From the NCBI GenBank assembly GCA_965205995.1, contig OZ242200.1, positions 19,233 through 83,232 on the forward strand: a DNA stretch of 64,000 nt, in the 5' to 3' direction. Below, piece by piece: positions 1-64,000 of the stretch. The notes beneath the pieces were generated by a model. The model was not told where the DNA came from. It did no database searches and was given only the letters and a program-made list of their open reading frames with translations. Source of the DNA: Alphaproteobacteria bacterium (lineage in GTDB: Bacteria > Pseudomonadota > Alphaproteobacteria > MPNO01). Numbering within the stretch: the first letter of the stretch is position 1; each line of letters opens with the position of its first letter. The position numbers and the translations under genes were made by a program.

Positions 1-852
1 TTCCCAGAACTCGTTGAGCCCTTTCGATATCCGCAAGCCTGCCTCGGCGGCCTCCGGCCCGAGATCGAATAGGGACTTGCGCAGATCCGCCGGCAGCTTG
101 TTGAGCCACAGCTTGCTGAAAAACAGGCCCGTCGGAATGAACCCGCCATGGGTCAGCGTGATGTGCTTGGCGACGCTGTAGAACTTGGACGGCCCCATGA
201 CCAGGATCGCGCTCCGCGCACCGTCGATCACCTTGCGCTGGATGGCCGGCAAGACCTCCGAATACGCCATCGGAATGCCCGTCATGCCGATGGCCTTCGT
301 CAGCTCGATTTCGAGCTTGCTGGCCAGCACGCGGATCTTCTTGCCTTTCATGCTTTCCAGCGTGGCCAGGGGCACGCGCGCGGCGATCGCGCCCTCCCCG
401 GAACCGAACAGATAGGAACCGACGATACCCTTGGCCTCGGCGAGCTTGAGCAATTTGTCGCGCGCTTTGGGATGATTGACGGTTCGATGCAGATGCTCGA
501 TGTCATCGAACAGCCCGGGTGCGTCGAGCACTTGAAACGCCGCGTTGATCCCGACGAAGAACCCGGGCGGTGTGTGGAACGCTTCTTGCGTGCCGAGCTG
601 GATACCTTCGATCTGACGCGGGATCTTGCCCAGCTGAGCCGCCGGGAAAAGGCGAACCTTGAACCGGCCGTCGGTCCTCTTTTCGATCTCTTTCTTGAAA
701 TACCTGGACGATCCGTGCTGCGGACCGTTGATCGATCCAAATCCGATTTTCAAGTCCAGGCTCTGGGCTAAACTGCCGCCTGCCCAAGTCGCCATGGCGA
801 CGGTAGCGACCAAACTAACAACGGTGACCGGCCGCACTGAAGTCATCTTCAT
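1..852 (-). CDS. TRAP transporter substrate-binding protein (DctP family), C-terminally truncated by window edge
   Basis: Reverse-strand translation from ATG (complement of 850-852) gives MKMTSVRPVTVVSLVATVAMATWAGGSLAQSLDLKIGFGSINGPQH..., signal peptide plus DctP-like periplasmic binding fold; not in ORF track because no in-window stop. Confidence 0.75.
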   Translation of the reverse strand, partial: MKMTSVRPVTVVSLVATVAMATWAGGSLAQSLDLKIGFGSINGPQHGSSRYFKKEIEKRTDGRFKVRLFPAAQLGKIPRQIEGIQLGTQEAFHTPPGFFVGINAAFQVLDAPGLFDDIEHLHRTVNHPKARDKLLKLAEAKGIVGSYLFGSGEGAIAARVPLATLESMKGKKIRVLASKLEIELTKAIGMTGIPMAYSEVLPAIQRKVIDGARSAILVMGPSKFYSVAKHITLTHGGFIPTGLFFSKLWLNKLPADLRKSLFDLGPEAAEAGLRISKGLNEFWE

Positions 853-983
853 TCGAGCCTCCCGTCCATTGGCGCCGAAGCATCGCTTCCGGCTTGAAAA
901 TCGTTCCTTCGCCGAGCTTCCTCAGATGGATTCACCGATCTTCCACGACGGCATCAGGATTCAAATCCGACCACAAATCCGCG

Positions 984-1649
984 CTAACCGGTGAAAGCGA
1001 AATCCGGCCCGCCCGCCGCGACCACGCGGCGGAGCGCGGCGAGCGCCCGGCGATAATCCAGCGCCAGCGCGGCCAGCGCCGGGAGTTCGCCCGGCCGCTT
1101 GCACAGCTCGACGAGAACCCGGGCGCGCCGCCTGCCGCGGGAGGCGAGCGCCGATGCCGGGACGCTTCGCCCCGCCGGGTCGGCGATCGCGCGGATGGCG
1201 ATCGCCGGCAGCCCGGCCCCGGCCACCGCGTGGCTTTCCATGTCGACGGCGGCGGCGCCCGAGGATGCGGCGAGCGCGGCCTTGGCGGCGGCGTCCGCGA
1301 CCGGCGCGTCGGCCCCGGCGATCGGCGCGCGGATGACGGGCAGCGCGGGCGCCAGCGCGGCGGCGAGCCGGTCCGCCCATTCGCCGGCGATGCCGAGCGG
1401 GCCGCCGTCCGGAGCGACGATGCCGGTGGCGATCACCACCGTCCCCGGAGGCAGCCCGGGATCTAGCCCGCCGGCGACGCCGAAGCTCACCAGCCCGGCG
1501 GCGCCCCACTCGACCAGGGACTCCGCGTGGGACCGCGCCCGTTCCGGCGAGGCGTTGCAGCAGAGGATCCGGATGTTGTCGCCGCCGCGCGCCGCCCGGG
1601 CTTCTCCAGGAAGGCCGGTGACGATCCCCAGACGCCGCGCCGGGCTCAC
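984..1649 (-). CDS. hpnG: hopanoid-associated phosphorylase HpnG (PNP/MTA-SAH nucleosidase family)
   Basis: C-terminal ~220 aa of the 409-aa ORF (VVSPARRLGIVTGLPGEARAARGGDNIRILCCNASPERA...AAVDMESHAVA) match nucleoside phosphorylase fold; likely GTG start overlapping shc TGA (GTGA); immediately downstream of shc as in hpn loci. N-terminal 190 aa of the ORF is antisense overlap with shc and rejected. Confidence 0.65.
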   Translation of the reverse strand: MSPARRLGIVTGLPGEARAARGGDNIRILCCNASPERARSHAESLVEWGAAGLVSFGVAGGLDPGLPPGTVVIATGIVAPDGGPLGIAGEWADRLAAALAPALPVIRAPIAGADAPVADAAAKAALAASSGAAAVDMESHAVAGAGLPAIAIRAIADPAGRSVPASALASRGRRRARVLVELCKRPGELPALAALALDYRRALAALRRVVAAGGPDFAFTG

Positions 1650-3661
1650 AACCCGAAGGGCGAGGTCTTGGCGGTGCCGCCGATGAGCCGACGATAGCGC
1701 GCCAGCGCGAGGATCGGGAAATAGGCGCTGTAGCCGTGATACCGGAGATAGAAGACGCGGGGAAAGCCGACCGCGTTGGTATGGTCGTCGCGCCAGGTGC
1801 AGCCGTCCCGCGGCGCGTCGAGCAGATATTCGATGCCGCGCCGCGCCGCCGCGCCGTCGACCTCGCCGGCGGCCATCAAGGCGAGCACCGCCCAGGACGT
1901 CTGGCTCGGTGTCGAGGAATGGGCCTCGGCGCGCCGGCCCGGCCAGTAGACCGCGCCGTTCTCGCCCCAGCCGCCGTCTGCGCGCTGCCGCCCTTCCAGC
2001 CAGCGGACCGCGCGGCGGATATGGGGCGCCGAGGGATCCTCCTCCAGCGCGTTGAGCGCGGTGAGAACGCACCAGGTGCCGTAGACATAGTTCATGCCCC
2101 AGCGCCCGTACCAGGAGCCGTCCTCCTCCTGTTCGCGGATCAGGAAGTCGATGCCGCGCGCCACGGCCGGGTCGTCGCGCGTTCGGCCGAGTTGCCCGAG
2201 CATGCCGATGCAACGCGCGGTCACGTCCGATGTCGGCGGGTCGAGCATCGCGCCGTGGTCGGCGAAGGGGATGCGGTTGAGATAGTCCTTGGTGTTGTCG
2301 ATGTCGAACGAGCCCCAGCCGCCATTGGAGCTCTGCATGCCGGCGACCCAGGTGGCGCCGCGGCGGATCGCTTCACCGGCGCCCTCCGGCCGGGCGCGGT
2401 CGAGCGCCATGACGACGACCGAGCTGTCGTCGGTGTCGGGGTAGTGCTCGTTGCGGTATTCGAACGCCCAGCCGCCGGGTTCGAGCCCGGGACGGTCGCG
2501 CGCCCAATCGCCCCTGGTATCGGTGATCTGTTCGTCCAGCAGCCAGGAAGAGGCGCGCCTGGCGGCGGTCTCGTTGTCCTCGCCGCCGGTCTCCATCAGG
2601 GCGTGCGCCGCGAGCGCGGTATCCCAGGTCGGCGACAGGCAGGGCTGGCAGATGGTCTCCCCGTTCTCCACCGCGAGCAGCCGCCGCACCGCGGCCAACG
2701 CATCGACGAACAGCGGATCGTCCCTGGCATGGCCCAGCGCGCGAAACGCCATCGCCGCATAGGCCATCGCCGGGAAGATGCCGCCGATCCCGTGGTCGCC
2801 GTTGCGCCGTTCGACGATGAACGCCAGCGCCCGGTCGAGGGCGCGCCGCTTCAGCGCGGCCGGGACGAGGGGAAGCGCGAGGCGGAGCGCCCGGTCGACC
2901 CCGAGGAAGAACCTGGCGAGCAGCCCCCTGGTGGACGGGACCAGCGCCGGGCAGTGCCGCCACGGGTCGGCCGCGAACAGCTCGCCGATGCCGGTCTCCC
3001 GCGGGTTGGCCGCGCGCGGCCGGCGGTCGAGCACCACCAGGAGGGGCACGATCGTCGTGCGCGACCAGTAGGACACCTTGTCGAGGTGGATCGGGAACCA
3101 GCGCGGCAGCAGCAGGATTTCCAGCGGCATCGCCGGCACCGCGCGCCACGGCAACTGCCCGAACAGCGCCAGCGCGATGCGGGTGAACACGTTGCACCGC
3201 GCGGCGCCGCCCCGTTCGAGGATCGCCGTCCGCGCCATTCTCATATGCGGCGCGTCCGGGTCGTCGCCGACGCATTTCAGGGCGAAATAGGCCTTTACGG
3301 ACGCGCTGACATCGGTCTCGCCGTCATGATAGAGCGGCCAGCCGCCGTCGGCGCCCTGGCGGCTGCGGATATAGGCGGCGATCCGGGCCTCCACCCCGTC
3401 GTCGATCTCGTCGATGAAATGCTCGAGCAGGACATATTCGGCGGGGATCGTCACATCGGCTTCGAGGGGGAATGCCCAGTGACCGTCGGCCTTCTGGCGG
3501 GCGCGCAAGGAAGCTGCGGCGTGTCCGACTTCCCGGTCGATACGCGCTGCCAGCCCCTTCGGACCGGGGTCGGTCGCCGCGGCCGGCGCCGGCCGCGCTG
3601 CCCCCGCGGCGACGTCTTCATGCGCGTATTCTTCCACCCGGCCCCCTTCCAAACGCCCCAC
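1646..3661 (-). CDS. shc: squalene-hopene cyclase
   Basis: 671 aa; QW-type repeats (GGWG, DGGW, DGSW), conserved DxDDTA-like region (DTDDSSVVVMALD), overall terpene cyclase architecture; GTG start. Confidence 0.9.
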   Translation of the reverse strand: MGRLEGGRVEEYAHEDVAAGAARPAPAAATDPGPKGLAARIDREVGHAAASLRARQKADGHWAFPLEADVTIPAEYVLLEHFIDEIDDGVEARIAAYIRSRQGADGGWPLYHDGETDVSASVKAYFALKCVGDDPDAPHMRMARTAILERGGAARCNVFTRIALALFGQLPWRAVPAMPLEILLLPRWFPIHLDKVSYWSRTTIVPLLVVLDRRPRAANPRETGIGELFAADPWRHCPALVPSTRGLLARFFLGVDRALRLALPLVPAALKRRALDRALAFIVERRNGDHGIGGIFPAMAYAAMAFRALGHARDDPLFVDALAAVRRLLAVENGETICQPCLSPTWDTALAAHALMETGGEDNETAARRASSWLLDEQITDTRGDWARDRPGLEPGGWAFEYRNEHYPDTDDSSVVVMALDRARPEGAGEAIRRGATWVAGMQSSNGGWGSFDIDNTKDYLNRIPFADHGAMLDPPTSDVTARCIGMLGQLGRTRDDPAVARGIDFLIREQEEDGSWYGRWGMNYVYGTWCVLTALNALEEDPSAPHIRRAVRWLEGRQRADGGWGENGAVYWPGRRAEAHSSTPSQTSWAVLALMAAGEVDGAAARRGIEYLLDAPRDGCTWRDDHTNAVGFPRVFYLRYHGYSAYFPILALARYRRLIGGTAKTSPFGL

Positions 3662-3738
3662 AACTTGCCCGGATCACGCAACCCATTGGTGCGTAACCCT
3701 AAATGTAGCACTGAGTCTTGTCCATGATCGCCGGCGAA

Positions 3739-4593
3739 TCAGCCCAACACCCCGTATCTGAGCGCGATCAGGATTTTCTCCGGCCGGGAGATGCGGACCG
3801 GGGTTTCGAGGTGCGACCAGCCCCTGCGTTCGAGCTCCCCGAGCACGCGGCGGTAGTTCATCATCATCGCCCGGGCGGGGCGAAGCGCCCGGCGGTCGCA
3901 GGCGCGGAACGCCGTCTCCGCCTCGGCGAAGCGGGCGCGCGCGATCCGGGCGAGCGCCTGGCAAGCCTCGGGGATCGCCGGATGGCGCAGGGTCTCGCGC
4001 GGCGTTGCGATCTCGATTGCCGCCTCGTCGAGCAATTCGCGCGGCAGGTAGAGCCGGTCCCGCTCCGCGTCCTCGATCAGGTCGCGGAGGATATTGGTGA
4101 GCTGCAGCGCCGTGCCGAGCGACAGCGCGAAGGACTGTTCCGCCGGCCCCGCGGCGCCGAAGGCGCGGATCGCGAGCAGCCCGACGGCGCCCGCCACCCG
4201 GTGGCAGTAAAGCTCCAGCTCCGCCAGAGCCGGCGCCCTGAGCCCGTCGCCCGCATCCATCCGCATCCCCTCGATCACCGCGAGGAAATCCTCGCGGCGC
4301 AGCCCGAACCGGCGCACCGGCTCGGCCAGGGCGCGGGCGGTGAGCTGCGCCGGGGCGCCGGCATAGAGCGCGTCGATCTCGTTGCGCCACAAATCGAGGC
4401 GGCGGCGCTTCTCGTCGGGCGCGTCCTCGCCGTCGGCGATATCGTCGACCTCGCGGCAGAACGCGTAGATCGCCAACATCGCCTCGCGGCGCCGCCGCGG
4501 CATCAGGCGCATCGCCCAGTAGAACGATGTGCCGGAGGCGGCGGTGACGGCGCGGACATGCGCCTTTGCCCGACCATCGGTTCCGGAATCCAT
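3739..4593 (-). CDS. hpnD: presqualene diphosphate synthase HpnD (squalene/phytoene synthase family)
   Basis: 284 aa; SFYWAMRLMP...AIYAFCREVDDIADG and second Asp-rich region LQLTNILRDLIEDAERDRLYLP typical of trans-isoprenyl diphosphate synthase head-to-head family, HpnD-like signature YAFCRxVDDIAD. Confidence 0.8.
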   Translation of the reverse strand: MDSGTDGRAKAHVRAVTAASGTSFYWAMRLMPRRRREAMLAIYAFCREVDDIADGEDAPDEKRRRLDLWRNEIDALYAGAPAQLTARALAEPVRRFGLRREDFLAVIEGMRMDAGDGLRAPALAELELYCHRVAGAVGLLAIRAFGAAGPAEQSFALSLGTALQLTNILRDLIEDAERDRLYLPRELLDEAAIEIATPRETLRHPAIPEACQALARIARARFAEAETAFRACDRRALRPARAMMMNYRRVLGELERRGWSHLETPVRISRPEKILIALRYGVLG

Positions 4594-4764
4594 CCATCAC
4601 AACTATTGCCCCGCGCGGCGATTCGCAATAGCCCGCTCGCGGCAACCGCCGCCGGAAAACCGCGCCCCGCCGGCACCGAGCCGCTTGACCCGGATGCCGC
4701 GGAGCCTATCGTAACGCTGCAACGACGTTTCACATATGAAATGCCTCCAGGCGGGAACCGCGCC

Positions 4765-4998
4765 ATGCCCGTAACAGATTACGAACCGGGAAATATTCGG
4801 CACCAGACCCAGGTCGACGCGGCGCCGGGAGATTATGCGGCGGCGCTGACCGACCGGCTGGAGGAGATTTTCGGGCGCGGCATCCACGATCTCGACGGCA
4901 TCGTCGGGGCGCTCAACCAGGACGGGCCGGCCCCGGAAGGCGCGGAGAGCTGGACCGCGGAACTCTTCGAGGCCGAGATGACGCGGCTCGGCCCGTAA
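4765..4998 (+). CDS. small hypothetical protein (77 aa) translationally coupled to the Rieske oxygenase gene
   Basis: In-frame ATG at 4765 (alternative ATG 4741) to TAA at 4998; high GC3 codon usage; stop 14 nt before the Rieske gene start with GGGGAGG RBS between; MPVTDYEPGNIRHQTQVDAAPGDYAAALTDRLEEIFGRGIHDLDGIVGALNQDG... Confidence 0.35.
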   Translation: MPVTDYEPGNIRHQTQVDAAPGDYAAALTDRLEEIFGRGIHDLDGIVGALNQDGPAPEGAESWTAELFEAEMTRLGP

Positions 4999-5011
4999 GG
5001 GGAGGATCGGG

Positions 5012-6043
5012 ATGGAGATATCCGATGCCGGGACGCTGTTCGATCTCGGCGTGCGCAACCGCTGGTACGCGATTGCCGCGAGCTGGATGATCGAGGATCG
5101 GCCGGTCGCGCTGACGCGGCTCGGCGAGCGCATCGTCGTCTGGCGCGACGAAGACCGGGTCCAAGTGCTCGCCGACCGCTGCCCGCATCGCGGCGCGCAG
5201 CTCTCGAAGGGCTGGAATCTCGGCGACCGCCTGGCCTGCTGGTATCACGGGCTGGAGGTCGACGGCACCGGCACCGTGGTCGCGATGCCGGCGATCGGCG
5301 ACTGCCCGCTGGTCGGCACGAGGGCGGTGAAATCCTACCCCGCCTTCGAGCATATGGGCGGCATCTTCGCCTATTTCGGCGACGCGCTGCATCCCGAGCC
5401 GGTGCCGTTCGAATACCCCGAGGAGCTGCGCTCGCCGGAATGGAGCGCGATCCTCTGCACCTCGCATTGGCGCTGCAACTACCGCTACGCGATCGACAAC
5501 GTGATGGACCCGATGCACGGCGCCTATCTGCACGCCGAATCGCATTCCATGGGGCGCGGCGACAAGGACGCGAGGATGCGGATCCGCGAGACCGAGCACG
5601 GGCTGATGTTCGAAAAGACCAACCAGCGCGGGGTCAATTTCGACTGGGTCGAGTTCGCCGATACCGGGGCGCAGTGGATGCGGCTCTCGATCCCCTATCA
5701 GCGCAATGCCGGGCCGGGCGGCGCCTTCGGCATCGTCGGCTTCGTCACCCCGATCGACAGCGACAATTGCCGCGTCTTCTTCTGGCGCACCCGCAAGGTG
5801 GCGGGCTGGGAGCGTTCGGTCTGGCGGTTCATGTACAAGCACAAGCTGGAGACCCTGCACTGGGAGGTGCTGGAGCAGGACCGCATCCTCCTCGAAGGCA
5901 TGCCGAGCGACGCGCGCGACCACGAATTCCTCTACCAGCACGACACCGGGATGGCGCGCGTCCGGCGGCTGATCGAGGACGAAGCCGAACGCCAGGCCGC
6001 CGCGCTGGCGGCCGACGGCACCGCCGCCGAGGCGGCCGAATAG
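5012..6043 (+). CDS. Rieske [2Fe-2S] non-heme iron oxygenase alpha subunit, VanA/TsaM-like monooxygenase class
   Basis: 343 aa; Rieske motif CPHRGAQLS...17 aa...CWYHG; N-terminal NRWYAIA like VanA-type oxygenases; catalytic domain with His/Asp ligands (DPMHGAYLH). Confidence 0.85.
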   Translation: MEISDAGTLFDLGVRNRWYAIAASWMIEDRPVALTRLGERIVVWRDEDRVQVLADRCPHRGAQLSKGWNLGDRLACWYHGLEVDGTGTVVAMPAIGDCPLVGTRAVKSYPAFEHMGGIFAYFGDALHPEPVPFEYPEELRSPEWSAILCTSHWRCNYRYAIDNVMDPMHGAYLHAESHSMGRGDKDARMRIRETEHGLMFEKTNQRGVNFDWVEFADTGAQWMRLSIPYQRNAGPGGAFGIVGFVTPIDSDNCRVFFWRTRKVAGWERSVWRFMYKHKLETLHWEVLEQDRILLEGMPSDARDHEFLYQHDTGMARVRRLIEDEAERQAAALAADGTAAEAAE

Positions 6044-6052
6044 GAGGACGCC

Positions 6053-6550
6053 ATGGAGACCGCGACCGGCCGCAGCCTCGCCGACTGGATGGAGGCCCGC
6101 ATCGCCCGCTACGACACCCGGCGCTACGACTGGGACGCGCTCAAGTTCCAGGCCGATTACGATCCCAAATACCGGCGCGCGCAGATGCGCTATCTCGGCA
6201 CCGGCGGCACCGGGGTGACGGACGATTCCAACGCCGTGCCGTCGGAACATTTCACCTTCTCGACCATGGTGCTGCCGCCCGGCTGCGAGGGGCCGTCGCA
6301 TGTCCATGACGACGTAGAGGAGGTGTTCTTCATGCTGCGCGGCAGGATCCGCCTGACGCTGGAGCGCGACGGCGAGAGCTTCGAGACCGAGCTCGGCGAG
6401 CGCGATCTGATCTCGGTGCCGCCCGGGGTCTATCGCGGGCTGGTCAACGAAGGCGAGGAGGAGGCGCTGATGTGCGTGATGCTGGGCGCCTCCAGGCCGC
6501 GCATCCCGACCTACCCGCCCGACCACCCGCTCGCCAGGATCAAGCGCTAG
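6053..6550 (+). CDS. cupin domain protein
   Basis: 165 aa; cupin motifs PPGCEGPSHVHDDVEEVFFMLRG ... ISVPPGVYRG; AGGAGG RBS. Confidence 0.7.
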   Translation: METATGRSLADWMEARIARYDTRRYDWDALKFQADYDPKYRRAQMRYLGTGGTGVTDDSNAVPSEHFTFSTMVLPPGCEGPSHVHDDVEEVFFMLRGRIRLTLERDGESFETELGERDLISVPPGVYRGLVNEGEEEALMCVMLGASRPRIPTYPPDHPLARIKR

Positions 6551-6551
6551 C

Positions 6552-7406
6552 GTGGCCCTGCCGCCGCTCGAGACCGTCGAACGGCACGGCCGGCGGATCG
6601 CCTGGCGCGCGGCCGGGGAGGGGCCGCCGGTCCTGCTGCTGCACGGTATCGGCTCGGGCTCGGCTTCCTGGGAGGCGCAGCTCGACGCGCTCGCCGGGCG
6701 CTACCGGGCGATCGCCTGGGACGCGCCGGGCTATGGCGGCTCGGACCCGCTGCCCGGCGACACCCCGCCTTCGGGCGCCTATGGCGACGCGGTGGCCGAC
6801 CTCCTCGACGGGCTCGGGATCGGGCGCGTCAACCTGGTCGGCCATTCCCTCGGCGGGCTGATCGCGGCGTCCTTCGCCGCCCGCCACCCCCAACGGCTCG
6901 CGAGCCTCACACTGTCGGACGCGGCGGCGGGGTATCTGAATTCCCCCGAGGAAATCCGCGTCGGCCGGCTGAACGCCCGCGTCGAGGCGATGACCACGCT
7001 CGGCCCGGCGGAGGTCGCCAAGCGGCGCGCCCGCGAGGTGCTCGCCCCCGGCGCGCCCGACGAAACTTACGAGAAGGTGCGCGCGGTGCAGAGCCGGGTT
7101 CGCCCCGAAGGCTACGCCCAGGCCGCGCGGATGCTGCATGGCTCGGACATCTTCGCCGACGCCGCCTGGATCCGCGGGCCGGTGCTGGTGATGTATGGCA
7201 GCGAGGACAAGGTGACGCCCGAGGCGATCGGCCGCGACATCGCCGCCGCGATTCCGGGCGCGCGCTACCTCACCCTCGAAGGCCTCGGCCATGCGAGCTA
7301 TGTCGAGGGGCCGGCGGCGTTCAACGCCGCGCTCACCGGATTCCTGGACGGGGCCGGAACGAGCGGCGACCGCCCCCCGTCCCCGGCCGCCGCGCCGGCT
7401 GGGTAG
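6552..7406 (+). CDS. alpha/beta hydrolase
   Basis: 284 aa; HGIGSGSASW oxyanion region and GHSLGG nucleophile elbow; GTG start 2 nt after cupin stop. Confidence 0.8.
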   Translation: MALPPLETVERHGRRIAWRAAGEGPPVLLLHGIGSGSASWEAQLDALAGRYRAIAWDAPGYGGSDPLPGDTPPSGAYGDAVADLLDGLGIGRVNLVGHSLGGLIAASFAARHPQRLASLTLSDAAAGYLNSPEEIRVGRLNARVEAMTTLGPAEVAKRRAREVLAPGAPDETYEKVRAVQSRVRPEGYAQAARMLHGSDIFADAAWIRGPVLVMYGSEDKVTPEAIGRDIAAAIPGARYLTLEGLGHASYVEGPAAFNAALTGFLDGAGTSGDRPPSPAAAPAG

Positions 7407-7411
7407 GAACG

Positions 7412-8206
7412 GTGGATCTCGGGCTTGCGGACAAGGTGGCGGCGATCACCGGCGGGTCGTCGGGGATCGGCCTGGCGGCGGCGCGGATCTTCCTCGAGGA
7501 GGGCGGCCGGGTGGCGATCTGCGGCCGGTCCAGCGAACGGCTGGCCGGCGCCGAACGGGCGCTCGCCGGGCCGCACGGCGCGGACCGGGTGCTGGCGGTC
7601 GCCTGCGACGTTACCGATCCGGTCCAGGTGGCGGCGTTCCGCGACCGCGTGGCGGCGCGCTTCGGCCGCTCCGACATCTTGATCGCCAATGCCGGCCAGG
7701 CGCGCCGCGGCGGGTTCGACGACCTCGCCGACGACGAGTGGCGCGCCGAGCTCGACCTCAAATTCTTCTCCGTCCTGCACCCGGTGCGCGCCTTCCGGAA
7801 GCTGCTCGAAGCGGCCGCGCCGTCGGCCATCGTCTGCACCAGCGCCCTGCTCGCGCGCCGACCCGAGCCGTGGCTGATCGCGACTTCGGCCGCCCGCGCC
7901 GGCGTGCTGAACCTCGCCAAGTCGATGAGCCGCGACTTCGCGCCCAAGGGAATCCGCGTCAACTCCGTCCTGATCGGGCTGGTCGATTCGGGGCAGTGGA
8001 ACCGCCGCCACGAAGAGGGCGCGGGCGCCGGGAAGAGCAAGCAAGAGTGGTTCGCCGCGCTCGCCGCGGAGCGAGGCATTCCGCTCGGCCGGCTCGGCGA
8101 GGCCGACGAGGCGGCCAGGGTGATCGTCTTTCTCGCCTCTCCCGCGGCGAGCTATCTGACCGGCGAGACGATCGAGGTCGCGGGGGGGCAGGGGCATCAT
8201 GTCTGA
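7412..8206 (+). CDS. SDR family NAD(P)-dependent oxidoreductase
   Basis: 264 aa; TGGSSGIG Rossmann motif, NAG motif (ANAGQ), catalytic S...YxxxK-type region. Confidence 0.85.
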   Translation: MDLGLADKVAAITGGSSGIGLAAARIFLEEGGRVAICGRSSERLAGAERALAGPHGADRVLAVACDVTDPVQVAAFRDRVAARFGRSDILIANAGQARRGGFDDLADDEWRAELDLKFFSVLHPVRAFRKLLEAAAPSAIVCTSALLARRPEPWLIATSAARAGVLNLAKSMSRDFAPKGIRVNSVLIGLVDSGQWNRRHEEGAGAGKSKQEWFAALAAERGIPLGRLGEADEAARVIVFLASPAASYLTGETIEVAGGQGHHV

Positions 8207-9845
8207 GCGGGTTGCGGCGGGCGAAATCGTCGCCGCGTTTCTCGAAGCCGCCGGGGTGGACGCCGCCTTCGGGGTGATCTCGATCCACAACATGCCGATG
8301 CTCGATGCGATCGGGCGGCGCAACCGCATCCGCTTCGTGCCGGCCCGCGGCGAGGCCGGCGCGGTCAACATGGCCGATGCCCACGCGCGCGTCTCCGGCG
8401 GGCTCGGCGTCGCCTTCACCAGCACCGGGACCGGCGCCGGCAATGCCTGCGGCGCGCTGGTCGAGGCGCAGACCGCCGGCACGCCGCTGCTCCATCTGAC
8501 CGGCCAGATCGAAACCGAATATCTCGACCAGGACCGCGGCTATATCCACGAGGCGCGCGACCAGCTGACCATGCTGCGCGGCGCCTCGAAGGCCGCCTTG
8601 CGGGTGCGCAGCGCCGCCGATTTGCCGGGCGCCCTGCGCGAGGCCGCGCGCGTCGCGCAGACCCCGCCCGCCGGCCCGGTGAGCGTCGAGATCCCGGTCG
8701 ACATCCAGGAGGCCTCGCTGGCGAGACCGGCCTCGCTGGCGCCGCTGGCGCCGGCCGATCCCGAACCCGACGCGGCGGCGCTCGATGATCTCGCCGACGC
8801 CCTGGCGGCGGCGCGGCGGCCGATGCTGTGGCTCGGCGGCGGCGCGCGCCGGGCGGGGGCCGAAGCCCGTGCGCTCGCGGGTCTCGGCTTCGGCATCGTC
8901 ACCAGCATCCAGGGGCGGGGCATCGTCGCCGAGGGCGGCCCGATGTCGCTCGGCGCTTGGAACTTCCAGCCGCCGGTCGAGGCGTTCTACGCGACCTGCG
9001 ACGCGATGCTGGTGGTCGGTTCCCGGCTGCGCGGCAACGAGACGCTCAAATACCGGCTCGCTCTGCCGAAACCGCTCTACCGGATCGACGCCGATCCCCG
9101 GGCCGACGGGCGGTCCTTCGCCAACGATATCTTCGTCTGCGGCGACGCGGCGCGGACGATGGCCGGGCTCGCCGCCCGGCTCGGCGGGCGGATGGCGGTC
9201 GACCCGGCGCTCGGCGCCGATCTCGCCGCCGCCCGCGAGGCCGCCGAGGCGGCGCTTCGCCAGACCCTCGGGCCCTACGAACGGCTGATGGACGACCTCC
9301 AGGCGGCGGTCCCCGACGATGTCGTCTGGGTGCGCGACATCACGCTTTCGAACAGCATGTGGGGCAACCGCGCGCCGCGCCTTTCGGGGCCGCGCGACGG
9401 GGTGCATGCGCTCGGCGGCGGCATCGGCCAGGCGCTGCCGATGGCGATCGGCGCCGCGCTCGCCGCGCCCGGGCGCAAGACCGTGGCGCTCGCCGGCGAC
9501 GGCGGGCTCTCGCTTTCGCTCGGCGAGATGTCCACCCTGGTGCAGGAGCGCGCCGATGTCGCCCTCATCGTGATGAACGACGGCGGCTACGGGGTGATCC
9601 GCAACATCCAGGACCGCAGCTTCGGCGGGCGAAACCTCTATACCGACATCGCGCTCCCCGATCTCGCGGCGCTCGCCGGCGGGCTCGGCCTGCCGTTCCG
9701 CCGCGTCGGCGATGCCGACGGCATGCGGCCGGCGCTCGACTGGGCGATCGCCGAGGACGGCCCGGCGATGGTCGAGATCGACATGACCGCAATCGGCCCC
9801 TTCGCGGCCCCCTTCGCCGGCCCGCCGGTGCGGGCGAAGGGATGA
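8199..9845 (+). CDS. thiamine diphosphate-dependent enzyme (acetolactate synthase/benzoylformate decarboxylase family)
   Basis: 548 aa; N-terminal Pyr domain, central domain, C-terminal PP domain with GDGG...N ThDP-Mg motif (LAGDGGLSLSLGEMSTL...MNDGGYG); 8-nt overlap with SDR. Confidence 0.85.
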   Translation: MSERVAAGEIVAAFLEAAGVDAAFGVISIHNMPMLDAIGRRNRIRFVPARGEAGAVNMADAHARVSGGLGVAFTSTGTGAGNACGALVEAQTAGTPLLHLTGQIETEYLDQDRGYIHEARDQLTMLRGASKAALRVRSAADLPGALREAARVAQTPPAGPVSVEIPVDIQEASLARPASLAPLAPADPEPDAAALDDLADALAAARRPMLWLGGGARRAGAEARALAGLGFGIVTSIQGRGIVAEGGPMSLGAWNFQPPVEAFYATCDAMLVVGSRLRGNETLKYRLALPKPLYRIDADPRADGRSFANDIFVCGDAARTMAGLAARLGGRMAVDPALGADLAAAREAAEAALRQTLGPYERLMDDLQAAVPDDVVWVRDITLSNSMWGNRAPRLSGPRDGVHALGGGIGQALPMAIGAALAAPGRKTVALAGDGGLSLSLGEMSTLVQERADVALIVMNDGGYGVIRNIQDRSFGGRNLYTDIALPDLAALAGGLGLPFRRVGDADGMRPALDWAIAEDGPAMVEIDMTAIGPFAAPFAGPPVRAKG

Positions 9846-9879
9846 GCGGACCCTTCGTTACGCGCCGGGGAACAAGCCC

Positions 9880-10677
9880 ATGCTGAAAATCGTCCTGATC
9901 GGCCGCGGCGCGATCGCCACCGAGGTGCTGGTACATATCCGGCCCGGCGCCGGGGTGAGCGTCACCGGCGCGATCGTCCGTCCCGGCCGGGTGGCCGACG
10001 CCCGTGCCGCCCTGCCGCCGGCGATCGAGGTGGCGAGCGCCATCGGCGATCTCGCGACCGCGCCCGACCTGATCGCCGAATGCGCCGGGCACGCGGCGGT
10101 TGCCGAATACGGCGAGGAGGCGCTGAGGCGCGGCATCGACTTTCTGGCGATTTCCATCGGCGCGCTCGCCGATGCGGATCTCCGCCGCCGGCTGGAGGCC
10201 GCGGCCGCGGCGGGCGGGGGCAAGCTGATCCTGCCCGCCGGCGCGGTCGCCGGCGCCGATGCCCTGGCGGCGGCGCGAATCGGCGGGCTGGAGCGCGTCG
10301 TCTACACCTCGCGCAAGCCGCCGGCGGCGTGGCGCGGAACCCCGGCCGAGGCGGCGCACGACCTCGACGCGCTTGTCGAGGCGACCGTGCTGTTCGAGGG
10401 CCCGGCGGATGCGGCGGCCACGCTCTACCCGCAGAACGCCAACGTGGCCGCCACCATCGCGCTCGCCGGCGCCGGGTTCGACCGCACCGAGGTCCGGCTG
10501 GTCGCCGACCCGGCGGCCGGCGGCAATATCCACACCGTCCGCGCCGAGGGGGCGTTCGGCGCCTTCGACATCGAAATCCGCGGCAAGCCGCTCCCCGACA
10601 ACCCGAAGACCTCGACGCTCGCCGCCCACAGCGTGGTCGCCGAGATCCTGCGCCGCGCCGCCGCAATGGAGATCTAG
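9880..10677 (+). CDS. aspartate dehydrogenase family protein (NadX-like)
   Basis: 265 aa; N-terminal Rossmann IGRGAIA, length and C-terminal region typical of L-aspartate dehydrogenase domain proteins. Confidence 0.65.
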   Translation: MLKIVLIGRGAIATEVLVHIRPGAGVSVTGAIVRPGRVADARAALPPAIEVASAIGDLATAPDLIAECAGHAAVAEYGEEALRRGIDFLAISIGALADADLRRRLEAAAAAGGGKLILPAGAVAGADALAAARIGGLERVVYTSRKPPAAWRGTPAEAAHDLDALVEATVLFEGPADAAATLYPQNANVAATIALAGAGFDRTEVRLVADPAAGGNIHTVRAEGAFGAFDIEIRGKPLPDNPKTSTLAAHSVVAEILRRAAAMEI

Positions 10678-10696
10678 CCGGCCGGTTCGGCCGCCC

Positions 10697-10796
10697 GCCC
10701 TTCGATACGCCCGCTGCGCGGGCTACTCAGGATGAGGGGAATCAAATGTCCTCATCCCGTGTAGCCCCGGACTTGATCCGGGGCGTATCGAGGGAC
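10697..10796. repeat. palindromic intergenic repeat element, copy A (full length, inverted orientation relative to copies C/E)
   Basis: GCCCTTCGATACGCC...GGGCTACTCAGGATGAGGGG-loop-CCTCATCCCGTGTAGCCCCGGACTTGATCCGG...GGCGTATCGAGGGAC; imperfect hairpin with terminal inverted arms; family recurs through window. Confidence 0.8.
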
Positions 10797-10991
10797 TGCC
10801 CCCACCCGGCATTTCGACCGAAGTGCCGCGGGCACGGGCGGGTCCTGCGATCCGCCGATGACGGGTGCGGCTTCGTCTTGCTCGTCCTGCGGGAATAAAT
10901 TGAATTATAAACCGCCCTCAAGTAGAAGACATGCGCTACAGCGCAACCGTGACATGGCCGCATTCCGGTCCAATCGAAGGAGCAGGACAAG

Positions 10992-11714
10992 ATGAACTAT
11001 CGACGTTGGACAGCGGCCGCCGCGGTGAGCGCCGCAATCGTTTCCTTCAGCGGCGCCGGGATGGCCCAGAACCGCGACGGCGGGTTCTATGCGTCGCTGA
11101 CCGGGCTCCTTGTGATCCCGCGGGATTCCGAGTCTTCGGGCAAGAGGGAGGTGCGCGGCGCCAGGCGCGACGTCAGCGTGGAGCTCATGGCAAAAAGCGG
11201 TTTCGGGGTGCTCGCCGCCGCCGGTTACGAGATGTCGTCCAGATTGCGGGCCGAGCTCGAACTGGGCTATCGCGGATACGAATTCGACAAGGCGAAGGTA
11301 AAGGTCGACCCGCCCATAGTGCCCGTTCGAGACAAGGGGCACTGGGTGGACGGACCCGTAGACGGGGACTTCAGTACGTTGAGTGTGATGGCGAATGGCA
11401 TCTACAGCTTCCGGCGGGGCAAGCTCCGCCCCTATGCCGGGCTTGGCGTGGGGTTGGCGCGGCACACCTTGAATCTCGAACGGATAACCTACGAGATAAA
11501 CGGCAGGACAGTCTTGGGGCCGTCCGGTGGCCCGGAAGAAGATTCGACGGTGCTCGCCTACCAGGCCATGGCGGGAATAGGCTATGCGCTGTCCGACAAT
11601 GCGGAGGTCCGACTGGGATACCGCTACTTCGCGACCGGAAAGGCCGATTTCAACGGCGATGAATTCTCCTACGGCACCCACAACTTCGAGATCGGGCTGC
11701 TCTACCGGTTCTGA
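10992..11714 (+). CDS. outer membrane beta-barrel protein, Omp25/Omp31/OmpA-like transmembrane domain family
   Basis: 240 aa; signal peptide ending AGMAQ, alternating amphipathic beta strands, C-terminal GLLYRF; AAGGAG RBS. Confidence 0.8.
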   Translation: MNYRRWTAAAAVSAAIVSFSGAGMAQNRDGGFYASLTGLLVIPRDSESSGKREVRGARRDVSVELMAKSGFGVLAAAGYEMSSRLRAELELGYRGYEFDKAKVKVDPPIVPVRDKGHWVDGPVDGDFSTLSVMANGIYSFRRGKLRPYAGLGVGLARHTLNLERITYEINGRTVLGPSGGPEEDSTVLAYQAMAGIGYALSDNAEVRLGYRYFATGKADFNGDEFSYGTHNFEIGLLYRF

Positions 11715-11718
11715 CCGC

Positions 11719-11779
11719 CGCCCTTCGACACGCGGCGAAGCCTGTCCCGAGCGGCGCCGAGGGGGCCGTATCGAGGGAT
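11719..11779. repeat. palindromic repeat element, short copy B (terminal arms only)
   Basis: GCCCTTCGACACGCGG...CCGTATCGAGGGAT, followed by CCCCCACCCGGCATTTCGACC module. Confidence 0.6.
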
Positions 11780-12002
11780 GGCCCCCACCCGGCATTTCGA
11801 CCGCTCCGCCGTGCCCTGCACGGCTGGCCACCCCCCGCGGCATAACGCCGCGTCGCCGCAAAGAGTGACGCCAAGCCCCGCCGACAGCCGGTAATATATG
11901 TCTTCCCGGGATCGTCCCCGGGGACAGGCAGGACATGTTGGCGCTTGGCGGCCGGATCGGCATTCTCGCCGGATCCATCGCAACCTCAAGGAGAAACCGG
12001 AG

Positions 12003-12704
12003 ATGGACATTCGACGCTGGGCGGTCGTCGCTGCGACGGCCGCGGCAATCGTCTGCCTCGGCGGTACCGGGATGGCCCAGGACCGCGAAGGCGGTTTCTA
12101 TGCGTCGATGACGGGGCTGTTGTCCCTGCCGCGGGATACCCAAAGGAAAGAGGAGCTCGACGGTCACGCCCTGACCCATGGCTATTCCATGAAGAACGGC
12201 ATGGCGTTCGTCGTCGCCGGCGGCTACATCCTGCCCTCCGGGCTGCGGACCGAGCTCGAGCTGGGCTTTCGCCGCACCGAATTCGACAAGGTGCGGAAGA
12301 TCGAAATCCGCGGCCCCGACCGCAACGTGGTGGCCCACGGGGCTCTTCCCATCGACGGGCGGTTCACCACCTTCAGCGTCATGGGCAACGCCACATACGG
12401 CACCGAGCTGGGGAGGTTCCGCCCCTATGTCGGGGGCGGCGTGGGATTGGCGCGGCACCAGGCGAAGATCGACTCGATAGCCTACGAAGCCGGCAGCGAT
12501 CTGCCCGCCGCGTCGATCGGTTTCTCGGAAAATGCGACGGTGTTCGCCTTTCAACTCATGGCGGGGATCGGCTATCCGCTTTCCGAGCAGGCGGAGATGT
12601 GGCTGGGCTATCGCTACTTCGAGACCGCGGACGCCGACTTCCGGGTCAGCGAAATGACCTTCAGCACCCACAATTTCGAGCTCGGGCTGCTCTACAAGTT
12701 CTGA
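12003..12704 (+). CDS. outer membrane beta-barrel protein, Omp25/Omp31-like (tandem paralog)
   Basis: 233 aa; MDIRRWAVVAATAAAIVCLGGTGMAQ signal peptide, same architecture and C-terminal GLLYKF; ORF-track upstream extension rejected in favour of ATG with AAGGAGA RBS. Confidence 0.8.
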   Translation: MDIRRWAVVAATAAAIVCLGGTGMAQDREGGFYASMTGLLSLPRDTQRKEELDGHALTHGYSMKNGMAFVVAGGYILPSGLRTELELGFRRTEFDKVRKIEIRGPDRNVVAHGALPIDGRFTTFSVMGNATYGTELGRFRPYVGGGVGLARHQAKIDSIAYEAGSDLPAASIGFSENATVFAFQLMAGIGYPLSEQAEMWLGYRYFETADADFRVSEMTFSTHNFELGLLYKF

Positions 12705-12713
12705 CCGCGCCGC

Positions 12714-12821
12714 GCCCTTCGATACGCCCCGGATCAAGTCCGGGGCTACCCAGGGTGAGGGTGGGGCGGCCAAAAAAATCCCCCTCATCCCGAGTAGGCC
12801 CGCAGGGCCGTATCGAGGGAC
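12714..12821. repeat. palindromic intergenic repeat element, copy C (full length)
   Basis: GCCCTTCGATACGCCCCGGATCAAGTCCGGGGCTACCCAGGGTGAGGG-loop-CCCTCATCCCGAGTAGGCCCGCAGGGCCGTATCGAGGGAC between convergent OMP and DMT genes. Confidence 0.8.
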
Positions 12822-12831
12822 GCCGCTTGCC

Positions 12832-13689
12832 TCAGCGCCGCGCGATGTAGAGCGCGCTGGCGACGATCGTCACCGCGCCGACCCCGGTCCAGACCGACGG
12901 TATCTCGGCGAACATGTAGAAGCCGATCAGGGCGGCGTAGATCAGCCGCAGGTACTCGAACGGCCCGACGAAGCTCGCCTCGCCGACGCAGAAGCCCTGG
13001 ACGAAGCAGACCATCCCGGCGCAGGTCAGCGCGCCGATCAGTGCCAGCAGCGCGAACTGCCCGGCATCGGGCGGCTGCCAGAGCGCGATGCTCGGCCCGG
13101 CGAACATCGCGATCCCGAAGACGTGGTAGTAGAACAGGATGCGGATCGCGGGCTCGGTGGTCGACAGGCGGCGGATGAAGATGATGCCGAGCGCGAACAG
13201 CACTGCCGCCGCCAGCGCGACCGCCCAGGCGATATCGAACGCCACCCCGCCCGGGCGCACCATCACCAGCACGCCGACGAAGCCGAAAGCGGTCGCCGCC
13301 CATCTTTGCCAGCGCACCGCCTCGCCGAGGATCAGCACCGCGAGCAAGGTGAGGAAGAGCGGGCGGCTGAAGGCGACCGCGGTCGCATCGGCGAGGAACA
13401 GATGGATCACCCCGTAATAGACCGCCGCCTGGCCGACCCCGGCGATCATCGCGCGCGCGAAATGGGTGCCGAGCCGCCTCGTGCGCCAGGTCTCGCGCCC
13501 CGCCTTCACGAACCAGGGCATCAACAGGACCATGCCGATGGCGTAGCGGAACAGCGCCATCTGGATCGGGTGGAAATCGGTGCCGAGCGTCTTCACCACC
13601 GCGTCGTTGGCCGACAGGAACAGCGAGCCCACGAGGACCCACACCGCGCCCTGCGCGTTGCCCGGCAAGGCGAGTATCCGCCCGATCAT
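12832..13689 (-). CDS. DMT family transporter (EamA/RhaT-like)
   Basis: 285 aa; 10 predicted TM helices, two EamA-like halves. Confidence 0.8.
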   Translation of the reverse strand: MIGRILALPGNAQGAVWVLVGSLFLSANDAVVKTLGTDFHPIQMALFRYAIGMVLLMPWFVKAGRETWRTRRLGTHFARAMIAGVGQAAVYYGVIHLFLADATAVAFSRPLFLTLLAVLILGEAVRWQRWAATAFGFVGVLVMVRPGGVAFDIAWAVALAAAVLFALGIIFIRRLSTTEPAIRILFYYHVFGIAMFAGPSIALWQPPDAGQFALLALIGALTCAGMVCFVQGFCVGEASFVGPFEYLRLIYAALIGFYMFAEIPSVWTGVGAVTIVASALYIARR

Positions 13690-14555
13690 GCGGCGCCCGG
13701 CGCGCGGCGCCGCGATTCGGCGCGCATTTGCTGGGCCGAGGCCGCGAAGATCACCGCCGCGCCGAGCCAGGTCCAGAGATCCAGCGCCTCGGCGAAGGCG
13801 AACCAGGCGAGCAGCGCGGTCAGCGGCAGCCGCGCGAAGTCGAAGGGGAAGACCGAAATCGCCTCCGCCGCGCGGTAGCTGTTGGTCATCGCGAACTGGC
13901 CGGCATTGGCGACCAGCGCGGTGACCGCCAGCCAGCCGAGCTGTTCGAGCGTCGGCGTCTGCCAGACGAACAGCGCCATCGCGAAGCTGACCGGCACGGT
14001 ATAGGCGATCATGTAGAACACGATGCGCTCGGTCGGCTCGGTCGCCGACAGCCGCTTCACCAGCACCCAGATCACCGCCATGCCGAGGGCGGCGGCGAGC
14101 GGCATCGAGAACTGCCAGTCAACGTCCTTGAAGCCCGGGCGCAGGATGACCAGCACGCCGAGGAAGCCGACGGCGAGCACCGCCGCGCGGCGCAGATCGA
14201 CCGCCTCGCCGAGGAACAGCATCGCCAGCATCGCGCCGAACAGCGGCGCGGTGAAGGTGAGCGAGACCGCGTCGGCGAGCGGCAGGAAGGCGACCGCGAG
14301 GAAGAACGCGGCCTGGGCCACCGCCGAGGCCATGCCACGGCCGAGGAACAGCCCGTGGCGCTCTGTCCGCAACCCCGCCGTGCCGCGCCTGAGGACGAAG
14401 GGGAGGAGCAGCGCCATGCCGATGATGCTGCGGTAGAACGAGGTCATCAGCGGGTGGAAGCCAATCTCCGCGAGATGGCGGATGCAGGCGGTCATGGCGG
14501 AGAAGAAGGCGGCGGCGAGCAGCATCCAGAGCGCGCCGCGCAGCGCCCCCGGCAT
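13686..14555 (-). CDS. DMT family transporter (EamA-like), tandem paralog 2
   Basis: ORF 13686..14681; start trimmed to Met43 (MPGALRGALWMLL...) giving ~290 aa; 4-nt overlap with downstream paralog. Confidence 0.7.
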   Translation of the reverse strand: MPGALRGALWMLLAAAFFSAMTACIRHLAEIGFHPLMTSFYRSIIGMALLLPFVLRRGTAGLRTERHGLFLGRGMASAVAQAAFFLAVAFLPLADAVSLTFTAPLFGAMLAMLFLGEAVDLRRAAVLAVGFLGVLVILRPGFKDVDWQFSMPLAAALGMAVIWVLVKRLSATEPTERIVFYMIAYTVPVSFAMALFVWQTPTLEQLGWLAVTALVANAGQFAMTNSYRAAEAISVFPFDFARLPLTALLAWFAFAEALDLWTWLGAAVIFAASAQQMRAESRRRAPGAA

Positions 14556-14586
14556 GCGGTCGAACAGATCCCGCAACGCAAGGGCC

Positions 14587-15531
14587 TTACCGGTCACGGC
14601 GCCGCTCGGCCGCCGATTCGCCCCGCGCCAGCAGGATCGAGGATACGCAGATCGCCCCGGCCCCGGCCCACACCCAGACATCCGGGATCTCGGCGAAGAA
14701 CAGGTAGCCTATCAGGGCGGCGATCGGCAGACGGATATAGTCGAACGAAACCACGACGGAGGCATCCGCGGCATGGAAGGCGCGGGCAAGGCAGCGCTGG
14801 CTGAAGGTGCCGAACACGCCGATCGCGACCAGATAGGGAAGGTGGTCGAGGCGCGGCCATTGCCAGACCGCGACCGCCGGCCCGGCGGAGAACAGCAACA
14901 GGAACAGCACCATGTACATCGCCATGGAGTCGGGCGAATCGTAACGCACGATATAGCGCGCCAGGATCGCATGCGTTGCCCCCACCAGCACCACCCCGAG
15001 GGCCAGGAAGACGCCCGGATTGAGCTCCGTGAAGCCGGGGCGGATGATGATCGTTGCGCCGACGATGCCGACCGCGATGGCGATCCAGCGCCTGGCCCGC
15101 GACTTCTCGCCGAGGATCACGATGGCGAGCAGGGTCGCCACCACCGGCCGGATGAAGGTGATCGCCGTGATATCGGCGATCGGCAGCAGGGTGACCGCGT
15201 AGAAGACGCAGAGCAGCCCGGCATAGCTGAGCGCGGTGCGCAGCACGTGGAAGTGGAGCTTGCGGGTCGCCATCGCCGCCACGCCGCGCCGCGCGAGCCA
15301 GGGGGCCATGGCGAGGAGGCCGAAGGCGGCGCGCCAGAAGACCACCAGAAGCACGTGGAGCTCGTCGGTCACCAGCCGCGACAGCGCCATCATCAGCAGG
15401 AAAAGCGTGCCCGCGGAGCTGAGCCAGAACGCGGCGCGCACGGCGCCCGGAAGGCCATGGAAGGAGGCGACGCGGCCGGCAAAATTCAAATCGGTCTTCC
15501 GTCTTGCGGCGAGGGCCCGGGACCCTACCAT
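14587..15531 (-). CDS. DMT family transporter (EamA-like), tandem paralog 3
   Basis: ORF 14587..15834 trimmed to Met102 (MVGSRALAARRK...), ~314 aa; N-terminal 100 aa of ORF is low-complexity and rejected. Confidence 0.65.
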   Translation of the reverse strand: MVGSRALAARRKTDLNFAGRVASFHGLPGAVRAAFWLSSAGTLFLLMMALSRLVTDELHVLLVVFWRAAFGLLAMAPWLARRGVAAMATRKLHFHVLRTALSYAGLLCVFYAVTLLPIADITAITFIRPVVATLLAIVILGEKSRARRWIAIAVGIVGATIIIRPGFTELNPGVFLALGVVLVGATHAILARYIVRYDSPDSMAMYMVLFLLLFSAGPAVAVWQWPRLDHLPYLVAIGVFGTFSQRCLARAFHAADASVVVSFDYIRLPIAALIGYLFFAEIPDVWVWAGAGAICVSSILLARGESAAERRRDR

Positions 15532-15540
15532 GCGGGCGGC

Positions 15541-16374
15541 ATGGCGGGGATGCGCGGGATGGCGGCTGAAAGCGGCGTTGCCGGCAAGACGGTCTGGATC
15601 ACCGGCGCCTCGGGCGGGCTCGGCGAGGCGCTGGCCTACGCCTTCGGCGCGGCCGGGGCGCGGCTGATCCTGTCGGCCCGGCGCGACGGCGAGCTCGCCC
15701 GGGTGGCTGGTGCGGTCGCCGATGCGGGCGGCATCGCGCGGGCGCTGAAGATGGACCTCGCCGATCCCGATTCGATCGCCGCGGCGGCGGCCGAGGTGGC
15801 GCGCCGGGAAGGCAGGGTCGACATCCTGGTCCACAACGCCGGGCAGACCCAGCGGGCGCTGGTCGCCGATGCCGGGATCGACATCTACCGGCGTCTGTTC
15901 GAGGTCAATTTCTTCGGCCCCCTTGCGCTCACCAGGGCGGTGCTGCCGGCGCTCGCCGGAGGCGGGCGGATCGTCGCGATCTCCAGCATCGCCGCCTATT
16001 ACTCATCGCCGTACCGGTCGGGCTACAACGCCTCCAAGAAGGCGCTGCACGGGCTGTTCGACGCGTTCCGGGCGGAAGCGCATCGCGACGGAATTTCCGT
16101 GCTGCTGGTGGTGCTCGGCAGCGTCAGGACCCGGGTCTCGGTCAACGCGCTGCGCGGCGACGGCAGCCGCTACGGGCGGATGGACCCGGCGATGGCGGAA
16201 GGCATGGACCCCGCGCCGGTCGCCCGCAAAATCCTCCGGGCGACGATGGGAAGGCGCGAGGAGATCGCCATCGCGCCGCTCGGCCAGCGCTGGCTGATGT
16301 GGCGCAAGACCTGGTTCCCGCGCCGCGCCGCGCGCGCGGTCCGGCTCCGCCCGCGGGACGGCGACCGTGCTTGA
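15541..16374 (+). CDS. SDR family oxidoreductase
   Basis: C-terminal 278 aa of ORF 14482..16374: GKTVWITGASGGLGEALA, NAGQ, YxxxK (SPYRSGYNASKKAL); start ATG 15541 only ~10 nt from divergent DMT start. Confidence 0.75.
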   Translation: MAGMRGMAAESGVAGKTVWITGASGGLGEALAYAFGAAGARLILSARRDGELARVAGAVADAGGIARALKMDLADPDSIAAAAAEVARREGRVDILVHNAGQTQRALVADAGIDIYRRLFEVNFFGPLALTRAVLPALAGGGRIVAISSIAAYYSSPYRSGYNASKKALHGLFDAFRAEAHRDGISVLLVVLGSVRTRVSVNALRGDGSRYGRMDPAMAEGMDPAPVARKILRATMGRREEIAIAPLGQRWLMWRKTWFPRRAARAVRLRPRDGDRA

Positions 16375-16401
16375 CCAAGGCTTGACCAAGCGCGCCGCGA
16401 C

Positions 16402-16425
16402 GGCCCTTCGATACGCGGCTGCGCT
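16402..16425. repeat. palindromic repeat fragment D (left arm only)
   Basis: GGCCCTTCGATACGCGGCTGCGC downstream of SDR stop. Confidence 0.4.
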
Positions 16426-16503
16426 CTTTTGCCGCGGCTCCATCGCGCGACCGTCGCACGGCGCGGCGCTAGTCTCCGCCCCGGTCAACCGCGCGGAGGG
16501 ACG

Positions 16504-17565
16504 ATGGCGAGTCTCACCCGAATACCCGTGCAACTCGGCGCGGCGGCGATGCTCCTGCTGGCGGCCGCGCTGCCGGCGCAGGGGCAAACCTTCGAGGCGG
16601 CCGCGGCGGCCTACCGCGCGGGTGACTACGACACCGCCCGCCGGGGGTTCCTGGACGCTGCCGAGCGCGGCAACGCCACCGCCCAGCTCATCCTCGGGGT
16701 GATGTATGACGCGGGCAGGGGCGTTCGCCAGGACGACGCCGAGGCCGCCAAATGGTTCCGCCGCGCCGCCGAGCGGGGCAACGCCTACGCCCAGAACAAT
16801 CTCGGGCTCATGCACCGGGACGGAAGGGGCGTCGGCCAGGATATCGACGCGGCGGTGAAGTGGCTGCGCCGCTCCGCCGAGCAGGGCCACGACCGCGCCC
16901 AGAACAATCTCGCGAACCTGTACCTCACCGGGCGAGGCGCTGCCCGGGACTTCCCGGAGGCCGCCAGATGGTTCCGCCGCGCCGCCGAGCAGGGCTTTGT
17001 CCACGCCCAGTACAATCTGGCCGTCATGTACGACCACGGCGACGGTGTCCGGCGCGATCCCGCCGAGGCCGCGAAGTGGCTGCGCCGCGCTGCCGGGCAG
17101 GGCCACGCCCAGGCGCCTTTCAATCTTGGCAACATGTACTGGAAAGGCGATGGCGTCCGACCGGATTCCGCCGAGGCCGTCAAGTGGTACCGGCTCGGCG
17201 CCGAGCGGGGCGACGCCAAGGCGCAGATCGCCCTCGCCAATTTGTACCGCGTCGGCGAGGGGGTGGGCGAAGATCTTGCCGAGGCCGCGAACTGGTATCG
17301 CCGCGCCGCCGAGCAGGGCGAACACAGGGCCCAAATCGTGATCGCGTTCATGTACGAGACCGCGAGAGGGGTCCGCCGGAACCTGGTCGAGGCGCACAAA
17401 TGGTACACGCTCGCGCTCACCCGGGCGGATGCCCTGGATCGGGAGATGCGCGGTTTCGCCCTGGAAGGGCGGGTCCGGGTGGAGAAGCATATGCGGGCCG
17501 CCGAACTCGACCGGGCCCGGCAGCTGGCGCGGGAGTGGCGGGTCCGCAGGAACGGGGCACGGTAG
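16504..17565 (+). CDS. Sel1-repeat (TPR-like) protein with signal peptide
   Basis: ~8 consecutive ~36-aa Sel1 repeats (AQxxLGxMYxxGxGVxxDxxEAxKWxRRAAEQG); N-terminal hydrophobic signal AAMLLLAAALPAQGQ. Confidence 0.8.
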   Translation: MASLTRIPVQLGAAAMLLLAAALPAQGQTFEAAAAAYRAGDYDTARRGFLDAAERGNATAQLILGVMYDAGRGVRQDDAEAAKWFRRAAERGNAYAQNNLGLMHRDGRGVGQDIDAAVKWLRRSAEQGHDRAQNNLANLYLTGRGAARDFPEAARWFRRAAEQGFVHAQYNLAVMYDHGDGVRRDPAEAAKWLRRAAGQGHAQAPFNLGNMYWKGDGVRPDSAEAVKWYRLGAERGDAKAQIALANLYRVGEGVGEDLAEAANWYRRAAEQGEHRAQIVIAFMYETARGVRRNLVEAHKWYTLALTRADALDREMRGFALEGRVRVEKHMRAAELDRARQLAREWRVRRNGAR

Positions 17566-17591
17566 CCGGGCGCCGGTCTCCGCGCCTGCCG

Positions 17592-17692
17592 GCCCTTCGA
17601 TACGCCCCGGATCAAGTCCGGGGCTACTCAGGGCGAGGGAATTTCTTTGGCCTCATCCCGAGTAGGTCTCGAAGGGACCGTATCGAGGAACC
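17592..17692. repeat. palindromic intergenic repeat element, copy E (full length)
   Basis: GCCCTTCGATACGCCCCGGATCAAGTCCGGGGCTACTCAGGGCGAGGG-loop-CCTCATCCCGAGTAGGTCTCGAAGGGACCGTATCGAGGAAC between convergent Sel1 and hydrolase genes. Confidence 0.8.
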
Positions 17693-17698
17693 CGCCGG

Positions 17699-27216: not shown

Positions 27217-28491
27217 ATGGAGTGGGTGATGGTGCTGATGCCGGTCGGTCTTCTGATCCTCGGCTTCCCGATCTTCATCATCCTGCTCGCCACCTCGGCG
27301 ATCATCCTCCTGTTCTTCATGGACATACCGCTGACCGCGGTCCACCAGGTGATGTTCGGCAGCGTCGACAAGTTCGCGCTGATGGCGGTCCCGTTCTTCA
27401 TCTTCGCCGGCGAGTTGATGGGCATGGGGGGCATCTCCCAGCGCATCATCGCCTGGGTGATGTCGGTGATCGGCGGGTTGCGCGGCAGCCTGCCGCTGAC
27501 CACCGTCGGCACCTGCACGATCTTCGGCGCGATCTCGGGGTCCAGCCCGGCGACCGTGGCCGCGGTCGGAAGGCTGATGTACCCGCCGCTGCGCGAGAAG
27601 GGCTACAACGAGAAATTCTCGACCGGCGTGCTGACCTCCTCGGGCGCGATCGCCATCGTCATCCCGCCCTCGATCAGCATGATCCTCTACGGCGCCTCGG
27701 CCGAGCAATCCGTATCCCACCTGTTCATCGCCGGCATCTTTCCCGGGCTGCTGATGTCGCTGATGATGGGCGGCTACATATTCTGGTACGCCACTAGACG
27801 CGATATCCGCGAAGGGCAGCCCTTCGAATGGGGCCGGTTCCTGCGCGCGAGCAAGTCCGGCGTCTGGGCGCTCGGCACCCCGGTCATCATCCTCGGCGGA
27901 ATCTATGCCGGTGTCTTCTCGCCCACCGAGGCGGCGGGAATCGCCTGCGTCTACGCGATCATCGTGACCAAGTTCATATACGGCGACATCTCCTGGCGCG
28001 GGATCTGGGACGTCTCGGTCAACTCGATGTATCTGACCGCCCAGGTGCTGATCATCGTCGCCGGCGCCGGCGTGTTCTCCTGGCTGCTTACCGTCAGCGG
28101 CATTCCACAAGCCGCGGTTGCCGCGATCCAGGCGCTCGACGTCCCGCCCTGGGTCATCCTGATGATCATCAACGTGTTCCTGCTGATCGTCGGCTGCCTG
28201 CTGGATCCGGGATCGGCGATCCTGGTGCTGACCCCGCTGCTCGCCCCCATCGCGACGGCGATCGGCGTCGACCTGGTGCATTTCGGGGTCATCATGACGG
28301 TGAACCTGGCGATCGGCATGTTCACCCCGCCCTTCGGGCTCAACATCTTCGTCGCCCAGGCGCTGTTCAAGGCGCCCTTGAAGAGCATCTATCCGGGGCT
28401 GGTGCCGTTCATCATAATCAACATCCTGGCGCTGGGGATCGTCACATACGTGCCGGAGATGTCGCTCTATCTGTTGAAGTTCCTGGGGTAG
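27217..28491 (+). CDS. TRAP transporter large permease (DctM)
   Basis: 424 aa, ~12 TM, DctM family conserved blocks (FFIFAGELMGMGGISQR, IVIPPSI). Confidence 0.9.
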   Translation: MEWVMVLMPVGLLILGFPIFIILLATSAIILLFFMDIPLTAVHQVMFGSVDKFALMAVPFFIFAGELMGMGGISQRIIAWVMSVIGGLRGSLPLTTVGTCTIFGAISGSSPATVAAVGRLMYPPLREKGYNEKFSTGVLTSSGAIAIVIPPSISMILYGASAEQSVSHLFIAGIFPGLLMSLMMGGYIFWYATRRDIREGQPFEWGRFLRASKSGVWALGTPVIILGGIYAGVFSPTEAAGIACVYAIIVTKFIYGDISWRGIWDVSVNSMYLTAQVLIIVAGAGVFSWLLTVSGIPQAAVAAIQALDVPPWVILMIINVFLLIVGCLLDPGSAILVLTPLLAPIATAIGVDLVHFGVIMTVNLAIGMFTPPFGLNIFVAQALFKAPLKSIYPGLVPFIIINILALGIVTYVPEMSLYLLKFLG

Positions 28492-28523
28492 CGGCGCCCT
28501 CTTCGATGCGTGGCTTCCGCCCC

Positions 28524-28567
28524 CCGTCGTGGTCGGCGGAGGCCGGCCATCCACGAGTTTTTTCTGC
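28524..28567 (+). terminator. putative Rho-independent terminator after dctM
   Basis: TCGTGG...GGCCGGCC...CCACGA stem followed by TTTTTTCT. Confidence 0.35.
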
Positions 28568-28582
28568 GGCGAGGGACGGCAA

Positions 28583-28625
28583 GGGAGGAAAAGAGAAAAC
28601 GTGGGTGGTCGGGCCAAGCCCGACC
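28583..28625 (-). terminator. Rho-independent terminator after AOR gene (minus strand)
   Basis: On minus strand GGTCGGGC-TTG-GCCCGACC perfect 8-bp stem followed by ACCCACGTTTTCTCTTTTCC. Confidence 0.55.
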
Positions 28626-28675
28626 ATGACGGAGTGAGGAGAGACGCTGCGGCCCCGTCGCCCGGTTGACGCGGC

Positions 28676-30397
28676 TCAGGCGAGCGCTTCGGCGAGCAGT
28701 TTGCGGACGTGGGCGTTGACGTCCCGGCTGCGGTGGCGCGCCTTCTTTCCGGTCGGGTGCAGCCCCTCGGCGTGGAAGAACTCGGGAAGCTCGTCGTCCT
28801 CCTCGGTGAAGCCGGCCCGGCGGTTGAACTCCCATTCGTCGCGCAGGGTCTCGTGGCCCAGCCTGCGGTAGAACGATTCGTCGAGCTCGGTGCCGTGCGC
28901 GTCGTTGAGCGCGTTGATCATGAAGTCGATATTCTCGTTGGTCACGGTGCGCCCGAACACGCAGAGGCCGAGCGAATCGGCGGTCGCGCACAGCGTCTGC
29001 ACGTCGAAGCTCGCCTCGGTCAGCTCCTCGGTCGTCTTGCCGTCGCAGACGAAGGCCGGGATGTTGCCCGTGGTGTGGTCGGCGCCCTGGGCGGTGACCA
29101 TCATCGAGATGCCGGTGACCTCGATCACCCGCGGGTCGTAGGCGCTGATGCCCTGGCTCTTGATGACCGGGACGCGGGCGACCTGGTAGTGCTCGCCCAC
29201 CCTGCGGGTTCCCTGGGCGAACATCCTGCCGCGCTCGTTGCCGTCGCGGATGTCCTGCAGCACGTCGGCCATGAAGGCGGGATCGCCGAACTCGCCGAGC
29301 CCGGCCTCCATCAGGACGCCGATGGTGGCGCCGATCTCGATCGAATCGACCCCGAGGTCGTTGGCGATGTGGTTGAGCCGGGCGACGTCGTCCGGATCCT
29401 CCAGCCCGCAATTGGTGCCCATCAGCCCGAGGGTCTCGTATTCGAGCGGCGAGACGATCTCCTCGCCCTCCGGCCCGACATAGATGTTGGAGCAGCGGAT
29501 CATGCAGCCCGGCATGCAGGCATGGGTCGGCTCGCCGCCGCGCGACAGGTTGCGCTCGCGGATATGCTCGCCGCCGAGCTTGAAGGTCTCCTTCTCCTTG
29601 TCGACCTGCTGGCCGGAGGAGAAGTTGCGGGTCGGCAGCCCGCCGATCGTGTTGGTGAAGTCGCCGACCATGGCGGTGCCGAGATTGCGCAGCGCGTTGA
29701 TCGCCGCGTCGGCGTCCAGCATCTTGTTGTAGTCGCGCACCGAGCCCATCAGCTTCTTGCGGTCGTGGAAGCTCGGCATCCGGTCGCGGTCGACGACGAT
29801 CGCCTTGACCTTCTTGCTGCCCATCACCGCGCCGACCCCGCCGCGCGCGGCGATGCGGACCGGCCGCCCCTCGGGATCGGTGAACGAGATGCCGGCGATC
29901 AGCCCCATATACTCGCCGACCGGGCCGCAGAGGCCGAGGCTCACCTTGTCGCCGTATTTTTCGTGGAGCAGCTTCGCCGCCTCGATATTGCCCTTGCCCA
30001 TATAGGGTCCGGCGTCCTCGAAGGTGATCTCGCCGCCCTTGTGGATGTAGATCACCGTCCAGTCGGCGGAGGCGCCGTAGAGGTTGAACCCGGCGATCTC
30101 GATCTGTCCCAGCGCGAAGGCGAAGGTGCCGCCCGAATTGGCCTCCTTGACGCCGCCGGTGAGCGGGCTCTTGCAGCCGATCGAGAGCCGGTTGGCGTTG
30201 GAGAAATTGGAGCCGGCGAACGGCCCGGCCGAGAAGATCAGCGGGTTCTCCGGCGACAGCGGGTCGACCTCGGCCGCGCCCTTCGCCAGCAGCGTCTTGG
30301 CGATCAAATGGCGGCCGGCGCGGACGATCGCCTCGCCATGCAGCTCCTCGGTCTCGATCGATCGGTCGTCGAGGTCGATGTGAAGATATTTTCTCAT
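28676..30397 (-). CDS. aldehyde:ferredoxin oxidoreductase (tungsten/molybdopterin AOR family)
   Basis: 573 aa; N-terminal MRKYLHIDLDDRSIETEEL AOR N-domain, [4Fe-4S] cysteines in HACMPGCMIRCSNIY, AOR domains 2/3. Confidence 0.8.
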   Translation of the reverse strand: MRKYLHIDLDDRSIETEELHGEAIVRAGRHLIAKTLLAKGAAEVDPLSPENPLIFSAGPFAGSNFSNANRLSIGCKSPLTGGVKEANSGGTFAFALGQIEIAGFNLYGASADWTVIYIHKGGEITFEDAGPYMGKGNIEAAKLLHEKYGDKVSLGLCGPVGEYMGLIAGISFTDPEGRPVRIAARGGVGAVMGSKKVKAIVVDRDRMPSFHDRKKLMGSVRDYNKMLDADAAINALRNLGTAMVGDFTNTIGGLPTRNFSSGQQVDKEKETFKLGGEHIRERNLSRGGEPTHACMPGCMIRCSNIYVGPEGEEIVSPLEYETLGLMGTNCGLEDPDDVARLNHIANDLGVDSIEIGATIGVLMEAGLGEFGDPAFMADVLQDIRDGNERGRMFAQGTRRVGEHYQVARVPVIKSQGISAYDPRVIEVTGISMMVTAQGADHTTGNIPAFVCDGKTTEELTEASFDVQTLCATADSLGLCVFGRTVTNENIDFMINALNDAHGTELDESFYRRLGHETLRDEWEFNRRAGFTEEDDELPEFFHAEGLHPTGKKARHRSRDVNAHVRKLLAEALA

Positions 30398-30488
30398 TCC
30401 GTCGGTATCCCGGGTGATATGCGATTGGCGCGATTGGCCGCCATATTGCGGGATTTAGGCGGGCCGTTTCCAGTTCTTTCGCCGTCGC

Positions 30489-32069
30489 TCAGTTTTCGCC
30501 CGCTTCGCCGCCTGCCCGCCACAGCGCCTTCAGCGCATCGCGGCGGATCTTGCCGCGATGCGATTTGGGCAGGCTGTCGACCACGAAAACCGATTTCGGC
30601 AGCTTGAAATCGGGCAGCTGCCCGGCGCAGCCGGCGATGACGGCGTCGGGTTCCACCGCCGCGCCGGGGCGGGCGACGACGAAGGCGGCGATCTCCTCCC
30701 CGTAGATCGGGTCGGGCACGCCGATGGCGGCCGCCTCCTCGATCCCGGGCAGGCGCATCAGCACCGCGTCGATCTCGAGCGGCGCGATATTGACCCCGCC
30801 GCGGATGATCAGATCCTTGACCCGGCCGGTGACGGTGACGAAGTCGTCCCCATCGGCGACGCCGATATCGCCGGTCCTCAGCCAGTCGTCGAGCCGGGTT
30901 GCGCGCATGTCCCGGTATTCCCCCGCCGGCGTGATCGAGGCGGTCGCGGTCTGCGGGCCGCGGATCGCGATCTCGCCCTCGACGCCAGGCGGGCAGGGCG
31001 CGCCGTCGGCATCGAGGATCGCGAAGCCGATATGCCGGGCCGGCTGTCCGACGGTGCCGAGCTTGCGCCTGTGGTGGCGGTTGCCGCAGAGCCAGCCGCC
31101 TTCGGAGGCGCCGTAGAACTGCAACAGGGTGATGCCGTAGCGCTCCTCGAAACGCCGCCAGCGGTCGGGCGACAGCGGCGCCGAGCTCGACGTCATCAGC
31201 CGCAGCGAGGCGATCCGCGCGGGATCGATCTCGACCGGCCGGTTGAGCAGCATGTTGATCACCGTCGGCACCCCGACCGCCACCGTAATCCGGTGGCGGT
31301 CGATCCAGTCGAAGAAGCGCCGGCGCGAGAACCGCCGCGCGATATGCAAAGTGAGCCCGGTCTGCAGGAACGGCATCAAGGCGAGGATCTGCGGCGAGAG
31401 CCAGCTGAAGGTGCGGTATTCGAGCAGCCGGTCGTCCCCCGTCATGCCGGTGAAGTCGAGGCTCGAAAGCCCGCAGAGCCAGAGCCCGAGATGGTCCCAT
31501 TCGACGCATTTCGGACGATCCGTGGTGCCGGACGTCGAGAAGATGCAGGCGGTGTCGGTGGGCGCGTTGGCGGCGCCCGGCGCGGCCCGCCGGTCGAGCG
31601 CGGCGGCGGCTGCGAAGAGCTCGCCCGGTTCGTCGTCGCCCCCCGGCCAGATGGAGAACCGCGCCGAGGGGTAGCCCAGCCCGCCGATGATCTCCTCGCC
31701 GTCGAGCTCGCTGTGCCAGAGCACCAGCCGCGGGTCGATATAGGTCACGATCGCGCGCAGATGCGGGATGCTCATCTCGACATGGAACGGGCAGGCGATC
31801 GCCCCGATTCGCCAGACCGCGAGGAAGACGAGCAGCTTCTCGATCCGCTCCCCGGCGAGCACCACCACCCTGTCGCCGCGCGCGACGCCCTCCGCCTCCA
31901 GCCAGCCGGCGATTCGCTCGACCGCGTCGCGGAGGCCCCGGAAGTCGATTTCCCCGCCGCCGTCGAGGTCGACGATCGCGGTTTTTCGCGGATGCGCCGA
32001 GTCATGCCGGGCGAGGGTCTCGGCGATGCTGCGAAACGGTATGGCGAGGTCTCGCGCGGTCTGGTCCAT
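30489..32069 (-). CDS. class I adenylate-forming enzyme (acyl-CoA synthetase/AMP-dependent ligase)
   Basis: 526 aa; AMP-binding motif IFSTSGTTDRPK, YGASEGG, GDIG...D...GR.KD. Confidence 0.8.
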   Translation of the reverse strand: MDQTARDLAIPFRSIAETLARHDSAHPRKTAIVDLDGGGEIDFRGLRDAVERIAGWLEAEGVARGDRVVVLAGERIEKLLVFLAVWRIGAIACPFHVEMSIPHLRAIVTYIDPRLVLWHSELDGEEIIGGLGYPSARFSIWPGGDDEPGELFAAAAALDRRAAPGAANAPTDTACIFSTSGTTDRPKCVEWDHLGLWLCGLSSLDFTGMTGDDRLLEYRTFSWLSPQILALMPFLQTGLTLHIARRFSRRRFFDWIDRHRITVAVGVPTVINMLLNRPVEIDPARIASLRLMTSSSAPLSPDRWRRFEERYGITLLQFYGASEGGWLCGNRHHRRKLGTVGQPARHIGFAILDADGAPCPPGVEGEIAIRGPQTATASITPAGEYRDMRATRLDDWLRTGDIGVADGDDFVTVTGRVKDLIIRGGVNIAPLEIDAVLMRLPGIEEAAAIGVPDPIYGEEIAAFVVARPGAAVEPDAVIAGCAGQLPDFKLPKSVFVVDSLPKSHRGKIRRDALKALWRAGGEAGEN

Positions 32070-32142
32070 CGTGCGAAACTAGTCGAAACGCCCGCCGAAT
32101 CGAAGCCTCGCCGCCCGGGGATCGCCGCGCCATCGCATATGG

Positions 32143-32170
32143 TTGACTGGCTCTTGCGAGTCCCTATAAT
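32143..32170 (+). promoter_or_regulatory. near-consensus sigma70-type promoter TTGACT-16nt-TATAAT upstream of rpsM region
   Basis: TTGACTggctcttgcgagtcccTATAAT read directly; followed by AGGAGG RBS and GTG at 32238. Confidence 0.5.
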
Positions 32171-32328
32171 CCGGCCACCCGAATGGGACATCCATTTTCG
32201 GAACCCCGGACTTCATCCCGATGCAGGAGGCCGCGTCGTGGCGCGAATAGCTGGCGTTAACCTGCCTAATCCGGCCACCCGAATGGGACATCCATTTTCG
32301 GCTGGACTTCATCCCGCAAGGCCGCGTC

Positions 32329-32357
<29 letters not shown>
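32167..32357. repeat. imperfect tandem duplication (100 nt + 91 nt) of rpsM leader + first 10 codons
   Basis: TAATCCGGCCACCCGAATGGGACATCCATTTTCGG...GACTTCATCCCG...CCGCGTCGTGGCGCGAATAGCTGGCGTTAACCTGCC occurs twice head-to-tail (32167-32266, 32267-32357); copy 1 retains AGGAGG RBS, copy 2 has it degraded. Confidence 0.8.
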
Positions 32358-32746
<389 letters not shown>

Positions 32747-32768
32747 CCGGCGCACACCGAGGGACAAG

Positions 32769-33161
32769 ATGGCACGACAGACCGCAACGCGCGTCCGCCG
32801 CCGCGAGCGTAAGAACATCACCGCCGGCGTCGCGCATGTGAATGCCTCCTTCAACAACACCAAGATCACCATCACCGACGCCCAAGGCAACACGATCTCG
32901 TGGTCGTCGGCGGGATCGCAGGGGTTCAAGGGATCGCGCAAATCGACCCCCTACGCGGCGCAGATCGCGGGGGAAGATGCCGGGCGGAAGGCCATGGAGC
33001 ATGGCGTGAAGACGCTCGAAATCCAGGTCAAGGGGCCGGGCTCGGGACGCGAATCGGCGCTGCGCGCGCTTCAGGCGGTCGGCTTTTCGATCACCTCGAT
33101 TCGCGACGTGACGCCCATCCCGCATAACGGCTGCCGCCCGCGCAAGCGCCGCCGGGTCTGA
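32769..33161 (+). CDS. rpsK: 30S ribosomal protein S11
   Basis: 130 aa; [22 protein letters not shown]...[13 protein letters not shown] canonical S11. Confidence 0.95.
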
Positions 33162-33246
33162 ACCCAGCGCCAGGGCGCGGCAAGCCCGCGCCTCGAACGG
33201 CGGCGTTCTCGCCGCTGGATTTCAATCGCCGCCAAGGATCGAAAAA

Positions 33247-34269
33247 ATGTCGATTATTCACAGAAACTGGCAAGAGCTGATCAAGCCGAGCAAGCTCGAG
33301 ATCCTTCCCGGCACCGACCCGGCCCGGTTCGCGAGGATCGTCGCCGAGCCGCTGGAGCGCGGATTCGGCGTCACCCTCGGCAACGCGCTGAGGCGCGTGC
33401 TGCTGTCGTCGCTGCAGGGCGCGGCATGCACGGCGCTCCAGATCGACGGGGTGCTGCACGAATTCTCCTCCATCCCCGGGGTGCGGGAGGACGTCACCGA
33501 TATCGTGCTCAACGTCAAGAGCCTCGCGCTGCGCATGCATGGCGACGGGCCGAAGCGCATGTATCTCGAAGGCACCGGACCCGGCGAGATCACCGCCGGC
33601 ATGATCGAGGCCGGCCACGACATCGAAATCGTCGAACCCGACATCGCGATCTGCACCCTCGACGAGGGCGCCAAGATTTCCATGGAGCTCACCGTCGATG
33701 CGGGCAAGGGCTACGTCCCGGCGGTCCAGAACCGCGCCGCCGACGCCCCGATCGGACTGGTGCCCGTGGATGCCGTGTTCAGCCCGGTCCGCAAGGTGGC
33801 CTTCCAGGTGGAGAACACCCGGGTGGGCCAGATCACCGACTACGACAAGCTGTCGCTCGACATCGAGACCAACGGCGTGATCTCGCCGGAGGACGCCGTG
33901 GCGCTGGCGGCCCGCATCCTGCAGGACCAGCTCCAGCTCTTCATCAACTTCGAGGAGCCCTCGACCAGGGCCGAGGAGATCCTGCCCAGCGAGCCGTCCT
34001 TCAACAAGAACCTGCTGCGCAAGGTCGACGAGCTGGAACTCTCCGTGCGCTCCGCCAACTGCCTCAAGAACGACAACATCATCTATATCGGCGACCTCGT
34101 GCAGAAGAGCGAGCAGGAGATGCTGCGCACCCCCAATTTCGGGCGCAAATCCTTGAACGAGATCAAGGAGGTGCTCGCCCAGATGGGGCTCGAGCTCGGC
34201 ATGGAGATCCTCGAATGGCCGCCCGAGAACATCGAAGATCTCGCCCGGCGGCTGGACGAGCCCTATTAG
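33247..34269 (+). CDS. rpoA: DNA-directed RNA polymerase subunit alpha
   Basis: 340 aa; [22 protein letters not shown]-domain and C-terminal alphaCTD ([21 protein letters not shown]). Confidence 0.95.
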
Positions 34270-34299
34270 GACGGCCGGGTACAAGCGGGGAGACGGGCC

Positions 34300-34737
34300 A
34301 TGCGACACCGGCTGAAGGGCCGCAAGCTAAACCGGACCAGCACGCACCGGATCGCCATGTTCCGCAACATGGCGGCGGCTCTGGTGAAGCACGAGCAGAT
34401 CACCACAACCCTGCCCAAGGCGAAGGAGCTCCGGCCCATCGTCGAGCGGCTGATCACGCTGGGCAAGCGCGGCCCGTCCGACCTGCACGCCCGCCGCCAG
34501 GCGATCCGCAGGCTCGCCGGCGACGCCAAGCTGGCCGACAAGCTGTTCACCACGCTCGCCGAGCGCTATGCCGAGCGCAAGGGCGGTTACACGAGGGTGT
34601 TGAAGGCCGGCTTCCGCTACGGCGATTCCGCGCCGATGGCGGTGATCGAGCTGGTCGACCGCGACCCCGAGGCGAAGGGGCTCGATTCCGGGCCGGTGCC
34701 GGAACGCGACACGGTCCCGGAGGAAGCGGCCGCCTGA
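34300..34737 (+). CDS. rplQ: 50S ribosomal protein L17
   Basis: 145 aa; [46 protein letters not shown] canonical. Confidence 0.95.
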
Positions 34738-34760
34738 CCCCGCCGCGCGCGCAAATCCCA

Positions 34761-34790
34761 GGGACAGCGCCGGGCGCTGTCCCTTTTCAT
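34761..34790 (+). terminator. Rho-independent terminator after rplQ
   Basis: GGGACAGCGC-CGG-GCGCTGTCCC perfect 10-bp stem then TTTTCATTT. Confidence 0.7.
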
Positions 34791-34834
34791 TTGCCGGGCG
34801 GCGCGGCATGGTGCGCTCAGCTTGGGGGAGCGCC

Positions 34835-36259
34835 ATGAAGACGACGCCGATGCGGGGCGCGCTATGGCTTGCCGCCGTCCTGGCGCTGGCGGTTGCCGGC
34901 GCCGCGCCCGCCGGGGCCGACAAGCGCCTGCCCTCGGGGCGCGAGGAAATGCGGCTTTCCTTTGCGCCGCTGGTCAAGCGCGCGGCGCCGGCCGTGGTCA
35001 ACATCTACGCCAGGCGCGTGGTGCAAAGCGTGCCGGTCTCGCCGTTCTTCAACGACCCCTTCTTCCGGCGGTTCTTCGGCGAGGACTTCTCCTTCGGCCG
35101 GCCGCGCGAGCGGGTGCAGAATTCGCTGGGCTCCGGCGTCGTCGTGCGCGGCGACGGGCTGGTGGTCACCAACCATCATGTCATCAAGGACGCGAGCGAG
35201 ATCACCGTCGTGTTCGCCGACCGCCGCGAGTTCGACGCGAGACTCGTCGGCACCGACCAACGGACCGACCTCGCGGTGCTGCGGATCGATCCCGGCGGGC
35301 AGGAGCTGCCCTGGCTGCGGATCAGGGATTCCGACGATCTGGAGGTGGGCGATCTGGTGCTCGCCATCGGCAATCCCTTCGGGGTGGGGCAGACGGTGAC
35401 CAGCGGGATCGTGTCGGCGCTCGCCCGCAACGCGGCCGGGATCTCGGATTTCGGCTTCTTCATCCAGACCGACGCCGCGATCAACCCGGGCAATTCCGGC
35501 GGCGCGCTGGTCTCGCTCGACGGGCGCCTGGTGGGCATCAACACGGCGATCTATTCCCGCGGCGGCGGATCGATCGGAATCGGCTTCGCGATCCCGTCCA
35601 ACATGGTGGCGATGGTGGTCGACGCGGTGGACCGGACCGGACGGGTCGTCCGGCCCTGGATCGGCGCGCGGACCCAGGATGTCACCGCGGCGATCGCCGC
35701 CTCTCTGGGCCGGCCCCGCCCCGAGGGGGTGATCGTCCGCGAGATCCACCCCGGCGGGCCGACCGACCGGGCGGAGCTCCGCGTCGGCGATGTCATCCTC
35801 GCCGTCAACGGGCGCCGGATCGACGACCGGGCGGGGCTCTTCTTCCGGGTCGCCACGCTTCGCCTCGGCGCCACGGCGGAGTTCACGGTGCTCCGCCAGG
35901 GGCGCGAGCGCAGGCTCCGTTTCGATGTCGTCGCCGCGCCCGAGATCCCGCCGCGAAACGTGACCGAGCTGGATGGCCGCCACCCGTTTTCCGGCGCCGC
36001 GATGGCGGACCTCTCGCCGGCGCTCGCCGAGGAGCTGGGGATCGAATCCCCGGAGCGCGGTGTCGTTGTAATGGATGCCCGCCGGGGCAGCATCGCGCGC
36101 CGGCTGGGCTTCCGGCGCGGCGACGTGGTGCTGCGCATCAACGGCCGCGAGCCGCGCTCGGTCGCCGCGCTCGCGCGGCTTCTCGGTTCGCCGGACGACC
36201 GCTGGCGGGTTTCGGTGCTGCGCGACGGCAAGGCGGTGTCCTTCGTGTTCGGAGCCTGA
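34835..36259 (+). CDS. degP: Do/DegP/HtrA family periplasmic serine protease with two PDZ domains
   Basis: Signal peptide, catalytic triad context (TNHHV, D, GNSGGAL), two PDZ-like regions; start trimmed to MKTTPMRGALWLAAVLALA. Confidence 0.85.
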   Translation: MKTTPMRGALWLAAVLALAVAGAAPAGADKRLPSGREEMRLSFAPLVKRAAPAVVNIYARRVVQSVPVSPFFNDPFFRRFFGEDFSFGRPRERVQNSLGSGVVVRGDGLVVTNHHVIKDASEITVVFADRREFDARLVGTDQRTDLAVLRIDPGGQELPWLRIRDSDDLEVGDLVLAIGNPFGVGQTVTSGIVSALARNAAGISDFGFFIQTDAAINPGNSGGALVSLDGRLVGINTAIYSRGGGSIGIGFAIPSNMVAMVVDAVDRTGRVVRPWIGARTQDVTAAIAASLGRPRPEGVIVREIHPGGPTDRAELRVGDVILAVNGRRIDDRAGLFFRVATLRLGATAEFTVLRQGRERRLRFDVVAAPEIPPRNVTELDGRHPFSGAAMADLSPALAEELGIESPERGVVVMDARRGSIARRLGFRRGDVVLRINGREPRSVAALARLLGSPDDRWRVSVLRDGKAVSFVFGA

Positions 36260-36262
36260 CAA

Positions 36263-37570
36263 GTGAGCGCCGACAGCGACCGCGAACCCGGGCTGTTCGA
36301 GGCCGCCGCGCCGCGCCCGCTAGCCGACCGGCTGCGCCCGGCGAGGCTGGAGGACGTGCTGGGCCAGGACCACCTGCTGGGCGCGGACGGGCCGATCGGC
36401 CGCATGGTGGGCGAGGGCCGGCTGACCTCGATGGTCCTGTGGGGGCCGCCGGGCAGTGGCAAGACGACCATCGCCAGGTTGCTGGCGAACGCGACGGCGC
36501 ATCATTTCGAGCCATTGTCCGCGGTCTTTTCCGGGGTCGCCGATCTCAAGCGCGTGTTCGAGGCGGCGCGTGGGCGCCGCGTCGCCGGCCAGGGGACCAT
36601 CCTGTTCGTCGACGAGATCCACCGCTTCAACCGCGCCCAGCAGGACAGCTTCCTGCCCGTCGTCGAGGACGGGACGGTGATCCTGGTCGGCGCCACCACG
36701 GAAAACCCGTCCTTCGAGCTCAACGGCGCGCTGTTGTCGCGTTGCCAGGTCTTCGTGCTGCGCCGGCTCGACGACGCGGCGGTGGAAGCCCTGCTGCGCC
36801 GGGCCGAGGCGGAGACCGGCCGCCGCCTTCCTTTGGACGCGGCCGCGCGCGCGGCGCTGCTCGCGATGGCGGACGGCGACGGGCGCTATGTCCTCAACCT
36901 CGCCGAGGAGCTGCTGGCGCTGCCCGACGGCGAGGCTCTCGACGTCGCCGGCCTCTGCCAGGCGGTGCAGCGCCGCGCGCCGCTCTACGACAAGTCGCAG
37001 GACGGCCATTACAACCTGATCAGCGCGCTGCACAAATCGATCCGGGGATCGGACGCCGACGCCGCGCTCTACTGGCTCGCGCGCATGTTCCAGGGCGGCG
37101 AGGACCCGCGCTACGTGGCCCGCCGGCTGACCCGCCTGGCGGCCGAGGATGTCGGCCTGGCGGACCCGCAGGCGCTGGTTCAGGCGCTCGCCGCCTGGCA
37201 GACCTATGAGCGGCTCGGCTCTCCCGAAGGCGAGCTCGCGATCGCGCAATTGGCGGTCTATCTCGCCAACGCGCCCAAGTCGAACGCGCTCTACAAGGGC
37301 TTCAACGCGGCCTGGGCGGCGGCCGAGCGCACCGGGTCGCTGATTCCGCCGAGCCACATTCTCAACGCGCCGACGCGGCTGATGAAGGATCTGGGCTACG
37401 GCGCCGGCTATCGCTACGACCACAACGAGGAAGGCGGGTTCTCGGGCCAGAACTACTTCCCCGACGGCATGGAGCCGGAGGTTTTCTACCGGCCGACCGA
37501 CCGCGGCGCGGAGGCCGAAATCGCCGCCCGGATCGACGCCCTGCGGGCCCGGCGGAAGGGCGCGGGATGA
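36263..37570 (+). CDS. rarA: replication-associated recombination protein A (AAA+ ATPase RarA/MgsA)
   Basis: 435 aa; Walker A GPPGSGKTT, Walker B ILFVDEIHRFN, sensor and MgsA C-terminal domains; GTG start. Confidence 0.85.
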   Translation: MSADSDREPGLFEAAAPRPLADRLRPARLEDVLGQDHLLGADGPIGRMVGEGRLTSMVLWGPPGSGKTTIARLLANATAHHFEPLSAVFSGVADLKRVFEAARGRRVAGQGTILFVDEIHRFNRAQQDSFLPVVEDGTVILVGATTENPSFELNGALLSRCQVFVLRRLDDAAVEALLRRAEAETGRRLPLDAAARAALLAMADGDGRYVLNLAEELLALPDGEALDVAGLCQAVQRRAPLYDKSQDGHYNLISALHKSIRGSDADAALYWLARMFQGGEDPRYVARRLTRLAAEDVGLADPQALVQALAAWQTYERLGSPEGELAIAQLAVYLANAPKSNALYKGFNAAWAAAERTGSLIPPSHILNAPTRLMKDLGYGAGYRYDHNEEGGFSGQNYFPDGMEPEVFYRPTDRGAEAEIAARIDALRARRKGAG

Positions 37571-37947
37571 AGCTGCTGGTCGCCATCGCGCTCGGCGGCG
37601 CGACGGGCGCGCTCGCCCGCTATTTCGTCGCGCAGCAGATGACGCAGTGGCTCGGCGCGGGTTTCCCCTGGGGCACCTTCACGGTGAACCTCGTGGGCTC
37701 GTTCGTGCTCGGCCTGCTCGCCGAGACCTTCGCCCTCGCCGCCGACGCGAGCCCCGCCCTGCGCGGGTTCCTGATCGTCGGCCTGCTCGGCAGCTTCACC
37801 ACGTTTTCGACTTTTTCGCTCGACGTCGCGCTCCTGTTCCAGCGCGACCGCATCGACCTCGCCGCGCTCTATATCGCAGGCTCGGTGATCCTCGCCATCG
37901 CCGGGCTCTATGTTGGGCTCAAACTCGCGCGGCTGGCGCTCGGATGA
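37567..37947 (+). CDS. crcB: fluoride efflux channel CrcB/FluC
   Basis: 126 aa, 4 TM, GxxGxxTTFSTFS motif (GLLGSFTTFSTFS); 4-nt overlap with rarA. Confidence 0.85.
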   Translation: MKLLVAIALGGATGALARYFVAQQMTQWLGAGFPWGTFTVNLVGSFVLGLLAETFALAADASPALRGFLIVGLLGSFTTFSTFSLDVALLFQRDRIDLAALYIAGSVILAIAGLYVGLKLARLALG

Positions 37948-38921
37948 GCCGCGCCCGCATCCTCACCGTCGGCCCGGGCGACGACGACATCCGCCTCGAC
38001 CGCTGGTTCCGGCGCCATTTCCCCGAGCTCGGCCACGGACAGCTGGAGAAGCTGCTGCGCACCGGCCAGATCCGGGTGGATGGCGGGCGGGTCAGGGCCT
38101 CGACCCGGGTCGCCACCGGCCGCGCGGTGCGGATTCCGCCGGGTCTTGCCGAGGATCTCGCGGGGCCGGCGCCCCGCCCCGCCGTCTCGCCGGCCGACGC
38201 CGAATTCATCCGAAGCCGCGTGCTCTATCGCGACGACGCGGTGATCGCGATCGACAAGCCCGCCGGGCTCGCCGTGCAGGGCGGCTCCAAGGTGAAGTCT
38301 TCGGTCGATGCGATGCTGGACGCGCTGCGCTTCGACGCGGAGGAACGCCCCCGCCTGGTCCACCGGCTCGACAAGGACACCAGCGGCGTGCTCGCCGTCG
38401 CGCGCAGCCGCAAGGCCGCAGCGTTCCTCGTCGCCGCGTTCCGCGACGCCCGGGTGGAGAAGGAGTACTGGGCGCTGGTCTCCGGCGTGCCGGCGCGGCC
38501 GGACGGTGTCGTCGACCTGCCGCTCGCCAAGACGGCGGCGCCGGGCGACGGGACCCTCGGCGAACGCGTCAGCGGCAACGCCCCCGGCGCCAAGCGGGCG
38601 CGCACCGCCTATGCCGTCATCGCCGAGGCGCGCCGCGTCTCCTGGCTTTCCCTGGTGCCGGAGACCGGCAGGACCCATCAGATCCGCGTCCACTGCCGGG
38701 CGATCGGCGCGCCGATCGTGGGCGACCGGAAATACGGCGCCGACGCGCCCAGGATCGACGGGCCGCCGCCCGCGAACCGCCTGATGCTGCACGCCCGCCG
38801 GCTGGTATTGCCGAGCGCCGGCGCCGCGCCGGTCGCGGTGACGGCGCCGCTCGATGCCGAGATGCGGGCGCAATGGTCGTTCTGGGGGTTCGACGACATC
38901 GATGGCGGAACCAGACCGTGA
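37944..38921 (+). CDS. RluA family pseudouridine synthase (RluC/RluD-like) with S4 domain
   Basis: S4 N-terminus (RLDRWFRRHFPELGHGQLEKLLRTGQIRVDG), catalytic HRLDKDTSGVL motif; ATGA overlap with crcB. Confidence 0.8.
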   Translation: MSRARILTVGPGDDDIRLDRWFRRHFPELGHGQLEKLLRTGQIRVDGGRVRASTRVATGRAVRIPPGLAEDLAGPAPRPAVSPADAEFIRSRVLYRDDAVIAIDKPAGLAVQGGSKVKSSVDAMLDALRFDAEERPRLVHRLDKDTSGVLAVARSRKAAAFLVAAFRDARVEKEYWALVSGVPARPDGVVDLPLAKTAAPGDGTLGERVSGNAPGAKRARTAYAVIAEARRVSWLSLVPETGRTHQIRVHCRAIGAPIVGDRKYGADAPRIDGPPPANRLMLHARRLVLPSAGAAPVAVTAPLDAEMRAQWSFWGFDDIDGGTRP

Positions 38922-39613
38922 ACAGCCGCGACGCCGCTCCTTTGGCCGCCTTCGACCTCGACGGAACGCTGCTCGACAGCGCCGGGCAGATCGTCGAACG
39001 CGTCATCGCCTGCTGGGAGGCCTGCGGCTTCCCTCCGCCGGACCCGGTGCTCGCGAAGCGCATCATCGGCCTGCCCTGGACGAAGAGCGTCCTCGCTCTG
39101 CTGCCCGACGCGGGGCCCGACGAGTTCGAGAAGATCCGCCGCTATTACGACGATGTCCGCGAGGGAAGGCGCGCCGTGCCGCCGCTGTCGGAAACCCTGT
39201 TCGACGGCGCCCGCGCGACGCTCGAAGACCTGCACGGGCGCGGCTACGGGCTCGCCATCGTGACCAGCCGGACCGGGGACAGGCTGGCGGAGCTGTTGCG
39301 GGACCACGGCATCGACCGGCTCTTCCTCGCCTGCAAGACCGCCGATATGGGTCCCGCCAAGCCCGACCCCTATCTGCTCCGGGCGGCGATGGCCGACGCC
39401 GGGGCGAGTCCGGCGACCACGATGATGATCGGCGACACCAGCTATGACATCGAAATGGCGGTCAGCGCCGGGGCGCGCGCGGTCGGGGTGAGCTGGGGCG
39501 TGCACGAGGCGGACGAGCTGCGCAGCGCAGGCGCGCACCGCATCGTCGACAGCTTCGGCGAGGTCCGCGACGCGGCGGTCGCGATGACGGAAGCGGCCCG
39601 GCCGGCAAGCTGA
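38918..39613 (+). CDS. HAD family hydrolase (phosphoglycolate phosphatase-like)
   Basis: AAFDLDGTLLDS motif I, TSRT motif II, K...GDTSYD motif III/IV; GTGA overlap with rluA-family gene. Confidence 0.75.
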   Translation: MNSRDAAPLAAFDLDGTLLDSAGQIVERVIACWEACGFPPPDPVLAKRIIGLPWTKSVLALLPDAGPDEFEKIRRYYDDVREGRRAVPPLSETLFDGARATLEDLHGRGYGLAIVTSRTGDRLAELLRDHGIDRLFLACKTADMGPAKPDPYLLRAAMADAGASPATTMMIGDTSYDIEMAVSAGARAVGVSWGVHEADELRSAGAHRIVDSFGEVRDAAVAMTEAARPAS

Positions 39614-39650
39614 CCCGGCTGGACGCGGCTGCCGCCGGGGGTAGTATCGG

Positions 39651-40178
39651 ATGCTTCAATCGCAAGCGTGCTCACCTGGTGGATCTTCGGCGCCGTCGAG
39701 GCACGCCGAGGCATCGGCGCTGCTGGCGCGGATCGATGCGCTCAACCTCCGCTACGGCCATGCGATCGACGACGGCGAGTATGAGCGCCGGCCCGGCTTC
39801 TTCGTCGAGGACGTGCTCTACAAGATCACCACGCGGTGGAACCACGACCGCGCCATGCCGGCCGGGCTGATGCTGTGCCAGGGCCGGGCGATGATGCAGG
39901 ACCGGGTATCCGCGCTGAGGAGTGCGAACATCTACGAACCCCATTTCTACCGCCATCCGATCGACCCGCCCTCCGGCATCGGCATGTCGGACGGCGCGAT
40001 CGCGGCAACGGCGAGTTTCGCGGTCTGGCGCATCATGCAGTCCGGCGCGCCCGAGATCTTCTGCACCGGCAAATATGTCGAGCGGATCGTGGAGGCCGAC
40101 GGCGCCCTGAAATTCAGCCAGAGGATCGTCGTCTGCGACGGCGAGCGCATCGACACGATGATCGTCATCCCGCTTTAG
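39651..40178 (+). CDS. NTF2-like/SnoaL-like protein resembling ring-hydroxylating dioxygenase beta subunit (orphan)
   Basis: 175 aa; HAIDDGEYERRPGFFVEDVLYKI and C-terminal GKYVERIVEADGALKFSQRIVVCD pattern typical of beta-subunit fold; start uncertain. Confidence 0.45.
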   Translation: MLQSQACSPGGSSAPSRHAEASALLARIDALNLRYGHAIDDGEYERRPGFFVEDVLYKITTRWNHDRAMPAGLMLCQGRAMMQDRVSALRSANIYEPHFYRHPIDPPSGIGMSDGAIAATASFAVWRIMQSGAPEIFCTGKYVERIVEADGALKFSQRIVVCDGERIDTMIVIPL

Positions 40179-40593
40179 CCCGGCAGGCTGACCGGCCAGT
40201 AAGGCGCGACCTCGACCCATTCGTCATCCGACCCGGCGGGCCAGGGCGGAATCGTCACCGCGAACGCCGAGAGCGGCCGATCCCCGGTCGTGCGGAACTG
40301 GAACGAGGTTCCGAGCGGGATCGTCAGGCAGGTATCGGGTTTTAGAGCGACCACCTCTTCCCGGTCGCCGTCGCGGTGCCACATCTCGCCCCGCCAGGAC
40401 AGGATGTACCAGATCTCCTCCACCGTCCGATGACACCCCGCCCGCGAGACCGCGCCCGGGGCGAGCCGGAAATGCGCCGCGCTTCCGCCGCCGAGCGCCG
40501 GCAGCACCCGCACCTCCGATCCGTCGGGCGCGAGGGTGTCCGGTTCGGCGGGGAGGCGCCTGGCGGCGAAGCCCGGATTTTCCGGACCGGCCA
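40175..40593 (-). CDS. cupin domain protein (start uncertain, likely TTG just after GST stop)
   Basis: C-terminal ~140 aa of ORF 40175..40906 carries cupin core (SEVRVLPALGGGSAAHFRLAPGAVSRAGCHRTVEEIWYILSWRGEMW...TIPLGTSFQF); N-terminal part of ORF overlaps GST in another frame and is rejected. Confidence 0.45.
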
Positions 40594-40598
40594 ACCGC

Positions 40599-41291
40599 TC
40601 AGCGCTTCCTGTACTGCGCGGCGCCGAACATGTTGGACCAGTTTTCCTCGTTCCATTCCCACTCATCGGCGGTGTCGGTGAGCCGCTCCATGTCCCTGGC
40701 GACGGCGGGCCGGGCCGAGATGTCGTCGAACCAGCGCAGCACGTTGGGGTGGTCCTCCAGCCGCTGGCCCTGGCGTCCGTGCAGCCGGCACCAGGGAAAG
40801 ATCGCCATGTCGGCGATCGAATAGTCGCCGGCGACGTAGGGGACCTCGCCGAGCCGGCGGTCGAGGACCCCGTAAAGCCGCCGCGCCTCGTTGGTGTAGC
40901 GGTCATAGGCGTAGTCGATCTTTTCCGGCGCGTAGGCGCGGAAATGATGGGCCTGGCCGAGCATCGGGCCGAAGCTCGCCATCTGCCACATCAGCCACTG
41001 CATCGCCTCCAGCCGGGCGCGCGGCTCCGCCGGCATGAACTGCCCGGTCTTGTCGGCGAGGTAGAGCAGGATCGCGCCCGATTCGAAGACCGCGATCGGC
41101 GCGCCGTCCGGCCCGTCGTCGTCTGCCAGAGCGGGGATCTTGTTGTTCGGGCTTATGGCGAGGAATTCGGGGTCGAACTGGTCGCCCTTTTCCAGATCCA
41201 CCCAGTGCTCGTTATAGGCAAGCCCGGTCTCTTCCAGCATGATGTGGATCTTCTGGCCGTTCGGCGTTGCCGAGGTGTAGAGATCGATCAC
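40599..41291 (-). CDS. glutathione S-transferase (Nu/YfcG-like class)
   Basis: GTG start; IDLYTSATPNGQKIHIMLEETGLAYNEHWVDLEKGDQFDPEFLAISPNNKIPAL thioredoxin-like N-domain plus alpha-helical C-domain. Confidence 0.8.
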   Translation of the reverse strand: MIDLYTSATPNGQKIHIMLEETGLAYNEHWVDLEKGDQFDPEFLAISPNNKIPALADDDGPDGAPIAVFESGAILLYLADKTGQFMPAEPRARLEAMQWLMWQMASFGPMLGQAHHFRAYAPEKIDYAYDRYTNEARRLYGVLDRRLGEVPYVAGDYSIADMAIFPWCRLHGRQGQRLEDHPNVLRWFDDISARPAVARDMERLTDTADEWEWNEENWSNMFGAAQYRKR

Positions 41292-41376
41292 ATTCCGCTC
41301 CCGGCGTTGTTCAGGGACGGCGCAGAAAACCACAGTTCATCGGCGCTGAGAACAGGCGCGGGGAGCGTAAGGCGGT

Positions 41377-41910
41377 TTGAGCGCGTGGATCTTCGGCTAC
41401 GGCTCGCTGATTTGGCGGCCGGACTTCCCCTATCTGGAACGAAGGACGGCGGCGATCGACGGCTGGTCCCGCCGGTTCTGGCAGGGTTCGACCGATCACC
41501 GGGGGGTGCCGGGCGATCCCGGGCGGGTGGTCACCCTGGTGCCCGAGGGCGGCGCCAGATGCTGGGGCAGGGCCTATCGCATCGCGCCGGAGACCGGGGA
41601 CGAGATCCTGGGCCGGCTGGCCCATCGGGAGAAGGGCGGCTACGACCGCATCGTTCTCGATCTCCGCTTCGCCGAGCCCGGAGAGGCGTCGGTGCCCGGT
41701 TTCGTCTATTTCGCCAACCGGCGCAACCCGAACTGGCTCGGCCCGGCGCCGCTGCCCGACATCGCCCGCCAGGTGCGCCGCAGCCACGGGCCGAGCGGCG
41801 CCAACACCGACTATGTGCTGCAACTCGCCCGGGCGCTGCGCGGCATGGGGGTGGAGGACGCGCATGTGTTCGCGCTCGCCGACCTCGTCAAAGGCAACGG
41901 GGCACCCTAG
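41377..41910 (+). CDS. gamma-glutamylcyclotransferase (ChaC family)
   Basis: WIFGYGSLIWRP N-terminal motif, catalytic Glu region (LAHREKGGYDRIVL). Confidence 0.7.
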   Translation: MSAWIFGYGSLIWRPDFPYLERRTAAIDGWSRRFWQGSTDHRGVPGDPGRVVTLVPEGGARCWGRAYRIAPETGDEILGRLAHREKGGYDRIVLDLRFAEPGEASVPGFVYFANRRNPNWLGPAPLPDIARQVRRSHGPSGANTDYVLQLARALRGMGVEDAHVFALADLVKGNGAP

Positions 41911-41941
41911 ATTATGGGCAGCACAGAGAAGGAGGATGGCG

Positions 41942-42415
41942 ATGGCGAAAGCAACATTCGGTGCCGGCTGCTTCTGGGGCGTCGAGGAGGCCTATCGTCA
42001 GGTCGAGGGCATCACCGCCACCGCGGTCGGCTATGCCGGCGGGCAAGTGGACGACCCGACCTACGAGATGGTGTGCTCGGGCCGGACCGGCCACGCCGAG
42101 GTGGTCCAGGTCGAGTACGACCCCGGCAAGGTGAGCTACGAAGCGCTGCTGAAACTGTTCTGGCAGGTGCACGACCCGACCCAGGTGAACCGCCAGGGTC
42201 CCGATATGGGCACCCAGTACCGGACCGTCATCTTCGCCGATGACGACCACCAGGCCGAGGCCGCGCGAAGGTCGCTCGACGACGAACAGGCGAGCGGACG
42301 CCACCGCCGCGATATCGCGACGCAGATCGAGCCCGCGCCGAACTTCTGGATGGCCGAGGACTACCACCAGCAATATTTCTCCAAGCGCGGCCGCCGCAGG
42401 TTGGGTCTGTTCTAG
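41942..42415 (+). CDS. msrA: peptide-methionine (S)-S-oxide reductase
   Basis: ATFGAGCFWGVEE catalytic motif, EVVQVEYDP, HDPTQVNRQGPDMGTQYRT; GAAGGAGG RBS. Confidence 0.9.
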   Translation: MAKATFGAGCFWGVEEAYRQVEGITATAVGYAGGQVDDPTYEMVCSGRTGHAEVVQVEYDPGKVSYEALLKLFWQVHDPTQVNRQGPDMGTQYRTVIFADDDHQAEAARRSLDDEQASGRHRRDIATQIEPAPNFWMAEDYHQQYFSKRGRRRLGLF

Positions 42416-42499
42416 GAAGCCGGTCTTCCCGGGTGCCGCCCCGGGACGACGTACCCGACCCGTTCGAGTAAAATCCCGGTGCAATCGGGGAGGGCGCGC

Positions 42500-43687
42500 A
42501 TGGCGACGATGGCGCAGGAAGTCGAAACCGGCGCGGCGCTGATCGAGCGTGCGCAGGAATTGGTTCCGACGCTCGCCGCGCGGGCCGCCGAGACCGCCGC
42601 GCTCAGGCGCATGCCGGACCAGACCTTTCGCGATCTGCGCGACCTCGACCTCCTGAAGGCGGCGCGCGCCGAGCGCTTCGGCGGCTACGCGCTCGGCCTC
42701 GACGAGGTGCTCGAAATCGTCGTTCGGCTCGGGCGCGGCTGCGGCTCCACCGCCTGGGTCTACGGCATCTATTGCGACCACGCGATCACCGTCGGCATGT
42801 TCGAGCCCGAGGCCCAGGACGATGTCTGGGGCAACGACCCGGAAGCGGTCATCTCGTCCGGGCTGGCGCCTTCCGGCAAGGTCGAACGCCTCTCCGACGG
42901 CTTTCGCCTCAACGGGCGCTGGCAGTTCTCCAGCGGCTGCGACCACGCGGGCTGGGTTTTCGTGCAAAGCATGATCCCGCCCGAAGTGGACGGCGAGGGG
43001 CCGACGCCGGCCTATCTCCTGCTGCCGCGCAGCGACTGGGAAATCGACGACACCTGGTTCGTCTCCGGACTCACCGGCACCGGCAGCAAGGATATCGTGA
43101 TCGAGGACGCGTTCGTGCCGCCGCACCGGGTGCAGCCGATCGCTCCGCTGAATCTGGGCGAGGGGCCGGGCGCGCGGGTCAACCCGGCGCCGATCTACCG
43201 TCTGCCGCGGATCTCCACGGTGCCGTTCTCGCTGGTCGCGCCGGCGCTCGGCGTGGTCGATGCGATGATCGATGCCTTCGTCGAGCGGACGAGTGCGCGG
43301 GCGACGCGCGGGGTGCGCCACGCGGAGCTGACGACGGTCCAGCTCCGCCTCGCCGAGGCCGCCGCCGAGCGGGACTGCGCGAGGCTCCTGCTGGCCCGCG
43401 CGACCGGGGAGACGATGGCGGCGATGCGGAGCGCGGGGAAGCTGTCGCTCGACCAGCGCGCGCGCAACCGCCGCGACATGGCCTATATCGCGACCCTGCT
43501 CACCCGCGCCGCCGACCGGATCTACACCGTGACCGGGGCGAGCGGGCTGTTCGACGGCAACGACCTCAACCGGATGTTCCACGACATCCGCGCGGTCGCC
43601 GCGCACCACATCACGAGCTGGGACATCGCCGGGCCGACCTTTGGACAGGTCGCGCTCGGCGTCGAGCCCACCAGCCCCCTCGTCTAG
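42500..43687 (+). CDS. acyl-CoA dehydrogenase-fold flavin-dependent monooxygenase (two-component, DszC/HsaA/SfnB-like group)
   Basis: 395 aa; ACAD N/middle/C domains without the catalytic Glu context of true ACADs; MPDQTFRDLRDLDLLKAARAERFGG resembles group-D flavin monooxygenases; GGGAGG RBS. Confidence 0.7.
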   Translation: MATMAQEVETGAALIERAQELVPTLAARAAETAALRRMPDQTFRDLRDLDLLKAARAERFGGYALGLDEVLEIVVRLGRGCGSTAWVYGIYCDHAITVGMFEPEAQDDVWGNDPEAVISSGLAPSGKVERLSDGFRLNGRWQFSSGCDHAGWVFVQSMIPPEVDGEGPTPAYLLLPRSDWEIDDTWFVSGLTGTGSKDIVIEDAFVPPHRVQPIAPLNLGEGPGARVNPAPIYRLPRISTVPFSLVAPALGVVDAMIDAFVERTSARATRGVRHAELTTVQLRLAEAAAERDCARLLLARATGETMAAMRSAGKLSLDQRARNRRDMAYIATLLTRAADRIYTVTGASGLFDGNDLNRMFHDIRAVAAHHITSWDIAGPTFGQVALGVEPTSPLV

Positions 43688-43768
43688 CCGGGATACTCCC
43701 GGAGCAGCGCAGCCTCGATGGGAACGCCGAGGCTTTCGTGGATGCCGTTTCCTCGGCCATGACGGTTC

Positions 43769-45184
43769 TCAGCCCAGATAGTCTTCGAGCCTTACCTTGC
43801 CCCAGTTGAAGGGAAAGGCTTCGCGGAAATCGTCGCCCCCGCGATGGGGTTTGGCGGTGGCGTCGATGCCGATCTTGCCGACCAGGCGGAAGGGCTCGTG
43901 GCCCGGGATCGGCGCGGCCGAGGGATCGTAGGGCGAGCCCCGCGTCCCGGGCACCACGACGATGTCCCGCGCCGGATCGACCCGGGTCGCCATCGCGCGG
44001 TAGACCGCGCCCGGGCTGTCGATATCGGTATCGGGGCCGATCGCGACCACCATCTTGGTGTTGAGCCAGGGCGCCCCCATGGCCTGCATCAGCGCGTCGT
44101 TGACGAAGCCTTCGCGCGGATAGCTCACCTGGATTATGCAGGATACCGCGGCGCCCCAGGTCGGGAAGCGGACATCGTGCACGGTGAGCCCGATCTCGGT
44201 GATCCGGTTGTAGAGCACCGCCTCGTGGCACAGCCTCGGCAGCGGCTGATGATCGGTCTCCGGCACGGTCTGGTGGTTGCGGTAGATCGGCCTGGAGGCG
44301 CGCATGGTGATCGCGGTCAGGTCGATGCGCGGGATCTTCTGCTCCTTTGGGAGGAAGTACATGGTGGGGGCGTTCACCCCGCCGGCTTCGTGCGTCCGGG
44401 AGAGGTCGACCACCCCCTCGACCACGATCTCCGCATGGGCCGGGACGCGGAGGTCGATGGTCTCGCAGGGCACCATCTCGACGTCCCGGTCCATGATCGT
44501 GCCGACCATCTCCAGCTCGCCCCAGAGGTCCATATGCATGCCGGAGAAGTTGGCCATGATCTCGTAGGCCGGATGGACCCCGAAGACGAGCGCGATCGGC
44601 ATCTCGGTGAGGCCCCGCTCGCGGTACTTGTCCATGACGATGTGGGTGTGCGGGGTGGCGAAGCTGATCCAGCCGTGGCGCGGGCCGACCGGCGTGGTGC
44701 CGGCATGCGAGGAGTTGTAGAAGCCGGTCTCCGGGTCCCTGACGATGTTCATCGCCGAGATGTAGCGCTGGCCCTCCTCGGCCGAGTGGACCGGCACCGG
44801 CAGCTTCAGCCAGTCGACCTCCTCGCCGGTCCGGACGATTTCCTTGACCGGGCCGGTGGGCACGTCGACGAAGCCGCGCGGCGGCTGGCGCAGGCGCCGC
44901 GCCAGCGTCGGCAGGTAATCGGCCTGCGCCACGCCGAGCGCGCGGCATTGCGACCAGCGATGCTTGACCAGGATGTCGCAGAGCCGGAAGTCGGGGTATT
45001 CGGCGATGTTCTCGAACAGGATCGGCCCCTCGGACTGCGCCGACAGCGCGCCGATGTCGTCGATCGAGACCGGTTTCTCGATCACCGTCAGGATATCGGC
45101 GTTGGTCTCCAGATAACCGCGCAGATCCCGGTCCAAAGCCCGGTTGGTCAACGCGCGCGGCTCTTCGGGCGCGGCACCGGCCAT
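43769..45184 (-). CDS. UbiD family (prFMN-dependent) reversible decarboxylase
   Basis: 471 aa; N-terminal DLRGYLE...DILTVIEKPVSIDD, conserved UbiD core (NIVRDPETG, EMVGTIMDRD, PKEQKIPRIDL-like), strong GAGGAGG RBS. Confidence 0.85.
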   Translation of the reverse strand: MAGAAPEEPRALTNRALDRDLRGYLETNADILTVIEKPVSIDDIGALSAQSEGPILFENIAEYPDFRLCDILVKHRWSQCRALGVAQADYLPTLARRLRQPPRGFVDVPTGPVKEIVRTGEEVDWLKLPVPVHSAEEGQRYISAMNIVRDPETGFYNSSHAGTTPVGPRHGWISFATPHTHIVMDKYRERGLTEMPIALVFGVHPAYEIMANFSGMHMDLWGELEMVGTIMDRDVEMVPCETIDLRVPAHAEIVVEGVVDLSRTHEAGGVNAPTMYFLPKEQKIPRIDLTAITMRASRPIYRNHQTVPETDHQPLPRLCHEAVLYNRITEIGLTVHDVRFPTWGAAVSCIIQVSYPREGFVNDALMQAMGAPWLNTKMVVAIGPDTDIDSPGAVYRAMATRVDPARDIVVVPGTRGSPYDPSAAPIPGHEPFRLVGKIGIDATAKPHRGGDDFREAFPFNWGKVRLEDYLG

Positions 45185-45229
45185 GATCGCCTCCTCATGA
45201 GGGATTAGGCGTCAGGATATGCCGCGGCG

Positions 45230-45319
45230 CCCGCTCGACCAACAGGGCCGCTACTCAGGATGAGGGGTGAAAGAACCGCCTCATCCCGAGTAGGTCCCCA
45301 AGGGACCGTATCGAGGGAC
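45230..45319. repeat. palindromic repeat element copy F (degenerate left arm) in divergent UbiD/LLM intergenic region
   Basis: GGCCGCTACTCAGGATGAGGGG-loop-CCTCATCCCGAGTAGGTCCCCAAGGGACCGTATCGAGGGAC, followed by CCCCACCCGGCATTGGACC module. Confidence 0.7.
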
Positions 45320-45417
45320 GCACCCCGCCGGCCCCACCCGGCATTGGACCTTTGCCCGGCCGGGCGGGCTGGGGTAGCGTTTCCGGACAGCAGATTCATT
45401 TTCGGGGTCGAGGCGCG

Positions 45418-46755
45418 ATGGCCGATGGACGGAACGGCGGGAACCATCCGGGCATGAAGCTCGGCATGTTCTACTGGCCCTGCGGCCACCACATGGCCGC
45501 GTGGCGGCACCCCGACGGCGTCGCCGATTCGGGCGCCAATATCGATCACATCGTCGGGCTTGCGAAGCTCGCCGAGCGCGGCCTGTTCGATTTGTTCTTT
45601 ATGGCCGATTCGGTCTCGTTCTGGCGCGGCGACCTCAAATCGATGACCCGGGATTCCCACGGCGCCTGGATCGAGCCGTTCACCGTGATGTGCTCGCTCG
45701 CCCAGCACACGCGCAATATCGGCCTGGTCTGCACGTCGACCACGACCTACGACCAGCCTTATTTGATCGCCAGGCGGTTCGCGTCGCTAGACGTCGCCAG
45801 CGGCGGCCGGGCGGGGTGGAACCTGATCACCTCGGCCAACAAGCTGGAGGCCGACAGCTTCGGGGTCGACGAGCACATGGAGAAGACCGAGCGCTACCGC
45901 CGCGGTCGCGAGTTCGCCCATGTGGTGCGCGGGCTGTGGAACTCCTGGGGCGAGGACGTGTTCGTCCGCGACAAGGAAAGCGGCCTCTATTTCGACGAGA
46001 GCAAGCTCACCGTGATGGAGCACAAGGGGGCGCATTTCCGGGTGCGCGGGCCGATCAACGTACCGCCCTCGCCGCAAGGGGAGCCGGTGATGGTGCAGGC
46101 CGGCGCGTCCGATGACGGGCGCCAGCTCGCGGCGGAAACCGCCGAGGTGATCTTCGGCGCGCAGCAGACCCTCGAGGGGGCGCAGGAGTTCTATGCCGAC
46201 GTGAAGGGCCGCATGACCGCCATCGGCCGCGACCCAGATTCGCTCAAAGTCATGCCCGGGCTCGCCGTCTGCGTCGGCCGCACCCAGCAAGAGGCCGAGG
46301 ACAAGTACGAGGTCTTGCAGGACCTGATCGACCCGCTGGCCGGGATGCAGCTGCTGTCCAGGCGGGTCGATTTCGACCTCACCGGCTATGACGTCGACGG
46401 CCCGCTGCCGGAACTGCCGCCCAACAAGGTCGTATCCACAAGGGCGCAGCTCTTCGCCGAGATCGGGCGGCGGGAGAACCTCACCATACGCGACCTCTAC
46501 CGCCGCGTCGCCGGCGCGCGGGGGCATTACGAGATCATCGGCACGCCCGACAGCATCGCCGACATGATGGAGCAATGGGTGCGCGAGCGCGGCTGCGACG
46601 GCTTCAACATCATGCCGCCGGTGTTCCCGTCGAGCCTTGAGGATTTCATCGAGCTGGTGATCCCCGAACTCCAGCGGCGCGGGCTCTACCGCACCGAATA
46701 CGAGGGCGCGACGCTCAGGGAAAATCTCGGCATCGAACGCCCGCCCTGGCCCTAG
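45418..46755 (+). CDS. LLM class flavin-dependent monooxygenase (NtaA/SnaA/DszA family)
   Basis: ~445 aa from MADGRNGGNHPGMKLGMFYWPCGHH; luciferase-like TIM barrel with family insertion; alternative start 45454. Confidence 0.8.
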   Translation: MADGRNGGNHPGMKLGMFYWPCGHHMAAWRHPDGVADSGANIDHIVGLAKLAERGLFDLFFMADSVSFWRGDLKSMTRDSHGAWIEPFTVMCSLAQHTRNIGLVCTSTTTYDQPYLIARRFASLDVASGGRAGWNLITSANKLEADSFGVDEHMEKTERYRRGREFAHVVRGLWNSWGEDVFVRDKESGLYFDESKLTVMEHKGAHFRVRGPINVPPSPQGEPVMVQAGASDDGRQLAAETAEVIFGAQQTLEGAQEFYADVKGRMTAIGRDPDSLKVMPGLAVCVGRTQQEAEDKYEVLQDLIDPLAGMQLLSRRVDFDLTGYDVDGPLPELPPNKVVSTRAQLFAEIGRRENLTIRDLYRRVAGARGHYEIIGTPDSIADMMEQWVRERGCDGFNIMPPVFPSSLEDFIELVIPELQRRGLYRTEYEGATLRENLGIERPPWP

Positions 46756-47798
46756 AGCGTATCCAGCTTGAGCAGGTCGCGGGCATTCCCCTCGTAGATG
46801 CGCGCGCGCTCCGCGGGATCGATGTCGAGCGCGTCGACCGCGTCTATGGTGCCGCGGATGAACAGCGCCCCGCCTTCGGGATCGAACGGCGCGTCGGTGG
46901 CGAACAGGCTGCGGCCGGCGCCGAAGAACGCAAAGCCGCATTCGGTTGCAGGCCGCGACCCGTTCAACGCCGTGTCGCCGTAGAGCATCCGGTAGTACTC
47001 GATCGGCTGTTTCGCGAGCCCGGCGCGGGCGGCGAGCGGGTTGTTGCCGACCCCGCCCTCGAAGAGCTGCTCGAAGCCGATGGCGATCTTTTCCGCGAAG
47101 AAGGGGATCATCCCGCCCATATGGTGGGTGACGATCTTGAGGTCCGGCAGGGCGTCGAACAGGCCGGAGAAAATCAGCCGCGCCATGCAGGCGCTGGTCT
47201 CGTAGGGCCAGCCGAAGGTGAACCAGATCTCGTGCTCCGACAGCTCCTCGGTCACATAGTCGGGGTGGTTGGGCCCACGGATCGGATGCACCCAGACCGG
47301 AAGGTCGTAGCCCGCGAGGCACTCGAACAGGGGGCGGAACGGGGCCGCGCTGATCGGCCTGCCCAGCACGTTGGTGAAGATTTGCACGCCGCGCGCGCCG
47401 AGCTCGTCGATCGCGATTTGCACGCCGCGCGCGCCGAGCTCGTCGATCGCGCGCTCCGCTTCGGCCACCGCGCCGTCCGGATCGTTCAGCGCGACCGAGG
47501 CGGTGAAGGCGGGGAAGCGGTCGGGGTAGCGGGTGCAGAGCTCGGCCATCCCGTCATTGGCGATCCGCGCGAGCGCCGCGCTTTCGGCCGGCGTGCCGAG
47601 GGCTTCCAGCGGCGGGTTGGCGAGCGACAGCACCTGCCGGTAGTCCGCGAACCCGTCCATCATGCGGACCCTCGCCTCCACATCGGTCAGCGTCGGCAGC
47701 AGCGGGTATCGTGCGAGCATCCGCTTGTCGGGGACGATCTCCTTCAGCCGCGCGAAATATTCGGGCGGCAGGATGTGGTTGAAGATGTCGAGTTTCAT
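46752..47798 (-). CDS. amidohydrolase-2 family metal-dependent decarboxylase/hydrolase (ACMSD/LigW/PicC-like family)
   Basis: 348 aa; MKLDIFNHILPPEY start (H-x-H context), His/Asp metal ligands (HHMGG, DAPFD); contains in-frame duplicated 12 aa AIDELGARGVQI x2. Confidence 0.8.
   Translation of the reverse strand: MKLDIFNHILPPEYFARLKEIVPDKRMLARYPLLPTLTDVEARVRMMDGFADYRQVLSLANPPLEALGTPAESAALARIANDGMAELCTRYPDRFPAFTASVALNDPDGAVAEAERAIDELGARGVQIAIDELGARGVQIFTNVLGRPISAAPFRPLFECLAGYDLPVWVHPIRGPNHPDYVTEELSEHEIWFTFGWPYETSACMARLIFSGLFDALPDLKIVTHHMGGMIPFFAEKIAIGFEQLFEGGVGNNPLAARAGLAKQPIEYYRMLYGDTALNGSRPATECGFAFFGAGRSLFATDAPFDPEGGALFIRGTIDAVDALDIDPAERARIYEGNARDLLKLDTL
47379..47450. repeat. perfect 36-bp tandem duplication inside amidohydrolase gene (in-frame, 12 aa)
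   Basis: GATTTGCACGCCGCGCGCGCCGAGCTCGTCGATCGC x2 read directly. Confidence 0.9.
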
Positions 47799-47891
47799 CG
47801 CTTGTCGTCCGCCCGGCGCATGCTTCCCCCGTCAGCGTCCGCATTGTAGCGTTGCGCCGCAACCGACGCTGAAGAACCGGGAGGCAACCCA

Positions 47892-48470
47892 ATGGCCGGC
47901 CACACGGTCCCCGCATTCGCGCGCTTCGTCGACGACCTCCGCGCTCATTTCGGGAAGCGCCTGGCGGAAGAAGAGCACTGGCAGGGCGTGCGGGGCCTGC
48001 TCGCGACCTTGGTCGCCGACGAGGCGATGCGCCGGGCATCGCGCGGCTGGACCGCCAGGAAGGGCCGCGAATACATCCTCCACCACGACGCCGATCACGG
48101 GTTTTTCGTCGGCGCCCTGGTGCGCGAGCCGGGCCACCGCGCGTTCATCCACGACCACGCCCATACCTGGACCGTCTACGGCGTGCTCGACGGGGCCGAG
48201 ATCACCCATGTCTACGCGCGCACCGATGACGGCGGCACGCCCGGCAAGGCGGTGCTGGAGCTGATCGACAGGCACGACGCGCCGACCGGCCATGTCGACA
48301 TCGTCGGACCCTGGGTGCCCCATTCCGAATGGGGCGCGTCCGAACGCTCGGTGGCGATCACGGTGCGCAGCGACCGCCCCGGCGGCTACAGCCAGAACCG
48401 CTACTTCCCCGAGACCGGCACCACCGACAACACCCACCGCGGGCTGGTGCTGGTGCCGCTGGCGTTGTGA
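47892..48470 (+). CDS. cysteine dioxygenase type I-like cupin (thiol dioxygenase family)
   Basis: 192 aa; His triad HHDADHGFF...HDHAHTWTVYGVL...H pattern consistent with CDO/3-mercaptopropionate dioxygenase cupins. Confidence 0.5.
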   Translation: MAGHTVPAFARFVDDLRAHFGKRLAEEEHWQGVRGLLATLVADEAMRRASRGWTARKGREYILHHDADHGFFVGALVREPGHRAFIHDHAHTWTVYGVLDGAEITHVYARTDDGGTPGKAVLELIDRHDAPTGHVDIVGPWVPHSEWGASERSVAITVRSDRPGGYSQNRYFPETGTTDNTHRGLVLVPLAL

Positions 48471-48498
48471 CCGGCACAAGGGCTTTTGCGCCGCCGGT

Positions 48499-49347
48499 TC
48501 AAAGACCGCGCAGGAACCCGTCGAGAGCAGCGACACATTCCGGCTCCGCCAGGGTCGGGGCATGGCCCGTCCGTGGCACGGTCACCAGGCGGGCTTCGGG
48601 ATATTCCCGGCCCATCCGCAGGAAGCATTCCCCGGGAAACGCATCCGACACCTCGCCCCGAAAGGCAAGCAGGGGGATCGGCCGCAGCCCCCGGAAATAA
48701 GGCCAGAAGTCGGGAGGAGCGCCTTGAGCCTCGACGATCGGCTTGACGATATTCACGTCCCAGTCGAACTGGAGCAGCCCGTCCTCGCCTTCGCAATATG
48801 TATTGCGGACCATCGCCTCGAACATCGCCTCGGTCTGAAACACGGCATCGGGCGTCAGCGTCCCGATCGCTTCCGCCGCTCTCTCCCAATCGGGCTGCGG
48901 GCGTTCGACGCCGATATAGGCAAGGGCGGCGTCCAGACTGTCCCAGTCGACCTCGGGGCCCGCGTCGTTGAGGACCAGCCCCGCCAGGCCGAACGGCATG
49001 ACCGCCGGGAGCGCCATCGCCAGCATGCCGCCGAACGAGGTGCCGACCGCGACGACCCGGCTGACATCGGCGAAAGCAAGCAAGCTGGCGATGTCGTCGA
49101 GATAGATCCGGGGCCGGTAGTTGCGCCAGTCCGGGTCGTGGTCCGAGCGACCCCGGCCGCGCAAATCCGGGCACAGCACCCGCCGTTCTTCGGCGAGAAT
49201 TCGCGCGATGGGGTCGAAGTCGCGGGCGTTCCGGAAGAGCCCGCCGAGGCAGAGTACCGGCGTTGCGGCCGAGCCCGGATCGCCGTAGTCCCGGAAATAG
49301 AGGCTGAGACCGTCCTTGGCGGTAAATCGGCGCTCGCGATACGACAT
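48499..49347 (-). CDS. alpha/beta hydrolase
   Basis: Trimmed to MSYRERRFTAKDGLSLYFRDYG; GTSFGG nucleophile elbow; proline iminopeptidase/epoxide hydrolase-like fold. Confidence 0.75.
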   Translation of the reverse strand: MSYRERRFTAKDGLSLYFRDYGDPGSAATPVLCLGGLFRNARDFDPIARILAEERRVLCPDLRGRGRSDHDPDWRNYRPRIYLDDIASLLAFADVSRVVAVGTSFGGMLAMALPAVMPFGLAGLVLNDAGPEVDWDSLDAALAYIGVERPQPDWERAAEAIGTLTPDAVFQTEAMFEAMVRNTYCEGEDGLLQFDWDVNIVKPIVEAQGAPPDFWPYFRGLRPIPLLAFRGEVSDAFPGECFLRMGREYPEARLVTVPRTGHAPTLAEPECVAALDGFLRGL

Positions 49348-49431
49348 CGCCGCTCCGGTCGGGCTTCGACAGACGCGGGGAAGCCCCCGGTCACATGGCA
49401 GCAACCCGGTCTTGAAGTCTGACGCCCCGAT

Positions 49432-51726
49432 TCACGCGGCGCCGTTCTCTGCCTCCCCGATCGCCTTGAGCACCTTCGGCGGCGACATCGGCTGTTCGCG
49501 GAGCCGGATTCCGATGGCGTCGTTGATGGCGTTGGAGATCGCCGCGATCGGTGGGATGATCGGCACCTCGCCGATGCCGCGCACCCCGTAAGGGTGGTTG
49601 GGGTTGGGCACCTCGACGATTTCCGTCCCGATGAAGGGAACGTCCGAGGCCACCGGCACCCGGTAGTCGAGGAAGCCCGGGTTCTGCAGCACCCCGTCCT
49701 CGCCGTAGATGTATTCCTCGTTGAGCGCCCAGCCGATCCCCTGCACCGCGCCGCCCTGGAACTGGCCCTCGACATAGGCCGGGTGGATCGCCTTGCCGGT
49801 ATCCTGGATCACCGTGTAGCGGAGGATCTTGACCAGCCCGGTCCTCCGGTCGACCTCGACATCGACGATATGGGTGCCGAAACCCGGCCCGGCGCCGTCT
49901 GCGGTGATCTCCGCGTGACCCGCGATGGGGCCGCCGGTCATGCCCGACCGCTGCGCGATCTCGCCGATGGAAAGCGGCTCGAACTCGCCGACATTGGAAC
50001 TCGCCGGACGCGCGTGGCCGTCCTCCCAGACCACCCCGTCGACCGGCACGCCCCAGGTCTGCGCGGCGCGCTCGCGCATCACGTCGATCGCCTTGCGCGC
50101 GGCGACGGTCACCGCCATGCCGCTCGCGAAGGTGCCGCGGCTGCCGGCGGTCACGAAATTGAAGCCGAGCGCCTGGGTGTCGCCGATCTGCGGGCGCACC
50201 CTGTCGAAATCGATGCCGAGCTCCTCGGCCACGATCATCGCCATCGCGGCGCGCGACCCGCCGGCGACGTCTATGGTGCCGAGGACCACGGTCACGCTGC
50301 CGTCCTCGTTGACGTTGAGCGTGGTGGTGGTTTCCTTGCCGATGTTGAACCAGAAACCGGTCGCGATGCCGCGGCCCTGGTCCGGGCCGAGCGGTTCCTT
50401 GAGATGCGGATGCTCCTGCGCCTTCCTGAGCGTGGCCTCGTAGCCGATCGGCCCGAAGGTCGGCCCGTAATAGGTCTGGGTCCCTTCCTTGGCGGCGTTC
50501 AGCAGGCGGAACTCGATCGGGTCGATGCCAAGCTCGATCGACATCTCGTCGAGAATGCTTTCGACGCCGAAGATCGAAATCGGCGCGCCGGGCGCGCGGT
50601 AGGCGGCGACCTTGGGCCGGTTCACGGTGATGTCGTTGCCGATCACCTTGACGTTCTCGACGTCGTAGCGGGTGAACGTGCACATCGCCGCCATCGGCAC
50701 CGAGGAGCCCGGGAAGGCGCCGGCCTGGAAGTCGAGCTGGGCCTCGGCGGCGACGATGCGGCCGTCCTTGCTGCAGCCGATCTTGATCCGCGTATGCGCG
50801 CCCGAGGTCGGGCCGGTCGAGCGGAACACGTCCTCCCGGCTCATCGTCATCTTGACCGGCCGGTTGGATTTCTTCGAAAGGACGATGGCGGGCGGTTCGA
50901 GATAGACGTTGTTCTTGCCGCCGAACCCGCCGCCGAGTTCGGTCGGGATCACGCGGATCTTCGAGATGTCCATCTGCAGCAGCTTGGCGCATTGCGCGCG
51001 GATCACGAAATGGCCCTGGGTCGCGGTATAGACCTCGACCTGGCCGTCCTCGGAATAGCTGGCGATCGAGGCCTGGGGCTCGATATAGCCCTGATGCACC
51101 GGCTTGGTGTTGAAATCGCGCTCGATGACGAGGTCGGCCTCGGTGAAGCCCTTTTCCACATCGCCCTTGGCGAAATTGAACACCTTGGCGAGGTTGGACG
51201 CCTTCTCCGGCGTCGGCTTGACGCCTTCGGTGATCTGCTCCTCGTGCAGTAGCGGCGCGTCCTCGGCCATTGCCGCCACGGGGTCGATCACATGCGGCAG
51301 CACCTCGTAGTCGACCTCGATCAGCTTGACCGCCCGCCTCGCGATCGCCTCCGAGGTGGCGGCGACGGCGGCGACCGGATGGCCGTCATAGAGCACCTTC
51401 TCGCGCGCCATCATGTTGCGGGTGACATCGCGGAAATTGACGATGAGCTCGCCCGCGGCGGCGTATTCCACCGGCATTTCCGGGAAATCGTCGCGGGTGA
51501 CGACGGCCTTCACGCCGGGCAGCGCCTCGGCCTTTTCGGTGCGGATGGCGAGGACCCGCGCATGGGCGTGCGGGCTGCGCACCACGCGCCCGTAGAGCTG
51601 GCCCGGCAGGTTGATGTCCGCGCCGTAGCGCGCGCGGCCGGTGACCTTGTCGACCCCGTCGGGGCGGATCGGCCGTGTGCCGACGACCTTGAGATCCTTC
51701 TCCTCGTATTTGAGCGTCGTCGACAT
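49432..51726 (-). CDS. xanthine dehydrogenase family molybdopterin-binding large subunit (CoxL-like, not form-I CODH)
   Basis: 764 aa from MSTTLKYEEKDLKVVGTRPIRPDGVDKVTGRARYG (GGGAGG RBS); active-site loop AAYRAPGAP rather than AYRCSFR. Confidence 0.85.
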   Translation of the reverse strand: MSTTLKYEEKDLKVVGTRPIRPDGVDKVTGRARYGADINLPGQLYGRVVRSPHAHARVLAIRTEKAEALPGVKAVVTRDDFPEMPVEYAAAGELIVNFRDVTRNMMAREKVLYDGHPVAAVAATSEAIARRAVKLIEVDYEVLPHVIDPVAAMAEDAPLLHEEQITEGVKPTPEKASNLAKVFNFAKGDVEKGFTEADLVIERDFNTKPVHQGYIEPQASIASYSEDGQVEVYTATQGHFVIRAQCAKLLQMDISKIRVIPTELGGGFGGKNNVYLEPPAIVLSKKSNRPVKMTMSREDVFRSTGPTSGAHTRIKIGCSKDGRIVAAEAQLDFQAGAFPGSSVPMAAMCTFTRYDVENVKVIGNDITVNRPKVAAYRAPGAPISIFGVESILDEMSIELGIDPIEFRLLNAAKEGTQTYYGPTFGPIGYEATLRKAQEHPHLKEPLGPDQGRGIATGFWFNIGKETTTTLNVNEDGSVTVVLGTIDVAGGSRAAMAMIVAEELGIDFDRVRPQIGDTQALGFNFVTAGSRGTFASGMAVTVAARKAIDVMRERAAQTWGVPVDGVVWEDGHARPASSNVGEFEPLSIGEIAQRSGMTGGPIAGHAEITADGAGPGFGTHIVDVEVDRRTGLVKILRYTVIQDTGKAIHPAYVEGQFQGGAVQGIGWALNEEYIYGEDGVLQNPGFLDYRVPVASDVPFIGTEIVEVPNPNHPYGVRGIGEVPIIPPIAAISNAINDAIGIRLREQPMSPPKVLKAIGEAENGAA

Positions 51727-51728
51727 GG

Positions 51729-52205
51729 TCAAACCTCCCTCATCTCGCGGGCCGCGTCGGCCACCGCCTCGACGATCTTGTGATAGCCGGTGCAGCGGCA
51801 CAGATTGCCGGCGAGCCAGTAACGGATTTCGGTCTCGGTCGGGTCGGGGTTGTGCTCCAGCAGCGCGCGCGAGGCGACCAGCAGGCCCGGGGTGCAGATG
51901 CCGCATTGCAGGGCGGCGTGTTCGAGGAACTTGCGTTGCAACGGATGCAGCTCCTCGCCTTCCGCCATGCCCTCGATGGTCTCGACCCGCTTGCCCTCGA
52001 TTTCGACGCCGAGCATCAGGCAGGAGCACACGACCCGCCCGTCCACGGTGACCGAGCAGGCGCCGCAATCGCCGGTGCCGCAACCCTCCTTGGTGCCGGT
52101 CATCACGAGTTCGTCGCGCAGCACCGAAAGCAGCGTCTGGTCGCTCTCGCAGAGGAAATCGACCTCGTCGCCATTGATCGTCGTCGTTACGTGATAGCGC
52201 GCCAT
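51729..52205 (-). CDS. (2Fe-2S)-binding small subunit of Mo-hydroxylase (CoxS-like)
   Basis: 158 aa; CGTGDCGAC plant-type and CGICTPG...CRCTGY second cluster motifs. Confidence 0.9.
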   Translation of the reverse strand: MARYHVTTTINGDEVDFLCESDQTLLSVLRDELVMTGTKEGCGTGDCGACSVTVDGRVVCSCLMLGVEIEGKRVETIEGMAEGEELHPLQRKFLEHAALQCGICTPGLLVASRALLEHNPDPTETEIRYWLAGNLCRCTGYHKIVEAVADAAREMREV

Positions 52206-53065
52206 CAGCTTTGCTCCGCCCGTTCGAGCGCGATCCGGGCCGCCCGTTCGGCGAGCACGCCGGCGACCTCGATCCTGAATTCCTTGGTGCCCCGCTTGTC
52301 GTCGATCGGCCGGCAGGCCGCCGAGGCGGCCTTCGACAATTCGGCGAGCGCGGCATCGTCGACCCTTGAGCCGATCAGCGCGGCGGCGGCCTCGTCGACA
52401 AGCAGCGGCCGTTCCGCGACCGCGCCCAGCGAGACTCGCGCCGCGCTGCAGACCCCGGCCTCGTCGATCGTCAGGTTGACGCCGACGCCGACGACCGCGA
52501 TGTCCATCTCGGTCCTCGGCGTAAACCGCAGATAGGCGTCGCCCGAACGCGGCGACCGTTGCGGCAGCTCGAAGGAGATCACGATCTCGCCCGCGCCCAG
52601 CGAGGTCTTGCCCGGGCCTATGGCGATGTCCTCGACCGGCACCGACCGGCGTCCGCCGGGGCCGATCACCGAGGCCAGGGCGCCGGCGGCGATCAGCGCC
52701 GGCACGCTGTCCGCGGCCGGCGAGGCGTTGCACAGATTTCCGCCGAGCGTCGCCCGGCCGCGCACCTGGATCGAGCCGATCAGCTTGGCGCCGTCGACGA
52801 TCCCCGGCCACACCGCGTTGAAGCCCTCATGCTCCATGATCTCCATCCCGGTGACCGCGGCCCCGAGGCGGTAGCGGCCGCCCTCTTCGGCGATTTCCCG
52901 CATCTCGGCGATGTTCTTGATGTCGACCAGGACTTCGGGCTCGACCATGTCGGCGCGCATCTGGATCAGGAGATCCGTGCCGCCCGCCAGCACCTTGGCC
53001 GCGCCGCCGGCATCCGCCAGCAGCCTGGTCGCCGCGTCCAACGACGCCGGCGCTTCATAGCGCAT
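52205..53065 (-). CDS. FAD-binding medium subunit of Mo-hydroxylase (CoxM-like)
   Basis: 286 aa from MRYEAPASLDAATRLL; VLAGGTDLL FAD-binding motif, CO dehydrogenase flavoprotein C-domain; ATGA overlap with coxS. Confidence 0.85.
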   Translation of the reverse strand: MRYEAPASLDAATRLLADAGGAAKVLAGGTDLLIQMRADMVEPEVLVDIKNIAEMREIAEEGGRYRLGAAVTGMEIMEHEGFNAVWPGIVDGAKLIGSIQVRGRATLGGNLCNASPAADSVPALIAAGALASVIGPGGRRSVPVEDIAIGPGKTSLGAGEIVISFELPQRSPRSGDAYLRFTPRTEMDIAVVGVGVNLTIDEAGVCSAARVSLGAVAERPLLVDEAAAALIGSRVDDAALAELSKAASAACRPIDDKRGTKEFRIEVAGVLAERAARIALERAEQS

Positions 53066-53209
53066 GTGGTTTCGCCTCCCCTTCCGCCCGGTTCCGATGC
53101 GGGCCTGATTCGGTCCGCGCCAACTCTGGGCAGTCATATACCGGCCCGTGCGGGGCAAGGAAAGCGCCGCGGCAAACAGCCCTTCTGGAGAACGCGGCGC
53201 GGAAAGGAA

Positions 53210-53270
53210 TTACAATCTATGATTGTATTTAGTATTTCTGATGCTATCAATAATTGTTGTTCCGGTTGGG
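53210..53270. promoter_or_regulatory. AT-rich island (GC ~25%) with 15-bp perfect palindrome ACAATCTATGATTGT in coxM/DUF805 divergent intergenic region
   Basis: AATTACAATCTATGATTGTATTTAGTATTTCTGATGCTATCAATAATTGTTGTT read directly; strongly deviates from ~70% GC background. Confidence 0.4.
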
Positions 53271-53272
53271 AG

Positions 53273-53686
53273 ATGTCGCCGATGGAATCGTATACTGCGG
53301 TTGTCCTTGTCACCGTACTCATCGCCTTGGTTCTGTTTATCGGGGTTCCCGCGGTTGCGGTCTACCGCGAGAAAAGCGACCTGACGCTGGGCCGAAGAGA
53401 TTTCGTGCTCTGGGTCGTGCTGTACCTGATCGTGCTGCCGGTCGTTGCAAACGTCGTCGCGAAGATCATGCCCAGCCTGGCGGTCGACGGGGTGCTGGTC
53501 CTCGTTGGGCTCTGCATCGCCTATATTTTCTACCAGCGTGTGGTGCGCCGCGCACGGGACGCCGGCAAGGGCAAGCGCATCGCCTATGTCGGCGCGATTC
53601 CCCTCGCCAACCTGGTTGTCTTCGTCATTCTGATGGTGACGCGAAGCGCCCAGCCGGGCGACACCGCGCAAGCCGCCGAGGCCTGA
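53273..53686 (+). CDS. DUF805-like small inner membrane protein
   Basis: 137 aa; 3-4 TM helices with conserved RRxRDxGKG motif (RVVRRARDAGKGKR); alternative starts 53219 or 53282. Confidence 0.55.
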   Translation: MSPMESYTAVVLVTVLIALVLFIGVPAVAVYREKSDLTLGRRDFVLWVVLYLIVLPVVANVVAKIMPSLAVDGVLVLVGLCIAYIFYQRVVRRARDAGKGKRIAYVGAIPLANLVVFVILMVTRSAQPGDTAQAAEA

Positions 53687-53852
53687 CGACCCCGCCCCGG
53701 GGGTATCGAGCGCCCGCCCGGAAGGTGCGCCTCCCCGGGCGAAATGGCGAGGGGAGGTATGGGCGCGGCCGCCGCCATGATGACGGAGAGACAACGGGGC
53801 CGACGGTTCCGTCGAAACCGGATTTGCTCTAGGGTCCGCGGCCGGAGGAGCG

Positions 53853-54995
53853 ATGGATTTCGAGCTGTCCGACGAGCAGGCGCAGTTCCGTGAAGCCGCG
53901 CGGGCCTTCGCCGAGGGCGAGTTGGCGCCGCATGCGGCCGCGTGGGACGAGGACTCGATCTTTCCGGTGGATGCGCTCCGCGCCGCCGCCGCTCTCGGAT
54001 TTGCCGGACTCTATGTCGGCGAGGATGTCGGCGGCTCGGCGTGCCGGCGGCTCGACGCGGCGATCGTGCTGGAAGAGCTCGCGGCCGGCTGCACCTCGAC
54101 AGCGGCCTATATCTCGATCCACAACATGGCCGCCTGGATGATCGACGCCTATGGCGGCGACGATCGGCGCCGGGCGTGGCTGCCGAAGCTCAACACGATG
54201 GAGTGGTTCGCGAGCTACTGCCTCACCGAGCCCGGCAGCGGATCGGACGCCGCCTCGCTGACCGCAAGGGCGGTTCGTGACGGAAACGACTATGTGCTGA
54301 ACGGCGCCAAGGCGTTCATCTCGGGCGCCGGCAGTTCCGACCTCTATGTCACGATGGTGCGCACCGGCGGCGAGGGGCCCGAGGGCATTTCCTGCTTCGG
54401 CGTCGAGGCCGGCACGCCCGGCCTCTCCTTCGGCGAGCAGGAGAAGAAGCTCGGCTGGCATTCGCAGCCCACCGCGATGGTCTATTTCGACGATTGCCGG
54501 GTGCCCGCCTCCAACCGTATCGGCGCGGAGGGGGAGGGGTTCAGGATCGCCATGCAGGGGCTCGACGGCGGGCGCATCAATATCGGCGCGTGCTCGATCG
54601 GCGGCGCCCGGGCCTGCTACGAGGCGGCGCGAATCTATGTCGGGGAGCGGCGGCAGTTCGGCCGCGCGATCGCCGACTTCCAGGCAACCCAGTTCAAGCT
54701 GGCCGACATGGCGACCGCGCTCGAATCGGCCCGGCTGATGGTCTGGCGCGCGGCGGCGGCGCTCGATGCCGGCGAAGCGGAGGCGACGCTGCGCTGCGCG
54801 ATGGCCAAGCGGGTCGCCACCGATGCCGGGTTCGAGGTCTGCAACGAGGCCCTCCAACTGCATGGCGGTTACGGCTATCTTCGCGACCACGCGATCGAGC
54901 GCTACCTGCGCGATCTGCGCGTCCACCAGATCCTCGAAGGGACCAACGAGATCATGCGCGTCATCATCGCCCGGCGTCTCCTGGCTGAGAGCTGA
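53853..54995 (+). CDS. acyl-CoA dehydrogenase (isobutyryl-CoA dehydrogenase-like, valine catabolism)
   Basis: 380 aa; canonical ACAD domains, catalytic Glu near C-terminus (ILEGTNEIM), context with HIBCH and MmsB. Confidence 0.85.
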   Translation: MDFELSDEQAQFREAARAFAEGELAPHAAAWDEDSIFPVDALRAAAALGFAGLYVGEDVGGSACRRLDAAIVLEELAAGCTSTAAYISIHNMAAWMIDAYGGDDRRRAWLPKLNTMEWFASYCLTEPGSGSDAASLTARAVRDGNDYVLNGAKAFISGAGSSDLYVTMVRTGGEGPEGISCFGVEAGTPGLSFGEQEKKLGWHSQPTAMVYFDDCRVPASNRIGAEGEGFRIAMQGLDGGRINIGACSIGGARACYEAARIYVGERRQFGRAIADFQATQFKLADMATALESARLMVWRAAAALDAGEAEATLRCAMAKRVATDAGFEVCNEALQLHGGYGYLRDHAIERYLRDLRVHQILEGTNEIMRVIIARRLLAES

Positions 54996-56044
54996 TGCCG
55001 GAGCCGATCGAGTTCGGCACAGACGGCGCCATCGGCCGTGTCCTGCTCAATTCTCCGGCCACGTTCAACGCGCTGACCAGGGAGGTGTGCATCGCCTTTC
55101 GCGACCGGCTGATCGACTGGGCGGACGACCCCGCGATCGGCGCGGCCGTGGTGTCCGGCGCCGGCGACCGCGCGTTCTGCGCCGGCGGCGATATTCGCGC
55201 CCTCTACGAAGCCCATCGCGCCGGCGACAGCACGCCGAACACGTTTTTCTGGCACGAATACCGGCTCGATCACGCGGTCCACGAATTCCCCAAACCCTGT
55301 GTGGCGCTGGTCGACGGGATCGTCATGGGCGGCGGGGTCGGCATCTCGGTCCACGGATCGCACCGGGTGATGACCGAGCGCACGCTGTTCGCGATGCCGG
55401 AATGCGGCATCGGGCTGTTCCCCGATGTCGGGGGGACGGTGTTCCTGCCGCGCGCGCCGGGCGAGCTTGGCATGTATCTCGCCTTGACCGGCGCTAGGCT
55501 GAAGGCGGCGGACGCGATCCATGCCGGCATCGGCACCCACTACATCCCGAGCGCGAACCTCGCCGCGTTCGTCGAACGCCTCGCCGCGGCCGATCTGTCG
55601 AAAGGCGCCGGGGCGGTGGACGCCGTCCTGGCGTCCTTCGCCGAGGATCCGGGGCCGGTGCAGCTCCGCGAGCATGCCCGGGTGATCGACCGCTGCTTTG
55701 CGGCGCCGACGGTGCCCGGGATCATCGAGGCGCTGGAAGCCGAGGACGGCTATTTCGCCATTGAGGCGGCCGACACGCTGCGCACCAAATCGCCCACCAG
55801 CATGCTGGTCACCCACCGCCAGCTTCGCGGCGGCGGCGGGCTCGATTTCGACGCCGCGATGCGCCGGGAATACCGCATGGCCTGCGCCTTCCTCGCCGGG
55901 CACGATTTCTTCGAGGGGATCAGGGCGGCGGTGATCGACAAGGACCGCAAACCGCGCTGGGACCCGGCGCGGCTCGAAGACGTCGGCGAGGAAGAAATCG
56001 CACGCTATTTCGCGCCGGTCGAGCGCGAGCTCTCTTTCGACTGA
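54995..56044 (+). CDS. 3-hydroxyisobutyryl-CoA hydrolase (enoyl-CoA hydratase/isomerase family)
   Basis: 349 aa; crotonase fold (AFCAGGDIRAL, VDGIVMGGGVGIS) with HIBCH-type C-terminal extension. Confidence 0.8.
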   Translation: MPEPIEFGTDGAIGRVLLNSPATFNALTREVCIAFRDRLIDWADDPAIGAAVVSGAGDRAFCAGGDIRALYEAHRAGDSTPNTFFWHEYRLDHAVHEFPKPCVALVDGIVMGGGVGISVHGSHRVMTERTLFAMPECGIGLFPDVGGTVFLPRAPGELGMYLALTGARLKAADAIHAGIGTHYIPSANLAAFVERLAAADLSKGAGAVDAVLASFAEDPGPVQLREHARVIDRCFAAPTVPGIIEALEAEDGYFAIEAADTLRTKSPTSMLVTHRQLRGGGGLDFDAAMRREYRMACAFLAGHDFFEGIRAAVIDKDRKPRWDPARLEDVGEEEIARYFAPVERELSFD

Positions 56045-56060
56045 CGCTGAAGGAGGAACC

Positions 56061-64000: not shown

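Follow-up and report, generated by a model that had tools for sequence, protein, structure and literature searches.

L-aspartate dehydrogenases (AspDHs) of K. pneumoniae, Delftia, P. aeruginosa, and R. eutropha have been described as strictly specific for aspartate/oxaloacetate, with few alternative substrates assayed (PMC5554190), and Klebsiella and P. aeruginosa, as sources of such characterized enzymes, are also among the genera and species which carry the gene cluster treated here. An SDR of P. aeruginosa, Q9HYA2 (PDB 3LF1/3LF2), is cited as containing a TxxxR motif (PMC8659612). No substrate is assigned to the cluster in the literature, the NCBIfam models, or the PDB entries. To our knowledge, no TxxxR SDR has yet been shown to be catalytically competent. 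A degradation route of possible relevance, the kynurenate pathway, is known from 1960s enzymology alone, and the use of kynurenate has been described in fluorescent pseudomonads and Burkholderia. A literature search on kynurenate degradation found no gene assignment, and a review cites just the 1961 tracer study.

Organization of the operon

The window (the whole analyzed stretch of 64,000 nucleotides) contains seven co-directional and tightly packed genes on the plus strand at 4765-10677 (g1 to g7), as apparent from the ORF listing and the Pfam and NCBIfam matches, which form one operon. The intergenic spacers amount to 13, 9, 1, 5, -8 (an overlap), and 34 nt, essentially as in the sequence-only reading, which had described a compact co-directional seven-gene cluster with gaps of "2-35 nt or overlaps," and Shine-Dalgarno-like sequences are present 5' of the operon genes. 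A candidate sigma-70-like promoter on the plus strand (TTGACC-16-TATCGT, 4685-4712), recognized by consensus match alone, is placed in the divergent intergenic region between a squalene/phytoene synthase gene and g1 and represents the sole promoter-like site in 4400-11100 (shuffle mean 0.2). Directly after g7 lies a REP-like palindromic repeat element (10699-10794, assigned to neither strand), which had been seen before as a right-flank repeat and is indeed real: it is bounded by a 14-nt inverted repeat with 93% complementary arms, and its sub-motifs occur again at 12726, 17604, and 45246, compared to 0-0.06 occurrences expected by chance from shuffles. The plus strand did not yield a canonical intrinsic terminator, and the repeat may serve as terminator or mRNA stabilizer. 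All seven genes are intact and under purifying selection, as indicated by dN/dS values of 0.09-0.36 in comparison to three relatives that share this arrangement of seven genes, and the catalytic motifs are preserved in the Rieske protein, the hydrolase, the ThDP enzyme, and AspDH.

The first gene, g1 (4765-4998, plus strand; alternative in-frame ATG at 4741), codes for a 77-aa HTH_62 ("recombinase-like helix-turn-helix") protein (Pfam PF20552, 68 bits, cut-off 27) with a dN/dS of 0.18-0.19 against L001-3. A single-sequence structure model of this protein is a three-helix bundle, for which the PDB comparison gave no significant match. Because it does not contain any Cys residue, g1 is ruled out as a ferredoxin. 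A small gene of the g1 type always lies directly 5' of the one for the Rieske protein, as seen in Burkholderia, Acinetobacter, Klebsiella, Novosphingobium, Pseudomonas, and Aromatoleum. The next gene, g2 (5012-6043, plus strand), encodes the alpha subunit of a Rieske non-heme iron oxygenase of the phthalate/VanA type (Pfam Rieske and VanA_C) without a beta subunit, which contains the Rieske motif C57-P-H59...C76-W-Y-H79 and the iron motif D166-x2-H169-x4-H174. Its nearest PDB relatives (DdmC, CarAa) reach just E 1e-20, while identity within the family is at least 59% across alpha-, beta-, and gammaproteobacteria. Conservation within the cluster is highest for g3 (6053-6550, plus strand; Pfam Cupin_2), which codes for a 165-aa single-domain cupin with 66-96% identity to the orthologs from alpha-, beta-, and gammaproteobacterial clusters. 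It contains cupin motif 1 (G-x5-H-x-H-x3-E) and lacks the motif-2 His, resulting in a site of the 2-His-1-Glu type, and is proposed as a putative Fe(II)/metal enzyme and candidate dioxygenase. Its PDB matches are all weak (OxdC at 2e-6 and 3-hydroxyanthranilate dioxygenase at 4e-4), as is its likeness to any characterized dioxygenase, and it might alternatively be an isomerase or decarboxylase. With its GTG start, g4 (6552-7406, plus strand; Pfam Abhydrolase_1) encodes a PcaD-like alpha/beta-fold hydrolase with the nucleophile elbow G-H-S99-L-G, which matches best to the 3-oxoadipate enol-lactonase 2xua in the PDB (E 5e-28), with HsaD and BphD, two C-C hydrolases, as the next matches, and stays under the cut-off of every NCBIfam equivalog.

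As judged from its sequence, the atypical SDR encoded by g5 (7412-8206, plus strand) is the ortholog of Q9HYA2 (E 2.4e-79 against PDB 3lf1; 358.6 bits against NCBIfam NF005468, cut-off 266). It contains T158-x3-R162 in place of the catalytic YxxxK, as do all aligned orthologs. The 3' end of g5 is overlapped over 8 nt by the 5' end of g6 (8199-9845, plus strand), which codes for a ThDP-dependent enzyme of the PRK07064 family with three TPP domains (Pfam), the motif GDG-x25-ND, and a score of 819 bits against NF005470 (cut-off 495). The next-best NCBIfam matches are PRK08266 and the 5-guanidino-2-oxopentanoate decarboxylase (AruI) family, the latter at 286 bits and thereby below its cut-off of 500, and the PDB relatives reach E 1e-48 or weaker. 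The nearest named relatives are 2-oxo-acid decarboxylases of the AruI family, rather than the C-C lyases/ligases suggested previously. The last gene, g7 (9880-10677, plus strand), encodes an L-aspartate dehydrogenase of the NadX family (Asp_DH_C and NAD_binding_3) with 308.9 bits against NF009828 (cut-off 177) and 286.8 bits against the equivalog NF009827 (cut-off 226), in which H218 is the counterpart of the catalytic H193 of T. maritima AspDH ("NIH" motif). The domain calls of the sequence-only reading are borne out by Pfam and NCBIfam, and its view that the set belongs to no named pathway also holds: neither a specific-function NCBIfam equivalog nor a PDB structure of known substrate fits, and the literature search was blank. 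Its statement that no regulator is present stands for classical regulators, but the HTH fold of g1 makes it uncertain.

The widespread cluster and its reduced form

Sequence comparison shows g1-g7 to be orthologs of the core of a widespread gene cluster. The Rieske gene was found in at least 593 species genomes, and in 80 loci it is linked to genes for the cupin (74/80), the hydrolase (70/80), the ThDP enzyme (69/80), the orthologous SDR (58/80), and AspDH (55/80), with many of the absences corresponding to contig ends; this synteny shows that the grouping is beyond chance. The same gene set is present in Klebsiella, Novosphingobium, Pseudomonas, Aromatoleum, Stutzerimonas, and Vibrio, and the carriers also include Burkholderia and Acinetobacter. 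The homology and co-conservation tests which had been named as possible refutations of the sequence-only reading did not refute it: the genes are strongly co-conserved, and no characterized operon came up.

The usual cluster is larger, with 12-15 genes, and additionally encodes one or more IclR regulators, a second SDR, an extradiol (VOC) dioxygenase, an aldehyde dehydrogenase (ALDH), an importer for anions, and a reductase that may be accompanied by a ferredoxin. The redox genes code for HcaD-like or FNR/Fer2 reductases, a Rieske ferredoxin, HpaD-like VOC dioxygenases, and HpaE/BADH-like ALDHs, the last encoded at most one gene apart from the ThDP enzyme, and the transport genes for porins (Porin_4, OprD) and MFS, TRAP, or NMT1-type ABC importers. 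Together with the IclR regulators, this gene content points to catabolism. Some Pseudomonas clusters additionally contain a gene for a RidA imine/enamine deaminase and adjoin a Lyase_1/FumaraseC_C gene (aspartase-/fumarase-like). The combination of Rieske oxygenase, reductase, usually an extradiol dioxygenase, and, elsewhere in the operon, an HpaE-like ALDH is a signature of ring hydroxylation and cleavage.

A reduced form without any of these usual extras is present in the window as well as in three closely related alphaproteobacteria (Defluviicoccus-like). Tblastn searches over the whole 64 kb found no cluster-type reductase or ferredoxin, in agreement with the sequence-only reading, and no IclR regulator, extradiol dioxygenase, aldehyde dehydrogenase, or importer, and the second SDR of the full clusters is also absent from the window. 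Since all these components are missing, self-sufficiency of the operon cannot be shown.

Proposed function and competing explanations

We propose with moderate confidence that the operon represents a reduced version of a catabolic pathway, distributed vertically as well as horizontally, in which an (N-hetero)aromatic carboxylate would be oxidized via a 2-oxo acid with release of aspartate or iminoaspartate. The order of steps is deduced from family membership. The Rieske oxygenase g2 would hydroxylate an anionic aromatic or N-heteroaromatic carboxylate, assisted by g1 as its constant small partner and receiving electrons from a reductase encoded elsewhere. The cupin g3 may then catalyze an oxygenolytic C-C cleavage at its 2-His-1-Glu site, and the PcaD-like g4 would hydrolyze the product thus formed, in which it may attack an ester bond, an amide bond, or, by vinylogous hydrolysis, a C-C bond. 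The TxxxR SDR g5 might reduce an activated C=C or C=O bond beside the 2-oxo acid, which would be decarboxylated by the translationally coupled g6 to an aldehyde, the probable substrate of the adjacent ALDH in the full clusters. The nitrogen-bearing C4 fragment would exit as aspartate or iminoaspartate, to be interconverted with oxaloacetate and ammonia by g7. The decarboxylase role of g6 is favored by its AruI-type relatives and the nearby ALDH genes of the full clusters, and an aspartate intermediate by the equivalog score and conserved His of g7, the specificity of the characterized AspDHs, and the RidA and Lyase_1/FumaraseC_C genes in Pseudomonas. In the reduced form, the missing second SDR, extradiol dioxygenase, ALDH, and reductase may be borrowed from unlinked genes, or a simpler, already partly oxidized relative of the full cluster's substrate may be used.

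A more specific version, to which the gene content of the full cluster corresponds well but which we regard as possible yet rather unlikely, takes this cluster as the classical kynurenate ("quinoline") route of tryptophan breakdown, which is gene-orphan, and the operon of the window as a partial copy. The Rieske protein and its reductase would represent kynurenate 7,8-hydroxylase (EC 1.14.99.2), the canonical SDR1 the 7,8-dihydrodiol dehydrogenase (EC 1.3.1.18), and the VOC protein the 7,8-dihydroxykynurenate 8,8a-dioxygenase (EC 1.13.11.10) forming 5-(3-carboxy-3-oxopropenyl)-4,6-dihydroxypicolinate. The TxxxR SDR would next reduce the enone, after which the ThDP enzyme would decarboxylate the product to the formylethyl compound and ALDH would oxidize this to the carboxyethyl compound. 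The cupin would cleave the 4-hydroxy-2-pyridone (a beta-dicarbonyl) oxygenolytically like Dke1, the hydrolase the resulting 2-oxoglutaryl amide, and AspDH with or without RidA would process iminoaspartate, yielding 2-oxoglutarate, oxaloacetate or aspartate, NH3, and CO2. Every step thereby has an enzyme and every full-cluster enzyme one role, the intermediates of KEGG map00380 match the series of enone reduction, 2-oxo-acid decarboxylation, and aldehyde oxidation paralleled by the contiguous SDR2-ThDP-(AspDH)-ALDH genes, and the anion-type importers (ACS-family MFS, TRAP, NMT1 ABC) and the occurrence in fluorescent pseudomonads and Burkholderia would fit. However, the assignment draws on KEGG intermediates and old physiology, SDR1 resembles glucose/FabG-type SDRs and not the known cis-diol dehydrogenases, at least eight loci of alphaproteobacteria, the window among them, contain no VOC gene within 4-10 kb, and a Vibrio plasmid version contains VOC without Rieske; as the window lacks VOC, SDR1, and ALDH, three obligatory kynurenate steps are absent here. 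An aromatic amino acid analogue with an alanyl side chain (hydroxylated phenylalanine, m-/o-tyrosine, or DOPA-like) is an improbable substrate, although it would account directly for aspartate: the Rieske enzyme would generate a 2,3-dihydroxyphenylalanine-type catechol, cupin or VOC would cleave it extradiol, and g4 would hydrolyze the meta-cleavage product to aspartate (for AspDH) and 2-hydroxypentadienoate, by analogy with MhpC, which releases succinate in the 3-phenylpropionate pathway. Isomerization, reduction by SDR, decarboxylation by the ThDP enzyme, and oxidation by ALDH would replace the hydratase/aldolase route, whose genes are in no cluster examined. HsaD and BphD among the PDB relatives of the hydrolase, the HcaD-like reductase (318 bits), HpaD as best named relative of VOC, and the proximity of ALDH to HpaE and StyD agree with this route, whereas the importers are of the anion and not the amino-acid type, the hydrolase is nearer to enol-lactonases than to C-C hydrolases, cupin and VOC together would be redundant, and a Rieske phenylalanine/tyrosine dioxygenase has no known precedent.

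The sequence-only reading had suggested a VanA/TsaM-type Rieske monooxygenase and a methylated or aromatic amino-acid-like or alkaloid-like substrate. In this view, a VanA/TsaM/Stc2-like N-/O-demethylating (or methyl-hydroxylating) enzyme would initiate the catabolism of a methylated amino-acid-like or alkaloid-like compound, which appears quite improbable. The VanA_C domain, dicamba O-demethylase as closest PDB relative of g2, and a window devoid of diol dehydrogenase and extradiol dioxygenase would suit a monooxygenase, but this assignment receives no specific support: the best NCBIfam match reaches 54.9 bits (cut-off 600), no demethylase equivalog is approached, true dioxygenases (carbazole, phthalate dioxygenase) score similarly in the PDB list, and no formaldehyde-handling genes are nearby, while in most genomes the ortholog sits with reductase, VOC dioxygenase, and ALDH, partners signaling ring hydroxylation and cleavage. 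It is very improbable that decay has left the reduced cluster as a remnant without coherent function, or that the cluster takes part in hopanoid/sterol modification, as its position adjoining shc and hpn genes might suggest. At least five canonical-cluster genes have been lost, the divergent SQS-SHC neighbor is conserved in nine alphaproteobacterial loci, and the weak best NCBIfam match of g2 is a methylsterol monooxygenase; yet decay is at odds with the dN/dS values, the intact motifs, and four genomes sharing the reduced layout. The hopanoid adjacency extends in marine relatives to flanking MFS, CMD, GroEL, and EamA genes, which points to inherited synteny, the cluster never lies beside hopanoid genes in beta- and gammaproteobacteria, and AspDH and a ThDP decarboxylase would be out of place in triterpenoid chemistry.

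Taken together, the cluster observed in the sequence-only reading is confirmed and its interpretation partly supported. Instead of being peculiar to this genome, the combination is a trimmed derivative of the widespread 12-15 gene cluster, of which prior study covers two members, namely the SDR orthologous to PDB 3LF1 and AspDH homologues from cluster-carrying genera.

The operon, its products and its surroundings

The sequence-only reading had described a co-directional cluster of seven genes, and this is confirmed by the ORF listing and the family profiles, which support seven ORFs on the + strand at 4765-10677, in a region of about 70% G+C. They code for a 77-aa HTH_62 protein (4765-4998, with a second in-frame ATG at 4741), an oxygenase with Rieske and VanA_C domains (5012-6043), a Cupin_2 protein (6053-6550), an alpha/beta hydrolase (6552-7406), an SDR (7412-8206), a ThDP enzyme (8199-9845), and an aspartate dehydrogenase, AspDH (9880-10677). 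The packing is as tight as claimed, with spacers from -8 to 34 nt (13, 9, 1, 5, -8, and 34 nt in gene order), and Shine-Dalgarno-like sequences precede most of the genes. A single sigma-70-like site (4685-4712) lies within the divergent intergenic region 5' of the HTH_62 gene, and an Rfam search of the operon region returned no riboswitch and no other RNA.

The palindromic repeat expected on the right flank is indeed present as a REP-like palindrome (10699-10794) directly after the AspDH gene, with more copies elsewhere in the window. The members of this intergenic family (10699-10794, 12726-12744, 17604-17622, and 45246-45265), which show the sub-motifs CCCGGACTTGATCCGGGGC and CTACTCAGGATGAGG, include copies 3' of the operon and 3' of both downstream OMP genes. 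The latter are two tandem paralogous genes for OMP_b-brl outer-membrane beta-barrel proteins (10992-11714 and 11898-12704, + strand), to which a single homolog corresponds at the equivalent position in L003, one of the close relatives' loci with the same layout. They are followed by three consecutive EamA/DMT transporter genes on the - strand (12832-15834), which account for the strong AT skew of 0.3-0.39 at 13-15.5 kb; an EamA gene is likewise found a few kb 3' of the cluster in the marine relatives L012 and L016. Further downstream, genes for a Sel1-repeat protein and for another hydrolase follow, and a distance of 8 kb separates the operon from the gene for the large subunit of a xanthine-dehydrogenase-family Mo-hydroxylase (18550-20880, - strand), a family that hydroxylates N-heteroaromatic rings. 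A functional tie of the operon to this enzyme was considered and found no support.

The divergent upstream neighbors are genes for a squalene-hopene cyclase and a squalene/phytoene synthase (1646-4593, - strand). The same hopanoid genes stand divergent to the cluster in nine alphaproteobacterial loci (L001-L005, L012, L016, L060, and L068), with identities of the squalene synthase down to 50%, and none were found beside the cluster in beta- or gammaproteobacterial loci. Inherited synteny is the probable reason for the adjacency, not a functional link; a functional tie of the operon to these genes was likewise considered and is without support.

The oxygenase contains the Rieske [2Fe-2S] motif C-x-H-x15-17-C-x2-H (C57PH59...C76WYH79; Pfam Rieske, 69.6 bits) and the mononuclear iron motif D166-x2-H169-x4-H174, which is invariant across the Rieske alignment. 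Its earlier description as a VanA/TsaM-type enzyme stands with respect to the VanA_C domain (53.8 bits), but does not extend to membership of any named demethylase or monooxygenase family: the best NCBIfam match, SdmA, reaches 54.9 bits against a cut-off of 600, the best PDB match, DdmC (E 3e-20), covers the N-terminal half only, and neither a curated cut-off nor a close similarity was reached with VanA, DdmC, TsaM, Stc2, or SdmA. In the cupin, motif 1 (G-x5-H-x-H-x3,4-E-x6-G) is present at residues 77-97 with an intact H-x-H-x3-E, whereas the His of motif 2 (G-x5-P-x-G-x2-H-x3-N) has been exchanged (PPGVYRGLVN), so that a 2-His-1-Glu set remains. A single-sequence AlphaFold2 model of this protein was poor (pLDDT 49), while that of the HTH_62 protein shows three helices (pLDDT 71), with no significant neighbor in the PDB (best E 1.4). 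The hydrolase carries the nucleophile elbow GHSLG with its Ser and scores 136 bits with the PcaD equivalog TIGR02427, under the cut-off of 255.85; in the PDB it is matched best by an enol-lactonase, with C-C hydrolases among its further relatives.

The SDR has T158-x3-R162 and no YxxxK, and represents an ortholog of Q9HYA2 from P. aeruginosa (PDB 3LF1/3LF2; E 2.4e-79; NF005468 cut-off passed), whose TxxxR center is attributed to Huether et al. (2010), as cited in PMC8659612. T-x3-R replaces Y-x3-K in every ortholog aligned, whereas SDR1, a second SDR found in the larger orthologous clusters, retains YxxxK. The ThDP enzyme contains three TPP domains and the GDG-x25-ND ThDP-Mg motif and exceeds the cut-off of NF005470 (819 vs. 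495 bits); with 286 bits against a cut-off of 500 for the AruI family NF005712, it should be regarded as a relative of AruI, not as an AruI ortholog. Its homologs at 87% identity carry Defluviicoccus labels, which points to a related alphaproteobacterium as the source of the window. The cut-offs exceeded by the SDR and the ThDP protein are those of the generic families PRK07062 and PRK07064, and AspDH is the only operon protein to reach an NCBIfam model with a specific function. As all other specific equivalog tests failed, the earlier view that the genes match no named pathway is borne out.

AspDH exceeds the cut-offs of the equivalog NF009827 (286.8 vs. 226 bits) and of NF009828 (308.9 vs. 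177 bits), the His of its 'NIH' motif aligns with H193 of TM1643 from T. maritima, its N-terminus reads LIGRGAIA at the NAD(P) Rossmann motif, and it is 51% identical to the AspDH of the Klebsiella cluster. By equivalog and catalytic His it is an L-aspartate dehydrogenase (NadX) of predicted activity, in agreement with the NadX-like assignment made before. In vitro, specificity for aspartate/oxaloacetate has been shown for the AspDHs of K. pneumoniae, Delftia, P. aeruginosa, and R. eutropha (PMC5554190). In the loci with the same layout (L001-L003), the proteins are 77-96% identical to those of the window, with dN/dS values of 0.09-0.36 for every gene including the one for HTH_62; the operon, whose catalytic motifs are intact, is thus maintained by selection and no remnant.

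Conservation of the cluster and its reduced form

A genome scan with the Rieske alignment, in which one genome stood for one species, matched at least 599 stretches, at least 593 of which encode a Rieske relative, and the best 80 loci among these matches were fetched for neighborhood comparison. Linkage was determined by tblastn with the seven window proteins and extra proteins from Acinetobacter and Paraburkholderia loci. Among these 80 loci, the Rieske gene is accompanied by genes for the cupin in 74, SDR1 in 72, the hydrolase in 70, the ThDP enzyme in 69, an IclR regulator in 67, the TxxxR-type SDR in 58, an extradiol dioxygenase (VOC) in 57, AspDH in 55, an aldehyde dehydrogenase (ALDH) in 49, and a ferredoxin reductase in 46, and many of the gaps are contig ends. 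The sequence-only reading had proposed a check of neighborhood conservation and taken missing co-conservation as speaking against its cluster; the genes are in fact strongly linked, and the cluster is more general than that reading supposed.

The typical order in Burkholderiales is IclR-HTH_62-Rieske-SDR1-cupin-hydrolase-IclR-SDR-ThDP-AspDH-ALDH-VOC-reductase, while Acinetobacter and Klebsiella show (ferredoxin)-HTH_62-Rieske-SDR1-(IclR)-VOC-reductase-MFS-cupin-hydrolase-SDR-AspDH-ALDH-ThDP-(OprD). Pseudomonas, Stutzerimonas, and Aromatoleum share ABC(NMT1)-SDR1-cupin-hydrolase-IclR-SDR-ThDP-AspDH-ALDH-VOC-HTH_62-Rieske-(RidA)-FNR/Fer2 reductase, except that the cupin gene of Aromatoleum lies apart, upstream on the opposite strand. 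A Vibrio plasmid carries cupin-hydrolase-VOC-SDR-ThDP-AspDH-ALDH without a Rieske gene. The idea that P. aeruginosa has the lower genes but no Rieske gene was dropped; the operons of other pseudomonads end at their 3' side with HTH_62, Rieske, and reductase genes. An NMT1-type ABC importer is encoded directly 5' of the Rieske gene in 19 loci, and for the NMT1-type binding protein encoded in the Pseudomonas cluster, a PDB comparison found no liganded relative. In the Pseudomonas/Stutzerimonas clusters (L084, 17020-20017 and 223-2746; L087, 15770-18751), the Rieske and reductase genes flank a RidA gene (Ribonuc_L-PSP), HTH_62 is preceded by an unannotated 105-aa ORF, and a LysR gene and a Lyase_1/FumaraseC_C (aspartase/fumarase-like) gene form a pair upstream.

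The whole 15-gene cluster of Klebsiella aerogenes LR134124.1 (L081, 13338-27457), which includes a Rieske ferredoxin and an OprD porin, is situated between speB and yggG/tktA, and the nadX gene of Klebsiella sits within it. E. coli K-12 is not known to have it at this site in its gene order, so it looks like an inserted island. Split genes occur in this assembly both in the cluster (ALDH, reductase) and outside (speA, endA). Genes A1S_0956-0958 of A. baumannii (AspDH, ALDH, and 'acetolactate synthase') are induced about twofold by mucin, and a literature search found no paper assigning a function to the cluster.

Relative to these full clusters, the window holds a reduced form. As judged by tblastn with proteins from Acinetobacter, Paraburkholderia, and Pseudomonas, the whole 64 kb contain no homolog of SDR1, IclR, ALDH, VOC, reductase, ferredoxin, RidA, or the importers, the only matches being generic SDRs of at most 33% identity. 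The reported lack of an oxygenase reductase or ferredoxin thus extends to all types seen in the orthologous clusters (HcaD-like, FNR/Fer2, and Rieske ferredoxin), which are present in other carriers. Among the best 80 loci, the seven-gene form is common to the window and L001-L003 only. More distant alphaproteobacterial relatives have the same divergent SQS/SHC neighbor and have kept SDR1 with or without IclR, and their clusters usually lack VOC, ALDH, and reductase genes within 4-10 kb. Therefore, the cluster of the alphaproteobacterial lineage is of a VOC-less type, and the branch of the window has lost SDR1 and IclR on top of this. AspDH is followed straight away by a gene of the carboxymuconolactone-decarboxylase family (CMD/AhpD-like; L012, 10298-10921; L016, 16872-17498), and then by a GroEL paralog, in the marine VOC-less clusters.

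The seven genes are shown to form a single operon, and they are orthologs of the core genes in a cluster of catabolic type; its full versions encode IclR regulators and porins, importers of the anion type, electron-transfer partners for the Rieske oxygenase, an HpaD-like extradiol dioxygenase, and an HpaE/BADH-like ALDH. The operon is not a new invention: it is a reduced copy, specific to this lineage, of a catabolic cluster that is widespread and orphan in function. It stands outside any characterised pathway, and catabolic operons initiated by an oxygenase are a familiar kind.

Predicted chemistry and a candidate pathway

A plausible route would start with hydroxylation of an aromatic or N-heteroaromatic carboxylate by the Rieske oxygenase, followed by oxygenolytic cleavage by the cupin with its 2-His-1-Glu set and hydrolysis of the cleavage product by the PcaD-like hydrolase. 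The Tyr-less SDR may then perform a reduction beside a 2-oxo acid, the translationally coupled ThDP enzyme, whose nearest named relatives are AruI-type decarboxylases, may catalyze a decarboxylation, and AspDH would interconvert the released aspartate or iminoaspartate with oxaloacetate. Electron supply and several steps would have to be provided by unlinked genes in this genome. The RidA and aspartase/fumarase-like genes of some Pseudomonas loci fit such an imine/aspartate node.

Kynurenate breakdown in pseudomonads was reportedly studied by Hayaishi's group in the 1960s. The route (KEGG map00380) leads via the 7,8-dihydrodiol and 7,8-dihydroxykynurenate to 5-(3-carboxy-3-oxopropenyl)-4,6-dihydroxypicolinate, and further via the oxopropyl, formylethyl, and carboxyethyl derivatives to glutamate/2-oxoglutarate plus C3/C4 products. 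Its orphan enzymes, on record as activities since the early 1960s, are EC 1.14.99.2, 1.3.1.18, and 1.13.11.10, the other steps being represented as intermediates only, and to our knowledge no gene has ever been assigned to it. A literature search on kynurenate degradation found no gene-assigning paper either, with one review citing only a tracer study of 1961. We tentatively consider the conserved cluster as the genetic basis of this kynurenate ('quinoline') branch of bacterial tryptophan catabolism, an attractive and testable idea that we rate as rather unlikely. Every pathway step would find exactly one plausible enzyme in the full cluster. The VOC-less alphaproteobacterial clusters, that of the window included, lack obligatory steps. 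Hydrolysis of the meta-cleavage product of a dihydroxyphenylalanine-type compound would also yield aspartate and is chemically coherent as an alternative, but matches the anion-type importers less well.

If the kynurenate assignment were true, the mesophilic AspDHs would receive their first physiological role, the capture of iminoaspartate from the pyridone ring, the TxxxR-class SDRs would gain a substrate, the new cupin would be a Dke1-like ring opener, and the HTH_62 protein would be a Rieske-oxygenase accessory, while the alphaproteobacterial reduced form would mean either that the pathway is split or that a variant of it acts on a monocyclic substrate, a pyridone or a picolinate. The cluster provides an orphan pathway of 60 years' standing with a concrete candidate, and its upside is the possible connection with kynurenate and with the biology, so far unexplained, of AspDH and the TxxxR SDR. 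It occurs in at least 593 species, among them major opportunistic pathogens (the Burkholderia cepacia complex, A. baumannii, and K. pneumoniae), fluorescent pseudomonads, and abundant environmental alphaproteobacteria, and gives a biological context to two proteins studied in isolation, the SDR Q9HYA2 and AspDH, an enzyme exploited in biotechnology. Since both types are encoded in one co-conserved operon, alongside a Rieske oxygenase, a cupin of the ring-cleavage type, and a putative 2-oxo-acid decarboxylase, their natural role becomes directly testable.

Relation to known systems

The closest counterpart is the orthologous cluster of Pseudomonas, Burkholderia/Paraburkholderia, Acinetobacter, Klebsiella, Cupriavidus, and Novosphingobium, exemplified by P. 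xenovorans LB400 chromosome 2 and the A1S_0956-0958 region of A. baumannii, which contains orthologs of all seven genes. The identities to the window proteins amount to 49-66% for the Rieske oxygenase, 66-75% for the cupin, 35-50% for the hydrolase, 45-59% for the SDR, 48-66% for the ThDP enzyme, and 44-56% for AspDH, and the local orders HTH_62-Rieske, cupin-hydrolase, and SDR-ThDP as well as the TxxxR center of the SDR (including Q9HYA2) are shared, whereas SDR1, IclR, ALDH, VOC, reductase/ferredoxin, and importer/porin are missing from the window. In the case of the kynurenate pathway of Pseudomonas, each described or deducible step has one counterpart among the enzyme classes predicted for the full cluster, and the end products (2-oxo acid, oxaloacetate/aspartate, and NH3) would account for AspDH; in the window, however, the steps of the diol dehydrogenase, the extradiol dioxygenase, and ALDH are missing.

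The Hca/Mhp (3-phenylpropionate), Hpa (homoprotocatechuate), and Car (carbazole) systems have Rieske oxygenase, HcaD-type reductase, HpaD-like VOC, HpaE-like ALDH, and alpha/beta hydrolase components in common with the cluster, which differs from them by its cupin, TxxxR SDR, putative ThDP decarboxylase, and AspDH and has no hydratase, aldolase, or acetaldehyde dehydrogenase; all cluster proteins stay far under the equivalog cut-offs of these pathways. The riboflavin/lumichrome catabolism cluster (PMC12746152), the only match in the literature that is close in theme, was set aside as different: its ThDP enzyme consists of two subunits and its Rieske oxygenase is of the alpha/beta type. The arginine transaminase pathway provides the nearest named family to the ThDP enzyme, AruI (5-guanidino-2-oxopentanoate decarboxylase), and the logic of AruI plus ALDH, or of Ehrlich-type conversions (amino acid to 2-oxo acid, aldehyde, and acid), is echoed in the full clusters, where the ThDP gene lies within one gene of ALDH and beside an amino-acid dehydrogenase, although the latter is aspartate-specific in the homologs studied. 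Finally, the NadX that serves NAD biosynthesis (TM1643 of T. maritima; A. fulgidus) shares its fold, catalytic His, and NCBIfam equivalog with the AspDH of the window, whose gene, in contrast, is not adjacent to nadA or nadC and belongs to a catabolic operon, a setting that recurs in the other carriers that were examined.

Follow-up and report, generated by a model that had tools for sequence, protein, structure and literature searches.

GTAG-tagged inverted-dimer repeats of a Defluviicoccus-like alphaproteobacterium: a probable REP/REPIN-type mobile family with a predicted four-way-junction fold

Classical REPs conserve their hairpin stem, and the prevailing view holds that REPIN-RAYT systems are inherited vertically. 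Among the described systems, the closest to the repeats considered here are the GTAG-tagged REPs (Di Nocera, De Gregorio and Rocco 2013, PMC3733652) and the REPINs (Bertels and Rainey 2011, PMC3116915). In the former survey, GTAG-tagged REPs are defined by a GTAG at the end of a short GC stem-loop, with a stem of 5-13 bp and a loop of 2-20 nt, and they occur as singlets, as head-head dimers with the tag outside and as tail-tail dimers with the tag inside. The same survey reports CGTC-tagged REPs of alphaproteobacteria without a dedicated transposase (PMC3733652).

In the present study, we analysed a stretch of 64,000 nt (the window) with a G+C content of 68.9%, whose host is a Defluviicoccus-like alphaproteobacterium. 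It carries an intergenic repeat in four copies of about 90-108 nt (A, C, E and F), in one copy with an internal deletion (B) and as three relics of a terminal arm (D, I and J), a density of five copies and three relics per 64 kb. We consider it probable that these repeats are a REP/REPIN/BIME-like family of mobile elements, made of GTAG-tagged REPs arranged as inverted dimers. This kind of element (REP/BIME/REPIN) is well known and involves no new kind of biology. The family itself appears undescribed, and no consensus like it is given in the supplements of the GTAG/CGTC survey (PMC3733652), to which the comparison with the numbered GTAG families was confined. The four-way-junction form and the permutation by lineage also appear undescribed. 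Four motif strings searched in full-text literature returned unrelated PCR primers only, the literature on sponge symbionts and repetitive extragenic palindromic sequences gave nothing relevant, and a distant-mode search of PLSDB plasmid records gave no match.

The repeats were recovered from the window in several ways. Allowing one mismatch at most, we found 13 occurrences of the terminal 11-mer CCYTCGATACG where 3.2 would be expected, a count that none of 100 shuffles reached. For the core 15-mer, there are eight occurrences and an expectation of 0.9. By repeat finding, A and E have 93-nt arms that are 80% complementary, and C and E are 96% identical across 48 nt. A covariance model made from 15 copies of other genomes together with A, C and E, and run over the window with filters off, gave scores of 90.1 bits for C, 76.7 for E, 75.1 for A, 45.1 for F and 24.1 (E 2e-4) for B, the remaining matches in the window being noise. 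Reading of the intervals confirmed the positions given for A, C, E and F in the preliminary description of this DNA, whose figure of hundreds of copies genome-wide is an extrapolation; the weak traces that it reported near 28494 and 53690 were noise in the covariance model and motif checks. Comparison with Rfam, which it had suggested, returned no match at the gathering score in the window and only chance-level matches (E >= 1.9) in E-value mode over 10600-12900.

The unit of the family is about 45 nt long and reads CCTCATCCYGA-GTAG, a GC hairpin of 4-8 bp and CGTATCGARGG, and the window copies are inverted tail-tail dimers of this unit with GTAG inside. In a full copy, the outer arm CCCTTCGATACG is followed by a small GC hairpin, the central arm CTACTCAGGRTGAGG, a variable loop of 11-20 nt, the central arm CCTCATCCYGAGTAG, a second small GC hairpin and the outer arm CGTATCGAGGG. 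The small hairpins have stems of 4-8 bp and loops of 3-5 nt and are short imperfect palindromes as in REPs. The REP tag is also in place, GTAG standing immediately before the hairpin in seven of seven window units; elsewhere, GAGTAG immediately precedes it in 48 full copies, which were found with a scan pattern that itself contained GAGTAG. In total, we counted 47 tail-tail dimers, 36 head-head dimers and 25 singlets, the mixture of singlets and dimers that marks REPs and REPINs. The earlier label 'REP-like' was therefore apt, as the halves consist of GTAG and a short GC hairpin, occur as singlets and inverted dimers, and are extragenic.

Copy A (10697-10796, minus strand) is a full tail-tail dimer of the inverted REP units 10699-10737 and 10750-10794, placed 19 nt past the stop of an aspartate dehydrogenase gene. 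Its covariance-model scores on the two strands are 75.1 and 74.5 bits, and its predicted RNA fold has -61.5 kcal/mol (z -7.2). Judged by the side bearing CCCCGGATCAAGTCCGGGG, A is opposite in orientation to C and E, as had been noticed before. Copy B (11720-11779, plus strand), 5 nt past the OMP1 stop, belongs to an OMP segmental duplication and is an internally deleted dimer, in which the outer arms and both relic small hairpins are kept and the central stem is gone. Copy C (12714-12821, plus strand) is a full dimer flanked by the convergent genes OMP2 and EamA, whose stops are 9 and 10 nt away. Its left side consists of outer arm 12716-12726, hairpin 12727-12745, central arm 12746-12760 and loop 12761-12782, and its right side of central arm 12783-12797 with GTAG at its end, hairpin 12798-12808 and outer arm 12809-12819. 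Fragment D (16403-16438, plus strand), 28 nt past the stop of a short-chain dehydrogenase gene and upstream of a Sel1-repeat gene, comprises the left outer arm GCCCTTCGATACG and a relic hairpin. Copy E (17592-17692, plus strand) is again a full dimer, with its units at 17594-17638 and 17651-17689; the Sel1-repeat and alpha/beta-hydrolase genes on its two sides are convergent, and their stops are 26 and 6 nt away. Copy F (45230-45319, plus strand) lies inside a 233-nt divergent intergenic region between UbiD and luciferase-like monooxygenase genes and was previously taken for full-length; it retains the right unit (45279-45317) and the central arm of the left one, whose hairpin and outer arm have decayed. 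Fragment I (56952-56982, plus strand) is a decayed singlet with the right outer arm CCGTATCGAGGGAC after a weak hairpin, and this arm begins 16 nt past a 3-hydroxyisobutyrate dehydrogenase stop, a spacing kept in seven strain contigs. Fragment J (60905-60928, minus strand), a small hairpin with an outer arm (GCGTATCGAAGGGC), occupies the 30-nt gap between a convergent hydantoinase B gene and a 101-aa gene, 10 nt past the stop. B, D, I and J had been listed together as arm-only fragments; D, I and J are exact terminal arms, each adjoining a relic hairpin, but B keeps both arms and both small hairpins.

Some features of the surrounding DNA were recorded on the way. The 13-mer CCCACCCGGCATT is present in three exact copies, just 3' of A (10801-10813, plus strand), after B (11784-11796) and after F (45333-45345), each a few bases 3' of the element and upstream of a plus-strand gene. 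A and B have it in common through the OMP segmental duplication, the occurrence at F is independent, and it is absent beside elements in the other genomes examined. The OMP genes (10992-11714 and 11898-12704) are tandem outer-membrane beta-barrel paralogs with 70-76% DNA identity, and their number is strain-variable, contig L133 having one; in L130 and L131, synteny breaks inside OMP1 at about position 11514 of the window and continues into a Calx-beta gene. On the minus strand, 12832-15500 holds three tandem EamA-family transporter paralogs with conserved segments of 52-59 nt that are 884 and 901 nt apart. In the Sel1-repeat gene (16429-17565), six tandem 108-nt units (16741-17388) encode the Sel1 repeats of a 378-aa eukaryote-like repeat protein (Pfam E 4e-63). 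The intergenic repeats themselves translate to spurious peptides, for example 'PSRREGPYRGT'.

The fold of the complete element is a predicted four-way junction, made of the outer stem, a small hairpin, the long central hairpin and a second small hairpin. As RNA, both strands are predicted to fold in this manner with -45 to -64 kcal/mol (z -4.2 to -7.2); the junction is likewise predicted with DNA parameters, and a permuted dimer gives a permuted four-way junction. The preliminary description had seen an imperfect hairpin with outer and inner arms; the arms are present, but it missed the two extra hairpins of the predicted junction and the logic of unit and dimer. Covariation was examined in an alignment of 112 matches fitted to the model, in which about 56 elements of the window and of 46 loci are each represented by both strands. 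In this alignment, 94.6% of cells are paired and the two long stems are essentially sequence-constant. The small hairpins show compensatory changes in four of five pairs each and are 97.6-97.8% paired. An independent MAFFT/RNAalifold run on 18 copies led to the same structure.

For the genomic placement, flanking genes in the window were called by codon-position G+C and checked with Pfam. Seven of the eight window copies or relics lie 5-28 nt past a stop codon (A 19, B 5, C 9, D 28, E 26, I 16 and J 10 nt), and C, E and J stand between convergent genes. The earlier statement that most copies lie just after stops, often between convergent genes, is correct; F is between divergent genes. With rough gene calls in all genomes, the contexts of 57 elements were 18 convergent, 27 tandem, 7 divergent, 1 possibly intragenic and 4 at a locus edge; by the same rough calls, 52 of the 53 classifiable elements are intergenic. 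Most elements across the genomes are less than 30 nt from a stop codon.

This position invites the explanation that the repeats are selected RNA structures at gene 3' ends, which would protect mRNA from 3' exonucleases or act in factor-dependent termination or attenuation, and would be kept for that function. The dominance of convergent and tandem contexts across genomes, the very stable predicted folds and the covariation that maintains the small hairpins are all consistent with it. Several observations argue in the other direction, and we regard such a function as an unlikely origin of the family. In tandem contexts, the orientation is the same as transcription in 17 elements and opposite in 10, so that there is no bias, and the two strands fold about equally well. 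Seven of 52 elements, F included, lie between divergent genes, no Rfam family is matched, and presence or absence varies among near-identical strains in which the flanking genes are unchanged. Because of the missing orientation bias and the strain-level presence and absence, stabilisation of 3' ends is unlikely to be the primary cause; a putative mRNA-stabiliser role is possible as a side effect of mobile REP dimers.

Three further candidates were tried and rejected. The terminators that the preliminary description had proposed find no support as intrinsic ones: within 10000-18500, no terminator-like match coincides with an element, and the DNA on the 3' side of the elements is GC-rich and lacks a T-run (U-tract). 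A tRNA-derived element was rejected because ARAGORN gave neither a tRNA nor a tmRNA for the window. An integron attC site was rejected by inspection, since the GTTRRRY core is missing and the elements have core metabolic genes of mixed orientation around them.

The turnover of the elements between strains was observed. Public metagenome assemblies sample the population of the window well. Many ENA contigs with 99.2-99.96% identity to the window, including a circular one of 6.9 Mb (ERZ26694896:ctg118111), encode its L17 ribosomal protein and a hydrolase, and a sister clade has 96-98% identity. Proteins named Defluviicoccus sp. are members of the 90%-identity cluster of L17. At the msrA site, contig L121 has a complete element 7 nt past the stop, where the window and three other contigs are empty. 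At the SnoaL/cupin site, the copy number is 0 in the window and L121, 1 in L361, 1.5 in L358 and 2 in L359 and L360; the SnoaL-like and cupin genes overlap by 14 nt in the element-free window and L121, and a piece of the gene 3' end has been duplicated together with the element. In L133, a singlet replaces A, OMP1 and B of the window, and C is internally deleted. Copies E, F, I and J are unchanged in every strain contig compared there (six contigs for E, three for F). The elements therefore show the insertion and excision polymorphism at orthologous sites that is typical of REPINs and mobile elements, and these filled, empty and variant sites among 96-99.9% identical strains bear out the earlier suggestion of a non-autonomous mobile element. 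In practical terms, elements that mark differences among such strains are relevant to strain typing, assembly breaks and spurious ORFs.

Within the SnoaL/cupin arrays, L359 (17101-17311) and L360 (17116-17329) hold orthologous hairpin variants that differ by a double compensatory change (CGGCTTCGCCG vs CCGCTTCGCGG), and the duplication in this array is joined at the microhomology GCGAGCGC, common to the hairpin and the 3' end of the upstream gene. Strains also differ at places without the repeat. In the rpsM 5' region (32167-32500), there are several perfect direct repeats of 35-49 nt, 61-100 nt apart, and the window is about 146 nt longer here than all strain contigs examined, which is either a local duplication or an assembly artefact. 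A 36-nt tandem duplication (47361-47432, 81% identical) adds 12 residues to an amidohydrolase gene and is absent from L136-L138. An indel of about 100 nt (53353-53453) relative to one strain contig, L260, affects the N-terminus of a DUF805-like gene and has no relation to the repeats.

The boundaries of the elements bear on the question of how they move. The preliminary description had named the family MITE-like and proposed target-site duplications at copy ends as a check. In 29 elements, flanking direct repeats had a mean length of 1.62 nt against 1.86 nt after shuffling, with 151 of 200 shuffles at or above the observed value, and the ends thus carry no duplication longer than in shuffles. 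Insertion into pre-existing palindromes was not significant either (60 of 300 shuffles reach the observed value). One filled site is longer by 20 nt, and this addition ends in an imperfect copy (12/15) of the left flank and restores the stop codon of the neighbouring gene; we regarded this as a local oddity. Classical MITEs, that is, deletion derivatives of a DDE-transposase IS mobilised via their terminal inverted repeats, would explain the terminal inverted arms of 11-12 bp, the size of about 100 nt, the intergenic location and the many copies. However, target-site duplication is not above chance, no IS bounded by CCCTTCGATACG/CGTATCGAGGG and no transposase with those ends is found in 2.8 Mb, and the unit of about 45 nt occurs as singlets and in permuted form, neither of which a TIR-defined element would yield. 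We therefore find the strict MITE explanation scarcely credible, and the reading as REP-type inverted dimers is retained in the following.

The family extends beyond the window, and its unit is abundant in two unrelated lineages that prefer different dimers. Alphaproteobacterial loci (G+C of at least 0.65) hold 44 tail-tail dimers, 2 head-head dimers and 9 singlets, and several of the MAGs of that set are named Defluviicoccus or Rhodospirillaceae. A Nitrospinota-labelled lineage of lower G+C (0.59-0.65, about 61%) holds 32 head-head dimers, 1 tail-tail dimer and 12 singlets. This head-head group includes MAGs named Nitrospinota together with two complete 'bacterium' chromosomes, OZ244799 and OY843592; an ABC ATPase of OZ244799 shares 75% identity with a 'Nitrospinota bacterium' protein and about 57% with the next named relative, and OY843592 has a copy of it that is 95% identical. 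The head-head dimer is a circularly permuted form of the tail-tail dimer, and the outer arms are identical in the two lineages. This lineage-specific permutation fits the published model of dimer origin, and the choice between permuted forms by lineage offers a clean natural test of the circular-intermediate model for REP dimers.

That the REP system, together with its structure-specific enzyme, moved horizontally between phyla that share hosts, with the four-way junction in place of a simple hairpin as the recognised substrate, is a quite doubtful proposal at present. If true, such spread of a REP system across phyla would contrast with the view of vertical inheritance. Record names (Spongia_Bin9, RHO and COS bins) suggest a sponge association for many of the carrier MAGs; Rhopaloeides odorabile and Coscinoderma matthewsi were sampled in a large study of sponge MAGs, in which Nitrospinota were obtained (PMC8163846). 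In any case, a well-defined REP/REPIN-type family is added to the little-studied, uncultured Defluviicoccus-like and Nitrospinota-labelled MAG lineages.

The constancy of the arms has also to be considered at the DNA level. As proposed for E. coli BIMEs, the repeats could be putative binding or structural sites for gyrase, IHF or other nucleoid proteins, and the cruciform-prone palindromes would then organise supercoiling domains. A palindrome that is symmetric on both strands, arms that are invariant across genomes and even phyla, and a stable predicted ssDNA or cruciform fold would suit such sites. Against this, no binding protein is identifiable from the sequence, site occupancy varies among strains, and the published survey argues that uneven species distribution excludes a general chromosomal role for REPs (PMC3733652). 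A DNA-site function as the reason for the family is thus decidedly improbable in our opinion.

Outside the two lineages, metagenomic contigs show other outer arms around a core of GAGTAG, hairpin and CGTATCGA, and Microvirga zambiensis (L032), of the Rhizobiales, has a cousin repeat with the order CCTCATCCTGAGGAG, hairpin, CGTCTCGAAGG. Because of these variant arms and the Microvirga cousin, we assign the family to a broad superfamily. A metagenome scan with the pattern GAGTAG-N(9-25)-CGTATCGA returned mostly chance matches and a few other REP families that share only the core, and a scan of viral contigs gave weak partial matches only. In two of the soil or other metagenome contigs, L174 (1955-2321) and L184 (1469-1703), there are arrays of a different REP family with CATGCTGGTCGAGTAG, a hairpin and CGTATCGAGACC, which has only the GAGTAG...CGTATCGA core in common with the family of the window.

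A REPIN-RAYT system includes a RAYT gene (Y1/HUH transposase) of its own, usually in single copy and with REPs at its sides. Such an enzyme was sought in the window and a further 2.8 Mb, all of it DNA near elements. The E. coli RayT query has 99% identity to proteins named RayT; tblastn with it gave nothing, and a regular expression for the HUH and catalytic-tyrosine (Y...NP) motifs had no match. An HMM of 108 diverse RAYT representatives found none among six-frame ORFs of 2.0 Mb of loci and the window (best E 0.13), and viral contigs that add another 0.8 Mb gave none either. Between neighbouring copies, the ORFs proved to be ordinary metabolic genes, and no IS or transposase with element ends occurs in the 2.8 Mb sampled. 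Since no RAYT was found in 2.8 Mb of element-bearing DNA, the mobilising enzyme can only be inferred; since the searches covered DNA near elements, a single-copy RAYT gene may be located elsewhere.

With these points in mind, we infer the following route. In its most likely mode of spread, present or past, the dimer would serve as the single-stranded hairpin substrate of a structure-specific HUH/Y1 (RAYT-type) transposase that would be encoded once elsewhere in the genome, and such a HUH/Y1 route would leave no target-site duplication. The two inverted units would pair arm to arm, so that either DNA strand or an RNA copy may form the four-way junction. Copies would persist where harm is small, just past stop codons, and would then decay to singlets and arm relics and may seed local duplications and deletions on the way. 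Stabilisation of upstream mRNA 3' ends, if any, would be a side effect.

Compared with known systems, the MITEs Correia, ERIC, RUP and Nezha are of similar size and are likewise intergenic, with terminal inverted repeats and a strong hairpin; unlike them, the family of the window is without target-site duplication, shows no parent IS in the DNA sampled and has a reusable half-unit. E. coli BIMEs also combine REP units in alternating orientation with other short motifs, lie at gene 3' ends and form local arrays, as seen here with 1.5-2 copies in L358-L360, but there is no sequence similarity between them and the present family, in which the binding of IHF, DNA gyrase or Pol I that also marks BIMEs would be putative. 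With the CGTC-tagged REPs of alphaproteobacteria, the family has in common the alphaproteobacterial hosts, the predominance of dimers and the lack of a known dedicated transposase (PMC3733652). The Microvirga cousin has a near-identical layout and near-identical arms (CCTCATCC-GAG-AG, hairpin, CGT-TCGA-GG) and differs by GGAG in place of GTAG and CGTC in place of CGTA; by our own reading, it is a putative member of the CGTC class. The closest likeness is to the GTAG-tagged REPs (Di Nocera, De Gregorio and Rocco 2013, PMC3733652) and the REPINs (Bertels and Rainey 2011, PMC3116915), which also have GTAG abutting a GC stem-loop, are extragenic, occur as singlets and both inverted dimers that form a single large fold, have variable spacers, vary among strains and make no target-site duplication. 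Unlike these, the dimer of the window family is predicted to fold as a four-way junction, and no flanked RAYT gene was found in 2.8 Mb. Furthermore, this family conserves its 11-nt segments, CCTCATCCYGA before GTAG and CGTATCGARGG after the hairpin, and lets its stems vary, so that the pattern of conservation is reversed with respect to classical REPs, a point against the proposed reading: the hairpins are variable and the flanking arms invariant.

Follow-up and report, generated by a model that had tools for sequence, protein, structure and literature searches.

Enzymes of the AOR/WOR family, which includes the tungsten-type aldehyde:ferredoxin oxidoreductases (AORs), form 92 clades, for just a handful of which a physiological role is known (PMC13328260). 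In that 2026 classification, Class I – members consisting of the large subunit (WorL) only – accounts for 65% of the family and 55 of the 92 clades, and the three-subunit AorABC type for about 5%. The AOR of Pyrococcus furiosus (PfAOR; PDB 1aor) belongs to Class I as clade 87, and Brevibacillus massiliensis WOR (BmWOR) and Haloferax volcanii WOR83 (9q1t) belong to it as clade 83; the latter two are single-subunit enzymes from hosts with aerobic metabolism. The ferredoxin used by BmWOR is encoded separately, and the enzyme has been proposed to act in aldehyde detoxification (PMC9424855). In a 2025 review, one aerobic species is given as a producer of AOR (PMC12096430).

Within the Proteobacteria, the AorABC enzyme of Aromatoleum aromaticum (8c0z; Class III) oxidises aldehydes catabolically, with phenylacetaldehyde converted to phenylacetate, and its large subunit AorB reportedly shares about 50% identity with PfAOR (PMC6365974). 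The AOR-family gene TTP0122 (WP_011174442.1, TT_RS10740) on megaplasmid pTT27 of Thermus thermophilus HB27 has merely been listed as an AOR paralogue (PMC1274311), and we found no characterisation of it in the literature. Carboxylic acid reductases (CARs), built from adenylation, carrier and reductase domains, are adenylate-forming enzymes associated with the interconversion of acids and aldehydes.

Here, we describe an AOR gene and an adjoining acyl-CoA synthetase (ACS) gene in a 64-kb stretch of alphaproteobacterial DNA (the window) from a Defluviicoccus-like lineage. The AOR is an uncharacterised member of a known enzyme family, in a deep subfamily, and the gene pair itself is unsurprising. 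The AOR probably oxidises aldehydes to acids that the ACS would then activate to acyl-CoA.

The gene pair and its surroundings

The AOR gene (28676-30397, minus strand) encodes a protein of 573 aa and the ACS gene (30489-32069, minus strand) one of 526 aa; the two are codirectional and 91 nt apart. A first-pass annotation had proposed both identities and the shared direction, and these are borne out by the exact ORF coordinates and by Pfam, with matches to AFOR_N (4.5e-54) and AFOR_C (1.4e-57) in the AOR, and to AMP-binding (2.9e-64) and AMP-binding_C (4e-18) in the ACS. Third-position GC contents of 0.93 (AOR) and 0.91 (ACS) make both reading frames typical of real genes in a window of about 68% GC.

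The ACS translation contains TSGTTDRPK, GRVKDLII and RGKIRR, which we take to be the ANL core motif A3 (TSGTTGxPK), the A8 hinge and the A10 lysine, and with its N-domain, C-domain and core motifs it classifies as a class I adenylate-forming enzyme. Pfam detects no carrier or reductase domain in the 526 residues, only AMP-binding and AMP-binding_C. The closest structures are oxalyl-CoA synthetase 6qjz (7e-58) and malonyl-CoA synthetase 4fuq, and all NCBIfam scores fall below their cut-offs (287 bits against 476 for PRK06187, 255 against 558 for malonyl-CoA synthase). Because of this, and because feruloyl and fatty-acyl ligases follow by small margins, we do not call the ACS an oxalyl-, malonyl- or long-chain-specific CoA ligase. 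The genomic context of an orthologue at 56% identity (L087), which has no AOR, is uninformative on substrate.

The pair is divergent from rpsM-rpsK-rpoA-rplQ and abuts this ribosomal alpha operon, as noted before: rpsM (leader from about 32170) is the nearest gene on the plus strand, followed by rpsK (32769-33161), rpoA (33247-34269) and rplQ (34300-34737). The pair had also been said to sit where secY and adk normally precede rpsM. Neither secY nor adk is among the window genes scanned, and a rearrangement breakpoint upstream of the ACS fits better than an insertion in place of secY-adk; the adjacency to rpsM looks like such a breakpoint. The divergent intergenic region (32070-32237) contains an rpsM promoter on the plus strand (TTGACT-16-TATAAT, 32143-32170, an 11/12 match) and, on the ACS-proximal side, roughly 50 nt that an alignment of six relatives shows to be conserved.

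A structure resembling an intrinsic terminator (28587-28631, minus strand) lies 45 nt 3′ of the AOR stop codon. Its stem (28631-28600, with an inner GC-rich stem of 9 bp at 28626-28606) folds at -18.6 kcal/mol on the minus strand (z = -3.1) and is followed directly on that strand by the U-tract UUUUCUCUUUUCC (28599-28587), so that the Rho-independent terminator placed after the pair by the first-pass annotation (28583-28625) is real as a structure. A simple terminator scan did not call this hairpin; the sole site that it did call (30613-30590, minus strand) falls within the coding region of the ACS and was discounted, one site comparing with a shuffle mean of 2.2. The spacer between the two genes (30398-30488, minus strand) has no stable fold (z +0.28), and scans called neither a terminator nor a promoter in it. 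Alignment with L007-L014, L088 and L089 shows spacer patches, CTGG...AAATCCCGCAATATGG, that are conserved in sister lineages and might be a separate AOR promoter; we rejected a sigma-54 or sigma-70 reading of them, as the window copy matches neither the spacing nor the hexamers perfectly.

A stand-alone AOR-family protein

All nine significant PDB matches of the AOR are AOR-family chains (E 1.7e-52 for 1aor). The AlphaFold2 model (pLDDT 82, pTM 0.88) has the three-domain fold of PfAOR, with a Foldseek TM-score of 0.88 to 1aor and scores of 0.82-0.88 across 1aor, 9mqx, 9g7j, 1b25 and 8c0z; model confidence is low near the active-site loops 247-264 and 438-445. Identity to the solved family members is 28-32%, compared with 34-56% among those members themselves, and by sequence as well as by structure the protein matches AOR sensu stricto and FOR best, not BamB or WOR5.

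The pterin, Mg and second-shell residues are present. Arg76, Asn93, Arg182, Thr243, Tyr312, Glu313, Asp343, Tyr427, His448, Asp489 and Cys494 of PfAOR are all conserved, and their counterparts do not vary across 121 orthologues. A loss of conserved pterin- or tungsten-ligating residues had earlier been named as an argument against the assignment, but the cofactor residues are intact on alignment. In the same orthologues, the pterin and Mg sites R70, N87, R181, N346-D-L-G-V-D351 and D474-S-L-G-L-C479 are invariant, as are the second-shell residues T241, E321, Y420 and H441; their PfAOR equivalents Thr243, Glu313, Tyr427 and His448 have been named as typical for aldehyde-oxidising members (PMC13328260, PMC12096430). 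Cys294, Cys298, Cys302 and Cys479 are likewise invariant in this set and supply four candidate ligands for one [4Fe-4S] cluster. The protein is predicted to be a cytoplasmic, single-subunit Class I member with a bis-pyranopterin tungsten (or molybdenum) centre and a [4Fe-4S] cluster.

PfAOR, likewise a single large subunit, shares the fold and the pterin, Mg and second-shell residues, and each protein has four cysteines available for one cluster; identity is 30% when measured by BLASTP and 34% when measured with HMMER. The two differ in several respects. The cysteines are spaced Cx3Cx3C in the window protein and Cx2Cx3C in PfAOR (Cys288, 291 and 295, with 494); HMMER places the triplet in two different registers depending on the structure compared. 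Tyr452 of PfAOR, described as ‘highly conserved’, is Asn445 throughout the clade, and the first Asp of the DxxGxD motif (PfAOR Asp338) is replaced by Asn, a substitution shared with 9mqx. The ligands of the dimer-bridging iron are absent, Glu332 being replaced by Arg and His383 having no aligned counterpart, and the host is a mesophilic proteobacterium. The Cx3Cx3C spacing and the Asn at Tyr452 indicate a cluster environment and pocket that differ from those of every characterised enzyme.

The clade 83 structure 9q1t is 29-30% identical to the window AOR (142 bits), no nearer than other subfamilies, and the window AOR is therefore not a member of that clade. AorB matches weakly (136 bits by phmmer, 26% identity by structural alignment), and the window locus lacks both AorA, the subunit with four Fe-S clusters, and the FAD subunit AorC, as well as any neighbouring aorD- or aorE-like gene. 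TTP0122 of Thermus belongs to the same subfamily, being 51% identical over its full length and sharing the motifs CMPGCxIxC, NDLGxD, GADHTxGN and DSLGLC. It is likewise stand-alone, but is a megaplasmid gene of a thermophile (Deinococcota) without an ACS neighbour.

The absence of AorA and AorC, as first reported, holds after checking of the coordinates: no Fe-S or FAD subunit gene adjoins the AOR, and the flanking intergenic gaps (91, 184 and about 170 nt) are too short for a further gene. The accompanying view that such enzymes usually come with these partners is not supported. The AOR is of Class I, the commonest type in the family, and the absence of AorA and AorC is therefore no anomaly. 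No recurrent partner gene beyond lineage-level synteny emerged when the flanking ORFs of 80-81 orthologue loci were clustered, and at 81 loci the 6 kb around the AOR are free of the motif CxxCxxCxxxCP in all frames. The immediate neighbours (a Pfam tally of 70 upstream and 71 downstream) are highly variable; the top families listed include none of the Fer4 type, and Pyr_redox_2 was found three times (3/70 in one tally). A Pyr_redox_2 flavoprotein between ACS and AOR in one sister-lineage locus (L086) was considered as an AorC-like partner and rejected, as it occurs at that locus only. The 64-kb window contains no ferredoxin gene, no tungstate or molybdate transporter (tupABC, wtpABC, modABC) and no cofactor-biosynthesis gene, and no Moco/Wco riboswitch or other Rfam family reaches gathering score in it; between 28400 and 32500, matches at E<=1 are limited to weak Alpha_RBS hits, which fall on the duplicated leader of rpsM, and a radC match due to chance.

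Distribution of the subfamily and of the pairing

Species-representative genomes yield 453 matches to the AOR, mostly in proteobacterial metagenome-assembled genomes, with the best 80 of the 453 at 68% identity or more. The subfamily is widespread in the Alpha-, Beta- and Gammaproteobacteria and also occurs in Thermus. The first-pass description of the enzyme as uncommon in such hosts is thus fair as a frequency, but overlooks a large and coherent clade. We found no literature on this clade in Defluviicoccus. The subfamily occurs in genomes with oxygenase-type genes, and the window itself holds several of these, including a Rieske VanA-like oxygenase and a luciferase-like monooxygenase.

The pairing has a narrower range, being confined to the Defluviicoccus-like lineage together with its sister lineages. 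Wherever the sequence of a close relative reaches far enough upstream (L001-L003, L005-L014), the ACS precedes the AOR as it does in the window, and this order recurs at different genomic places in sister lineages (L015/L086, L017/L088 and, as a remnant, L016/L089). Identities fall in parallel, the ACS being 79-84% identical where the AOR is 93-95%, and 64-67% where it is 80-83%. The other 60-odd orthologue loci (68-78% identity) have no adjoining ACS, and AOR function evidently does not generally need one. In two relatives the ACS is disrupted and the AOR intact: an IS110-family element interrupts the ACS of L006, and that of L089 is N-terminally deleted and frameshifted. The pairing suggested from the window alone is therefore real here, but it is lineage-specific and not a general module. 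In the three sister lineages a family III CoA-transferase of 391 aa (80-92% identical mutually) lies on the opposite strand just upstream of the ACS, with one further gene in between at L088, and this neighbour reinforces the theme of CoA thioesters.

Role of the gene pair

We think it probable that the Class I AOR oxidises an aldehyde to an acid and that, in the Defluviicoccus-like lineage, the ACS activates this acid to acyl-CoA. The bis-pyranopterin tungsten (possibly molybdenum) centre would convert the aldehyde to the carboxylic acid, and the two electrons would leave one at a time through the [4Fe-4S] cluster of the enzyme itself. They would go to a soluble acceptor whose gene lies elsewhere, a ferredoxin being the likeliest candidate. 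The ACS, encoded directly upstream, would most plausibly turn the acid product into its CoA thioester, and the aldehyde would thereby be both detoxified and fed to CoA-dependent catabolism. A precedent is the route from phenylacetaldehyde to phenylacetate, which has been shown for Aromatoleum (PMC6365974), and from there, as the last step, to phenylacetyl-CoA. The two genes may be co-transcribed, although the conserved spacer patches could be a separate AOR promoter.

Two readings depart from oxidation followed by activation in the chemistry that they assign to the AOR. The first-pass annotation had suggested carboxylic acid activation and reduction. On this reading the ACS would activate an acid and the AOR would turn it into the aldehyde, much as a CAR does. 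Gene order is compatible with this, and AOR-family enzymes can reduce acids in vitro, but the acids that they use are not activated ones, and the electron donors must be of very low potential (PMC9295118, PMC6365974); the reverse reaction of the Aromatoleum enzyme is reported as very slow and as seen with Ti(III) citrate at low pH only (PMC6365974). The ACS, moreover, has AMP-binding and AMP-binding_C but neither a carrier nor a reductase domain. It is a plain CoA ligase of two domains, and together with a pterin enzyme acting on free acids and aldehydes it shares no mechanism with a CAR. The oxygenase-type genes of the window suggest that oxygen is used in metabolism, and the window shows no donor system of low potential. 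We regard this reverse pathway as highly improbable; as AORs act on non-activated acids and the ACS lacks a reductase, it is simpler to assume that oxidation comes first and activation with CoA second. It is also improbable, if slightly less so, that the subfamily acts on some substrate other than aldehydes, as do BamB or the sulfonate-oxidising WOR5. The 28-32% identity to characterised members is below the level that separates named subfamilies, the cysteine spacing and the Tyr452 position are altered, and the model is least certain at loops 247-264 and 438-445; against this, the equivalents of Thr243, Glu313, Tyr427 and His448 are all invariant in the subfamily, and it is AOR sensu stricto and FOR, rather than BamB or WOR5, that match best in sequence and in structure.

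A weightier alternative, although we consider it the less likely one, accepts aldehyde oxidation and takes the two genes to be neighbours by descent only, the AOR being a general, independently transcribed aldehyde detoxifier and the ACS serving an unrelated pathway. This would agree with the lack of an ACS and the variable neighbours at the other 60-odd loci, with the broken ACS beside an intact AOR in L006 and L089, with the occurrence of the 56% identical ACS orthologue apart from any AOR (L087), and with the spacer motifs if these are a separate promoter. Yet order and orientation of the pair have been retained in at least four lineages in which the surrounding genes differ, no terminator separates ACS from AOR, and the chemistry fits, the acid product of the AOR belonging to the substrate class of the ACS.

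The lineage-specific ACS and CoA-transferase neighbours thus hint at a role in converting aldehydes to acyl-CoA for a subfamily that is coherent, highly conserved and has a homologue in a cultured organism, T. thermophilus HB27. This strain is genetically tractable, and the gene pair is of value in that it points to a gap in the enzymology of tungsten and molybdenum that experiments can reach. More speculatively, and with doubt on our part, the subfamily of about 570 aa with the Cx3Cx3C spacing may be an oxygen-compatible, partner-less tungsten (or molybdenum) enzyme that is routine in oxygen-respiring Proteobacteria – marine, groundwater and sponge-associated – and in aerobic Thermus, and is here wired to a CoA ligase. 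If so, aldehydes would be assimilated in the Defluviicoccus-like lineage and not merely detoxified, and AOR-type tungsten biochemistry would extend past a single aerobic producer (PMC12096430) into abundant environmental heterotrophs.

The gene pair and its surroundings

The aldehyde oxidoreductase (AOR) gene of the window (28676-30397, minus strand) encodes a 573-aa protein with Pfam AFOR_N (4.5e-54) and AFOR_C (1.4e-57) domains, and lies 91 nt (30398-30488) downstream of a co-directional acyl-CoA synthetase (ACS) gene (30489-32069, minus strand; 526 aa; AMP-binding, 2.9e-64, and AMP-binding_C, 4e-18). Many spurious ORFs overlap these frames – the window is ~68% GC – and third-position GC (0.93 for AOR, 0.91 for ACS) singles both out; ORF calling, Pfam and third-position GC agree on the two ORFs reported in the first-pass annotation. 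The terminator proposed downstream of AOR is supported: the AOR strand folds into a hairpin there (28631-28600; -18.6 kcal/mol, z = -3.1), with UUUUCUCUUUUCC directly after it. The pair does abut the ribosomal alpha operon, with rpsM, rpsK, rpoA and rplQ (plus strand) diverging from ACS and followed by DegP- and MgsA-like genes; rpsM has a strong sigma-70-like promoter (32143-32170, plus strand; TTGACT-16-TATAAT). The observation of a paired ACS and AOR is correct and reflects more than chance; its earlier interpretation is right in part.

On the other side, an AcrB gene (23059-26334, plus strand) is followed by dctQ and dctM (26535-28491, plus strand), which encode TRAP transporter membrane proteins and converge on AOR. 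The RND pump gene stops 200 nt short of dctQ/dctM, and no dctP solute-binding gene adjoins them in the window. In relatives, a different carboxylate transporter gene often converges on AOR, for example the TctA/TctB fusion found by scanning the L007 locus and, judging by ORF size, also present in L011 and L013. Elsewhere in the window are adjacent squalene-hopene cyclase and squalene/phytoene synthase genes forming a hopanoid biosynthesis locus (1646-4593), three successive EamA-family transporter genes (12832-15834, minus strand), and a cluster (53853-60903) of acyl-CoA dehydrogenase, ECH_2 (3-hydroxyisobutyryl-CoA hydrolase-like) and 3-hydroxyisobutyrate dehydrogenase-like genes, which looks like valine catabolism and is followed, within the same interval, by hydantoinase/oxoprolinase A and B genes.

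A single-subunit AOR and its relatives

AOR matches Pyrococcus furiosus AOR (PfAOR; PDB 1aor) over its full length (E 1.7e-52), and its AlphaFold2 model (pLDDT 82, pTM 0.88) superposes on 1aor with a TM score of 0.88; the only significant PDB matches to this predicted fold are nine AOR-family chains. Loss of the cofactor residues, which the first-pass annotation had named as grounds for abandoning the assignment, was not found on alignment, since Arg76, Asn93, Arg182, Thr243, Tyr312, Glu313, Asp343, Tyr427, His448, Asp489 and Cys494 (PfAOR numbering) are all present and are invariant across 121 orthologues. According to two recent reviews (PMC13328260; PMC12096430), Thr243, Glu313, Tyr427 and His448 typify the family members that oxidise aldehydes. 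The clade also has invariant features of its own: Asn at the 'highly conserved' Tyr452, and, where characterised enzymes have Cx2Cx3C, a C294-x3-C298-x3-C302 cluster motif, which HMMER places in two different registers depending on the structure aligned. Asp338 is replaced by Asn throughout the clade, as it is in 9mqx.

By BLASTP, AOR is 28-32% identical to 1aor, the bifurcating WOR 9mqx, Clostridium autoethanogenum AFOR (9g7j), FOR (1b25) and Haloferax WOR83 (9q1t), which are 34-56% identical to each other. These values are comparable to the subfamily splits of Arndt et al., in which AorB shares 50% identity with PfAOR, 34% with FOR and 31% with WOR5 (PMC6365974); by that yardstick AOR represents a separate, uncharacterised subfamily. 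The clade is not rare. A homology search returned 120 clusters at 72% identity or more, and a scan of one genome per species gave 453 AOR-encoding stretches, the best 80 of which (68-95% identity) are nearly all from alpha-, beta- or gammaproteobacterial MAGs, the closest being titled Defluviicoccus sp. The best cultured relative found is TTP0122 of Thermus thermophilus pTT27 (51% identical), a stand-alone gene sharing the AOR subfamily motifs and named in a 2005 genome paper only as an AOR paralogue (PMC1274311). On pTT27 of strain HB27 a type III-B Cmr CRISPR gene set lies ~750 nt upstream of the homologue (113286-114998), which has no metabolic neighbours.

Partner subunits like those of Aromatoleum AorABC are absent, as had been noted. 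No partner gene lies beside AOR in the window, where the gaps leave no room, and clustering of flanking ORFs at 80-81 orthologue loci revealed no conserved family beyond lineage-level synteny. Pfam tallies of immediate neighbours (70 upstream and 71 downstream genes) have Pyr_redox_2 in only three and lack Fer4 among the top families listed, and at none of 81 loci does a reading frame within 6 kb of AOR contain CxxCxxCxxxCP. The expectation that AorA and AorC usually accompany such enzymes is not supported: a 2026 classification assigns 65% of the WOR family to Class I (WorL only), to which this AOR belongs, and ~5% to the AorABC type (PMC13328260), so their absence is the family norm and not an anomaly. 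In a single genome, at sister-lineage locus L086 (from the same genome as L015), a 397-aa Pyr_redox_2 (NDH-2-like FAD/NAD) gene lies between ACS and AOR (9627-10820), and may be a lineage-specific electron outlet.

The ACS association and the ribosomal neighbour

ACS has the usual two-domain architecture of ANL enzymes, and its core motifs are intact; the protein falls under all NCBIfam cut-offs, and its nearest structures are, by small margins, oxalyl- and malonyl-CoA synthetases. It adjoins AOR in every close relative whose upstream sequence is long enough (L001-L003 and L005-L014; AOR 93-100% and ACS 79-100% identical), and also, at other genomic places, in sister lineages with AOR 80-83% identical. 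The orders there are ACS, Pyr_redox_2 gene, AOR (L086); ACS, AOR, class II aldolase (L088); and ACS remnant, AOR (L089). Just upstream of ACS, on the opposite strand, these three lineages have a 391-aa family III CoA-transferase (L086 6644-7819, L088 3031-4206, L089 4374-5549; 80-92% identical to each other), separated from ACS in L088 by a Rieske VanA-like oxygenase gene and absent from the window and L006-L014.

None of the other 60-odd loci (AOR identity 68-78%) has an adjacent ACS. In L006, ACS is split by a ~1.4-kb insertion (5310-6741) encoding an IS110-family transposase (DEDD_Tnp_IS110 and Transposase_20), and the downstream AOR is intact and 94% identical. The L089 remnant (5795-6854; same genome as L016) lacks the first 174 codons, is frameshifted at about residue 348, and appears as two ORF calls, of 131 and 137 aa, beside an intact, 81% identical AOR; the frameshift, taken on its own, might be an error of long-read sequencing. 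ACS and AOR are thus associated at the level of the lineage, in a pairing that makes chemical sense but is dispensable. Parts of the spacer (CTGG ... AAATCCCGCAATATGG) are conserved as far as the sister lineages. Since they might give AOR a promoter of its own, we only infer that ACS and AOR are co-transcribed; a consensus scan called no promoter in the spacer.

In Alphaproteobacteria, secY-adk normally precedes rpsM, and neither gene is among those scanned in the window. L089 shares with the window the downstream order AOR, DctM, DctQ, isochorismatase and xanthine-dehydrogenase-family gene, but upstream of ACS has CoA-transferase, Fic, TatCBA and seryl-tRNA synthetase genes where the window has rpsM, which places a breakpoint immediately upstream of ACS. 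Most likely, the alpha operon came to lie next to the pair when the chromosome was rearranged in the Defluviicoccus-like lineage; insertion of the pair in place of secY-adk is improbable. The junction varies within this lineage: L006 and L008 have additional genes there. At its 5′ end (32167-32500) the window's rpsM has two local tandem duplications. In one, 32267-32357 is a copy, with small deletions, of 32167-32266 (~91-100 nt of leader and the initial 30 nt of rpsM), and each leader copy has a sub-threshold Alpha_RBS match; the other is a 61-nt repeat within the gene (32440-32500). Because four independent assemblies of this organism (L001, L002, L003 and L005) lack both, and because the duplications leave the ribosomal protein S13 gene truncated and frameshifted, they are most likely an assembly artefact.

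Proposed function

The most likely function of the pair is oxidation by AOR followed by CoA activation of the resulting acid. At a predicted bis-pyranopterin W (or Mo) centre, AOR would turn an aldehyde into the acid, and the electrons would leave through the enzyme's own predicted [4Fe-4S] cluster for a soluble acceptor whose gene lies elsewhere; the acid would then become a CoA thioester through ACS in this lineage, joined by the CoA-transferase in sister lineages. The first-pass annotation had suggested, as one of two options beside aldehyde detoxification, the reverse, in which the pair activates and reduces acids. This reading, akin to a carboxylic acid reductase, is unlikely: AORs take non-activated acids and require very-low-potential donors (PMC9295118; PMC6365974), ACS has no carrier or reductase domain, and among the products of the window's genes are a Rieske VanA-like oxygenase, a luciferase-like monooxygenase and a hopanoid cyclase.

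No tungstate/molybdate transporter, cofactor-biosynthesis gene, ferredoxin or riboswitch was found in the 64-kb window. It does encode two molybdopterin enzymes of the xanthine-dehydrogenase/CO-dehydrogenase family (18550-20970 and 49432-53158, 62367-62819) – the first with Pfam domains taken from its L001 counterpart, the second with a FAD subunit and a CoxG-like gene nearby – which imply that the organism makes a pterin cofactor.

AOR belongs to a well-known enzyme family, of which it is an uncharacterised member with the commonest, single-subunit organisation; its association with ACS is narrow, and the unusual position beside rpsM is best explained by rearrangement. A more interesting possibility than the gene pair as such is that these AORs form an oxygen-compatible subfamily, using W or Mo, that is common among environmental Proteobacteria and in Thermus.

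Follow-up and report, generated by a model that had tools for sequence, protein, structure and literature searches.

The gamma-resorcylate (gra/tsd) clusters, exemplified by graRDAFCBEK of Rhizobium sp. MTP-10005, and the pic/nic clusters, with their three-subunit Mo-hydroxylase, Amidohydro_2 decarboxylase (PicC class) and alpha/beta hydrolase (NicD/PicE class), are among the closest described systems to the locus considered here. Three enzyme families act in sequence in lumazine/pterin cluster I of Cupriavidus sp. LA-1, namely a Mo-hydroxylase of the XOR family, a member of Amidohydro_2 and a UbiD decarboxylase that depends on prFMN; a CobW-like GTPase always accompanies DHLI-beta, and XCDC is described as unrelated to HmfF (PMC12391406). 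The present locus occupies positions 39651-53065 of a 64-kb stretch of DNA (the window). Our preferred explanation, to which we assign a probability of roughly 0.55, is that it is a mosaic limited to one narrow lineage and not a single known or conserved pathway: housekeeping thiol genes would adjoin two or three independently assembled modules for the peripheral catabolism of hydroxy-(hetero)aromatic acids, with gra/pic-like logic, at a chromosomal site prone to rearrangement in a Defluviicoccus-like alphaproteobacterium known from a MAG.

Table 1. Features of the locus, with positions in the window
Feature	Position	Strand	Basis and remarks
SnoaL_4/NTF2-like protein, 175 aa	39651-40178	+	Pfam SnoaL_4 1e-5; not listed in the original prediction
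Cupin_2 protein, 142 aa	40175-40603	-	Precomputed Pfam Cupin_2, same gene in L001-L003; not listed in the original prediction
GST, YfcG/YghU type (GSH-dependent disulfide-bond oxidoreductase)	40599-41291	-	Pfam GST_N + GST_C
ChaC-like gamma-glutamylcyclotransferase	41377-41910	+	Pfam ChaC 6e-56
MsrA, peptide methionine sulfoxide reductase	41942-42415	+	Pfam PMSR 6.5e-64
ACAD-fold oxygenase component, predicted two-component flavin-dependent phenol hydroxylase	42500-43687	+	NCBIfam, PDB
UbiD-family (prFMN) decarboxylase, HmfF-like branch	43769-45184	-	Pfam UbiD + UbiD_C
REP/MITE-like repeat copy, UbiD/LLM divergent intergenic region	45220-45330	.	Three copies in window
LLM, luciferase-like FMNH2-dependent monooxygenase, NtaA/DmoA/DszA subfamily	45418-46755	+	TIGR03860
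Amidohydrolase_2 (AH2; ACMSD/LigW/gamma-resorcylate decarboxylase superfamily), 348 aa	46752-47798	-	Pfam Amidohydro_2 2e-32
Cupin, 192 aa, predicted thiol-dioxygenase (CDO) fold	47892-48470	+	AF2, Foldseek, PDB sequence match
Alpha/beta hydrolase	48499-49404	-	Pfam Abhydrolase_6 + Abhydrolase_1
coxL, molybdopterin-binding large subunit	49432-51726	-	Pfam hammerhead, MoCoBD_1, MoCoBD_2
coxS, [2Fe-2S] small subunit	51729-52205	-	Pfam Fer2 + Fer2_2; NCBIfam
coxM, FAD-binding medium subunit	52205-53065	-	Pfam FAD_binding_5 + CO_deh_flav_C

Pfam, NCBIfam and PDB sequence searches located all of the gene families named in the original prediction: GST, ChaC and MsrA (40599-42415, by Pfam), the ACAD-fold monooxygenase, the UbiD-family prFMN decarboxylase, the DszA/NtaA-like LLM, the amidohydrolase-2 decarboxylase, the cupin, and the alpha/beta hydrolase with coxM-coxS-coxL (48499-53065). 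Gene orientation alternates across the locus, in keeping with the several small transcription units that had been proposed, and the repeat noted between UbiD and LLM is indeed one of three copies in the window of a REP/MITE-like element of ~100 nt (the others are at 17592-17696 and 12714-12825); its palindromic core (45254-45290) has no second exact-string copy. The block is flanked by rpoA-rplQ/degP/rarA housekeeping genes and by a valine-catabolism operon (ACAD, 3-hydroxyisobutyryl-CoA hydrolase and 3-hydroxyisobutyrate dehydrogenase). Its base composition does not differ from that of the flanks, and it is the variation in gene content among close relatives that justifies calling it accessory-looking. 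With part of the ORFs scanned, neither a flavin reductase nor UbiX came to light in the 64 kb; for the reductase, the searches were Pfam scans and tblastn with two GraD-type reductases. Missing from the block are a regulator, a transporter, a flavin reductase, UbiX and any gene recognised as serving ring cleavage or a lower pathway, and the catabolic role of each module is, therefore, putative.

The first part of the proposed mosaic would be formed by the thiol-redox genes GST-Cupin_2 and chaC-msrA. A 4-nt overlap between the GST stop and the Cupin_2 gene, which is conserved in relatives (70-82% identity), makes an operon of these two likely, and msrA starts 31 nt past chaC. GST scores 224 bits against NCBIfam PRK13972, below the cut-off of 332. 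GST-ChaC-MsrA stay put in relatives that lack the 192-aa cupin, and they appear to be adjacent housekeeping genes and not parts of a pathway. The adjacent SnoaL_4 protein resembles the small subunit of anthranilate dioxygenase, its score of 127 bits against NCBIfam AndAd being below the cut-off of 230.

A second part would consist of the GraA/HsaA-type hydroxylase, the 3-His CDO-fold cupin and the three-subunit Mo-hydroxylase, together with the strain-specific hydrolase, and a third of the HmfF-like UbiD, the NtaA/DszA-type LLM and the Amidohydro_2 decarboxylase, which in this lineage lie between the hydroxylase and the cupin. The ACAD-fold enzyme had been described as DszC-like, a view that we do not share: its NCBIfam scores are 301 bits for HsaA and 260 bits for HpaH-C2, against 28 bits for DszC and 27 bits for SfnB, which rules out a DszC- or SfnB-like identity, and it matches PDB entries 2RFQ (1e-64) and 2JBR (3e-62). 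Judged by sequence, it is a phenol hydroxylase of the HsaA/GraA/HpaH-C2 type. It is 37-39% identical to 'graA'-type genes that have a flavin reductase next to or after them; on a plasmid of Variovorax sp. SRS16, a graA-type homologue is found in a gra-like cluster with an AH2 (only 27% identical to that of the window), an intradiol dioxygenase and a truncated iron-containing alcohol dehydrogenase gene. Nor do the two flavin oxygenases constitute the two-component pair that was envisaged, as the oppositely oriented UbiD gene separates them.

The best PDB match of UbiD is HmfF (6H6X/6H6V, 8e-39), and its His312 aligns with HmfF His296, a residue reported as key for furan-type substrates. None of 71 orthologues (67-86% identity) shares the window's neighbours: elsewhere they adjoin MarR, Rieske, HpaB and ABC-transport genes, not hmf genes, and at 52 of 80 loci the gene after UbiD is a MarR gene, so that the neighbourhood method evidently picks up genuine partners. 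The plasmids of PLSDB carry no close UbiD homologue. The LLM scores 549 bits against TIGR03860 and matches 7E36_B, YtnJ, NtaA and DszA in the PDB at 1e-103 to 1e-87; among its orthologues (59-80% identity), no neighbour is common to >4 loci. The AH2 gene overlaps the LLM gene by 4 nt at its 3' end, its product matches 3IJ6 (1e-34), LigW (2e-26) and gamma-RSD (1.5e-24), and alignment with relatives reveals a strain-specific, in-frame tandem duplication of 12 aa.

The hydrolase (3BWX, 5e-62; candidate start codons at 49299, 49347 and 49404) is confined to the window strain and near-identical contigs, and is absent from L004-L012. For coxL, the best NCBIfam models are 4-HBCR alpha and XdhA, all below cut-off (PDB 1RM6, 3e-93), and coxM is XdhB-like, again below cut-off; coxL is not a form-I CO dehydrogenase equivalog, and its domains identify it as the predicted large subunit of a xanthine-oxidase-family hydroxylase. 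The 192-aa cupin has no Pfam or NCBIfam match. Its PDB sequence matches reach 3e-6 (2e-12 with a profile), and its AF2 model (pLDDT 94.5) superposes on MDO/CDO along its whole length, N-terminal helices included, with Foldseek TM values of 0.76-0.81. The proposal that it is CDO-like holds for the fold and for the 3-His site (H87, H89 and H144), but not for the Ser-His-Tyr motif, whose positions are occupied by Ala155, Thr157 and Arg159, or for the substrate-binding Arg168, which is replaced by Gln168. Ala-(Ile/Thr)-Arg and Gln occur at these positions throughout the subfamily, in which Glu146, after the third His, is invariant. On the modelled fold and the sequence, the cupin is assigned to a small uncharacterised subfamily with the thiol-dioxygenase fold (81 representatives at E<=1e-30 among 1.84 billion).

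All of the genome comparisons are of MAG assemblies. Preservation of the block is limited to relatives that are about 80-92% identical, with protein identities of about 75-95% (L004-L012, L088, L089 and L129), and, with every anchor tested, synteny is lost beyond this narrow clade. Within the clade there are insertions, deletions and IS elements: L009, L012, L088 and L089 lack AH2, the cupin and coxMSL; STAND/AAA NTPase genes adjoin LLM in L009; L007 carries a 7.6-kb insert between UbiD and the hydroxylase; and in L011 an IS110 lies between the hydroxylase and msrA. In the sister lineage L161, the hydroxylase (69%) is followed by the cupin (79%, after a 49-nt gap), an IS, coxLSM (78-88%) and the same valine genes; UbiD, LLM and AH2 are missing from this locus, and an LLM (75%) lies elsewhere on the contig, after two other UbiD paralogues. 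The position of UbiD-LLM-AH2 reflects either an insertion in the window lineage or a deletion in L161. The parts thus come and go as modules, contrary to the notion of one coherent cluster. All members of the close clade keep the hydroxylase, UbiD and LLM together, a pattern that a functional unit would also explain.

A single coherent pathway encoded from the hydroxylase through to coxM is unlikely. It would act on one aromatic or N-heteroaromatic carboxylic acid, after the manner of picolinate, nicotinate or lumazine degradation, with the Mo-hydroxylase and flavin oxygenases hydroxylating, AH2 and UbiD decarboxylating, the cupin replacing NicX/PicD in ring cleavage and the hydrolase deformylating. 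Every enzyme class needed is present within 11 kb, and the lumazine pathway employs three of them (PMC12391406), but its hallmarks, the paired DHLI subunits, CobW-like GTPase, UbiX and deaminase, are missing from the block, as are a regulator, transporter, amidase and isomerase. AH2 genes and, in some cases, Mo-hydroxylases (L086, L163 and L168) accompany homologues of the cupin, although the enrichment of the Mo-hydroxylases is not significant (P=0.13); Amdase- and isochorismatase-family genes, from the families of maleate isomerase and maleamate amidase, lie near other such homologues (L084, L162 and L166), and in L160 coxMSL orthologues (70-79%) are divergent from an LLM start. Set against these observations are the lost synteny, the absence of either AH2-cupin-coxMSL or UbiD-LLM-AH2 from close relatives that have the rest, the strain specificity of the hydrolase and the fact that each gene has its own orientation.

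We consider it still less probable that the juxtaposition is meaningless, i.e. that unrelated orphan genes, with partners elsewhere or none, have gathered in a recombination hotspot. The alternating orientation is consistent with this, as are the IS elements, REP copies and STAND-NTPase genes that relatives carry within or beside the region, the want of a conserved neighbour for UbiD and LLM, and the non-significant family associations of LLM with UbiD (P=0.56) and AH2 (P=0.14). It sits poorly with the cupin-AH2 association, which is the only statistically supported link in the block: among the few contexts of cupin homologues sampled from beyond the window lineage, 5 of 10 have an AH2 gene at a distance of up to 8 kb, compared with 4 of 71 control loci of UbiD-anchored MAG DNA (Fisher P=0.001), and in L163 and L168 the two genes are immediate neighbours, as they are in the window. 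These partner associations hold at the family level, the partner AH2 and Mo-hydroxylases being 20-34% identical to those of the window. Moreover, the hydroxylase and cupin are closely spaced in L161, AH2 with a GraA-type hydroxylase is a known functional pairing, and each of the seven genes without a housekeeping role comes from a family typical of aromatic catabolism, which would be unlikely in a random sample of genes.

Taken alone, the LLM may have a sulfur role, since 56%-identical homologues on Variovorax and Burkholderia replicons adjoin CysB, a sulfurtransferase, TauD, sulfonate ABC transporters and a sulfate transporter; in addition, TauD overlaps one orthologue (L136) and an arylsulfotransferase follows another (L096). 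Extended to the whole block, the idea would be organosulfur acquisition or thiol metabolism in which LLM would cleave C-S bonds under sulfate limitation and the cupin oxidise a thiol to the sulfinate, with GST, ChaC and MsrA dealing with glutathione and with sulfur amino acids in oxidised form. In its favour, TauD, arylsulfotransferase and PLP-dependent Cys/Met enzymes are encoded near cupin homologues (L084, L086 and L167), the cupin itself has the thiol-dioxygenase fold and 3-His site, and the SHY motif is reported to be enhancing and not essential (PMC8050391). This wider reading is improbable: besides the identity of the ACAD-fold enzyme, the divergent cupin motifs and the persistence of GST-ChaC-MsrA without the cupin, the block has no sulfonate/taurine transporter, CysB/Cbl regulator, DszB or sulfite-handling gene, and known sulfur-scavenging systems give no role to UbiD, AH2 or a Mo-hydroxylase.

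Under the mosaic explanation that we favour, hydroxy- or hetero-aromatic carboxylic acids would undergo non-oxidative decarboxylation by AH2, presumably a Mn/Zn enzyme acting on ortho-hydroxy acids, and by UbiD, with prFMN supplied by a UbiX encoded elsewhere. Either the two reduced-flavin oxygenases, drawing on a reductase encoded elsewhere, or the Mo-hydroxylase, with water, would hydroxylate the rings. The product may be acted on by the cupin as an Fe(II) dioxygenase, perhaps one that cleaves the ring, and the hydrolase may act on the cleavage product. What the analysis shows is which families are present and in which order, that modules are gained and lost, and that the cupin is associated with AH2; the substrates, the order of steps and any co-regulation in this scheme are inferred from family chemistry only. 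The combination of AH2 and a GraA-type hydroxylase would fit gamma-resorcylate logic, and that of the Mo-hydroxylase, AH2 and the hydrolase would fit picolinate/nicotinate/lumazine logic. We agree with the original prediction that no described pathway can be assigned; of its two suggestions, catabolism of an aromatic or N-heteroaromatic acid is compatible with the enzyme families, whereas the Dsz-like reading is rejected.

In relation to the Dsz system (dszABC and dszD), the LLM belongs to DszA's TIGR03860 subfamily and an ACAD-fold flavin oxygenase is nearby, but the latter is of the HsaA/C2 type, and DszB, an operon and a reductase are lacking. CDO and the 3-mercaptopropionate and mercaptosuccinate dioxygenases share fold and metal site with the cupin, which differs in the residues described above and in having decarboxylases and hydroxylases, not sulfur genes, as neighbours. 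HmfF is the nearest solved relative of UbiD, albeit a remote one, and a three-subunit Mo-hydroxylase lies 4 kb away, reminiscent of the furoyl-CoA dehydrogenase HmfABC; UbiX (HmfG), furoyl-CoA synthetase, HmfE and the HmfH oxidase are absent. The lumazine cluster has the same three families, but the window lacks the paired alpha/beta DHLI, CobW-like GTPase, UbiX and pterin/cytosine-type deaminase, and its UbiD is closest to HmfF, to which XCDC is described as unrelated. The pic/nic clusters resemble the locus by enzyme class (Mo-hydroxylase, PicC-class AH2 and NicD/PicE-class hydrolase); the NicX/PicD dioxygenase, maleamate amidase and maleate isomerase are absent from the block, the hydrolase is strain-specific and the block is not conserved as a unit. 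Compared with gra/tsd, the window has no adjacent flavin reductase, intradiol (hydroxyquinol) dioxygenase, maleylacetate reductase or MarR regulator, and its AH2 and hydroxylase are 3 kb apart on opposite strands with two genes between; what the two have in common is an Amidohydro_2 non-oxidative decarboxylase in the company of an ACAD-fold two-component phenol hydroxylase.

With a probability that we put at roughly 0.55, the region is a mosaic in which housekeeping thiol-redox genes lie beside two or three modules, each gained independently, whose enzymes would serve the peripheral catabolism of hydroxy- or hetero-aromatic carboxylic acids. The Amidohydro_2 protein (AH2) and UbiD would decarboxylate such acids non-oxidatively, the two reduced-flavin oxygenases and the Mo-hydroxylase would hydroxylate them, the 192-aa cupin would carry out a dioxygenase step, and the alpha/beta hydrolase would hydrolyse; we infer the substrates, the order of the steps and any co-regulation of the block enzymes. 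Genes were called on a GC3 basis, and families were assigned through Pfam and NCBIfam profile searches; all those named in the original prediction are present at the coordinates that it gave, and the gene map bears out the alternating orientation that it described. The flavin reductase reported missing was indeed not detected in the 64 kb (by tblastn, and by Pfam over part of the ORFs), and no UbiX was detected among the part of the window's ORFs that was scanned.

Genes of the block at 39651-53065, with coordinates and strand in the window
Gene	Coordinates	Strand	Remark
SnoaL_4/NTF2-like	39651-40178	+	
Cupin_2	40175-40603	-	
GST, YfcG-like	40599-41291	-	
ChaC	41377-41910	+	
MsrA	41942-42415	+	
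ACAD-fold oxygenase (hydroxylase)	42500-43687	+	
UbiD	43769-45184	-	
Luciferase-like monooxygenase (LLM)	45418-46755	+	
Amidohydro_2 (AH2)	46752-47798	-	
192-aa cupin	47892-48470	+	
Alpha/beta hydrolase	48499-49404	-	start position uncertain
coxL	49432-51726	-	
coxS	51729-52205	-	
coxM	52205-53065	-	

The block has the base composition of its flanks, and a promoter and terminator scan gave no useful information, with 1 promoter-like site where 1.5 were expected. The flanks are conserved: rpoA-rplQ, degP, rarA, crcB, a pseudouridine synthase and a HAD hydrolase on one side, and a valine-catabolism operon (ACAD, ECH_2 hydrolase and 3-hydroxyisobutyrate dehydrogenase), followed by hydantoinase A/B genes, on the other. 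Identical proteins are found on megabase contigs of metagenome assemblies, the nearest named genomes being Defluviicoccus sp. MAGs; all of our comparisons are made on MAG or metagenome assemblies with tblastn and Pfam family calls. The repeat copy noticed between UbiD and LLM does exist, and is one of three intergenic REP/MITE-like copies of about 100 nt in the window (~45220-45330, 17592-17696 and 12714-12825), with internal inverted repeats (CTCAGG.TGAGGG ... CCTCATCCCGAG).

Two tandem duplications were also observed. The AH2 gene contains an in-frame 36-nt duplication at 47373-47444 (AIDELGARGVQI twice), which is missing in the near-identical contig L001, where the gene is otherwise 99% identical, and in the close-clade contigs L004 and L007; it reflects either genuine strain variation in the barrel or a fault of the assembly. 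The 5' end of rpsM (32391-32500) holds a 49-nt direct repeat, exact and with a period of 61 nt, and the S13 ORF (32432-32746) is without about the first 22 profile positions, which suggests that this essential gene either was frameshifted by a duplication or was misassembled. Together, the 36-nt and the 61-nt-period duplications suggest local assembly errors or real microheterogeneity.

Between the window and its relatives, entire genes come and go. Four close-clade contigs (L009, L012, L088 and L089) keep everything from rarA through LLM, with AH2, the cupin and coxMSL missing, and in L009 STAND/AAA NTPase genes adjoin LLM. Within the same clade, a 7.6-kb insert with genes for a large fn3/cadherin-repeat protein and PhzF separates UbiD from the hydroxylase in L007, an IS110 transposase parts the hydroxylase from msrA in L011, and the alpha/beta hydrolase occurs only in the window strain and near-identical contigs, being missing from 90%-identical relatives. 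On the sister-lineage contig L161, the order is hydroxylase (69%), cupin (79%, after a 49-nt gap), an IS element, coxLSM (78-88%) and then the same valine genes; UbiD, LLM and AH2 are all absent from that locus, and the closest LLM of this contig (75%) is at a different site, immediately following a tandem pair of UbiD paralogues with only 27-31% identity to the window UbiD. From these gains and losses, and from the gene order in L161, it follows that there are at least two separable modules: the hydroxylase, cupin and coxMSL form one, from which UbiD, LLM and AH2 can be separated as another. The GST-Cupin_2 and chaC-msrA pairs, meanwhile, are in place in every close-clade member that covers that part. 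Beside this modular behaviour, we consider it doubtful that the block encodes one coherent pathway for an N-heteroaromatic or aromatic acid; coxMSL and LLM are linked at a single locus outside the window lineage, on the marine contig L160.

At that locus (L160 974-4927), the coxMSL orthologues (70-79%) are divergent from the start of the LLM gene, and a CMD/AhpD-like gene follows. In a sister lineage (L164 6786-11338 and L165 6787-11338), the LLM orthologue (75%) directly follows two tandem UbiD paralogues of 503 and 481 aa, which share 44% identity, are phenylphosphate-carboxylase-beta/VdcC-like, and have a Liv-type ABC transporter downstream.

With UbiD as anchor, 80 loci from species-representative GTDB genomes were searched with all window proteins. 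Nine of them, with UbiDs 90-92% identical to that of the window, retain the block or most of it, and in the other 71 (67-86% identity), none of the window's neighbours was found. Clustering of ORFs places a MarR-type regulator after UbiD in 52 of the 80; other frequent neighbours are a Rieske VanA-like oxygenase, MFS or Liv-type transporters, an HpaB-type hydroxylase, an OYE reductase and cupins, and UbiX is sometimes nearby, with UbiX and a 207-aa unknown protein upstream in about nine loci. Since such partners are recovered at 67-86% identity, the method detects real partners, and these do not include any of the genes that surround UbiD in the window. The window does hold a Rieske oxygenase gene (5012-6043), which we rejected as an orthologue of the UbiD-flanking gene at only 33-37% identity. 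Similarly, a scan of metagenome contigs by LLM alignment gave 73 loci, among which no ORF family recurs at more than four once the window lineage is set aside. The four arrangements in which LLM adjoins a UbiD (the window, L164/L165, and the comparison loci L094 and L123/L126) are not significantly enriched over background (P=0.56), and their UbiDs are of different subfamilies and 25-31% identical; nor is the adjacency of LLM and AH2 (L117 and L119-L121) significant (P=0.14).

These results could be taken to favour a meaningless juxtaposition of genes, which we regard as improbable in view of the associations of the 192-aa cupin. For cupin homologues of 33-79% identity, ten more contexts, albeit a small sample, were read against a control of 1.27 Mb of UbiD-anchored loci, themselves from aromatic-catabolic surroundings. 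An Amidohydro_2 gene lies within 8 kb of the cupin homologue in 5 of the 10, against 4 of 71 control loci (Fisher P=0.001), corresponding to 4.3 genes per 100 kb near the cupin against 0.31 in the control, and in two contexts (L163 and L168) it directly adjoins the cupin, as it does in the window. The partner genes are just 20-29% identical to the window AH2; therefore, the cupin-AH2 link holds at the family level. The Mo-hydroxylase is not significantly associated (3 of 10 against 8 of 71; P=0.13). Recurrent cupin neighbours also include Amdase-family genes (L084, L162 and L166), ornithine-cyclodeaminase-family genes (L084 and L086), TRAP transporters and Rieske oxygenases. In one context (L170 8001-9807), three tandem 192-aa cupin paralogues (61-70% identical to that of the window) have AH2, intradiol dioxygenase and MFS genes 4-7 kb away.

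The cupin itself has no Pfam or NCBIfam match. By sequence, its similarity to the thiol dioxygenases is weak (3e-6 alone and 2e-12 with a 37-sequence profile), but its AlphaFold model (pLDDT 94.5) superposes over the full length on 3-mercaptopropionate (MDO) and cysteine (CDO) dioxygenases with TM scores of 0.76-0.81 (Foldseek; 4TLF, 6XB9 and 4QMA), and the invariant His87, His89 and His144 align with the iron ligands of MDO. A Ser-His-Tyr motif is one of two features common to structurally characterised thiol dioxygenases (PMC8050391, PMC10966181); the corresponding positions in the cupin are Ala155, Thr/Ile157 and Arg159, the same being true of nearly every full-length representative of the subfamily that was examined, and the motif is present in just two weak-scoring relatives. 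Moreover, Arg168 of MDO binds the substrate carboxylate (PMC8050391), and its position is taken by an invariant Gln168 in the cupin, in which Glu146 is also invariant. Thus, the thiol-dioxygenase-like character originally proposed stands for the fold and the three-histidine site; the chemistry, with Ser-His-Tyr and Arg168 both replaced, is unproven. The subfamily that shares this signature is small: of 1.84 billion cluster representatives, 81 fall within it at E<=1e-30.

A bolder and quite speculative reading is that the cupin represents a new functional class within the cysteine-dioxygenase fold, not thiol-oxidising, that acts on the products of AH2/GraA-type enzymes in a new pathway. Such an enzyme would retain a 3-His Fe(II) centre and have an outer sphere formed by Glu146, Arg159 and Gln168 rather than by Ser-His-Tyr and Arg168. 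It would, for example, cleave the ring of a hydroxyquinol- or dihydroxypyridine-like compound, and so provide the dioxygenase activity otherwise missing from a (hetero)aromatic acid pathway, as yet undescribed, in which the adjacent Mo-hydroxylase would also take part.

The ACAD-fold protein, labelled DszC-like in the original prediction, scores 301 bits with HsaA and 260 with HpaH-C2, against 28 with DszC (cut-off 850) and 27 with SfnB, and its top PDB structures are 2RFQ and 2JBR; the label cannot be sustained, and on these scores we rejected the Dsz, Sfn and sulfur-starvation models for this enzyme. Judged by its sequence, it is the oxygenase component of an HsaA/GraA/HpaH-C2-type phenol hydroxylase. 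Nor do this gene and LLM constitute the flavin monooxygenase pair that had been envisaged, because an opposite-strand UbiD lies between them. LLM belongs to the NtaA/DmoA/DszA subfamily (TIGR03860; 549 bits), within which closer placement is impossible: it matches DszA (5TLC) at 3e-87, and StmO (7E36), YtnJ and NtaA rank above DszA. The top match, 7E36, is a streptoseomycin biosynthetic (natural-product) enzyme, and we discarded it as uninformative on the role of LLM here. Dsz systems comprise a co-directional dszABC operon and an available flavin reductase; the block is without both, no reductase being detected in the window, and there is no DszB desulfinase, as the block ORFs are all assigned to other families, so that the proposal of Dsz-like desulfurisation is rejected. 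An organosulfur or thiol role is very unlikely, its sole support being the cupin fold and the contexts of LLM, whose homologues (56%) on Variovorax and Burkholderia replicons lie among CysB, TauD, sulfonate-transport and sulfate-transport genes, and whose orthologues are overlapped by a TauD gene in L136 and followed by an arylsulfotransferase in L096.

AH2 matches 3IJ6, LigW and gamma-resorcylate decarboxylases in the PDB (about 1e-24 for 2DVT and 3S4T), and its homologues (43-46%) belong to gene clusters for carboxylate catabolism in Sagittula, Pacificitalea and Rhizobium etli, in the last of which a Mo-hydroxylase adjoins AH2. The window coxL reaches 305 bits with CO_dehy_Mo_lg against a cut-off of 991; its top models, 4-HBCR alpha and XdhA, are also below cut-off, and for coxMSL as a whole the equivalog models, CoxL included, all fall far short of theirs. 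An aerobic CO dehydrogenase would require the CoxL equivalog score, which the window large subunit does not attain; by profile comparison, coxMSL is a generic xanthine-oxidase-family hydroxylase, the coxM-S-L gene order being its sole cox feature. The closest solved relative of UbiD is HmfF (8e-39 in a PDB sequence search), the R304 and R331 of which, presumably carboxylate-binding, align with UbiD His320 and Ala346. The UbiD orthogroup, at 67-86% identity, is widespread in Alphaproteobacteria and extends to some Beta- and Gammaproteobacteria (L013-L083). Searches of plasmids with UbiD and with the cupin gave one weak match each. The literature search on COG5553 came back empty.

Elsewhere in the window, a second xanthine-oxidase-family large subunit (18550-20889, -; 26% identical to coxL) has no adjoining small or medium subunit genes and is flanked by an isochorismatase-family gene (20970-21680) and an alpha/beta hydrolase (17699-18580), all on the minus strand, and a CoxG gene lies at 62367-62819. 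An aromatic-looking run at 5012-10677 (+) comprises a Rieske VanA-like oxygenase, a Cupin_2 protein, an alpha/beta hydrolase, a TPP enzyme and an aspartate-dehydrogenase-like gene. At 26535-32069, TRAP DctQ and DctM genes, a tungsten-type aldehyde:ferredoxin oxidoreductase (28676-30397, -) and an AMP-binding ligase (30489-32069, -) stand directly upstream of rpsM-rpsK-rpoA-rplQ, an unusual neighbour for a ribosomal gene cluster. The left end (1646-4593) encodes a squalene-hopene cyclase and a squalene/phytoene synthase, for hopanoid biosynthesis, and is followed further in by tandem paralogous outer-membrane beta-barrel genes (10992-11714 and 11898-12704), three tandem EamA transporter genes (12832-15834) and a Sel1-repeat protein with six 108-nt tandem repeats (16741-17388).

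Should the modular reading hold, its message is mainly one of caution, as a single MAG can carry a dense, catabolic-looking run of genes that does not amount to a pathway; comparison of close (75-95% protein identity) and distant (60-86%) relatives tells modules from neighbours. Two leads emerge, namely, the small and so far uncharacterised CDO-fold cupin subfamily, which has an altered active site and tends to accompany Amidohydro_2 decarboxylases, and a MarR-paired, HmfF-like UbiD orthogroup widespread in Alphaproteobacteria. Either could extend the enzyme toolbox for aromatic-acid (de)carboxylation and oxygenation, and both bear on the degradative range of Defluviicoccus-type wastewater organisms.

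Of the known systems, HmfF is matched by the window UbiD in fold and, by alignment, in its furan-specificity histidine: UbiD His312 aligns with HmfF His296, the conserved residue, numbered H297 in the paper, that gives HmfF its specificity (PMC7976604). In the hmf system, UbiX (HmfG) lies beside the decarboxylase, whereas none is detected in the window, and the block contains no CoA ligase or HmfE; with the UbiD similarity remote and the other hmf genes missing, membership of the Hmf pathway was rejected. Lumazine cluster I requires a DHLI alpha/beta pair with an accompanying CobW-like GTPase, UbiX by UbiD, and a pterin deaminase (PMC12391406); the block has a single AH2, and we rejected membership because the other hallmarks, GTPase, UbiX and deaminase, are all missing. 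For the pic/nic pathways, the block has putative counterparts, recognised by family alone, of the multi-subunit Mo-hydroxylase, the AH2 decarboxylase and the deformylase-type hydrolase, the last limited to the strain, and does not contain a 2,5-dihydroxypyridine dioxygenase, maleamate amidase or maleate isomerase; the only isochorismatase-family gene of the window is 27 kb away. The gra system combines an AH2 decarboxylase with a GraA-type oxygenase, and both are in the block at the family level, the hydroxylase being 37-39% identical to graA-type genes; the flavin reductase, hydroxyquinol 1,2-dioxygenase and maleylacetate reductase of that system are found neither in the block nor in the window ORFs scanned. 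In cultured organisms, hydroxylase homologues at this identity have the flavin reductase immediately after them, and on a Variovorax sp. SRS16 plasmid the accompanying genes, for an AH2, for an intradiol dioxygenase and (truncated) for an iron-containing alcohol dehydrogenase, make up a gamma-resorcylate-type cluster. The hypothetical proteins that follow graA and the reductase in Ralstonia and Variovorax were tested as cupin homologues and are not homologous. Overall, although at least one defining feature of each is missing, the chemistry proposed for the block resembles, in its logic, that of the gra, pic/nic and lumazine (PMC12391406) systems.

Follow-up and report, generated by a model that had tools for sequence, protein, structure and literature searches.

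Several described systems resemble the divergent intergenic region between the coxM-like and DUF805 genes considered here. Bidirectional bacterial promoters, reportedly described by the Grainger laboratory in about 2021, are said to arise from the symmetry of AT-rich elements, with overlapping -10 elements and transcription starts about 18 bp apart. Operators of dimeric repressors of the TetR, GntR, MarR and similar types are inverted repeats of 6-7 bp with a short spacer that overlap a -10 hexamer. The sigma-70 promoters of GC-rich alphaproteobacteria combine an AT island in a GC-rich intergenic region with a TTG-type -35, a -10 starting with TA and a spacing of 16-18 bp, and the S. meliloti consensus is CTTGAC-N17-CTATAT (PMC2873474). 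Targets of the H-NS-like MucR/Ros proteins are AT-rich regions upstream of lineage-restricted, lower-GC and fast-changing accessory genes of alphaproteobacteria, in which composition is conserved; MucR1 recruitment goes up as GC content goes down and AT-rich accessory genes are silenced (PMC9410896).

Our locus shares these features and departs from each system in some respect. Compared with the alphaproteobacterial sigma-70 promoters its AT island is unusually extreme (24% GC over 55 bp) and carries promoter-like hexamer pairs on both strands, of which the rightward one is degenerate in this strain. As in bidirectional promoters, promoter-like hexamers of opposite strands share one short AT-rich segment between divergent genes, but here 5 bp separate the two TACAAT hexamers, and the predicted start of each comes before the other is reached, which would prevent their simultaneous use. 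Its palindrome matches the operators in repeat length, spacer and overlap with a -10 hexamer and differs from them in being unconserved at orthologous loci, within chance expectation and with no cognate regulator gene found nearby. Finally, it resembles MucR/Ros targets in its conserved composition upstream of a gene of this sort, but its tract is very short.

The region was analysed within a 64-kb stretch of DNA, hereafter the window, with a mean GC content of 68.9%. The AT-rich patch (53208..53262, no strand assigned) has about 24% GC and lies 20-75 bp upstream of the DUF805 start codon. The lowest-GC 55-mer of the window starts at 53203 (23.6% GC) and the next stands at 40%, an extreme outlier that agrees with the preliminary description of a patch of ~25% GC in a ~70% GC background. 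The next AT-rich spots, 33219-33273 and 10878-10932 (40-42% GC), directly precede rpoA and a gene for an outer-membrane beta-barrel protein, which fits AT islands marking promoters in this genome. Set against 40-42% at these other promoter regions, however, 24% GC means that being just a promoter is not a full explanation of the patch.

All alleles of the locus carry the patch at about -20 to -75 relative to the DUF805 ATG, with 24-36% GC, though base-for-base alignment fails in the distant ones. Its sole invariant triplet in an alignment of 11 sequences is TTG (53223..53225, plus strand), kept in all alleles and -35-like on the plus strand. No comparable AT patch was seen at coxM loci above about 64% GC among the matches listed from species-representative genomes. 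Neither the DUF805 protein nor the intergenic DNA had a match in a plasmid collection, which thus gave no sign of a plasmid-borne origin. Extra DUF805-like paralogues or insertions precede the acyl-CoA dehydrogenase gene in three alleles (L104 3509-4081, L109 3452-3961 and, uncalled, L110 at about 3790-4200), and no AT patch of their own lies before these paralogues downstream of DUF805. A further allele (L107) has a 55-aa ORF between DUF805 and the acyl-CoA dehydrogenase gene, a spacer that is an indel hotspot.

Pfam matches uphold the gene labels coxM and DUF805 under which the region had been described. The coxM-like gene (52205..53065, minus strand; PF00941, PF03450) encodes an FAD-binding subunit and is the first gene of a Mo-hydroxylase operon in which CoxS- and CoxL-like genes come after it; its exact product occurs on 11 public contigs. 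A CoxG-like gene is found at 62367-62819, 9 kb from this coxMSL-type operon. On the other side, a gene for a DUF805-family small membrane protein (53282..53686, plus strand) is recognised weakly by PF05656 (28.1 bits against a cut-off of 25.7) and is followed on the same strand by genes for isobutyryl-CoA dehydrogenase, an enoyl-CoA hydratase family protein and 3-hydroxyisobutyrate dehydrogenase.

The start of DUF805 is most likely the ATG at 53282 rather than 53273. The 134-aa product starting at 53282 is the form that gene callers predict, with exact matches on 21 public contigs, while an exact look-up of public contigs returned none for the 137-aa form, and a Shine-Dalgarno GGGAG (53268-72) precedes the likely ATG (53282-84; together 53268..53284, plus strand) as a GGGAG/GAGAGG motif that all alleles share. 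An N-terminal extension from the in-frame ATG within the palindrome (53219-53221) was considered as well; this ATG is lost in two of the compared alleles (L081 and L082) and is probably unused.

The DUF805 gene stands out from its surroundings, with 62% GC against 69-71% and a GC3 of 79% against 87-91%. A search of 5.8 billion proteins turned up no more than 38 homologues, and gene order is the same on all retrieved contigs carrying family members down to about 54% identity. A CoxM search of species-representative genomes gave a best match of 71% identity among the matches listed, and at none of those CoxM loci, again among the matches listed, was DUF805 a neighbour. The most distant homologue (39% identical; L111 707-1141 and L112 70-504) lies in DNA of 41% GC, where it adjoins a resolvase-type HTH protein and a phage-integrase-family gene, a mobile-element context.

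We propose, with a probability of roughly 60% and from sequence comparison, that the patch forms the core promoter zone between the divergent coxM and DUF805 genes and that it serves above all DUF805. The emphasis on DUF805 follows from the need of this gene for a promoter of its own and from the patch always being immediately upstream of it. Selection would hold AT-richness, with its easy strand opening and RNA polymerase contacts, and not the exact sequence, apart from one TTG and the TA-starting hexamers at promoter spacing. That transcription starts in the patch, and in which direction, we infer from the promoter-like elements described below. Together with the maintenance of the patch in place in all relatives, these elements support the divergent control region that the preliminary description had suggested.

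A consensus scan of 52900-53900 returned one sigma-70-like site, a 10/12 match on the minus strand. This putative promoter facing coxMSL (53222..53250, minus strand) reads TTGATA (53250..53245)-17-TACAAT (53227..53222), and its -10 coincides with the palindrome's right arm. A simple position weight matrix gives the pair 14.6 bits, more than the 11.5-12.2 bits that mark the 95th percentile for the shuffled patch. Chance promoter-like hexamers are common in AT-rich DNA (shuffle median about 8 bits). The TTGATA/TACAAT pair is kept in L100 and L103 and not in more distant alleles. Ten of the 11 sites that vary among strains fall outside the two hexamers, a pattern that would fit free variation at spacer and discriminator positions. 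As the best hexamer pair of this strain is the leftward one, the patch may drive transcription towards coxMSL as well.

The candidate rightward (DUF805) promoter position (53210..53238, plus strand) consists of TTACAA, here the left palindrome arm, and a -10-like TATTTC at 53233-38. At the left-arm position relatives have the -35-like hexamers TTGCAA, TTGATC or TTGCCC, and their -10-like hexamers (TATTGT, CATATT or TATATT) end 43-46 nt before the DUF805 ATG. An A-tract, GAAAAGG (GAAAAAGG), precedes the rightward -35-like hexamer in most alleles. The plus-strand promoter-like pair recurs in L100, L103, L104, L105 and L109 at 7.7-13 bits, near the shuffle range; plus-strand candidates of the window strain reach 5-8 bits, which does not exceed the shuffle median of 8.0. 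DUF805 may thus be poorly expressed in this strain, or read from elements outside the sigma-70 consensus.

The inverted repeat itself is real. At 53212-53226 lies ACAATCtatGATTGT, composed of ACAATC (53212-17), TAT (53218-20) and GATTGT (53221-26), and the perfect 6-3-6 repeat that had been reported is in fact a perfect 7-3-7 one, TACAATC-TAT-GATTGTA (53211..53227, no strand assigned), one base longer on each side and found only in the window's own sub-lineage. If one mismatch is allowed the arms reach 10 nt (AATTACAATC/GATTGTATTT). A second near-palindrome, CAATAATTG, is likewise present as described (53248-56) but is trivial in sequence this AT-rich. The repeat is no better than chance for the composition of the patch: among shuffles of the 55-bp patch with dinucleotides preserved, perfect arms of at least 6 nt with a loop of at most 8 arise in 18%, and the share is still about 5% for arms of 7 nt or more. 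The motif ACAATC-N3-GATTGT, two mismatches being allowed, has a single copy in the 64-kb window against 0.8 expected.

Comparison across strains and relatives tells how such a repeat could come about. We drew on about 20 metagenomic contigs with identical CoxM or DUF805, one of them a 6.9-Mb circle. The TACAAT/ATTGTA arms persist within the window's sub-lineage. Among strains whose DUF805 protein is 100% identical, L081 has the palindrome broken (ACAATCtaaAATTGT) and L082 has GCTATCataGATTGT in its place. It is also absent from L100 (DUF805 91% identical) and from all more distant alleles with the same gene order, whose best inverted repeats have 3-5 nt arms (P 0.4-1.0). Upstream of coxM at 80 distant loci no match with at most two mismatches was found, and scattered three-mismatch matches occur at seven. 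Conservation upstream of orthologous operons, the yardstick that the preliminary description had itself set, is therefore not borne out, the repeat being lost even where DUF805 is unchanged. Position 53212 is G in all outgroup alleles (TTGC...) and A in the window, so that the perfect palindrome rests on a derived G-to-A change.

In terms of the promoter zone that we favour, the leftward -10-like TACAAT (53227..53222) would stand five bases from the rightward -35-like hexamer and thereby give rise to the palindrome, and the change at 53212 would have turned the TTGCAA of relatives into TTACAA, finishing the inverted repeat. We regard the palindrome as probably a lineage-specific coincidence and not a conserved regulator site, judging by its distribution among alleles. 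One site nonetheless shows a stepwise history. The pair 53217/53221 (locus positions about 2936-2940 in L081, L088 and L089) is C:G in the window, a C/A mismatch in L081 and L089 and T:A in L088, where the palindrome is re-paired as 8-1-8 (ACAATTtaaAATTGT), with TACAATTTaAAATTGTA as the perfect repeat. This compensated pair may reflect chance, selection on symmetry or hairpin-templated mutation.

The operator proposed earlier would be bound at its arms ACAATC/GATTGT by a homodimer that controls coxMSL and/or DUF805; GCTATCAATAATTGT, at a distance of 31 bp, might be a second site. The overlap of the 7-3-7 repeat with promoter hexamers would suit it, as would a related 15-mer at 53243-57, some three helical turns off, that agrees with the palindrome 15-mer in 11/15 positions, the arms kept within the sub-lineage and the L088 compensation, which is expected under selection on a hairpin or symmetric site and could equally come from the other two causes named above. 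Its chance-level frequency, its loss in the L082, L100 and more distant alleles and its dependence on one derived base nevertheless make this reading very unlikely, and the element conserved at the locus is elsewhere, at 53131-53168. Among the window ORFs scanned with Pfam no transcription-factor or DNA-binding domain was found; this accords with the part of the proposal that placed the regulator's gene outside the window, while the dimeric-operator palindrome that would call for such a regulator is left unsupported. By-eye comparison with consensus sequences for the Pho box, the FixK/FNR box, LexA, CtrA and IHF produced no fit. Even less credible, and in our estimate scarcely worth entertaining, is a structured element in which the palindrome forms a hairpin in a 5' UTR or small RNA, or a cruciform. 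Folded as DNA, 53200-53270 reaches -6.4 kcal/mol, which is z = -2.1 relative to shuffled sequence, and its centroid structure includes the palindrome stem, but the stem is A-T rich, weak and unconserved, no relevant Rfam match appeared up to E = 10 nor any at gathering score across the whole window, and RNAalifold on the putative coxM leader gave a covariation term of +0.39, that is, no support. An ARAGORN search found nothing.

Two other proposals turn on composition and on position relative to coxMSL. The patch could be a nucleation site for a nucleoid-associated, AT-binding silencer (of the MucR/Ros kind if the organism is an alphaproteobacterium) that would repress DUF805 and spurious patch promoters, which is compatible with a promoter zone and which we hold to be possible if rather unlikely. 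What is conserved in the patch is composition and not sequence, its AT content far exceeds that of ordinary promoter regions in the window, DUF805 is lower in GC, lineage-restricted and exchanged by recombination, MucR1 prefers low GC (PMC9410896), and taxonomic hints are alphaproteobacterial; on the other hand, the AT-rich tract measures only 55 bp, and DUF805, with 62% GC, could be called AT-rich only by comparison. Alternatively, coxMSL could have a sigma-54 promoter with -24 GG and -12 GC (GGCGCTTTCCTTGC, 53168..53155), for which the patch, situated at about -60 to -120, would provide an enhancer or a bend of the IHF type. This sequence has GG-N10-GC with TTGC at the right spacing inside a conserved 16-nt stretch, the patch is at a typical upstream distance and its two related 15-mers are three helical turns apart. 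We nevertheless judge the idea highly improbable: by eye the site matches TGGCACG-N4-TTGCW at 8/12, and the -12 element, TCGC in three alleles, is TTGG in L110, its GC thus being GG. The IHF consensus is WATCAANNNNTTR, and by eye the ATCAA sites of the patch are without its N4-TTR spacing. The patch sequence is moreover unconserved, unlike an enhancer site, and the scan of window ORFs gave no Sigma54_activat domain. The same block can be read equally well, on the minus strand, as CTTTCC-N17-GTATAT, 9/12 of the S. meliloti sigma-70 consensus (PMC2873474).

This block is the candidate coxMSL promoter/operator (53131..53168, minus strand), a GC-rich stretch of 38 bp made up of the 18-mer CAGTCATATACCGGCCCG (53131-48) and GCAAGGAAAGCGCC. 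The 18-mer is invariant in every allele, while the flanks of the block have diverged to 55-67% identity. Accordingly conserved sequence is found here and not in the patch, and a sequence-specific control element of coxMSL, to go by the alignments, is more likely to be this block than the patch. A scan of JGI metagenomes for the 18-mer gave 12 matches, all in unrelated contexts and with no coxM, DUF805 or acd nearby; these are matches by chance and thus no evidence of a dispersed regulatory motif. We also considered an upstream ORF or CoxM extension from an ATG at 53141..53139, in frame with coxM; non-triplet indels lie downstream of it, the peptide is unconserved and the ATG is probably unused.

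Variation among close strains is concentrated in the patch. For haplotypes that are 99.5-99.97% identical over 6.4 kb, 11/55 patch sites vary against 34/1499 third codon positions (P about 4e-8), and without L082, which is apparently recombinant, 6/55 still do (P about 1e-3). Assembly errors are not the cause, since independent samples and short-read assemblies yield these haplotypes again. At greater distance, the window from about 53050 to 53600 is 55-84% identical in DNA to its counterpart in L105 (about 2770-3320 in L105 and L106), with the minimum at the patch, against 96-100% in the flanks. Synonymous divergence amounts to 0.50 for DUF805, 0.07 for coxM and 0.03 for acd. DUF805 proteins are 54-91% identical where CoxM and Acd are 86-98% identical, with a dN/dS of about 0.35-0.55. 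From these comparisons, the intergenic region and most of DUF805 behave as a hypervariable segment exchanged by recombination, into which a divergent allele would have been imported. A 104-aa DUF805 variant is found beside an identical CoxM in L092 (2470-2784, minus strand there); it departs from the window's gene about 60 bp into the coding sequence (window from about 53340) and belongs to the P0019 class, 64% identical.

A stronger version of this exchange takes the patch and DUF805 as a hypervariable cassette swapped between near-identical genomes, its promoter possibly altered by hairpin-templated changes and the whole under diversifying selection, for example by phage. It takes the quasi-palindromic promoter to mutate faster than synonymous sites and cites the L088 compensation of C:G to T:A; we consider it unlikely. 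If true, it would entail strain-to-strain differences in the expression of a rapidly diversifying small membrane protein. For the microdiversity of soil bacteria, the observation is that a small membrane-protein gene and its putative promoter diverge 7-15 times faster than their flanks at synonymous sites.

A striking palindrome in the AT island of a GC-rich genome can, on the promoter reading that we prefer, be a by-product of promoter hexamers and one point mutation, and a strain-level comparison suffices to expose an accidental palindrome of this kind. For sequence-specific control of the Mo-hydroxylase operon the place to look would be the invariant block at 53131-53168 and not the palindrome. 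The palindrome would have little significance beyond this locus, the conserved block and the hypervariable DUF805 cassette being the more informative features.

Elsewhere in the window, crcB (fluoride channel) occupies 37567-37947, with no fluoride riboswitch detected in the window at the Rfam gathering score. An rpsM-rpsK-rpoA-rplQ cluster lies at 32432-34737, and a gene of the aldehyde:ferredoxin oxidoreductase family at 28676-30397. Squalene-hopene cyclase and squalene synthase-like genes of hopanoid synthesis are found at 1646-4593.
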